DNA of 24,000 nucleotides from contig JAXGNP010000002.1 in NCBI GenBank assembly GCA_040767905.1, forward strand, positions 428,635-452,634, written 5' to 3'. A model generated the notes under the pieces. It had not been told where the DNA came from and made no database searches. It saw only the letters and a list, made by a program, of their open reading frames with translations. The DNA is from Syntrophorhabdus sp. Its GTDB lineage: Bacteria > Desulfobacterota > Syntrophorhabdia > Syntrophorhabdales > Syntrophorhabdaceae. This document shows positions 1 to 24,000 of the stretch, in pieces. Positions within the stretch are counted from its first letter, which is position 1. The number at the start of each line of letters is the position of its first letter. Made by a program: the position numbers and the translations under genes.

Positions 1-465
1 AGGAATGCTCATGCGAATAACCCCGAGGATTCTGCTATCCTTTTCAACAGGGAGTGCGACATAGAGCATTGTTTCTTCCAGAGTAATGCTGAACCTCGTG
101 GATTTTCCCACACCGCCGGACAGGGCGTCGACTACCTCGGGTCGTATCTTGTGGCTCTCCATAACCGAAGGGTCCTTCTCGGTATCTGCGAGAACCACGC
201 CATCCCTGTTGATAACGGTAACGCGAGCATTAATCTTGCCTCTCAGGTCTTTTAAAAAGACATCCAACTCCTGAAAACGACGATTTTCCAGATAATCTAC
301 TACATGCGGAGATGTGGTAATGGCAATATTCTTGAGGTTGTCGGTTAGGGTATTGACATAATTCGTCCTGATAAGTTTGAAGGAGATGAGCGGTATGAAA
401 AGAAGAAGGATGCAGATGATAACCAGATAACCGCCAAAGACCTTGGAAAACAGTGAAGTTTTCAT
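1..465 (-). CDS. Sensor histidine kinase, N-terminal portion (partial, continues past left edge)
   Basis: The minus-strand frame is open from ATG 465-463 to position 1, and is missing from the ORF track because it is edge-truncated. It forms an ATGA overlap with the stop (462-464) of the upstream response regulator. My translation is MKTSLFSKVFGGYLVIICILLLFIPLISFKLIRTNYVNTLTDNLKNIAITTSPHVVDYLENRRFQELDVFLKDLRGKINARVTVINRDGVVLADTEKDPSVMESHKIRPEVVDALSGGVGKSTRFSITLEETMLYVALPVEK. That gives one N-terminal TM helix followed by a PhoR-like sensor segment. The kinase core is not in the window. Confidence 0.65.
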   Translation of the reverse strand, partial: MKTSLFSKVFGGYLVIICILLLFIPLISFKLIRTNYVNTLTDNLKNIAITTSPHVVDYLENRRFQELDVFLKDLRGKINARVTVINRDGVVLADTEKDPSVMESHKIRPEVVDALSGGVGKSTRFSITLEETMLYVALPVEKDSRILGVIRMSIP

Positions 466-1142
466 TCCTCGAGTTTGTAGCCTACCCCGCGCATATTCTG
501 AATAAACTTTGCAGCCGTGCCGAGTTTTTCCCTGAGATGTTTGATATGGACATCAACGGTTCTGTCAAGGACCATCTTGTCATCCCCCCAGAGGTGCTGG
601 AGAATTTTTTCCCGCGAAAAGACCCAGCCCTTCTTCGAGACGAAAAGTTGGAGAATTCTGAACTCAGTTGATGTAAGATCGATCCTTTTTCCCTTAACCT
701 CAACCTCGTATTTTTCAAGATCAATAGTCATAATGTCGCCGACAGTGATTTTTTTTGTCTCCTCTTCAGGCTTGTGTCTCCTCAGGACCGCCTTGACACG
801 GGCGACCAACTCCCTGGGCGAAAAGGGTTTTGTCATATAATCATCTGCCCCGAGCTCAAGCCCGAGGATTCTCTCGCTCTCCTCCGCACGAGCAGTTAGC
901 ATAATAATTGGAATCTTGGAGAAAGCATCCTCTTTTTTCAGGTGCTTACAAACCTCATACCCATCTGTATCGGGGAGCATGAGGTCAAGAATGATCAGGT
1001 CGGGAAGCTCTGATTTGAGAAACCGGTAGAATGAATCCACGTCGAGGAACTGCTTTGTCCGGAATCCTCCCTTCTTAAGATGGAGAGAGACAAGATTGAG
1101 AATGTCCGGCTCATCATCAACAATTGCAACCAGTTTGCTCAC
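462..1142 (-). CDS. OmpR/PhoB-family response regulator (receiver + winged-helix DNA-binding domain)
   Basis: 226 aa. Receiver motifs are VDDEPDI, ILDLMLPDTDG and ADDYMTKPF. The C-terminal winged helix reads LTSTEFRILQLF...VDVHIKHLREKLG...RGVGY. It has a GTG start preceded by AGGAGGAG 9 nt upstream. Confidence 0.9.
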   Translation of the reverse strand: MSKLVAIVDDEPDILNLVSLHLKKGGFRTKQFLDVDSFYRFLKSELPDLIILDLMLPDTDGYEVCKHLKKEDAFSKIPIIMLTARAEESERILGLELGADDYMTKPFSPRELVARVKAVLRRHKPEEETKKITVGDIMTIDLEKYEVEVKGKRIDLTSTEFRILQLFVSKKGWVFSREKILQHLWGDDKMVLDRTVDVHIKHLREKLGTAAKFIQNMRGVGYKLEE

Positions 1143-1306
1143 AATTGTTTGCTCCTCCTGTTAAACATTATCCCTGTCTTTTTGAGCATATCATACCCGA
1201 AACAATTTGAAAAGAAACACTTTTTTCAATTGAATATCCGTGATAGAAAAGATTATGGTATTATCATCTGTAAGTTGCGTTTGTGCTGTCACGAAAGGGA
1301 GGCGCT

Positions 1307-2275
1307 ATGGGCAAATCAGGTAAAGGGGCAAACGAAAAAAGAGCGTGCCAGAGGGATATCTCGATCACGTATAACTTCCGGGATGAGATCCCCAGGATCG
1401 TTGATACTATTGTATCGCTTCATGACCAGAATGACAGGTTTTGCCACATCAGTCCTGAGCCTGCCCCCTCAAGGGCGCTGGTAATAGAAATCATCCGGAG
1501 GGGTATGCGTATAATGTATCCCGGCTATTTTTCTGAAACATGCATGGACGAGGTAAACATGCGGTATTACCTTGGTCAGGAGGTTATTGAGTTTTTTCAA
1601 GTCCTTTCAGGGCAGATTACTACTGCAATCAGGCACGATTGTGTCCGTTTCGACCTTGCCTGTACCAACTGCGATGAAAGGGGCCAGCGCATAGGATTGC
1701 AGTTCGTCAGGGATATTCCCAATCTTCAGGCCGTACTTGCAAAGGATATCATTGCTGCCCATGAGGGTGATCCTGCGTCAAAATATTACGATGAGGTAAT
1801 CTTCAGCTATCCTGGTCTTTTTGCAATTACCGTGTACCGTATGGCCCACAATCTCCTTGAACAGGGGGTGCCCCTTATTCCCAGGATCATGACAGAGTAT
1901 GCCCACACCCTTACCGGTATCGATATCCACCCGGGTGTTCACATTGGGGAGAGCTTCTTTATCGATCATGGAACAGGAGTGGTCATTGGCGAAACCACTA
2001 CTATCGGAGACCGCGTGAGAATATATCAGGGCGTTACATTGGGTGCGCTGTCCTTGAGCAAAAATGAGGTGGAGCGGTTGAGGAATAAAAAAAGGCACCC
2101 TACCATTGAAGACGATGTGATCATTTATTCAAATGCGACGATACTCGGGGGAAACACCGTCATAGGCGCCCGCTCGGTTATTGGCGGTAACGTGTGGCTC
2201 ACAGAATCAGTGCCACCTGACACAACAGTGTTTCTGAAAAAGCCTGAATTAGTCATTACGGAGAAATCACGGTGA
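1307..2275 (+). CDS. cysE: Serine O-acetyltransferase, long (EpsC-like) form
   Basis: Left-handed beta-helix hexapeptide region DIHPGVHIGESFFIDHGTGVVIGETTTIGDRVRIYQGVTLG...IEDDVIIYSNATILGGNTVIGARSVIGGNVW. I chose the start at ATG 1307 (GGGAGG 6 nt upstream) rather than the track's GTG 1283. Confidence 0.85.
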   Translation: MGKSGKGANEKRACQRDISITYNFRDEIPRIVDTIVSLHDQNDRFCHISPEPAPSRALVIEIIRRGMRIMYPGYFSETCMDEVNMRYYLGQEVIEFFQVLSGQITTAIRHDCVRFDLACTNCDERGQRIGLQFVRDIPNLQAVLAKDIIAAHEGDPASKYYDEVIFSYPGLFAITVYRMAHNLLEQGVPLIPRIMTEYAHTLTGIDIHPGVHIGESFFIDHGTGVVIGETTTIGDRVRIYQGVTLGALSLSKNEVERLRNKKRHPTIEDDVIIYSNATILGGNTVIGARSVIGGNVWLTESVPPDTTVFLKKPELVITEKSR

Positions 2276-2406
2276 TTATTCATAGCGAAATCTCAGATGA
2301 AATTACATTATCAGTTTAACATTATTTATTGAACGGTCGTAGGCGAACCAATACGCTGAAACGCTTATGAGCGTATACTTTTGCAATCATCAATAAGGAG
2401 GACCCA

Positions 2407-2625
2407 ATGGAGCTAGGAGAATTACAAAAAGGCAAGGATAAAATTATCATCGCACTCAAGGAATTCAAAGGAAAAGAGTATATCGATATTAGAACCCACT
2501 TTGAAAATGATGATGGAGACTGGATACCTACCAAGAAGGGGATAACCTTCTCTCCGGAGAGCCTTGATGAAATGATAGAAATTCTTAAGACTGCAAAGAA
2601 GAAAATAGAGGGCAAAGAAAAATAG
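2407..2625 (+). CDS. PC4/p15-like (YdbC-type) small ssDNA-binding protein
   Basis: 72 aa. The pattern FKGKEYIDIRTHFENDDGDWIPTKKGITFSPESLDEMIEIL matches the PC4 fold signature (FKGK..vDIR....g...PtKKGIsl). Strong RBS AAGGAGG upstream. Confidence 0.7.
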   Translation: MELGELQKGKDKIIIALKEFKGKEYIDIRTHFENDDGDWIPTKKGITFSPESLDEMIEILKTAKKKIEGKEK

Positions 2626-2653
2626 CAATAGCCCTTGATGACGAGATACTATC

Positions 2654-2902
2654 TCATATTCCCAGGGCTGCTTTGATCTCGTCCCTCTTAAAACCCACGA
2701 TCACTTTGCTCCCGATGCAGATAGTGGGAAAAGTGGCGGCCGGGTTATACTGTTTGACTTCTTCAATCATTGCAGTCATTTCCTCTCCTGACAGAAGGTC
2801 AACATCAATATGCTCATACTTGACACCATTTTCATTCAGAAATTGTTTGGTGTTTTTACAATGGATGCAACCGCTCAAGGTATACATTTTAACGGGTGCC
2901 AT
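2654..2902 (-). CDS. Glutaredoxin-like / NrdH-like small thiol-disulfide protein
   Basis: 82 aa. It has a CIHC (CxxC) motif right after the first beta strand (KMYTLSGCIHC) and a TFPTICIG cis-Pro region typical of the thioredoxin fold. RBS AAGGAGGG upstream. It sits 21 nt downstream of the flavin reductase gene. Confidence 0.8.
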   Translation of the reverse strand: MAPVKMYTLSGCIHCKNTKQFLNENGVKYEHIDVDLLSGEEMTAMIEEVKQYNPAATFPTICIGSKVIVGFKRDEIKAALGI

Positions 2903-2923
2903 ATTCCCTCCTTTATGAGACTT

Positions 2924-3490
2924 TTACCTCTTGTCTGACGTATTGGTTTCAACCCATCTTGCGAAGGCCTGCATGAACTTTGTGACAAATTCCTCGATTG
3001 AATCATTTGCAAGGTTGCCATGCCCATCGAAGAGATTGGCTGCATTACCTACATAGGCCTCAGGCTGCTGCATGGTGGGAATGTTGAGAAACACGAGCGA
3101 CTGTCTGAGATGATGGTTTGCGCCGAATCCGCCTATTGCGCCGGGTGAAACGGTCATTACAGCACCAGGCTTGCCATCCCATACGCTTTTTCCGTAGGGA
3201 CGGGAGCCTACATCGATCGCATTCTTGATCACGGCAGGGATTGAGCGGTTGTATTCAGGCGTTACAAACAAGACACCGTCAAACGGCTTTACCTGTTTTC
3301 TGAAATCTGTCCATACATCAGGAGGCCTTCCCTCATCATCGAGGTCCTGGTCATACAGAGGAAGGGCCCCAATTTCAATGATTTCAAGCTTCAGTGTTTC
3401 CGGTGCATGCGTTGCAAGGGCATTGGCCATTTTGCGGTTATAAGATTCCTTTCGAAGGCTTCCAACAAAGACTGCAATTTTCTTTGCCAT
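2924..3490 (-). CDS. NADPH-dependent FMN reductase (ChrR/YieF-like)
   Basis: The 188-aa product from ATG 3490 (RBS GAAGGAGGAG) reads MAKKIAVFVGSLRKESYNR...VTPEYNRSIPAVIKNAIDVGSRP...HHLRQSLVFLN. It is collinear with, and the same length as, E. coli YieF as I remember it. The track ORF extends to 3682 but that extension has no RBS. Confidence 0.85.
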   Translation of the reverse strand: MAKKIAVFVGSLRKESYNRKMANALATHAPETLKLEIIEIGALPLYDQDLDDEGRPPDVWTDFRKQVKPFDGVLFVTPEYNRSIPAVIKNAIDVGSRPYGKSVWDGKPGAVMTVSPGAIGGFGANHHLRQSLVFLNIPTMQQPEAYVGNAANLFDGHGNLANDSIEEFVTKFMQAFARWVETNTSDKR

Positions 3491-3668
3491 GTGAATGTTC
3501 TCCTCCTTCTTTATATTTATTGGAAAAGTATATGCGATACTGATAAATATTGCGAGATGTTCGTGTCGAAAACGATATAATCCCACAATAAAGATGAATA
3601 GGGTTAAAGGCTTCTTTACCCATCCGTATCCTTCTGCTCTTAAAAAATGGCCATATAAGGTGAAGGTA

Positions 3669-3698
3669 TTGACATTAATCAAGCCATTCAGTTATTAT
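3669..3698 (+). promoter_or_regulatory. Candidate sigma70-type promoter for the reductase/transporter/selB operon
   Basis: TTGACA (3669-3674), an 18-nt spacer, then TATTAT (3693-3698). A second possible -10, TATAAT, lies at 3725-3730. This is sequence pattern only. Confidence 0.4.
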
Positions 3699-3853
3699 AT
3701 CTCTGAAATAAATGAAAGCAATAGTATAATGCGAAGAAAAGAAATTATATTTATTCCTTCAGGCTGAGAAACATATAGGGGGCCCGGGTGGCTTCCCTTT
3801 ATGACCGTGTTCGCAGTTTCTCCGCCGTAATCCCACAATTTATCTCCCGGGAG

Positions 3854-3890
3854 TCCGGCGCGGAAATCCGCGGCCGGATTTTTTATTTTT
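3854..3890 (+). terminator. Intrinsic terminator inside the 5' leader (attenuator), directly abutting the RBS of the first operon gene
   Basis: The stem TCCGGCGCGG (3854-3863) pairs with CCGCGGCCGGA (3868-3878), giving 10 bp with one bulged G and an AAAT loop. It is followed by TTTTTTATTTTT (3879-3890), then GGGAGG (3891-3896) and ATG 3902. Confidence 0.7.
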
Positions 3891-3901
3891 GGGAGGTTTT
3901 C

Positions 3902-5182
3902 ATGTCAGATTACACACAAATGTGGACGGATTTGGGCCTTGATCTTAAGGCTCATGACGCGCTTCTTTCAGTCCTGGGTGGAGCGTATCAGGACATCTTT
4001 CTTTCTCAGAAGAATCGTCCCGAGGGAATGAAGTACTTCGACTTCGTTATGAGCGAAGTTCATGGCCTCAGGATTAAGGAACTCATGGATGCAAAGGCAG
4101 AGGGCCGCATCGTAGTGGGCTCCTATTGTGTTTTTGTGCCGGAGGAACTTATTCTTGCCGTAGATGGTGTTTCAGTTGGCCTCTGTGCCGGTGCAGAATT
4201 TAACTTTGAAGGTGCCGAAGAGGTAGTTCCCAGGAACCTTTGTCCGCTGATTAAATCAGCCTTCGGATTCAAGAGGGGTCTCGTGTGCCCATACGTTGAG
4301 GCGAGCGACATCATAGTCGGTGAGAATACTTGTGACGGCAAGAAAAAAGCCTATGAAGTTCTATCGCCTATGGTTAAGGACCTTTATATTATCGATCTCC
4401 CGCAGATGAAAAGCGAAACTGGTAAGATGCTTCTCAGGGAAGAGTACCGGAAATTCATAGCAAAACTTGAGGGCACAAGCGGAAAGAAGATCACCACTGA
4501 AACTCTGAAGAAAGGTGTAGAGATTACCAATGCAAAGAGAAAAGCTGTGAAGCGACTCGCAGAGCTGCGCAAGGCTGACCCTGCCCCCATTTCAGGTCTT
4601 GATGCTCTCCTCATAAACCAGGTCTTCTTTTACGATGATACGGTTCGATTTACTGCATCTGTAAACGCCCTTTGTGAAGAGCTTGAAGACCGCATTAAAA
4701 AAGGTATTGGCGTCTTCCCGAAGGGCACAACCCGCTTGCTAATTTCAGGATGTCCCATGGCAGTTCCCAACTGGAAGGTACCTTTCCTTGTTGAAACGAG
4801 TGGCGCTGTAATCGTAGGTGAGGAGTCGTGTGTAGGTGAGCGCGGTACGCAATGGCTCACCGAGGGGAAGGGGGATACTGTGGCTGAGCTTCTCGATGAT
4901 ATTACTGAACGATACTTCAAGATAGACTGTGCGGTGTTTACACCCAACCCATCGAGAACTGAACATGTAAGAGAGATGCATGGCAAAACAGGGGCTCAGG
5001 GAGTGATCCATTACAGCCTTCAGTTCTGTCATCCATACATAATCGAGAGCGGTCCTGCTGAGGCAGCACTCGAAAAAGCCAGCATCCCTACGCTGCGTCT
5101 TGAGACGGATTACAGCCAGGAGGATGCAGGCCAACTCAAGACCAGAATTGAGGCATTCCTTGAGAGGATTCAGGGAAAATGA
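3902..5182 (+). CDS. 2-hydroxyacyl-CoA dehydratase / double-cubane-cluster reductase family protein, paralog A
   Basis: 426 aa from ATG 3902 (GGGAGG RBS). Family-typical Cys motifs are GSYCVFVPEE, NLCPLIKSAFGF, ENTCDGKKK, ISGCPM, EESCVGE, IDCAVFTPN and LQFCHPY. It is followed by an activase gene with an ATGA overlap. Confidence 0.8.
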   Translation: MSDYTQMWTDLGLDLKAHDALLSVLGGAYQDIFLSQKNRPEGMKYFDFVMSEVHGLRIKELMDAKAEGRIVVGSYCVFVPEELILAVDGVSVGLCAGAEFNFEGAEEVVPRNLCPLIKSAFGFKRGLVCPYVEASDIIVGENTCDGKKKAYEVLSPMVKDLYIIDLPQMKSETGKMLLREEYRKFIAKLEGTSGKKITTETLKKGVEITNAKRKAVKRLAELRKADPAPISGLDALLINQVFFYDDTVRFTASVNALCEELEDRIKKGIGVFPKGTTRLLISGCPMAVPNWKVPFLVETSGAVIVGEESCVGERGTQWLTEGKGDTVAELLDDITERYFKIDCAVFTPNPSRTEHVREMHGKTGAQGVIHYSLQFCHPYIIESGPAEAALEKASIPTLRLETDYSQEDAGQLKTRIEAFLERIQGK

Positions 5183-5948
5183 GGGCAGCCGGGCTTGATA
5201 TCGGCTCCCGCACCGTGAAGCTTGCTGTCCTTGAAGAGGGCAAGGCAACTCATACGCGGAAAACCTTAACGTCTCACGATCCTTTAGGGGCTGTTCGTGA
5301 GCTTTCCAAGGGAGTTGATTATGATGTCTTAGTGGCTACCGGTTACGGAAGGCATCTTATCAAGGAGCACTTGGATTGCCCTGTCATTAGCGAGATCAAG
5401 GCCTTTGCCCTGGGGGCGAAAGCCATCCATCCGACCTGCAGGGTTATCCTCGATATTGGCGGACAGGACACAAAGGCAATTTGTTTGACGATACCGGTGA
5501 ATTAAGTAAATTCGAAATGAACGATAAGTGTGCTGCCGGCACAGGCCGTTTTCTTGAGATAATGGCTAACGCCCTCAATTATAGCCTCGACGAATTTTCA
5601 AAAGCGGCCTGTACTGCGCAGCGGGCCGAGAAGATCAACAGCATGTGCACAGTATTCGCCGAATCTGAAGTTATCTCTTTAACAGCGCAGGGAGCAAGGC
5701 GGGACGAAGTGGCTCTGGGTATCCACAAGGCTATCGTGAGCAGGTCTATTGCTCTCCTAAAGCGGATTGCCCCTTCCGGGGAAGTACTCTTTGCAGGAGG
5801 GGTAGCACTCAATGAATGCGTTCGTTCGTTGATAGCAGAGGAGCTTAAACGGCCTGTGATCGTTCCGCCCGACCCGCAGATCGTTGGAGCCCTTGGGGCT
5901 GCCCTTCAAGCGACCAGGTATTACGATAACATGGGGAGGATTACATGA
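5179..5948 (+). pseudogene. BcrAD/BadFG/HgdC-type ATPase activase (archerase), interrupted by a 1-nt frameshift near 5480
   Basis: The ORFs 5179-5505 (MRAAGLDIGSRTVKLAV...ILDIGGQDTKAI) and 5481-5948 (LFDDTGELSKFEMNDKCAAGTGRFLE...SMCTVFAESEV...FAGGVALN...PQIVGALGAA) together make one collinear activase. Both cluster-bridging Cys motifs are present. The frames join if one base is added in the TTT run 5480-5482. Confidence 0.85.
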
Positions 5949-7108
5949 ATAGAATATTGGAGCCTCTTATTGACGACCAATACACGGGAGAGCCGCCTTC
6001 CAAGCGAGTCCTGGCGTATCTACAGGCACAAAGGTCACAGGGGGCGAAAATTGTGGGGACCTACTGTGGCTATGCACCCATAGAGGTCATCCGGGCCCTC
6101 GACCTTGTGCCTGCGACCCTCTGCGCCTTCTCGAACGCCACAATAGAGGCCGCGGAAGCAATCCTCCCTGCGAACCTGTGCCCCCTCATTAAGTCAAGCT
6201 ACGGATTTATCGTAACGGATACCTGTCCCTTTTTCGGAATTTCTGATGCCGTGATCGCTGAGACGACGTGCGATGGAAAAAAGAAAATGTTCGAGCTTAT
6301 TGGTGATTATAAACCTTTGCACGTCATGGATCTGCCTCAGCTCCCTGATGAACCGGAAGCGCTTGAGAACTGGACAACGATGATCCACAAGCTGAAGGAA
6401 TTTCTCGAACGTATTTTCGAGCGTACCATTACTGACGACAGAATTGAACAAGCCATTCGAGACTCTAATGAGAAGGTTCGGAAAATGAATCAGGTTTTCG
6501 ACTATGTTGCGCTGGATCCTCCGCTGGTGGGATGGCAAGAGCTCTACGACATATTTTTTCTCGCACAGAGCGCTCGGGGGTCAGAAATGGTCCCTCTTTT
6601 CGATAGTATAATCAACAAGCTTGAGAGGAGGAAAAAAGATGGTTATGTCTACGGCCCGTCAGGGGCTCCCAGGGTGATGGTGACGGGCTGTCCCGTGTCG
6701 GGCGACGCATCAAAAGTGTTTCACGCTATCGAAGAGGCAGGAGGTGTAATTGTTGCCCTTGATATCTGCTCAGGCATGAAGCCTTATATGTCTCTTATAG
6801 AAGAAGGGACGGGCGAACCAATCCGGACACTCGCAGCTCATTATTTGCAGATACCGTGCTCATGCATGACGCCAAACGATCGCCGGCTTGTTGAAATGAC
6901 TAAGATTATCGAAAGGTTTAAGCCCGACGCTGTAGTAGATGTGATCTTACAGGCGTGCCATTCCTATAACATCGAGTCATTCAAGGTGGGCGAGCATATT
7001 CAGGAAAAACATGGTCTGTCTTTCCTTAAAATTGTGACCGACTATTCTCAAAGCGATGTAGGTCAAATAAGAACAAGGGTGGAAGCACTACTGGAGATAT
7101 GTAAATGA
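5945..7108 (+). CDS. 2-hydroxyacyl-CoA dehydratase / double-cubane-cluster reductase family protein, paralog B
   Basis: 387 aa. Motifs are GTYCGYAP, NLCPLIKSSYGF, TDTCPFF, ETTCDGKKKMFEL, VTGCPV, ICSGMK, IPCSCMTPN and LQACHSYN. RBS GGGGAGG. ATGA overlap with the activase stop. Confidence 0.8.
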   Translation: MNRILEPLIDDQYTGEPPSKRVLAYLQAQRSQGAKIVGTYCGYAPIEVIRALDLVPATLCAFSNATIEAAEAILPANLCPLIKSSYGFIVTDTCPFFGISDAVIAETTCDGKKKMFELIGDYKPLHVMDLPQLPDEPEALENWTTMIHKLKEFLERIFERTITDDRIEQAIRDSNEKVRKMNQVFDYVALDPPLVGWQELYDIFFLAQSARGSEMVPLFDSIINKLERRKKDGYVYGPSGAPRVMVTGCPVSGDASKVFHAIEEAGGVIVALDICSGMKPYMSLIEEGTGEPIRTLAAHYLQIPCSCMTPNDRRLVEMTKIIERFKPDAVVDVILQACHSYNIESFKVGEHIQEKHGLSFLKIVTDYSQSDVGQIRTRVEALLEICK

Positions 7109-7159
7109 GATGACACTGATTGTTTTATAAATATCTTAGAACAGGAGGTAGTAAGACTT

Positions 7160-8272
7160 ATGTTTAGAAATCTGAAGTCGGCTTTGATTACGGTTGTTGG
7201 GTTCGTTATTTTATCGTTCGCTTCCGGTGTTTATGGGGCAGATATTCCCGCCATGAAAGTGGGTTATATTTTTACCACCCACCACACACCATTTATGGTG
7301 GCAGCACAAAAAGGTGAAGCTCTCAAATCCATGGGAGTGTATCTCAAACCGGTTGTCGCCAAGGACAAGTATGAGTTAATAGTAGATGGCAAGCCGATAG
7401 CAACGCTCCAGTTGATTGTGGCAAAAAGCGGAACGGAAACCGCCTCGCTTTTCGCACGAAACCAGCTCGATCTTGCTATGGCTTCTGTTACAGCCATGAT
7501 AGCCGCAATCGACAAAGGGACAGCAATAAAAATACTGAGTCCCCTTCAAACGGAGGGAATGGGTCTTGTTGTGGCAAAAGATTCTCCCCTTGTCAACTGG
7601 GAATCGTTTATGGCCCATATCAAAAAGGCCGGTAAGCCAGTAAAAATAGGATATCACTCTCCCACGAGCGCCCCGAAGATAATCCTTGAAGGGTCGCTGA
7701 AACAGTCAGGGATACGGGTGACTGAAGACCCCAATGATCAGTCGGCCCAGGTCTTGCTTGCCGACCTGAAAGAAACGACGAACTTGATCCCTGCTCTTAC
7801 CAGCAGGCAGGTCGAAGCTGTTGTCGGGCCATCGCCTTTCCCGGAGGTTGCTGTCAGTCGTGGTGTAGGCAAGATTGTGGTGGAGCTCCGCGACCTTCCC
7901 CCCAAGGGGTATTGGCATGATTTTCCCTGCTGTGTCACCGCGGCCACCGATGCAACCATCTCCAAACACCCCCATGTAGTGCAAAAATTCATAGAACTTA
8001 TCGCCAAGACCAACGCATGGTGCAACAAGAACAGACTTGAGGCCGGTACATTAACCGCGGAGTGGATTGGACTTCCCCCTGAATCAGCCCAGGCATCAAC
8101 ATTGGTTTACCTGCCAAAATTCACCGCGCAATGGATGAAAGGCGCCAATGAGTATCTGACCATTCTCGATCAAATGGGAAAATTTACCGGAAAAATGAAA
8201 GGAAAAACAATCAACGATGTAAGGCCGGTTCTATTCGACATGCAATTTATTGACAGAGTGAAAATACAATGA
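7160..8272 (+). CDS. ABC transporter substrate-binding protein, NitT/TauT (NMT1/SsuA-like) family, secreted
   Basis: 370 aa. Signal peptide MFRNLKSALITVVGFVILSFASGVYG/AD. Overall SsuA/TauA-like layout, followed by a cognate permease and ATPase. Contains a vicinal Cys pair (HDFPCCVTAA). RBS AGGAGG. Confidence 0.75.
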   Translation: MFRNLKSALITVVGFVILSFASGVYGADIPAMKVGYIFTTHHTPFMVAAQKGEALKSMGVYLKPVVAKDKYELIVDGKPIATLQLIVAKSGTETASLFARNQLDLAMASVTAMIAAIDKGTAIKILSPLQTEGMGLVVAKDSPLVNWESFMAHIKKAGKPVKIGYHSPTSAPKIILEGSLKQSGIRVTEDPNDQSAQVLLADLKETTNLIPALTSRQVEAVVGPSPFPEVAVSRGVGKIVVELRDLPPKGYWHDFPCCVTAATDATISKHPHVVQKFIELIAKTNAWCNKNRLEAGTLTAEWIGLPPESAQASTLVYLPKFTAQWMKGANEYLTILDQMGKFTGKMKGKTINDVRPVLFDMQFIDRVKIQ

Positions 8273-9111
8273 ATGTAAGAAATATACTCTTAAGGACAGG
8301 TGCTTATATAACTGTACCGGTCCTTTTCTTAGCTTTTTGGGCCTTCATGGCATGGCACATGAAAAATGAGGTCATCCTGCCCAGTGTCGGGCAGGTGGCC
8401 CAGCTTTTCATGGAACCAACCAAAAGCCTTATAGCCATGGGCCCTCTCACCACAAATGTTGCCGTTAGTCTTGTGCGCGTTCTGTCGGGTTATCTCCTTG
8501 CGGTTTGCCTCGCCGTGCCGCTGGGGATTCTTATGGGATATTACGGGACGGTCTTCAGGCTCATGAATGGTTTCCTTGCCATGTTCAGGCCAATCCCCCC
8601 TCTTGCATGGGTGCCATTGGTGCTTGCCTGGTTTGGAATTACGAGCTTTGCAACACTTTTTGGCGTGGAAAGGGGGTATGCGTATCTTTATCTCAATAAC
8701 CTGAAGTTCTCTATGATTTTTATTATCTTCATAGGGGCTTTCTATCCTATTTTGACGAGTGCGATACACGGGGTCATGAGCGTGCGGAATACCCTTTTGG
8801 ACTCAGCAAGGGTTCTTGGAGCCAGCGAGTGGGACATTTTTCGGAAAATTCTCTTGCCGGCATCTTCTCCTTCAATTGTTAACGGTATGAGGATCGGCCT
8901 GGGAGTAGCATGGATGTGCCTTGTATCAGCAGAAATGCTTCCCGGGAGTCTCTCCGGTGTGGGCTATCTTATTACCCACGCGTACACGCTCGCACGAACA
9001 GATATTGTCATAGCAGGCATGATCAGTATTGGAGTCATAGGCGCTTTCCTGGACCTATTCTTCCGACTCGTCGAAGATCGCAAGTTCGTCTGGACGAGAT
9101 TGACCCGATGA
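8269..9111 (+). CDS. ABC transporter permease, NitT/TauT family
   Basis: 280 aa and multi-TM. The EAA-loop region is DSARVLGASEWDIFRKILLPASSPSIVNGMRIGLG. ATGA overlap with the SBP stop. Confidence 0.85.
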   Translation: MNVRNILLRTGAYITVPVLFLAFWAFMAWHMKNEVILPSVGQVAQLFMEPTKSLIAMGPLTTNVAVSLVRVLSGYLLAVCLAVPLGILMGYYGTVFRLMNGFLAMFRPIPPLAWVPLVLAWFGITSFATLFGVERGYAYLYLNNLKFSMIFIIFIGAFYPILTSAIHGVMSVRNTLLDSARVLGASEWDIFRKILLPASSPSIVNGMRIGLGVAWMCLVSAEMLPGSLSGVGYLITHAYTLARTDIVIAGMISIGVIGAFLDLFFRLVEDRKFVWTRLTR

Positions 9112-9923
9112 AGGAGTATCCCATACTCCGCGTCCAGTCCCTTCGCAAGTCCTTTAGGACAAACGACGGAGGAGCCCTTGAGGCAGTGGCAGAGGTCAGC
9201 TTCGAAATTCCCGAAAATGACTTTGTGTGCATCGTGGGACCATCGGGATGCGGAAAGTCAACATTGCTGAGAATGATCGCAGGCCTCGAGACAATCAGTA
9301 CCGGAGAAATAGACTACCGGGGAGAGATAGTCTCACGGCCGCGGAAAGAAATCGGTATGGTCTTCCAGGAATACTCCCTTCTGCCGTGGAGAAATGTGAT
9401 TGACAATGTCGCACTTGGTCCTGAATTCTCGGGTGTGCCGCTAAATGTGCGGAAAGAGAAAGCCATGGAGTACCTGCGCCTTGTCGGAATGGAAGCTTTT
9501 TCACAGTCTTTTCCCCATGAACTTTCGGGAGGCATGAGACAACGTGTTGCCATTGTCAGGGCCCTTGCCAATGACCCGGACGTGCTTCTCATGGATGAAC
9601 CTTTTGGCGCACTCGATGCCCATACAAGAATCCTGCTGCAAAAAGAATTGCTTCGTATATGGGAACACCACCGTAAGACGATCCTCTTCGTAACCCACGG
9701 TGTCGATGAGGCTATATATCTTGCGGACCGCATTATGGTTATGTCTGCACGACCTGGCAAGATTCTCGAAATCATTGATGTGGACATGGCCCGACCGAGA
9801 CACCGGGGAGACCCTGCCTATGGCCAACTGGCAGATCAGATTCTCGCAATCCTCGAGCAGGAGGCCGTATTTTCCTTTGGTAATGGAACTGAAAGACGAT
9901 GCCTGAATCATTTCAATGAATAG
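9108..9923 (+). CDS. ABC transporter ATP-binding protein, NitT/TauT family
   Basis: 271 aa from ATG 9108 (ATGA overlap with the permease stop). Walker A GPSGCGKST, signature LSGGMRQR, Walker B LLMDEPFGALD. The track's start at 8910 lies inside the permease gene. Confidence 0.9.
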   Translation: MKEYPILRVQSLRKSFRTNDGGALEAVAEVSFEIPENDFVCIVGPSGCGKSTLLRMIAGLETISTGEIDYRGEIVSRPRKEIGMVFQEYSLLPWRNVIDNVALGPEFSGVPLNVRKEKAMEYLRLVGMEAFSQSFPHELSGGMRQRVAIVRALANDPDVLLMDEPFGALDAHTRILLQKELLRIWEHHRKTILFVTHGVDEAIYLADRIMVMSARPGKILEIIDVDMARPRHRGDPAYGQLADQILAILEQEAVFSFGNGTERRCLNHFNE

Positions 9924-11853
9924 TTATCAAAAGAACATAGTAGTTGGAACTGCTGGTCATGTTGGCCATGGGAAAACAACACTGATTAAAGCCCTCACAG
10001 GAACCGATACAGACCGTTTGAAAGAAGAAAAAGAAAAAGGGATGACAATTGAACCTGGATTTACAAGTCTGCAACTTCCTTCCGGCAATGTCATTTCAAT
10101 TGTGGATGCACCTGGCCATGAACGATTTATCAAAAACATGCTGAGAGGCATATCCGGAGTAGACATTGCCATCCTTGTTGTAGCATCAGACGCGGGAGTG
10201 ATGCCCCAAACTCGCGAACATCTTGATATCTTGAGGCTATTAAATATACGACATGGCTTTATTGTGCTGTCGAAGATTGATCTTGTAGATGAAGAAATCA
10301 TAGGTATGGCACATGAAGAGGTGCGAGACTTTGTGAAAGAAACCTTTCTTGAGAACACACCCATAATCCATTTCTCTGCCAAAACAGGTCATGGTCTTGC
10401 AGAGATAAAACAGACTGTGGAGGACATATCCAGACATGTTATACAGAAAGACCAGCACGGAATATTCCGTCTCCCTATTGATCGGGTTTTCACTATGCCA
10501 GGTTATGGAACAATAGTGACTGGTACGGTTATATCAGGACGGATACGTAAAGGTGATGCTGTGGAAATCTATCCTATCGGAAAACTAACCACGGTCAGAA
10601 ATATTCAGATTCACGGTAAGTGGGCGGGCGATGCAGCAGCGGGCAATAGAGTAGGCCTGAATCTATCCGATGTGAGGATGGAAGAACTTGAAAAAGGGAT
10701 GGTTGTTGGTGAACGACAATCTCTGCTTTTGACCAATGTAGTGAATGCGAAACTCCACTATCTGCAATCAAACCCATATCATCTTAATAGTATAGCCGAG
10801 GTTAAACTCTATTCGGGAACTTACGAAGTAGTTGCCCGATCAATACTTATGAATAAAGAAAAAATTCTTCCAGGTGAAAGCTGCTTTATACAAATGAGAT
10901 TAGAAAATAGTTTCGCCCTTCTTCCTTACGATAGATATATTCTCAGAGCCCTAAACCCCGTGAGCACAATTGGCGGCGGTATAATTTTGGAGGTTGATCC
11001 GGAGAAATATCTATCTTCACGCCCTGAATCAACTGAACATCTTCAACTACTGGAAAGGAAAGTCATTCATGAGATGGTGGAGGCATCGGTCAAAAAGGAA
11101 AGGCTGGCATCGTTCAAGACTCCTGATTTGGCTAAGAAACTCCATGTGGGTCAAACAGAAATCGATGAGGCGTGTAATCACTTATTAAGAGAAGGCAGGG
11201 TTTTATTCACAGAGGATGGTTCTGTGATCCATAAAGAATCCCTTATCTGTTTGGAAAAAGAAATACTGGAGGAGATTGCAGGCTTTCATGAGAGCCATCC
11301 CGATCAAAAAGATGCCTCTCAGGAGGAAATCCGTATAAAGATTTCCCCCTCCTTAAACCAAAGAGTATATGAGACTATCCTTCAAGACCTTAAGAATAAG
11401 AAAGAAATAGACATCAACAAGGGAAGAATCAAACTGTTTGGATTCCAGGTGACATTAAGTAAAAAACAAAAACAGATTTATGATCATTTAGAGGAAATTT
11501 GCAAATCGTATCACTTTAGGCATCTACCCTCGAATGTTCTGCAGATGCTGAAGGATTCCTACGGAGAAAAAGAAGTAGAAGGCGTATTAAGGGTTATGAT
11601 TGGCGAGGGAAGGCTGATCAAATTGAACAATCGCCGATTTATTCATTCAGATGCCATTGAGGATGCAAAAAAAGTTATACGAAATCATATCGAGCAAACG
11701 GGTCAGGTTGCTCTGAGAGAGTCTATGAAGTTATTTGGAGTAGGCCGGCCTCAAGTCCAGCCCATCTTTGATTATCTTGATTCAATACGGTTTACCATGA
11801 GAATAGGAGATTATAGGGTTTTATATAAGAGCAAGGAGAGTGAATATGTCTGA
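9916..11853 (+). CDS. selB: Selenocysteine-specific translation elongation factor SelB
   Basis: 645 aa. G-domain motifs are GTAGHVGHGKTTL, DAPGHERF and LSKIDL. It has the beta-barrel domains and a long C-terminal winged-helix extension of the length typical for bacterial SelB. The ATG overlaps the ATPase gene by 8 nt. Confidence 0.9.
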   Translation: MNSYQKNIVVGTAGHVGHGKTTLIKALTGTDTDRLKEEKEKGMTIEPGFTSLQLPSGNVISIVDAPGHERFIKNMLRGISGVDIAILVVASDAGVMPQTREHLDILRLLNIRHGFIVLSKIDLVDEEIIGMAHEEVRDFVKETFLENTPIIHFSAKTGHGLAEIKQTVEDISRHVIQKDQHGIFRLPIDRVFTMPGYGTIVTGTVISGRIRKGDAVEIYPIGKLTTVRNIQIHGKWAGDAAAGNRVGLNLSDVRMEELEKGMVVGERQSLLLTNVVNAKLHYLQSNPYHLNSIAEVKLYSGTYEVVARSILMNKEKILPGESCFIQMRLENSFALLPYDRYILRALNPVSTIGGGIILEVDPEKYLSSRPESTEHLQLLERKVIHEMVEASVKKERLASFKTPDLAKKLHVGQTEIDEACNHLLREGRVLFTEDGSVIHKESLICLEKEILEEIAGFHESHPDQKDASQEEIRIKISPSLNQRVYETILQDLKNKKEIDINKGRIKLFGFQVTLSKKQKQIYDHLEEICKSYHFRHLPSNVLQMLKDSYGEKEVEGVLRVMIGEGRLIKLNNRRFIHSDAIEDAKKVIRNHIEQTGQVALRESMKLFGVGRPQVQPIFDYLDSIRFTMRIGDYRVLYKSKESEYV

Positions 11854-12058
11854 ATTGATCAATGCGAAAGGGCTTGGTTGTGCCGAGCCGGTAATTTTGG
11901 CAAAAAAAGCACTTGATTCACTGGATGAAATCACCATTGTGGTTAATGAGGCTACAGCCATGGAAAACCTCAGGACTTTAGGGACTTACTTAGGATGTTC
12001 GGTAAAGGTTACCACAGAGGCTAATTGCATCCACACGGTTTACTTCAGAAAAAAATAA
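11846..12058 (+). CDS. YedF/TusA(SirA)-like small sulfur/selenium carrier protein, variant CAEP motif
   Basis: 70 aa from ATG 11846 (AAGGAG 7 nt upstream), overlapping the selB stop by 8 nt. The sequence INAKGLGCAEPVILAKKAL...ITIVVNEATAMENLRTL matches the YedF N-domain pattern (DarGl.CP.PV...vdn..a.eNv) but has CAEP instead of CPxP. Confidence 0.7.
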   Translation: MSELINAKGLGCAEPVILAKKALDSLDEITIVVNEATAMENLRTLGTYLGCSVKVTTEANCIHTVYFRKK

Positions 12059-12255
12059 AGGGTAAATGTTACTATGAATCTGCTCACTAATGTTCATCTA
12101 TTGCAGTTCATCATATGTTTTGCCCTTAAACATGATTACTACCTGAAACTCAGCCTGAAAAAGTCTGGTCAAGATAAAGCTACAAGTAAAGGTATTAAAC
12201 GTTCAATAGATAGAGGTTTTTTATAATTTGTTTGTTTATCATAGAAATAATCGAT

Positions 12256-12284
12256 TTGACTTATATGGTTAATGAATTTATATT
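12256..12284 (+). promoter_or_regulatory. Candidate sigma70-type promoter for the yedE-selD block
   Basis: TTGACT (12256-12261), a 17-nt spacer, then TATATT (12279-12284). It lies in a 268-bp AT-rich spacer, 43 nt upstream of the yedE ATG. Confidence 0.45.
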
Positions 12285-12326
12285 CAATACGGTTTTTTTC
12301 TTAAAAAAAATACGAAGGAAGACCTT

Positions 12327-13421
12327 ATGCCAAAGATCGCACAGTTTTTTTCGAGTCGTTGGGGAATCATTTTAGTAGGCGTTATTATTGGGGTTTTTGC
12401 CCAGCTCTTGCAGAAGTGGGGCAACCCGGCAAACATGGGCATCTGCGTAGCGTGCTTCGAACGGGACATTGCAGGCGCTTTGGGAATCCATCGGGCTGCT
12501 GTGGTCCAATACATGCGGCCGGAAATCATCGGTTTTGTCCTTGGTTCGCTGATTGCCGCTTACGCGTTTAAGGAGTTCAGATCGCGGGTTGGGTCTGCTC
12601 CAATCGTTCGTTTTATCCTCGGCACCTTCGCCATGATTGGGGCACTGGTCTTTTTAGGGTGCCCGTGGCGGGCTGCACTTCGTCTGGCTGGCGGTGACTG
12701 GAACGCAATCTTTGGTCTCCTCGGGCTTATCGGTGGGATATGGGTTGGCACATTCTTTCTCAAAGCGGGTTTCAACCTTGGTCGGACACAGGCTACCCAT
12801 ACCTCGGTTGGGTGGTTATTGCCGTTGACAATGCTGGGTTTTCTCATTCTTATGTTTATCTTCCCCCAAGTGCAGGGACAGGACAAGAGTGGCATCCTGT
12901 TTTACAGCGTCAAAGGCCCCGGCTCTATGCACGCCCCATTGATCGTTTCACTGGTTATTGGACTTTTTATCGGATTCCTTGCACAGAGAAGCCGGTTCTG
13001 CACCATGGGAGCAATTAGGGATCTCATCCTGTTCAGACAACCCCATCTCCTTACCGGGTTCGTCGCACTTGTTGTGGCTGCCTTTGTTACTAATTTGATT
13101 CTGGGACAGTTTCACCCCGGCTTCGTTAAGCAACCCGTGGCCCATACAATGGGGCTCTGGAATTTCGGCGGCATGGTCCTGGCAGGTTTAGCTTTTGCCC
13201 TGGCAGGAGGCTGCCCTGGACGGCAGCTGTTTTTAGCCGGAGAGGGCGACGGGGATGCGGCGGTGTTTGTTTTTGGGATGATCTTCGGAGCAGGTATTTC
13301 GCATAACTTCGGGTTGGCCAGCTCGCCGGATGGTGTCGGGCCATACGGGATTCCCGCTGTAATCATAGGTCTTCTGGTTTGCCTTTTCATCGGGTTTACG
13401 ATGAGGAAACAAGTTGCCTAA
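12327..13421 (+). CDS. yedE: YedE-family selenium metabolism membrane protein (putative Se transporter)
   Basis: 364 aa and polytopic. It has the two family-typical half-repeat Cys motifs, NMGICVACFERDIAGALG and SRFCTMGAIRDL. It sits in the classic yedE-yedF arrangement. Confidence 0.85.
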   Translation: MPKIAQFFSSRWGIILVGVIIGVFAQLLQKWGNPANMGICVACFERDIAGALGIHRAAVVQYMRPEIIGFVLGSLIAAYAFKEFRSRVGSAPIVRFILGTFAMIGALVFLGCPWRAALRLAGGDWNAIFGLLGLIGGIWVGTFFLKAGFNLGRTQATHTSVGWLLPLTMLGFLILMFIFPQVQGQDKSGILFYSVKGPGSMHAPLIVSLVIGLFIGFLAQRSRFCTMGAIRDLILFRQPHLLTGFVALVVAAFVTNLILGQFHPGFVKQPVAHTMGLWNFGGMVLAGLAFALAGGCPGRQLFLAGEGDGDAAVFVFGMIFGAGISHNFGLASSPDGVGPYGIPAVIIGLLVCLFIGFTMRKQVA

Positions 13422-13448
13422 AGGTTATTTAAAGAAGGAGGAATTACA

Positions 13449-13667
13449 ATGAGTGTAATCGTCGATGCCAGAGGGCTATCATGTCCGCAACCAGTTCTTT
13501 TGACCGTGAACGAAATTAAAAAGGTTGTAAAGGGTGAAATCGTTGTTCTTGTTGACACGGACACATCCAAGGAGAATGTTTCCCGCATAGCAGTTTCGCA
13601 GGGGTGGACGCTAAAAGGGGTCGAGCCGGATGGAACCGGATATCGCATTAGTATTGCAAAGGATTGA
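13449..13667 (+). CDS. yedF: YedF / TusA-like selenium metabolism protein (SirA domain only)
   Basis: 72 aa. VDARGLSCPQPVLLT carries the canonical CPxP motif, followed by VVLVDTDTSKENVSRIA. RBS GAAGGAGG. It lies immediately downstream of yedE. Confidence 0.8.
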   Translation: MSVIVDARGLSCPQPVLLTVNEIKKVVKGEIVVLVDTDTSKENVSRIAVSQGWTLKGVEPDGTGYRISIAKD

Positions 13668-13670
13668 TTC

Positions 13671-14225
13671 ATGTCTTTGTTGGGGTTTTTAAAAAAAAAT
13701 CAGAAGGAACTTGAGCTCAGGGAAGATATAGACCGCGGCTTTATGGTCTTTGAAAATACCAGCGAAGTGATTCAGGCTGATAACCTTCTGAAAAAAAATG
13801 GTTGGGAGATTCGGGTTATGGGGCCACCGCCGGAGATTCGAACAGGGTGTGACCTTGTCATCGAGTTCCCGCTCATTGAAGAGCTGAAAATCATAAAGAT
13901 TTTGCAGGATGCCGAAATACCGCCCCTTCAGGCAGTACCTGTTACCGGTCCCTTATTACAACCGGTAGGCCTCTTCAAGGTCAAAGATTTTGGCAGGTAT
14001 CTGATGGTACGGGCAGCCAACATGAAACTGACCGTTGACACGGAGTCACTCATCATTGTGAACATTTCCGGAGGCGGTTGTCCGGATGTTCCCTACCTTG
14101 CCGAGGAGATGGTAGGCAAGCATCTCAATGAAGCTCCGAGCCCGCGGGAGATCGGACATACCCTGTGTGGCTATGCCCTTCAATTGGCCTACGAAGAGGT
14201 AAAACAACGATGCTTGCAGTCGTAG
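13671..14225 (+). CDS. DUF3343 (putative Se/S carrier) domain protein with an unassigned C-terminal Cys-containing domain
   Basis: 184 aa. The N-terminal roughly 75 aa (FMVFENTSEVIQADNLLKKNGWEIRVMGPPPEIRTGCDLVIEF) fit the DUF3343 pattern (ferredoxin-like, P.P..i...CG.). I do not recognise the C-terminal roughly 100 aa (NISGGGCPDVPYLAEEMVG...HTLCGYALQLA). Confidence 0.65.
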   Translation: MSLLGFLKKNQKELELREDIDRGFMVFENTSEVIQADNLLKKNGWEIRVMGPPPEIRTGCDLVIEFPLIEELKIIKILQDAEIPPLQAVPVTGPLLQPVGLFKVKDFGRYLMVRAANMKLTVDTESLIIVNISGGGCPDVPYLAEEMVGKHLNEAPSPREIGHTLCGYALQLAYEEVKQRCLQS

Positions 14226-15073
14226 GCACCGTCCCCGAGAATGATTTTCCATTACTTGCGGGAAAAGTCACCCTTGAAAATGGAAATATTGTCATTCAGG
14301 GGAAAAGGGTTAATATAAACCGTGGCACGCCAGCATTGCTCGCTGCTGCTGCCAAAGCTTCGGAGACATTGCAGCAGGAAGAGCCTTTTGGGTATTTGAT
14401 AGGGGATATCGGTCGCGGCGATGGCAGTAAAAAACTGTATCAGTATCTCGTAGAGCACCTCAAGAAAACCAGTTTTCATACCATGGCTTTTCATTATCTG
14501 CAACCCCTTGTCGATTGGCACAACCGAATTCTTGCAATCATCACAAAAATGATTCCGAAGCCGGTTCTCATCGCCGATGCGGGATCCATGTATATGGCGA
14601 AAATGAGTGGGAAATCAGCGGCCTATGATCTTTTCACGCCGGACATTGGAGAGCTTGCATTTCTTGCGGACGAAGCGGCCCCTCACCCGTTTTACACGCG
14701 AGGGTTTATTTTGCACGAAGAACAGCATGCACCCGATCTTATTGCCAGGGCATACGCCCACAGGAATGCCTCAGAGTACCTTCTGGTTAAGGGTAGTAAG
14801 GATTATATAGTGAACAGTGAAGGCGTACAGGACATTGTCGAAAGCCCCGTTGAAGAGTCAATGGAAGCCATAGGCGGAACCGGCGATACCCTTACTGGTA
14901 TTGTCGCTGCGTTGTGTGCAGCCGGCATAAGCGTGAAGGAAGCGGCTATCCTGGCAGCGCGGACAAATCGATTGGCAGGATCGTATGCGCATCCAACCCC
15001 TGCAACCCAGGTGATGGAAATAATCCGATATATACCCAAAGCGCTAAACGTTTGCATGAGAAAAGATCAATGA
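14210..15073 (+). CDS. NnrD/YjeF_C-like carbohydrate-kinase-fold (ribokinase superfamily) protein, function unknown
   Basis: 287 aa from ATG 14210. The sequences VLIADAGSMYMA...LFTPDIGELAFLA...YLLVKGSKDYIV...EAIGGTGDTLTGIVAALCAAG parallel the NAD(P)HX dehydratase layout (DADal...TPH.gE...LKG...GsGDvLaG). It overlaps the upstream gene by 16 nt and shares an ATGA with selD. Confidence 0.6.
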   Translation: MLAVVGTVPENDFPLLAGKVTLENGNIVIQGKRVNINRGTPALLAAAAKASETLQQEEPFGYLIGDIGRGDGSKKLYQYLVEHLKKTSFHTMAFHYLQPLVDWHNRILAIITKMIPKPVLIADAGSMYMAKMSGKSAAYDLFTPDIGELAFLADEAAPHPFYTRGFILHEEQHAPDLIARAYAHRNASEYLLVKGSKDYIVNSEGVQDIVESPVEESMEAIGGTGDTLTGIVAALCAAGISVKEAAILAARTNRLAGSYAHPTPATQVMEIIRYIPKALNVCMRKDQ

Positions 15074-16134
15074 AAGAAAAGAAGACTCCACGACTAACAG
15101 AAACGGTTAAGGGCGCCGGCTGAGCATCGAAGCTGGGTCCGGGCGACCTAGATAAGGCTCTGTGCGGTCTTTCCCTGATGAATGATCCAAACCTGATTGT
15201 TGGAATGGATAGGGCCGATGACGCCGGGGTATACAAAATCTCGGAAGATCTTGCGCTTATTCAGACGGTTGATTTTTTTACCCCCATTGTAGATGATCCT
15301 TATATGTTTGGCCAGATTGCGGCTACCAACTCGCTCAGCGATGTCTACGCCATGGGAGGTCAACCTTTGACAGCAATGAATATCGTCTGTTTTCCCATAA
15401 AGACGATGGACATATCAGTATTAAGGGAGATCCTGCGAGGAGGACTCGATAAGATGAAGGAGGCAGGAGTTACCCTGGCGGGAGGGCATAGCGTCGAAGA
15501 TTCAGAGCTGAAGTACGGGCTTTCCGTTACTGGAATCATCCACCCTTCCCGGGTGCTGACCAATGTAGGGGCAGAACCAGGGGATAAGCTGATCTTAACC
15601 AAACCGCTTGGCACCGGAATCATCAATACCGCTATAAAGGCTGGAATGGTAGATGAAGGGCTGGCCGAAAAAGTCATACGGTCTATGGCTCACCTGAATA
15701 GATCCGCTGCAGAAGTAGTGCAGGAGGTAGGTGCCCGAGCCTGCACCGATGTCACCGGATTTGGCCTTCTGGGTCATGCCTTTGAAATGATTCAGGGAAC
15801 AGGGAGGGGTATCATCATCTACGCATCCCAGGTCCCTTTATTTCAGGAGGCTGTTAGCTTTGCAGAAATGGGCCTGGTTCCTGGAGGTGCCTATCGCAAC
15901 AGAGATTTCAGGATTCATCAGGTTGATATTGATGCTGATGTATCACGGTATCTTTCGGACATCTTTTTTGATCCTCAAACATCCGGGGGTCTGCTCATTG
16001 CAGTACCAGAGGAAAAGGCAAATAGAATGGTAAAAAGATTAAAGGAAAAGGGCATAGATGAAGCGGCAATTATTGGAGAGATCACAGATGAACCAAAAGA
16101 AAGAATTATCGTTCGGCTTTCCGGGAAAAAATAA
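15070..16134 (+). CDS. selD: Selenide, water dikinase SelD (selenophosphate synthetase), selenocysteine-containing form (UGA at 15121-15123 = Sec18)
   Basis: Reading from ATG 15070 gives [45 protein letters not shown].... This reproduces the conserved SelD N-terminal GAG(U/C).K.GP.DL motif. The track ORF (15178-16134) is only the part after the UGA. The rest is collinear AIR-synthase-like SelD (DDAGVYKI, DFFTPIVDDPYMFG, GGHSVED). Confidence 0.9.
15122..15160 (+). promoter_or_regulatory. SECIS-like stem-loop immediately 3' of the selD UGA
   Basis: The upper stem CTGGGTC (15133-15139) pairs with GACCTAG (15145-15151), giving 7 bp with one G-U. The apical loop is CGGGC, placing G residues about 20 nt after the UGA. 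A possible lower stem is GAGC (15122-15125) with GCTC (15157-15160). Folded by eye only. Confidence 0.55.
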
Positions 16135-16238
16135 ATAACCAAAATTATACGACAACTCAAAGAGCACAAATCGCAACCTTTATTATAGCGTGCAAGGTCA
16201 GATTCGAGGAGAAAATACAGAAGGATACACCGTAAGAC

Positions 16239-17384
16239 ATGAAGCTACTGATTAACGACAAATACACGAACAATCCAAATGACAGGGTGTTGGATTCCGT
16301 TATCTATAAGAGAAATATCGGGGCGCCCGTTATCGGCATGTACTGTGGGTATGCGCCTGTTGAGTTAGTCCGGGCGATGGGGGCAGTGCCGATTTTCTTG
16401 TGTTCTTTTTCCAGAAAGACCATCCCGGCAGCTGAGGCGGTCCTTCCCTCCAATCTTTGTCCTCTCATTAAATCGAGCTATGGATTCATCATTACAGATA
16501 CCTGTCCTTTTTACGCCCTATCTCAGGCAATCATCGGCGAGACAACTTGTGACGGCAAGAAGAAGATGTTCGAACTGATCAGTCACATCAAACCTACCCA
16601 TATCATGGACCTTCCACAACTCCCCGACGAAAAGGAAGCCCTTGAAAACTGGACGATCATGGTTCGTAAGTTAAAAAATTGGCTTGAGAAAACCTTTGAA
16701 ACACAGATCACCGATGGACTAATCGAGACAGAGATTAAAGATACAAATCGGAAGAACCGTCTTATGAATGATTTTTTCAAGTATGCTGCCCATTTTCCTC
16801 CAATAATCAGTTGGAGTGAACTGTACGATATAATTGGGCTGGAACTCGTGTCGAATAGCGATGAGTTACAGAGACTCCTGGAAGATATCACGCAAAAACT
16901 GGATGAGCGTATCATTGAGGGAGAATACATTGGTACAATAGAATCACCGAGGGTTATTGTAAGTGGATGCCCGGTTGGGGGTGATGCATCGAAGATTTTC
17001 AGGGTTATCGAAGAAGCTGGCGGGGCAGTGGTGGCTATAGAGGCGTGCAGCGGTATGAAGGGGTATACAATAAAAATTGAAGAAGATACCGGCGACCCCC
17101 TTTCTGCTCTTGCAAAAGCTTATCTACAAATACCATGCTCTTGCATGACGCCGAATCAACGGCGTTTCGATGCATTGGATGAATTAATTGCGCGGTTTAA
17201 ACCCGATGCAGTTATTGATGTCATTCTTCAGGCTTGTCATTCGTATAATATAGAATCCTACAGAATCGAACATCACGTGCACGAAAAACATAATTTACCA
17301 TTTTTAAAGGTGGAAACAGACTTCACGGAAAGTGACCGCGCAATGATCAAAACCCGCGTGCAAGCCCTCTTTGAAAGCATTTGA
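16239..17384 (+). CDS. 2-hydroxyacyl-CoA dehydratase / double-cubane-cluster reductase family protein, paralog C
   Basis: 381 aa. It is collinear with paralog B from the first residues, and more than half of the positions I aligned by eye are identical. Shared motifs are GMYCGYAP, NLCPLIKSSYGF, TDTCPFY, ETTCDGKKKMFEL, VSGCPV, ACSGMK, IPCSCMTPN and LQACHSYN. Confidence 0.8.
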   Translation: MKLLINDKYTNNPNDRVLDSVIYKRNIGAPVIGMYCGYAPVELVRAMGAVPIFLCSFSRKTIPAAEAVLPSNLCPLIKSSYGFIITDTCPFYALSQAIIGETTCDGKKKMFELISHIKPTHIMDLPQLPDEKEALENWTIMVRKLKNWLEKTFETQITDGLIETEIKDTNRKNRLMNDFFKYAAHFPPIISWSELYDIIGLELVSNSDELQRLLEDITQKLDERIIEGEYIGTIESPRVIVSGCPVGGDASKIFRVIEEAGGAVVAIEACSGMKGYTIKIEEDTGDPLSALAKAYLQIPCSCMTPNQRRFDALDELIARFKPDAVIDVILQACHSYNIESYRIEHHVHEKHNLPFLKVETDFTESDRAMIKTRVQALFESI

Positions 17385-17413
17385 GAGCTGCATAAATCGC
17401 TTACCCATCTGGT

Positions 17414-17854
17414 TTATTTTAACTCTTCTAAATCTGTGAAGATATCTGAAAACTGATGGATGTCCTTCCTTATACCATCAATGGTCAACAAGGGATAATG
17501 ATTGCCGTCTCCCGTTTGTCCGGTCGTGATAGTAATTTCCTTTGACCCTTCACCTTGCTCGGCTAAAATGATGGCGCGAATGGCCATCGGCGATAATCCC
17601 TCAACGGGTTCATCATCGATGATTAATCCACAACCGCCCCCAAGAGCGACTTTTTGCAAATGCACCTTGTTATCCTCCCTGTCGATGTAAAGAGTTCCCT
17701 CTTTTCCAACAAGGCTAAAGCTACGGCCACAATGATTGGACTTGCATGTTATTGAAAATTCAATAGCATTTTCTGTGACGAGATAGTTCGTGGTAACGTC
17801 AGCCCCATCCTCGTTGTCACGCTGTGCATCAAATTTAGTAATTGAAATAACCAC
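17414..17854 (-). CDS. Hypothetical protein (146 aa), no family recognised
   Basis: GTG start 17854 with GGAGG 6 nt upstream. Acidic protein with CKSNHC and GGGCG segments. Convergent with paralog C, with a 29-nt gap. Confidence 0.5.
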   Translation of the reverse strand: MVISITKFDAQRDNEDGADVTTNYLVTENAIEFSITCKSNHCGRSFSLVGKEGTLYIDREDNKVHLQKVALGGGCGLIIDDEPVEGLSPMAIRAIILAEQGEGSKEITITTGQTGDGNHYPLLTIDGIRKDIHQFSDIFTDLEELK

Positions 17855-18122
17855 TCTAAACCTCCATCAAGCGTGCGTAAATAGGTAAAGTAGTAGCTTA
17901 CCATATTACACAGGATTCAGCTTGACAGTGCAAATTTTTTCTATATCAGTGTTTTTCTCGAAAATGACAGATCTGTCTCATCATCATGCATCAAATGTTT
18001 GATGATGATCGTGAACAAGGTATTCATTGACAAAAAAGGGATTTTATGGGCCCTGCGGGCTATCGGGCCGTGCTGTTTTGTTAGAGATGACCGTCGTAAA
18101 ACTTATGGACTGATGCTAAGGA

Positions 18123-18169
18123 AATAGCCGGGTTTGTCTGTTGGAACAGATGCAGCAAACCCGGCTATT
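18123..18169 (-). terminator. Long GC-rich hairpin downstream of the secreted-protein gene (probable terminator)
   Basis: AATAGCCGGGTTTG (18123-18136) is perfectly complementary to CAAACCCGGCTATT (18156-18169). An inner 5-bp helix TCTGT/ACAGA also forms. On the minus strand it is followed by TTCCTTAGC, which is only moderately U-rich. Confidence 0.45.
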
Positions 18170-18242
18170 CAATCCTTTTACCTTGTGCCTCAAACATAAG
18201 TGGCACTATGCATACGTTTACAGGATATACGTTTCTCCAAAT

Positions 18243-18821
18243 TTATAGATCCGGTGGTGGCGGCGCCGGCAGTGTACATTTCAGGTCCTTTATTGAACCT
18301 TTGATAGTAGCCCCGATTCCCTCGAAGGGGTCGAAATCAGCTGTCAGGTAAGCTGCGAGGGTTTCAACCTTGCCAGACCAACCCTTTTTGCTCTCCTTGC
18401 CCGAGAAGTAAAAAAGTCCCTTAATAGGTTGTGTGCTGGCGTCAGGGTCACTCTCTGCTATAAAAGCCGTTGAGTCTCCTGCCACAAAATTCAACACCAG
18501 CGTACCGAATGCAGAGATTTCGCAGGCATCTTTTCCGGCTTCGTAAAGTGTTATCTCTATCACTCCCGTTGGAGCAAGTGGATCTCCAGCCTGCACAACA
18601 TTCATCACTGCCTGGAACTTTACAGAGCCACTCACCTTGTCGCTCGGTGGGCTGGCAGGGTCATCGAACTCGTATCCTTTCACCTTGGCGCTGAGCTGCC
18701 ATGGACTGTCCTGCCAAATGGTCAGACCGGCAGGGACTTGCGCCGCAGCGGTACCAGCATATACACCCATTATCAAAACCATTGCCAGAAAAACCTTTGC
18801 ACACATGCTGCCTGCTTTCAT
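18243..18821 (-). CDS. Secreted hypothetical protein (192 aa)
   Basis: ATG 18821 with AGGAGG upstream. Signal peptide MKAGSMCAKVFLAMVLIMGVYAGTAAA/QV. Pro-rich C-terminus (LPAPPPPDL). No family recognised. The track ORF starts 13 codons further upstream. Confidence 0.6.
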   Translation of the reverse strand: MKAGSMCAKVFLAMVLIMGVYAGTAAAQVPAGLTIWQDSPWQLSAKVKGYEFDDPASPPSDKVSGSVKFQAVMNVVQAGDPLAPTGVIEITLYEAGKDACEISAFGTLVLNFVAGDSTAFIAESDPDASTQPIKGLFYFSGKESKKGWSGKVETLAAYLTADFDPFEGIGATIKGSIKDLKCTLPAPPPPDL

Positions 18822-19165
18822 AAAGAACCTCCTTTTTTGCAAAATAAGGTCTCTGGCCACAGAGGCCTTTCAAACCGGTTTCTGATGGTTTGCGACCGTT
18901 TAGGTAGCATATAGGTCTCACAAACCATGTTCAAACTTTTTCACCTCCTTTTTGTAAGTCATTTTTTGAAAAAGCTTGTGTTACACCTTAATGCACCTTA
19001 AGCGCACTATTATCCTTAACTATTTTATCAAGTTCAAAGTAAGTATAGTCGCATGAAGAGAACTTGTAAAGCGTTTTTTGTTGCTGAAGAGCTTCCTCGG
19101 ATTTTTACAATCATTCGCCAAAAATGGTCAAAAGAAATAAGGCTTCTTTATAGCGATGGAAAAAG

Positions 19166-20224
19166 CTACTGTAAAACGCATCCTGCTATTTCCAGGCCTA
19201 CACCCTGAGTCGACGTACTTCCCCCCAGATCAGGGGTCCCCACCTTTCCACCTGAGAGCACATTCTCTATGGCATCCTCTATTGCCTTGGCCGCGTCTTT
19301 GTGACCGAGATGATCAAGCATCATGGCCCCTGACCATATCTGACCAATAGGGTTGGCAATGCCTTTTCCGGCAATGTCAGGCGCAGAGCCGTGAACAGGC
19401 TCAAACATGGATGGAAATTCGCGTTCCGGGTTCAGGTTGGCGGATGGGGCGATGCCGAGGCTTCCGGCAAGGGCAGGTGTCAGGTCGGAAAGGATATCGC
19501 CAAAAAGATTGCTTCCCACGAGGACGTCAAACTTTTCAGGATGGAGCACCAGGGCGGCTGTAAGTCCATCAATGTGGAACTGATTAGCATGCACTTCAGG
19601 ATATTCCTTTGAGATTTTCCGGAATATCTCATCCCAGTAAGGCATGGTATAGATAATTCCGTTTGACTTTGTCGCCGATGTAAGATGGCATTTAGGCCTT
19701 GTCATCGCCAGCTTAAAGGCAAACCGTATCACATTTTCAACACCTTTCCTGGTAAAGACAGATGTCTGAATTGCCATCTCCTGGTCAGTTCCTTCATACA
19801 GCCTGCCTCCAATGTTGGAATATTCCCCTTCGTTGTTTTCTCTCACGACACATAAATTGATATCATCCGGCATCTTGCCTTTAAGCGGACTTTGTATGCC
19901 TTTGAGAAGCCGCACGGGCCTCAAATTGATATACTGACGAAATGCCCTGCGGATTGGGATAAGCAATCCCCAGAGCGATATATGGTCCGGTACCCCGGGA
20001 TAGCCGACTGCGCCGAGGTAGATCGCATCGTAAGCTTTCAGTATTTTCAGACCATCAGCAGGCATCATCTCTCCGCTGGACAGATAGTGTTCACAACCCC
20101 ATGGAAAATAATTCCATTGAAATTGGATGCCAAACCGCTTTCCGGATGCTTCAAGGACACGGATGCCTTCCGGCACAACCTCTTTACCGATTCCGTCTCC
20201 CGGGATAACTGCGATCCTGTGCAT
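19166..20224 (-). CDS. Tartrate dehydrogenase / D-malate dehydrogenase-like enzyme (isocitrate/isopropylmalate dehydrogenase family)
   Basis: 352 aa. The N-terminus is IAVIPGDGIGKEV, and the family signature is NLFGDILSDLTPALAGSLGIAPSANLNP. Length and N-terminus resemble TtuC-type enzymes more than LeuB, but I cannot determine the substrate from sequence. RBS AAGGAGG. Confidence 0.75.
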   Translation of the reverse strand: MHRIAVIPGDGIGKEVVPEGIRVLEASGKRFGIQFQWNYFPWGCEHYLSSGEMMPADGLKILKAYDAIYLGAVGYPGVPDHISLWGLLIPIRRAFRQYINLRPVRLLKGIQSPLKGKMPDDINLCVVRENNEGEYSNIGGRLYEGTDQEMAIQTSVFTRKGVENVIRFAFKLAMTRPKCHLTSATKSNGIIYTMPYWDEIFRKISKEYPEVHANQFHIDGLTAALVLHPEKFDVLVGSNLFGDILSDLTPALAGSLGIAPSANLNPEREFPSMFEPVHGSAPDIAGKGIANPIGQIWSGAMMLDHLGHKDAAKAIEDAIENVLSGGKVGTPDLGGSTSTQGVGLEIAGCVLQ

Positions 20225-20505
20225 GGGTTGTCTGTACCTCCTTGGTTTTGTTATTACAGATAATATACTTTCTTGGTTTTTTCAAGCTTTGCACAAGAAT
20301 AAAAACTATTAAGAATATGTCTCATTTCGTAAGACACAGTGGCTGTGAGATAATCTGGGTCTTTTCGATGATGTATACATGGCTAAATTGTTTTCGTCTG
20401 ACACGGTTTTGTGATAGCATTAAAGGGGTAATGAAAACACCTTCTTAAGTTTTGCCTGTACTGATTTAGTTTTTATTGCATCAGAAAGTGGAGGATAATT
20501 CAGAT

Positions 20506-21708
20506 ATGCTGAAGAAAGTTGGTGCATTTGATCCCGTGCCGAAAGACGAGTTGCTCAGGAGGATTGAGAGTCTTCGACGGCTCATGGCGAGTTCCGGTAT
20601 TGATTTCGCATTGATCATACAGAATGTGGACAGTTATTATTTTGCTGGAACCATGCAAAAGGGCATGCTCGTATTGCCTCTTGACCAGGACCCCTTGATT
20701 TTTGTCGAGAAAGGCACTGAAAGGGCAGTCATGGAAACTCCCCTTGAACTTACATCCATTAAAAACGACAAAGAAATAAGGAAGATTCTCGGCGATAAAC
20801 ATATCCTCAAAGGTACAGCAGGTCTTGAGCTCGATGTAGTACCTGTTTCTGTATTCGAAAGATTGAAGCGAGTTATTGGTTTTGACAGGTATAAAGATGT
20901 CTCTGCAATGATCAGGGAAGTGAGGATCACCAAGAGCCCTTTTGAGCTTGTCCAGATACGCAAATCAGGAGAGATGCTTTCTCATGTATTTGAAAAGGCT
21001 CACAGTGAAGTACAGGAAGGAAAAACCGAACTGGAGATTGAAGCAGCTCTTGTTGCCGAAGGCAGGCGGATAGGCCATCAGGGTTATCTGAGAATGCGAG
21101 GACTTAACCAGGAAATGATGGTATCAACGGTCCAGGCTGGATACACCGGCGCCATCAGCACTACGGTTGATGGACCCATAACCGGAGCAGGAGTGACGCC
21201 TGCCTTGCCGCAGGGGTCGTCGTTTAAAAGAGTTGAGCGAGGGGTCCCGGTGACCATTGATTACGGAGGAGCGTACAACGGATATATTACGGATGAGACG
21301 AGAAGCTTTGTAGTTGGTGAACTTCAGGATGTTTTTCGAAGGTCTTATGAGGCAGCACGGTCGATAATTGAAGATGTAATGACCTATGGTAAGGCAGGAA
21401 TAGATTGTACTGAAATATTTTCACGGGCCTATGGGATAGTGAAGAAGCAAGGCCTGGAAGAGTATTTTCTGGGTCACGGGGATGGTAAGGTTGCATTTGT
21501 CGGCCATGGTCTTGGCCTCGAGATAAATGAATTGCCCGTTATTACTTCACGACATAGCAGAATTCTTCAGGAAGGGATGGTCTTCGCCTTTGAGCCGAAG
21601 TTTGTGCTTCCACCCTATGGAGCCATAGGGATCGAGGTCGACTTTATCGTGCGCACAAATGGTCTTGAGCGGGTAACCGCAAATTCCATCGAAATAGTGC
21701 AGATTTAG
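20506..21708 (+). CDS. M24-family Xaa-Pro aminopeptidase/creatinase-like metallopeptidase
   Basis: 400 aa from ATG 20506 (GGAGG upstream). It has a creatinase-like N-domain followed by the pita-bread domain with DYGGAYNGYITDETRSF, GHGLGLEINELP and EPKF...GIEVD metal-ligand motifs. Confidence 0.85.
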   Translation: MLKKVGAFDPVPKDELLRRIESLRRLMASSGIDFALIIQNVDSYYFAGTMQKGMLVLPLDQDPLIFVEKGTERAVMETPLELTSIKNDKEIRKILGDKHILKGTAGLELDVVPVSVFERLKRVIGFDRYKDVSAMIREVRITKSPFELVQIRKSGEMLSHVFEKAHSEVQEGKTELEIEAALVAEGRRIGHQGYLRMRGLNQEMMVSTVQAGYTGAISTTVDGPITGAGVTPALPQGSSFKRVERGVPVTIDYGGAYNGYITDETRSFVVGELQDVFRRSYEAARSIIEDVMTYGKAGIDCTEIFSRAYGIVKKQGLEEYFLGHGDGKVAFVGHGLGLEINELPVITSRHSRILQEGMVFAFEPKFVLPPYGAIGIEVDFIVRTNGLERVTANSIEIVQI

Positions 21709-21855
21709 TTTTCCGCTGCTACATTTTTTTAAAACGATACAATTTCTTTCTAAAAAAGCTAAATAAATTATGTGTATTTTTCGATAATTACTATGTATCG
21801 TTGAAAGCGAGTGCAGATTGGGGCTGTTACTTTCGTGAAAAGAAGAAGCAGGCCG

Positions 21856-22401
21856 ATGGTCATGGCAAAATATGGCCAACAATTAAAGGGCGTGACGTTG
21901 CGAAAGATTTCTTGGAGAAATACGACAATACGTAAACAGAATAGCAGTAAGATGCAGGATAAGATCGTACTGAAGGATAGTTTGACCGGGTTGTATAACG
22001 ATGGATGCTTCGATGAGTTTCTCAATCTTGAGAAAAGAAGATGCAAACGATCAGAAGATCCAGAGTTCTTAATGCTTGCCGATCTTTCCAAATTTACCGA
22101 TGTATCGGAACGAAAAAATATTGCCAAATCCATGATGGAAGTGTTTTCTGAGGTAACCCGTGATACAGATATAAAAGGATGGCATGTCGACGGTTTGGTC
22201 ATCGGCATCATATTTACCGAAATGGCTGGTAAAGAGGCGGATGCAAGGCTCATACTGAAACACATCGCCAATAAGTGTTTATGGAAGCTTGAGTCCAACC
22301 TGGGCAAAGAGAAGTCTTCCCGCATTCAAATAAGCTGGCAATCGCTCAAAGGCGAACGTATCTTCAAGATTCATAAAGTAAGTAGCTTCGGTGCTGAATA
22401 A
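21856..22401 (+). CDS. Degenerate GGDEF-domain protein (predicted catalytically inactive)
   Basis: KDSLTGLYN opens a GGDEF-like domain. The metal-binding D.D.FK is replaced by ADLSKF, and the GGDEF signature position reads HVDGL (GWHVDGLVIGIIF). The start is uncertain: GTG 21811, ATG 21856 or ATG 21952. Confidence 0.55.
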   Translation: MVMAKYGQQLKGVTLRKISWRNTTIRKQNSSKMQDKIVLKDSLTGLYNDGCFDEFLNLEKRRCKRSEDPEFLMLADLSKFTDVSERKNIAKSMMEVFSEVTRDTDIKGWHVDGLVIGIIFTEMAGKEADARLILKHIANKCLWKLESNLGKEKSSRIQISWQSLKGERIFKIHKVSSFGAE

Positions 22402-23019
22402 TAGGCGCATTGCTCACGAGCTTTCATGCATCGGTTCGGATACGCTCTTACGCATTAACGTTCCGTGATTCTATTTTTGGGTTCTGCGATGTTTTCTCCC
22501 CTTGTCGACACTCTTATTCGCATCTTGAGCAGCCACCGCAAAATGCTTAAAAATTGTTAAGTAAAATTATACTGATTGCCTTACAAGCACAAAGGACAAT
22601 TTCTTAGCTCTTATTCCATTTACACGATTCTATTGCCGGGGCTTGAGTCTACCTTCGCCAAAGCTTCGGAAGACAGGTTGCCGCCACCCACTTTGTGGGT
22701 ACCCGGCCGGCAATGCCGTCAGAGACTTCCCCTTATGTTAGCTTTGCTAGCGCAGAGATTCCCAGGAAGAGCGTAAGCCACACAGAGGACCATGATTTTT
22801 AAGCGTGAGTGAAATGCGTTTATTATTCGCGCTATTAAAATATTTAAAACACAACAGAATTACAGTAGACTATTGAATGGCTGGTGCGTGAAGTGTTAAC
22901 GACGTTGAGGGGTAACCGCAAAATTCTTTGAAAAGTACCTGGATTTTGAGCTGCTCTGAAAGTACACTTAAAAGTGAGTACTCCTCGATGAAATTAAATA
23001 TGGAAAAGGAGGCGTTACA

Positions 23020-23493
23020 ATGAGCGAATCTATTTTAAACGGCAAAAAGATCCTTGCCGTCGATGACGAACCGGATGTGCTAACGGTGCTGGAGGAAGAG
23101 ATTATGGATGCCTGCCCTAATTGCACACTTGACAAGGCAACCACCTATGAAAGCGCAGTGAAATTTCTGGAATCCAAGCCGTATGACGTTGTTATTCTTG
23201 ATATTATGGGTGTCCGCGGCTTCGATCTTCTCGAACTTTCAGTGAAAAAAGGTCTGAAAGTGGCCATGCTGACTGCCCATGCGCTGAACCCTGAAGCGCT
23301 CAACAAGTCGATCGAAATGAAAGCACGAGCCTATTTGCCAAAGGAAAAGCTGGGCGAAGTTGTCCCATTTTTGGAAGACATACTGACATATGACTACGAA
23401 TCTGGGTGGAAGCGTCTTATGGATAAATTGTATGGTTTTTTTAAAGATAAATTCAAAGATGACTGGGAAGTAAAAACATGGATAGAAAAATAA
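23020..23493 (+). CDS. Stand-alone response-regulator receiver (CheY-like) protein with a short C-terminal extension
   Basis: 157 aa. KKILAVDDEPDV, VVILDIMGVRGFDL (phospho-acceptor Asp) and AMLTAH...AYLPK. RBS AAGGAGG. Confidence 0.8.
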   Translation: MSESILNGKKILAVDDEPDVLTVLEEEIMDACPNCTLDKATTYESAVKFLESKPYDVVILDIMGVRGFDLLELSVKKGLKVAMLTAHALNPEALNKSIEMKARAYLPKEKLGEVVPFLEDILTYDYESGWKRLMDKLYGFFKDKFKDDWEVKTWIEK

Positions 23494-23766
23494 GCCTATT
23501 TTTGATATAAAGACAAAAACTTTTTAGGACTATAGGGTTAATGCTGATAAACAGGGCAGAAAATTGCCACTTAATGCTATAAAACTGTCCCTATTGAGTT
23601 TTTAGTGATACCAATTCTCAATACCAAAATCTAAGATACAATCGATAGAGTAAGACCTTCAGTTGTACTATGCGCCAACACACTTCTTTATTGTTGACAA
23701 CAACTTCTGCCGATACTACTCTTTGCAAGATTAAAGAATATATCTCATGGTATGAAAGGATGGGAA

Positions 23767-24000
23767 ATGAAGCTGGCAGAATTTCTTTCAAACAATAAAA
23801 AAACGATATTACTCGATGGAGCAATGGGAACTGAATTGGCAAAAGCCAGTTTACACATGGGCGGTGAAACAAATATCATCCATCCCGACGCGGTGTTGTC
23901 CATTCATCGACAGTACGCAGATTGTGGAGTCGATATGATCATCACAAACACGCTGACAATGAACCGGATTAATGTTGAATCGCACAATATTGATGTGGAT
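23767..24000 (+). CDS. Homocysteine S-methyltransferase-domain protein (MetH N-terminal-like), 5' part, runs off right edge
   Basis: My translation from ATG 23767 is MKLAEFLSNNKKTILLDGAMGTELAKASLHMGGETNIIHPDAVLSIHRQYADCGVDMIITNTLTMNR. The LLDGAMGTEL and ADCGVDMIITNT motifs are typical of the Hcy-binding domain. The frame is open to position 24000. Confidence 0.7.
   Translation, partial: MKLAEFLSNNKKTILLDGAMGTELAKASLHMGGETNIIHPDAVLSIHRQYADCGVDMIITNTLTMNRINVESHNIDVD

Follow-up and report, generated by a model that had tools for sequence, protein, structure and literature searches.

Why should three double-cubane reductase genes, their activase and an ABC importer be chained to genes for selenium use, as they are in the window, by which we mean the whole 24,000-nucleotide stretch of DNA analyzed here? 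We tentatively read the locus as an island for selenium acquisition and activation, in which the reductases bring selenium to selenide for SelD, and we put the chances of this reading a little short of even. The double-cubane enzymes probably work in selenium metabolism, because their pairing with selenium genes inside selenium operons recurs in many anaerobes. That they supply selenide to SelD is plausible from gene content and is one among several directions that the link could take.

Fourteen genes on the + strand (3902-17384) form two chained operons. Their coordinates and ATG starts are as given in the preliminary description, and so are the start/stop overlaps (5179/5182, 5945/5948, 8269/8272, 9108/9111, 9916/9923 and 11846/11853), the 51-nt gap between the second reductase gene and the binding-protein gene, the gene order, and the AT-rich spacer between the operons. 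This spacer (12059..12326, +) is 268 bp long, with 29% GC vs 47% for the locus, and neither an Rfam family nor a tRNA was found in it. A promoter scan recovered within it the sequence TTGACT-17-TATATT (12256-12284, +), earlier described as the second operon’s own promoter; a further site, TTGACA-18-TATTAT (3669..3698, +; 11/12 matches, by consensus only), lies upstream of operon 1 in a 411-bp intergenic region of 39% GC. Both sites are only suggestive, since promoter-type matches across the whole region are no commoner than in shuffled sequence.

Paralog A (3902..5182, +; 426 aa; Pfam HGD-D) is of the long class I type, whereas paralogs B (5945..7108, +; 387 aa) and C (16239..17384, +; 381 aa), which are 58% identical, belong to the short class II. 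All three exceed the 350-bit cutoff of the NCBI double-cubane reductase model NF040772 (A 451, B 445 and C 440 bits), and all fall short of the models for acyl-CoA dehydratases and benzoyl-CoA reductases; these identities were rejected at 57-95 bits for HadC (cutoff 700) and 33-81 bits for BzdN and BcrC (cutoffs >420). Kinship to heteromeric dehydratases beside CoA-transferase genes, which the preliminary description had named as a finding that would speak against its inference, is likewise not borne out by gene context: no CoA-transferase or acyl-CoA gene is recurrent in 80 reductase neighborhoods. The closest solved structure is the double-cubane protein (DCCP) of C. hydrogenoformans, on which paralog A aligns end to end (PDB 7yyl/6eno; 459 bits, residues 3-423 on 3-421) with a seven-Cys motif at C76, C95, C114, C144, C310, C343 and C376. 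The alignment of paralog B with 7yyl (229 bits) begins only at chain residue 63, which indicates that it lacks the N-terminal extension. Nine common Cys columns, previously noted by eye, are invariant in an alignment of A, B, C and 15 homologues. Class I enzymes have narrow channels whereas class II enzymes are open, and reduction of the double-cubane cluster requires the ATPase and ATP, dithionite or Ti(III)-citrate alone being insufficient (PMC7317905). The activities on record are with acetylene and similar artificial substrates (PMC7317905), which counts against selenium as the natural substrate.

The gene for the BcrAD/BadFG/HgdC-type ATP-dependent activase, or archerase (5179..5948, +), had been taken for one intact ORF, but the loss of 1 nt near 5487-5488 breaks it into two pieces, 5179-5505 and 5481-5948. 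The window reads TTTGACGAT where three sibling contigs (97.6-99.6% identical) read TTTGAACGAT and encode an intact activase of 256 aa. Both halves match Pfam BcrAD_BadFG and TIGR00241, and once the frame is repaired the two cluster-type Cys contexts (MNDKCAAGTG and NSMCTVFAESE) are seen to be retained. That this frameshifted gene is the sole activase in the assembly counts against a function in selenium activation.

The selenium genes begin within the first operon, where selB, for the selenocysteine-specific elongation factor (9916..11853, +; TIGR00475 340 bits, cutoff 242; SelB winged-helix domains present), overlaps both the ATPase stop and the start of a gene for a TusA-domain Cys carrier of about 70 aa (11846..12058, +; GLGCAEP; Pfam TusA 34.7 bits, cutoff 28.6). 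The second operon opens with yedE, encoding a putative selenium transporter (12327..13421, +; TIGR04112 491 bits, cutoff 200); an identity as the thiosulfate-uptake protein TsuA was rejected at 36-43 bits vs cutoffs of 400-645. There follow a 72-aa TusA/YedF-like Cys carrier (13449..13667, +; CPQP; Pfam TusA 61 bits), a 184-aa DUF3343 (Se/S carrier)-DUF8182 fusion (13671..14225, +; Pfam Se_S_carrier 83.8 bits; PF26554), a divergent ribokinase-fold (Carb_kinase/YjeF-C-like) protein (14210..15073, +; Pfam Carb_kinase 52.6 bits) and the selenide water dikinase gene selD (15070..16134, +; TIGR00476 369 bits), whose start shares 4 nt with the end of the gene before it. SelD contains selenocysteine, as had been proposed, encoded by an in-frame TGA (15121-15123) within GAG-U-ASK. 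Two earlier names hold in part: the genes called YedF (about 70-72 aa) pass Pfam TusA but contain this domain only and fail the full-length YedF model TIGR03527, and the protein called NnrD-like passes Pfam Carb_kinase but not the NCBIfam NAD(P)HX-dehydratase model yjeF_cterm (44 vs 130 bits).

TusA, the YedE/YeeE superfamily, DUF3343 (the “Se/S carrier”) and the cysteine desulfurases all include sulfur-handling members, which counts against selenium as the cargo and would suit a module that traffics sulfur (zero-valent sulfur, persulfide or a thiosulfate-type species), the sel genes being adjacent only through shared carrier families. In YeeE/YeeD thiosulfate uptake, for instance, the TusA-type Cys protein would receive the chalcogen. 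The split YedE1E2 is an importer of zero-valent sulfur (PMC10812762). We nonetheless consider sulfur trafficking quite improbable here: the operons contain selD and selB, the subfamilies TIGR04112, TIGR03527 (in neighboring loci) and NF040786 were defined by SelD association, and the double-cubane family is nearly confined to SelD-containing genomes (bioRxiv 10.1101/2022.07.06.499078).

The importer is composed of an NMT1/SsuA-type substrate-binding protein (7160..8272, +; Pfam NMT1_2), a permease (8269..9111, +) and an ATPase (9108..9923, +; Pfam ABC_tran). The binding protein, for which no named NCBIfam family passed, carries an FPCCV vicinal Cys pair and a THH motif, in which C257, C258, H41 and H42 do not vary across 20 homologues. 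The closest named families to the permease and ATPase are SaoP (156 bits, cutoff 295) and SaoA (249 bits, cutoff 360) from the SAO locus, where SAO stands for selenocysteine-assisted organometallic, and the CC pair aligns with that of SaoX at the homologous position. Where SaoP has WMSVIUAEF the permease has WMCLVSAEM, its Cys standing three residues (one helical turn) before the gating selenocysteine, and this Cys is kept in 4/4 homologues of the window type. Such soft-ligand chemistry, in the CC pair and the permease Cys, counts for selenium acquisition. The same likeness to SaoP, SaoA and SaoX also favors a possible, if somewhat unlikely, explanation in which the reductase, activase and importer together resemble SAO in function, degrading or detoxifying a compound taken up from outside that is refractory or organometal(loid), with an indirect selenium link through a common anaerobic niche, common regulation or reliance on selenoproteins elsewhere. 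True SAO cassettes adjoin double-cubane genes in loci L015, L026, L037, L039 and L064, no selenium gene lies near most importer-plus-reductase operons, and reduction of an imported organometallic compound was proposed by Haft and Gwadz (bioRxiv 10.1101/2022.07.06.499078). Such a module would, however, leave unexplained the importer-free selB/YedF/YedE operons with a class I reductase and activase (L175), the YedF and DUF3343 genes directly downstream of class II reductases and the presence at 10 loci of the selenium-associated LysR regulator, and the window lacks SaoB, SaoL (MerB-like), SaoE (the efflux pump), SaoC, SaoT, SaoD and other SAO-specific genes.

The link to selenium rests chiefly on recurrence in other genomes. 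Among 80 reductase loci from one-genome-per-species contigs, each from another species, 30 have a selenium marker (YedF, YedE, DUF3343, Sec-lyase-like, LysR or SelD) within 10 kb: full-length YedF occurs at 16, DUF3343 at 14, Sec-lyase-like TIGR01977 at 13, the selenium-associated LysR regulator NF040786 at 10, YedE at 9 and SelD at 3, and 14 YedF loci correspond to p ~1e-13 under an assumed chance rate of 1%. Counts of this kind overstate the number of independent events, since the scans retained the loci closest to the query and related species have synteny in common by descent. Anchoring on the binding protein placed a double-cubane gene in 44 of the 54 loci that reach 8 kb, and where it is adjacent it is of class II in 46/49 cases. 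From the ribokinase-like gene, always the fourth in the YedE cassette, the set of reductase, activase, selB and YedE was repeated in two of three loci: L174 has the YedE cassette, two reductases, activase, SelB, SelD and YedF, and L175 has reductase A, activase, SelB, YedF and the YedE cassette. The DUF3343-DUF8182 fusion recurs in all three (L173-L175). The same parts appear with changed order and orientation in a Clostridia MAG (L042) as well as in Syntrophus buswellii DM-2 (L013), and in several lineages a class II reductase is followed ~30-90 nt on by YedF, whose stop overlaps the DUF3343 start.

About 60% of the reductase loci and ~70-80% of the importer-plus-reductase loci, including a gut Bilophila-like five-gene operon, are without a selenium marker in the examined DNA, which counts against the selenium reading and is what chance adjacency of an unrelated anaerobic module would allow; beyond this, chance is a general possibility only. 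Three independent anchors (reductase, binding protein and kinase-like protein) each recover the pairing, which makes chance very unlikely indeed, and it spans Thermodesulfobacteriota, Spirochaetota, Bacillota and Eggerthellaceae with varying gene order and orientation. Close and distant homologues alike are strongly associated with YedF, YedE, DUF3343, Sec-lyase-like, LysR_Sec, SelD and SelB genes, and the proposed functional tie of the reductase and importer genes to the selenium genes thus survives this census as well as the check for dehydratase kinship.

The preliminary description, which knew of no described link between this reductase family and selenium, was mistaken on this point. Such a link was raised in a 2022 preprint, in which 955/970 double-cubane proteins are in SelD-containing genomes (Haft and Gwadz, bioRxiv 10.1101/2022.07.06.499078), and by others: STRING partners of YedE, YedF and DUF3343 (Slackia table) include a 2-hydroxyglutaryl-CoA dehydratase subunit and activase (Lin et al., 2015, PMC5322559), and a 2023 preprint has a double-cubane protein “provisionally linked to selenium metabolism” (PMC10418091). 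What the present analysis adds is the link of a dedicated, cysteine-lined importer to class II enzymes, together with the fixed YedE cassette.

The dependence could also run the other way, the reductases consuming SelD-derived selenium in their cofactor, e.g., a selenium-bridged [8Fe-9S] analogue supplied through the neighboring transport and carrier genes. The presence of selD and carrier genes at the same loci fits this equally well, and in L173 the YedE cassette adjoins an XDH-type enzyme. Selenium-dependent molybdenum hydroxylases are a precedent for SelD-dependent cofactors. Haft and Gwadz treat such use as a formal possibility for the SelD co-occurrence (bioRxiv 10.1101/2022.07.06.499078). 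We regard it as unlikely, given that the crystallized enzyme, produced in E. coli, is active with a sulfido bridge (PMC7317905), that translational chaining to selB, which serves Sec decoding only and is so placed also in L174 and L175, has no obvious reason under it, and that no recognized maturase gene is recurrent beside the reductases.

If the locus does serve selenium acquisition and activation, selenium would enter by two routes, the YedE channel and the ABC importer with its conserved cysteines in binding protein and permease, and would be handled on cysteine carriers, namely the two TusA-type proteins and DUF3343. The double-cubane reductases would bring it to selenide, all of them charged with very low-potential electrons by the one ATP-hydrolyzing activase. 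Enzyme A, long and with a closed channel, may act on small inorganic selenium species, and the short, open enzymes B and C on a bulkier substrate, either the ABC-imported compound or carrier-protein-bound selenium. SelD would then convert selenide to selenophosphate, and SelB would decode UGA. We infer that selenium is part of the species carried and reduced, that the reductase product is selenide and that this selenide flows to SelD. The Se(0)/HSe- couple, calculated from standard potentials, lies at ~ -0.72 V under standard conditions at pH 7 and, with selenide at micromolar to nanomolar levels, at ~ -0.45 to -0.55 V, a range in which ATP-boosted electrons would make sense for selenide formation. 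Against this, E. coli and mammals have thiol-dependent selenide routes without a low-potential reductase.

The family identities, the operon architecture and the recurrent co-location of these families in several phyla are shown by the present data. Several known systems resemble the locus in part. The HgdAB and HadBC dehydratases and class I benzoyl-CoA reductases share its superfamily (Pfam HGD-D) and type of ATP-dependent activase, but the window is without a dehydratase-type alpha/beta pair. The DCCP/DCCP-R system of C. hydrogenoformans (PDB 6ENO, 7YYL; NF040772) has the seven-Cys motif of paralog A and an adjacent archerase-type ATPase, and paralogs B and C, which also have its motif, match the short YjiM-like class II. 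The characterized DCCP has no assigned physiological substrate and the descriptions of it consulted here do not mention a selenium, transporter or carrier context, whereas the window has three paralogs to one activase, joined in operons with the importer genes, selB, selD and the YedE cassette. YeeE/YeeD (TsuA/TsuB) and YedE1E2 likewise pair a YedE/YeeE-superfamily membrane protein with a TusA-type Cys protein, but have no low-potential reductase component. In the set of Lin et al. (2015, PMC5322559), YedE (TIGR04112), TusA-type YedF-like proteins and DUF3343 adjoin selD; dehydratase-family genes and an ABC importer are undiscussed there, the main text uses neither “carbohydrate kinase” nor “ABC”, and it was the present analysis that identified the fixed cassette of YedE, TusA, DUF3343-DUF8182 and ribokinase-like protein. 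The SAO locus (Haft and Gwadz, 2022) has an importer of the same branch with an SsuA/NMT1-type binding protein, and both systems are restricted to selenium-using anaerobes. In contrast to SAO, all three window transporter subunits fall under the SAO cutoffs and are without Sec, the permease having its Cys instead, and their partners are selB, selD, YedE, TusA and DUF3343.

The locus comprises fourteen + strand genes in two putative operons. The first runs from the double-cubane paralog A (3902-5182) through an activase (5179-5948), paralog B (5945-7108), a substrate-binding protein (SBP; 7160-8272), a permease (8269-9111), an ATPase (9108-9923) and selB (9916-11853) to a TusA-domain protein (11846-12058). 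The second runs from yedE (12327-13421) through a second TusA/YedF-like gene (13449-13667), a DUF3343-DUF8182 fusion (13671-14225), a ribokinase-fold gene whose end overlaps the start of selD (14210-15073) and selD itself (15070-16134, TGA at 15121-15123) to paralog C (16239-17384). Every start/stop overlap claimed for the first operon in the preliminary description is present, the sole gap being 51 nt, and so is the 268-bp AT-rich spacer between the operons (29% GC vs 47% for the locus) with its TTGACT-17-TATATT element at 12256-12284. Promoter and terminator matches are no commoner than in shuffled sequence, so the operon boundaries are taken from gene spacing alone. Rfam and tRNA scans of the entire window found no non-coding RNA. 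The spacer also holds a 50-aa ORF (12074-12226) that the source record lists among its genes; it has no family match and has homologues in the same species only (contigs L001 and L002).

The flanking genes (response regulator, cysE-like, PC4, glutaredoxin, FMN reductase, isocitrate/isopropylmalate dehydrogenase, M24 peptidase and two minus-strand ORFs) are not related to the locus. The two minus-strand ORFs lie directly downstream of paralog C (17414-17854, 146 aa; 18243-18860, 205 aa); neither matches Pfam or NCBIfam, and none of the fetched loci has a homologue. The glutaredoxin and NADPH-dependent FMN reductase (2654-3490, minus strand, divergent from A) were considered as an electron donor module and rejected; they are conserved in near-identical relatives only and are probably outside the system.

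A profile-HMM check bore out the assignment of the paralogs to the double-cubane family, with A (450.9 bits), B (444.9 bits) and C (439.6 bits) all passing the curated whole-protein cutoff of 350 bits of NCBIfam NF040772 (‘double-cubane-cluster-containing anaerobic reductase’). The nine shared cysteine columns first picked out by eye are invariant across A, B, C and 15 homologues (alignment A1) and include the seven-Cys cluster motif, all seven cysteines of which are invariant in the 18 sequences. The published motif around and ligating the [8Fe-9S] cluster is CX19CX18-19CX29CX166-170CX32-34CX32C; the spacings in A are x18, x18, x29, x165, x32 and x32, with x29 as the fifth in B and C, and they fit the published motif within a tolerance of 1-3 residues rather than by its literal numbers. 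Paralog A and the crystallised C. hydrogenoformans protein align from one end to the other (459 bits), whereas the alignments of B (229 bits) and C begin at residue 63 of that protein, the N-terminal extension being missing from both in alignment A1. From this difference we assign A to class I and B and C to class II of the double-cubane proteins. A review from the Dobbek group separates these classes, describes narrow channels fit for small molecules in the long class I and the short class II as open, names acetylene as an artificial substrate, and notes that reduction of the double-cubane cluster needs its ATPase and ATP, with dithionite or Ti(III)-citrate alone failing (PMC7317905). Two other family assignments were tried and rejected: 2-hydroxyacyl-CoA dehydratase (HgdAB, HadBC), with 57-95 bits against 700 for HadC and 30 against 750 for HadB, and class I benzoyl-CoA reductase (Bcr/Bzd), whose cutoffs exceed 420 and whose top scores here are 81 (BzdN) and 47 bits (BcrC). 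Across the neighbourhoods of 80 reductase loci, CoA-transferase and acyl-CoA gene families do not recur. A check for selenocysteine found no in-frame TGA at the Cys columns in about 190 double-cubane genes or segments from 166 loci, the few stops met being alignment edges or frameshifts.

The archerase-type ATPase partner of these enzymes (DCCP-R, HgdC-like) is encoded between A and B. It had been described as one gene, but the window copy is broken into two frames (5179-5505 and 5481-5948) by a 1-nt deletion: the site (5484-5492) reads TTTGACGAT in the window against TTTGAACGAT in the near-identical sibling contigs L002-L004 (n=3, 97.6-99.6% identical), which encode an intact 256-aa activase. 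Once the base is put back, the activase reads through in full and has the two cluster-type Cys contexts. The lesion is an assembly error or strain-specific, and not a property of the system. A frameshift was also met in an uncultured Bilophila contig (L087, 8133-9267), where a pair of overlapping ORFs, out of frame with each other, makes up the double-cubane gene and full-length YedF comes next; this is probably an assembly error.

Among the selenium genes, SelD (369 bits vs a cutoff of 125), SelB (340 vs 242) and YedE (491 vs 200) all pass their equivalog models, and the DUF3343 domain passes Se_S_carrier PF11823 (83.8 bits vs 25). The two small genes at first called YedF-like and yedF both pass Pfam TusA only; as YedF they fall short, with 43 and 49 bits against 110 for the full-length model TIGR03527 and 28 against 79 for PRK11018, the 78-aa form. 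Full-length YedF beside homologous reductases in other loci scores 206 bits. The gene labelled NnrD-like reaches 43.9 bits against 129.85 for TIGR00196 (NAD(P)HX dehydratase, YjeF C-terminal domain) and passes only the fold-level Pfam Carb_kinase; we call it ribokinase-like. As for a SECIS element, shuffled sequence folds as well as the 58 nt around and downstream of the selD UGA (15118-15175; z = 0.16), and folding energy alone thus gives no support to a hairpin.

YedE, TusA, the DUF3343-DUF8182 fusion and the ribokinase-like gene form a fixed four-gene cassette of near-identical spacing, which lies at 12327-15073 in the window, at ~6119-8885 in the loci L173, L174 and L175, at 15016-17750 in Syntrophus buswellii DM-2 (L013) and at 1798-4526 in a Clostridia MAG (L042). 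DUF8182 and the ribokinase-like protein fit no named NCBIfam family, and the term ‘carbohydrate kinase’ is absent from a 2015 selenium-gene survey (PMC5322559). In L173 (1-2795 and 11475-16835), which has no double-cubane gene, the cassette stands beside a three-subunit XDH-type molybdenum hydroxylase, XdhC, rhodanese, NifU, radical SAM and DUF364/DUF4213 genes, and the context may be that of a selenium-dependent molybdenum hydroxylase.

We followed these genes into other genomes from three anchors. Scanning one-genome-per-species contigs with alignment A1, we kept the 80 reductase loci most similar to the query, 39-66% identical to B; every neighbouring ORF was clustered unsupervised, identities were taken from NCBIfam and final counts from tblastn. 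By clustering, the recurrent neighbours are the activase (46/80), an ABC ATPase (22/80), full-length YedF (TIGR03527), an ABC permease, YedE, small DUF3343 proteins and SAO (selenocysteine-assisted organometallic) cassette genes, together with a cysteine-desulfurase or Sec-lyase-like protein (TIGR01977, with SclA as second-best match) and a ‘selenium metabolism-associated LysR’ regulator (LysR_Sec; NF040786, 299 bits). By tblastn, full-length YedF accompanies 16/80 reductase loci, the Sec-lyase-like gene 13/80, small DUF3343 11/80, LysR_Sec 10/80, YedE 9/80, and fused DUF3343, SelD and the ribokinase-like gene 3/80 each; any of these markers is found at 30 of the 80, and most homologous loci have no adjacent selenium genes. 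The marker-bearing loci belong to Spirochaetota, Thermodesulfobacteriota, Bacillota and Eggerthellaceae. For the 14 YedF loci of the clustering count, p would be ~1e-13 at an assumed chance rate of 1%, with related species not being independent. One order recurs in L018, L022, L007 and L017: LysR_Sec, a divergent class I reductase, a class II reductase, YedF, DUF3343 and the Sec-lyase-like gene, the YedF stop being overlapped by the DUF3343 start. The full LysR-to-Sec-lyase operon, with full-length YedF, occupies 1065-8204 in L018 (Smithella MAG) and 7365-13233 in L022 (Deltaproteobacteria MAG).

The second anchor, a metagenome scan with a 20-sequence SBP alignment, returned 80 loci, 54 of them at least 8 kb long; among these 54, a double-cubane gene is present in 44 and the activase in 39. 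A reductase beside the transporter is class II in 46/49 cases. An uncultured Bilophila contig carries the SBP, permease and ATPase together with activase, reductase and YedF; in Desulfovibrio aerotolerans a reductase is found with SBP, permease and ATPase; and another contig (SBP cluster of 769 members) holds the five-gene operon by itself. From the third anchor, the ribokinase-like gene, the YedE cassette was found in 3/3 loci examined. L174 joins it to a class I reductase, FmdE, a second reductase, activase, SelB, SelD and YedF, and L175 to a class I reductase, activase, SelB and YedF. The FmdE-domain gene of L174 (10714-11484) has the class I double-cubane gene on one side and the class II gene on the other. 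The complete genome of the cultured S. buswellii DM-2 (NZ_CP175563.1, ~3,070,498-3,091,634) has SBP, permease, ATPase, B, C, A, activase and DUF3343, adjoined on the opposite strand by the ribokinase-like gene, the DUF3343 fusion, TusA and YedE, and these parts recur, ordered differently again, in the Clostridia MAG L042.

The proposed tie between reductases and selenium genes is upheld by this census, in which the association recurs from three anchors with the gene order rearranged. The window is one case of a recurrent, rearranging gene association, and such an association argues for selection on function. That an unrelated reductase and importer module merely sits beside the selenium genes, the alternative raised at the outset, is disfavoured by recurrence from three anchors, in several phyla and in rearranged order, and we regard adjacency by chance as very improbable indeed. 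The analysis shows to which families the genes belong, how the operons are built and that the co-location is conserved, and it is highly probable, in our judgement, that the double-cubane and importer genes are functionally linked to selenium metabolism.

The preliminary description held that no link between this reductase family and selenium had been described, and in this it was mistaken, for the association is already published as a statistical observation and a hypothesis. Haft and Gwadz, who built NF040772, found 955/970 of its members in SelD-containing genomes and a double-cubane gene within 5 kb of 40% of SAO loci, and suggested a role in processing selenium compounds or, formally, a selenium-bridged cluster (bioRxiv 10.1101/2022.07.06.499078). 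The latter possibility, in which the reductases consume selenium for a selenium-bridged cofactor, agrees with the SelD co-occurrence profile; the crystallised enzyme, however, is active with a sulfido bridge, and the selB linkage would be left without explanation, and we consider such a role improbable. The STRING partners of YedE, YedF, DUF3343 and LysR in Slackia include a ‘dehydratase subunit’ and an ‘activase’, named in a table only (Lin et al. 2015, PMC5322559), and a 2023 preprint draws DCCP (double-cubane cluster protein) and DCCP-R among clustered selenium genes and describes the link as provisional (PMC10418091). In the literature we found no biochemical or genetic test of the link, and no functional data on YjiM or on double-cubane proteins with selenium substrates. 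Each of the component families is already known; new here are a dedicated cysteine-lined importer family in near-obligate pairing with class II enzymes, the different partners of class I and class II enzymes, a fixed YedE cassette that includes a DUF3343-DUF8182 fusion and a ribokinase-like gene, and the way in which reductase and activase genes are chained to selB and selD.

Substrate, product and direction of flow, which we infer, would make the locus a selenium acquisition and activation island, a tentative reading that we hold to fall slightly short of evenly balanced. Selenium would be taken up via YedE and the cysteine-lined ABC importer, carried on TusA-type and DUF3343 cysteine carriers, reduced to selenide by the double-cubane enzymes in an ATP-driven step and activated by SelD, with selB co-expressed as a member of the same utilisation regulon. 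The class structure (PMC7317905) and the neighbourhood split suggest a division of labour in which class I would act on small inorganic selenium species and class II on the imported compound or carrier-bound selenium. A weakness of this mechanism is the majority of homologous loci that have no selenium genes alongside. The Se(0)/HSe- couple, calculated from standard potentials, lies near -0.72 V at pH 7 and at ~-0.5 V at trace selenide, out of the range of ordinary thiol reductants; thiol-based routes to selenide do exist, which counts against the mechanism. We know of no dedicated selenide-generating enzyme in strict anaerobes. According to a 2024 study, no organism is known to have a selenium-specific transporter, and Methanococcus yedE is induced under selenium starvation (PMC11097638). 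Zero-valent sulfur is imported by a YedE1E2 pair via conserved cysteines (PMC10812762), and that the present system handles sulfur instead of selenium seems to us distinctly improbable.

A wider proposal, which we advance with more doubt than the island reading itself, is that the double-cubane enzymes could be the missing selenide-generating step of selenium assimilation in strict anaerobes, supplying SelD by ATP-boosted reduction of zero-valent, carrier-bound or organic selenium, that the cysteine-lined importer could be the first dedicated selenium importer, working by thiol exchange, and that SAO could be reread as a selenium rather than a heavy-metal system. Double-cubane enzymes are structurally characterised, nitrogenase-like and ATP-driven, and their physiological substrate is a standing question; the gene linkage narrows the search to selenium-containing species and points to a candidate importer and carrier relay, and the family would gain a physiological substrate if the proposal is true. 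If it is confirmed, SAO in Clostridioides difficile and C. botulinum would be read differently. The locus makes both the double-cubane substrate and selenium uptake and reduction in anaerobes approachable by experiment in cultured organisms, among them S. buswellii DM-2, with the complete set, and D. aerotolerans; cultured Bilophila may be usable too, the gut locus itself being from an uncultured Bilophila assembly.

The best named matches of the importer are SaoP for the permease and SaoA for the ATPase, and the window transporter falls below every SAO cutoff (SaoP 156 bits vs 295, SaoA 249 vs 360, SaoX 22 vs 300). SaoP from loci with SAO cassettes reads WMSVI-U-AEF, with an in-frame TGA at U in all five recovered (L015, L026, L037, L039, L064), and window-type permeases read WM-C-LVSAEM or W(S/G)CLVGAEM variants. 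Their conserved Cys (motif at 8935-8961 in the window, residues ~223-231) precedes the gating Sec position of SaoP by three residues, or roughly a helical turn; at that position the window permease has Ser. In the 20-sequence alignment the SBP has an invariant FPCCV pair and the likewise invariant motifs TTHHTPF and GYHSPTSAP, and its CC pair aligns with that of SaoX; double-Cys motifs are uncommon in binding proteins (Haft and Gwadz, bioRxiv 10.1101/2022.07.06.499078). Mapping of ligand residues on solved structures was tried and set aside, the nearest PDB entries (NrtA 2G29, 3QSL, 3UN6; E ~1e-5 to 1e-3) being too distant. SBP homologues in L042 (7066-8175) and in a Syntrophomonadaceae MAG (L071, 7816-8928) have an extra HCC where the window has THH and a Cys in place of the window Ala in ASVTA, with up to five Cys across the conserved motifs.

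A path so rich in thiols points to a substrate that is soft and thiophilic, and from its genomic context this would be selenium. Another reading, the SAO-like breakdown of an organometal(loid) or refractory compound taken up by the importer and linked to selenium only indirectly, would also agree with the homology of the importer and with the many operons that have no selenium genes. That explanation, unlikely in our view but to be taken seriously, fits poorly with class I, activase and selB operons that have no importer, and with YedF and DUF3343 directly downstream of reductases. On present sequence comparisons the importer is best placed as a sister system to the SAO importer, outside the named families and tightly bound to class II double-cubane enzymes. 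It differs from the SAO importer in having no selenoproteins, and from the SAO locus as a whole in that SaoL (MerB-like), SaoE, SaoB, SaoC, SaoT and SaoD, genuine copies of which occur in L015, L026, L037, L039 and L064, have no counterpart in the window.

Follow-up and report, generated by a model that had tools for sequence, protein, structure and literature searches.

The means by which cells take up trace selenium specifically and bring it safely to selenophosphate synthetase are still being sought, and the locus described here raises this question in a concrete form: what does a kinase-fold protein do when its gene is placed between a DUF3343 gene and selD? The gene lies in a 24,000-nucleotide stretch of Syntrophorhabdus sp. 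contig JAXGNP010000002.1 (positions 428,635 to 452,634 of the forward strand), referred to below as the window; the features of interest are listed in Table 1. A sequence-only reading had described the product as an NnrD/YjeF_C-like protein translationally locked between the DUF3343 gene and selD and had proposed for it a role that is related to selenium but lies outside the canonical Sec and selenouridine pathways. Such a role is still the best reading of the data, and the kinase-fold protein becomes a new candidate for a part in the hand-over of selenium to selenophosphate synthetase.

Table 1. Features of the putative selenium module, with positions in the window
Feature	Position	Strand	Details
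Promoter-like site upstream of yedE	12256..12284	+	10/12 consensus matches; sole sizeable intergenic gap
Putative selenium transporter of the YedE family; opens the module	12327..13421	+	TIGR04112 (seleno_YedE), 491 bits versus cut-off of 200
TusA/YedF-type small carrier, 72 aa	13449..13667	+	PF01206, 61 bits; Cys12 in CPxP motif
Putative Se/S carrier, 184 aa	13671..14225	+	DUF3343, PF11823 (Cys60), and DUF8182, PF26554 (Cys137 in GGGCPDVPYLA, Cys166 in GHTLCGYALQLA)
Kinase-fold gene: ribokinase superfamily (Carb_kinase/YjeF_C-like), orphan family member	14210..15073	+	287 aa; ATG at 14210, stop at 15071-15073
selD (selenophosphate synthetase), selenoprotein	15070..16134	+	TIGR00476, 368.8 bits; Sec codon TGA at 15121-15123

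The 287-codon frame is a real gene with the boundaries originally assigned to it. Its ATG is preceded by the Shine-Dalgarno sequence AAGAGG (14194-14199). A start at the same Met in 39 homologues rules out the alternative GTG at 14165. With more than 4,800 homologues (best E = 2e-179), the frame is not a chance one. Both of the overlaps noticed at the outset are also in place: one of 16 nt with the DUF3343 gene, whose TAG stop occupies 14223-14225, and an ATGA at 15070-15073 that combines the kinase-fold stop with the selD start codon.

These two overlaps turned out to differ greatly in constancy, and the conserved partner of the kinase-fold gene is the carrier gene, not selD. The “DUF3343” protein encoded here is a longer one, with a DUF8182 extension and three cysteines, Cys60, Cys137, and Cys166, which are invariant in 87 to 97 aligned loci. 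In a neighborhood census of loci gathered by a single-protein search of genome contigs (6 loci), a metagenome scan, and exact-protein look-ups, the carrier gene is found directly upstream of the kinase-fold gene in 72 of 72 cases, and an overlap of its stop with the kinase-fold start is seen in 87 of 89 (13 or 16 nt long in 73 of these). In addition, about 40 clusters consist of natural fusions (PF11823+PF26554+PF01256) that contain carrier and kinase in one protein, for which the predicted model is compact (pTM 0.87). Adjacency to, overlap with, or fusion to the three-Cys carrier is thus seen both in the window and across the family. The next most constant neighbors are TusA and a selenium-type YedE, both found beside the carrier/kinase pair in 51 of 53 loci. 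As for selD, 11 of 59 loci have it no more than 60 nt downstream of the kinase-fold gene, and a distance of up to 2.5 kb takes in 19 of 48, so this arrangement is not peculiar to the Syntrophorhabdus genome; however, selD is usually absent within 7 to 8 kb in the Desulfovibrio piger, Mailhella-type, Chloroflexota-type, and Syntrophales loci. The tight coupling to selD stressed by the sequence-only reading is therefore not a defining property of the family.

The GGGCPDVP motif of DUF8182 resembles the G-x-x-CP-x-P motif of TusA, and a TusA-like nature of this domain was considered and rejected: hhalign comparison of the two alignments matched only this motif, over 16 columns, with a probability below 1%, and the fusion model has a four-strand beta-meander instead of a TusA fold. 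Comparison of DUF8182 with the N-domain of DUF3343 gave no signal of an internal duplication, and Foldseek searches with the fusion model returned matches to the kinase domain and none to the carrier domains. A candidate selenocysteine at Cys181 of one carrier (locus L049) proved to be the TGA stop of the carrier gene, located inside an ATGA overlap.

The transporter and the small carrier complete the module. The YedE of the window, found together with TusA, passes the TIGR04112 cut-off, as do those of five divergent loci; the YedE partners tested score 405 to 493 bits with this model and fall far under the TsuA cut-offs. The cysteine of the TusA-type carrier is invariant (94/94), and YedE is absent from one Syntrophales locus. 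In Methanococcus maripaludis, yedE is upregulated ~5 log2-fold under selenium starvation, and its deletion causes no clear selenium phenotype (PMC11097638). The promoter-like site upstream of yedE may mark the start of a yedE-tusA-carrier-kinase-selD transcript; the total number of such sites does not exceed that expected from shuffled sequence. An Rfam scan of the window yielded no matches, hence neither a riboswitch in the yedE leader nor a SECIS family.

The selD gene itself encodes a selenoprotein with the N terminus ...TETVKGAGUASK, in which the TGA codon occupies the catalytic Cys/Sec position (Sec18). The same in-frame stop is found in 45 of 45 neighboring SelD genes of related loci, and the hairpin downstream of the selD UGA is no more stable than shuffled sequence (z = -0.13). 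Where long flanks are available, SelD is encoded within ~8 kb of the module in 13 of 19 loci. SelB is encoded in the window and also near the module in loci L007/L008, L062, L063, and L079, and two Chloroflexota-type loci include a LysR gene, transcribed divergently, whose product passes the model NF040786, “selenium metabolism-associated LysR.”

Roles in the transport and relay of sulfur are on record for TusA, DUF3343, and YedE/YeeE as well (publications on the YTD cluster and TsuA), which counts against assigning the module to selenium and allows a reading in which thiosulfate or zero-valent sulfur enters through YedE-like channels, persulfide is passed along by TusA and DUF3343, and the kinase-fold enzyme serves sulfur assimilation or sulfur-energy metabolism, with the proximity to selD reflecting only the shared chemistry of sulfur and selenium. 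The hosts, all of which are sulfur-metabolizing anaerobes, fit this reading, yet every YedE partner tested belongs to TIGR04112 rather than to the TsuA group. Likewise, four divergent loci (those of D. piger and the Mailhella type and two others) contain stand-alone operons with no selenium genes within 7 to 8 kb, whereas across the family SelD is strongly enriched beside the module, SelB is found near several loci, and the LysR of two loci passes a selenium-associated equivalog model. A second carrier/kinase pair in locus L095 lies beside a divergent split Sulf_transp gene, while the YTD cluster is differently composed (DsrE and hypothetical proteins) and its descriptions mention no kinase. 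On balance, we consider the involvement of sulfur alone unlikely; the handled element appears to be selenium.

The role of the kinase-fold protein in such a module depends on whether it is an enzyme. It has a ribokinase-like fold with an invariant GGTGD anion hole. The AlphaFold2 model (pLDDT 88.5, pTM 0.90) displays the three-layer alpha/beta/alpha architecture, and a Foldseek search of the PDB with this model gave 201 matches at E ≤ 1e-3, all to ribokinase-like proteins (ThiD, NnrD, PdxK, PfkB) with TM-scores of 0.5 to 0.6; together with the Pfam match discussed below, these data bear out the kinase fold and the catalytic motif recognized from the sequence. The segment AIGGTGDTLTG (residues 220-230) includes the GGxGDxLxG anion hole with its catalytic Asp (GGTGDTLTG, residues 222-230), and FTPDIGE (residues 142-148) supplies the TP..GE element, both as originally described; the literal LKG string reported along with them is absent, the actual segment being LLVKG (residues 191-195). 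The order of the three segments is, as had been claimed, that of the ADP/ATP-dependent NAD(P)HX dehydratases.

Residues G222-G223-T224-G225-D226 are invariant in 26 diverse family members and in 39 fusion proteins. Among members that are only 28 to 65% identical, the GGTGD, ADAG, HY, TPD..E (TPDxGE), and VKG..D (VKGxxD) motifs are invariant or nearly so. Among members with only 28 to 40% identity, the catalytic Asp, the entire anion hole, and many charged residues of the substrate half (D66, H95, D123, K131, D145, E148, H159, K194, D198, and E219) do not vary. No Cys residue is conserved in the kinase-fold family. This pattern bears on a second alternative, that the ribokinase-fold domain is a non-catalytic, regulatory nucleotide sensor which binds ATP or ADP and gates or scaffolds the loading and unloading of the carrier, with no substrate being phosphorylated. 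Such a function would suit an obligate pairing or fusion partner that is a carrier protein rather than a metabolic enzyme and would agree with the lack of small-molecule pathway genes consistently found nearby in the annotated loci. However, the catalytic Asp, the entire anion hole, and many charged residues of the substrate half have been preserved despite the low identity between members, and conservation as strict as this would sooner be expected of an active enzyme. A purely sensory role is accordingly regarded as quite improbable, and the protein is expected to bind and use a nucleotide catalytically.

Its family identity is a separate matter. The match to PF01256 (Carb_kinase) scores 52.6 bits against a gathering score of 27 and aligns residues 117-272 with profile positions 93-237 of 242, that is, the C-terminal 60% of the profile; the first 92 profile positions have no match in the protein. 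This partial match agrees with the suspicion that the N-terminal ~90 residues are not those of a standard NnrD, and extends it to the first 90 to 115 residues. In this half, the structural model has an extra three-strand beta element at approximately residues 16-35. With TIGR00196, the NnrD equivalog model, the protein scores 43.9 bits versus a cut-off of 129.85; all 26 diverse members match this model, the best with E = 2.9e-14, and all stay far short of the cut-off. The ThiM model NF006830 gives 30.8 bits versus a cut-off of 180 and is weakly matched, at ~31 bits, by 18 of the 26; the cut-off of the other ThiM model, TIGR00694, is not reached either. In a profile search of the PDB, the best match, which spans the C-terminal 100 residues, is ThiM (3DZV; E = 6e-7), scoring above NnrD, and the top Foldseek matches are to ThiD (1JXH and 1UB0). 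The protein is therefore about equally close to ThiM, ThiD, PdxK, and NnrD in profile and fold searches, and “NnrD/YjeF_C-like” was too specific a label. Searching 1.84 billion representatives with phmmer produced 349 matches (clusters at 50% identity) at E ≤ 1e-3; since only these clusters match, the family is small and discrete. For 11 distinct annotated loci, the lists of called genes include no YjeF_N/NnrE domain; the remaining loci were screened with the window proteins only. For a comparison of active sites, PMC4231035 gives no NnrD residues.

Database names of the homologues include “NAD(P)H-hydrate dehydratase,” and thousands of entries with this name or that of “sugar kinase” are probably misnamed. 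That the protein is an ordinary NnrD, as publicly annotated, whose location among selenium genes is fortuitous or serves co-expression, is very improbable: although PF01256 is its best Pfam match and exceeds the gathering score, and the TP..GE, KG, and GGxGDxLxG segments follow the NnrD order, this match is limited to part of the profile, no diverse member approaches the equivalog cut-off, ThiM surpasses NnrD in the PDB profile search, the 349 matches delineate a discrete family instead of the broad NnrD superfamily, and the gene is accompanied by that of a Cys carrier, to which it is syntenic almost universally or fused, and not, in the 11 annotated loci, by YjeF_N/NnrE. Judging from these comparisons, the kinase-fold protein is not a housekeeping NnrD.

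The reading that we lean toward, with slightly better than even confidence, is that the kinase-fold protein serves as the catalytic subunit, dependent on a nucleotide, of a conserved module that acquires and traffics selenium upstream of SelD. The module would consist of the YedE importer, the TusA-type carrier, the three-Cys DUF3343+DUF8182 carrier, and the ribokinase-fold enzyme, the latter two in a stoichiometric complex. The GGTGD anion hole and the catalytic Asp226 would support a phosphoryl-transfer step, with ATP or ADP, by which the selenium species imported by YedE is processed or trapped on carrier thiols; selenium would then be handed to SelD, with Sec18 as the acceptor residue, so that the presumed direction of transfer is toward SelD. 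The chemical step itself is a guess, because the substrate-binding half has no characterized relative. Our preferred guess is that an oxygen of the incoming selenium compound, or of a small co-substrate, would be phosphorylated into a leaving group and attacked by the carrier cysteines. The kinases ThiM, ThiD, and PdxK trap small molecules once these have been imported, and YjeF_C/NnrD proteins use ADP or ATP to activate a hydroxyl. By analogy, the proposed step might resemble both.

A bolder version, which we view as doubtful, is that kinase and carrier provide the missing energy-dependent step of a dedicated bacterial selenium assimilation route: ATP- or ADP-driven activation of the YedE-imported species (e.g., with a selenium oxyanion or a co-substrate being phosphorylated), formation of perselenide on protein thiols, and delivery to the Sec-containing SelD. 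If true, the enzyme would act on a selenium substrate in a way not recognized before, and a pathway from selenium uptake to SelD would be defined for the first time. Even in the more cautious form, the kinase-fold family adds an enzyme with a recognizable catalytic site to a candidate selenium pathway, and a proposed nucleotide-dependent enzyme joins what was viewed as a passive carrier chain. The analysis also delimits a compact operon of three or four genes, which occurs as well in D. piger, a named species whose genome has been sequenced completely.

Comparison with known systems places these proteins as follows. With NnrD/YjeF_C (PF01256, TIGR00196; e.g., Bacillus subtilis YxkO, PDB entries 1KYH and 3RPH, and Thermotoga maritima TM0922, 2AX3), its best Pfam and NCBIfam match, the kinase-fold protein shares the ribokinase-like fold and the C-terminal nucleotide/anion-hole half, with GGTGDTLTG, the (V/L)KG strand, and TPxxGE in the same order. 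It differs in the N-terminal half (residues 1-116), which has no profile match and carries the extra beta element, in the modest similarity (TM-score of ~0.6, sequence E = 0.02), and in being always paired with or fused to a Cys carrier, with no YjeF_N partner or fusion seen in the 11 annotated loci. ThiM, ThiD, and PdxK share the fold; ThiM, however, has Cys where the kinase-fold protein has the catalytic Asp, and no thiamin or B6 genes are found near the kinase-fold gene.

YedE, YedF, and DUF3343 were listed as selenium candidates by comparative genomics in 2015 (Lin et al. 2015, PMC5322559) and have kept that candidate status since then, and genes overlapping selD have been described in a preprint (Kayrouz et al. 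2022, 10.1101/2022.04.13.486033). The logic of gene neighborhoods and the partners YedE, YedF/TusA, DUF3343, and LysR_Se are common to those gene sets and ours, and genes for 2-hydroxyglutaryl-CoA-dehydratase-like proteins and activases are also recurrent; however, a protein of kinase fold is listed in neither study, nor is the extension of DUF3343 by DUF8182, and literature searches on DUF8182, DUF3343, YedE, and selD with a kinase brought up no paper that describes the family. Finally, the TsuA/TsuB (YeeE/YeeD) thiosulfate uptake system and the YTD (YedE-TusA-DsrE) cluster have the same core, a YedE/YeeE-type channel with a cytoplasmic TusA-type carrier. According to the sources covered, they include neither a kinase-fold component nor a DUF3343+DUF8182 carrier, and their transporters belong to other NCBIfam models than the YedE of the window.

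The kinase-fold gene is a genuine ORF of 287 aa that runs from ATG 14210, preceded by AAGAGG at 14194-14199, to TGA 15071-15073. Its start Met is shared by 39 homologues, so a longer frame from GTG-14165 was rejected as the gene. As the sequence-only reading had stated, it overlaps the DUF3343 (carrier) gene, whose stop is TAG 14223-14225, by 16 nt and shares an ATGA with selD, which starts at ATG 15070. The reported GGTGDTLTG and TPDIGE motifs are also present, but the segment given as LKG is in fact LLVKG.

The census of relatives, performed by tblastn with the proteins of the window, covered 80 metagenome loci (59 to 94% identity) as well as genome and exact-match loci. The same reading had anchored the kinase-fold gene to selD, which proved wrong: its conserved partner is the three-Cys carrier, encoded directly upstream in all 72 loci with enough upstream sequence, along with TusA and YedE. 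The end of the carrier gene runs into the start of the kinase-fold gene in 87 of 89 loci; this overlap measures 13 or 16 nt in 73 loci and 4 to 7 nt in 12. YedE and TusA are encoded 5' of this pair in 51/53 loci; in the other two, a deletion has fused the N terminus of YedE to DUF8182. In this deletion variant, seen at positions 4399-4728 of the related locus L044 and also in L040, the YedE N terminus (…LQKWGNPGNM) continues in frame into the carrier's DUF8182 half, with loss of yedE, tusA, and DUF3343; the kinase-fold gene and the downstream selD and yedF are retained. SelD is the commonest further neighbor of the module, yet an inconstant one: it lies ≤60 nt downstream in 11/59 loci, ≤2.5 kb downstream in 19/48, and upstream of yedE in 4. 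A double-cubane-cluster reductase is found downstream in its place in 8/48 loci and neither of them in 22/48.

The core is kept in more distant members (35 to 50% identity). Chloroflexota-type loci have the order LysR / yedE-carrier-kinase-tusA (-selD), a Syntrophales locus lacks yedE and reads carrier-kinase-tusA-yedF, and stand-alone yedE-tusA-carrier-kinase operons are found in Desulfovibrio piger (CP189842.1) and another 2.5-Mb genome. One genome (GCA_002309415.1, locus L095) encodes two carrier-kinase pairs; the second (11592-14040), 40% identical, adjoins a split YedE-like transporter, encoded by two genes of half size, and may form a paralogous system with a different substrate. Natural PF11823-PF26554-PF01256 fusions (~40 protein clusters, 470 to 590 aa) come from Mailhella-type Desulfovibrionaceae and “Ca. 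Adiutrix,” among others, and occur in yedE-tusA-fusion operons; one of them was modeled as a compact structure (pTM 0.87) whose linker is well ordered. From the census and the fusions, therefore, the irreducible unit is the carrier plus the kinase-fold protein, with TusA nearly always and YedE usually present.

At 184 aa, the carrier is twice as long as the usual DUF3343 protein. Its C-terminal half is DUF8182 (PF26554), of which our literature search found no mention. Three Cys residues, C60 in DUF3343, C137 in GGGCPDVPYLA, and C166 in GHTLCGYALQLA, are conserved in all 87 to 97 aligned loci, and TusA contributes a fourth; the kinase-fold protein has no conserved Cys. Judging from these residues, the carrier would thus supply the thiol chemistry and the kinase-fold protein the nucleotide chemistry.

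Features of the window around the kinase-fold gene
Feature	Position	Remarks
Double-cubane-cluster reductase gene	3788-5182	
BcrAD-type activase gene	5179-5948	Split
Double-cubane-cluster reductase gene	5945-7108	
NMT1/SsuA-like ABC transporter genes	7160-9923	Binding protein, permease, ATPase
selB	9916-11853	
Small TusA/YedF-like gene	11840-12058	14-nt overlap with selB end
Gap before yedE		270 nt
Promoter-like site	12256-12284	Best match in region; within the gap
yedE	12327-13421	TIGR04112, 491 bits
tusA/yedF-like gene	13449-13667	
DUF3343 (carrier) gene	13671-14225	
Kinase-fold gene	14210-15073	
selD	15070-16134	TIGR00476, 368.8 bits for protein beyond Sec region
Double-cubane-cluster reductase gene	16239-17384	After selD

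The three double-cubane-cluster anaerobic reductases around the selenium genes are paralogues (NF040772, 440 to 450 bits) and are accompanied by a single activase, encoded in overlapping frames at 5179-5505 and 5481-5948 that match Pfam profile positions 2-122 and then 124-271. The activase of L007 and L008 is one unsplit gene of 250 aa; the split in the window stems from a frameshift or a sequencing error, or else marks a pseudogene. A reductase-activase pair lies directly 3' of the kinase-fold gene in 8/48 related loci and also in L007, L010, L095, and L100. Such reductases are associated with selenium genes in Slackia, too (Lin et al. 2015, PMC5322559), and may serve as a low-potential reductase for selenium species. 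A transporter resembling the NMT1/SsuA-like one adjoins the module in L010.

The module might instead traffic sulfur: its carriers belong to families that are generic for sulfur as well as selenium, and YedE-like channels have come up in work on sulfur disproportionation, too. Five observations favor selenium. First, the YedE partners in the window and five divergent loci all match TIGR04112 (seleno_YedE) with 405 to 493 bits and score far below the thiosulfate-transporter cutoffs. Second, SelD is strongly enriched beside the module, and 45/45 of these SelD genes encode Sec, sharing the in-frame stop of the window's selD (TGA 15121-15123), where the frame reads through at the catalytic Cys/Sec position (GAGUASK; Cys17 equivalent). 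Third, genes for SelB, YedF (TusA+DsrE, TIGR03527), and Sec-lyase-like proteins recur nearby. Fourth, LysR genes of two Chloroflexota-type loci, L093 (5221-6114) and L094 (5364-6275), transcribed divergently from the yedE-carrier-kinase-tusA operon, pass the selenium-metabolism-associated equivalog NF040786 (258 and 271 bits; cutoff, 250). Fifth, selenium starvation induces yedE in M. maripaludis (PMC11097638). The hairpin 3' of the selD UGA does not exceed shuffled sequence in stability and has no match in Rfam. In locus L020 (position ~774), a TGA replaces Cys40 of yedE, conserved in other orthologues (GICVAC to EI*VAC), which may make this a Sec-containing YedE.

With 40 homologues as input, AlphaFold2 modeled the kinase-fold protein confidently (pLDDT 88.5, pTM 0.90), and Foldseek assigns it a ribokinase-like fold, about equally similar (TM 0.5 to 0.6) to ThiD, NnrD (TM0922, YxkO), PdxK, and PfkB sugar kinases. 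Its sequence barely matches solved structures (best phmmer E = 0.02); the family profile matches ThiM (3DZV, E = 6e-7) better than NnrD (E = 1e-4), over the C-terminal 100 residues only. Carb_kinase (PF01256) aligns with residues 117-272 only (52.6 bits; profile 93-237 of 242), which bears out the suspicion that the N-terminal part is unlike NnrD. Against the NnrD equivalog TIGR00196, the protein scores 43.9 bits (cutoff, 129.85), and the best E value among 26 diverse family members is ~3e-14; with TM scores as high for ThiD, PdxK, and PfkB, the label “NnrD-like” overstates the relationship. Of 1.84 billion representatives at 50% identity, only 349 matched at E ≤ 1e-3 in a filter-only HMMER search, and many of these were fragments. 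Together with the weak similarity to known families, this indicates a compact, discrete family rather than an outlying part of the very large NnrD one. Its members carry the public names “sugar kinase,” “NAD(P)H-hydrate dehydratase,” and “hypothetical protein.”

Among members that are 28 to 65% identical, G39, D66, H95-Y96, D123-A124-G125, K131, P144-D145, E148, H159-P160, K194-G195, D198, E219, G222-G223-T224-G225-D226, and N253-R254 are invariant or nearly so. The nucleotide and anion-hole half is therefore conserved with NnrD and ThiM; the substrate half is family specific, yet strongly constrained. A non-catalytic, nucleotide-gated scaffold is a further alternative; the conservation pattern is what one would expect of an enzyme that is active but acts on another substrate. 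A plain NnrD is effectively excluded by the missed HMM thresholds, the discreteness of the family, the lack of a listed YjeF_N partner at any of 11 distinct annotated loci, the synteny with the carrier, and the fusions to it.

The kinase-fold protein is a new functional variant in the ribokinase superfamily. The kinase fold and the selenium-linked, noncanonical role proposed earlier are supported, although the selD anchor and the NnrD-like label are not. Lin et al. (PMC5322559) make no mention of a kinase. In the preprint by Kayrouz et al. (10.1101/2022.04.13.486033), the ranked selD-overlapping genes include selA, selU, TIGR04348, yedF, DUF3343, and others, and the word “kinase” is absent from one of its supplementary files. 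The protein gives an unsolved step in selenium metabolism a concrete candidate that can be tested. The best-supported role would be nucleotide-driven capture or conversion of the selenium species entering through YedE: ATP or ADP would be used at the GGTGD/Asp226 site to drive this step, and the selenium would end up on the carrier thiols, available to SelD. The favored step, by analogy with NnrD, ThiM, ThiD, and PdxK, would phosphorylate an oxygen of the incoming selenium compound, or of a cosubstrate, to make it a leaving group.
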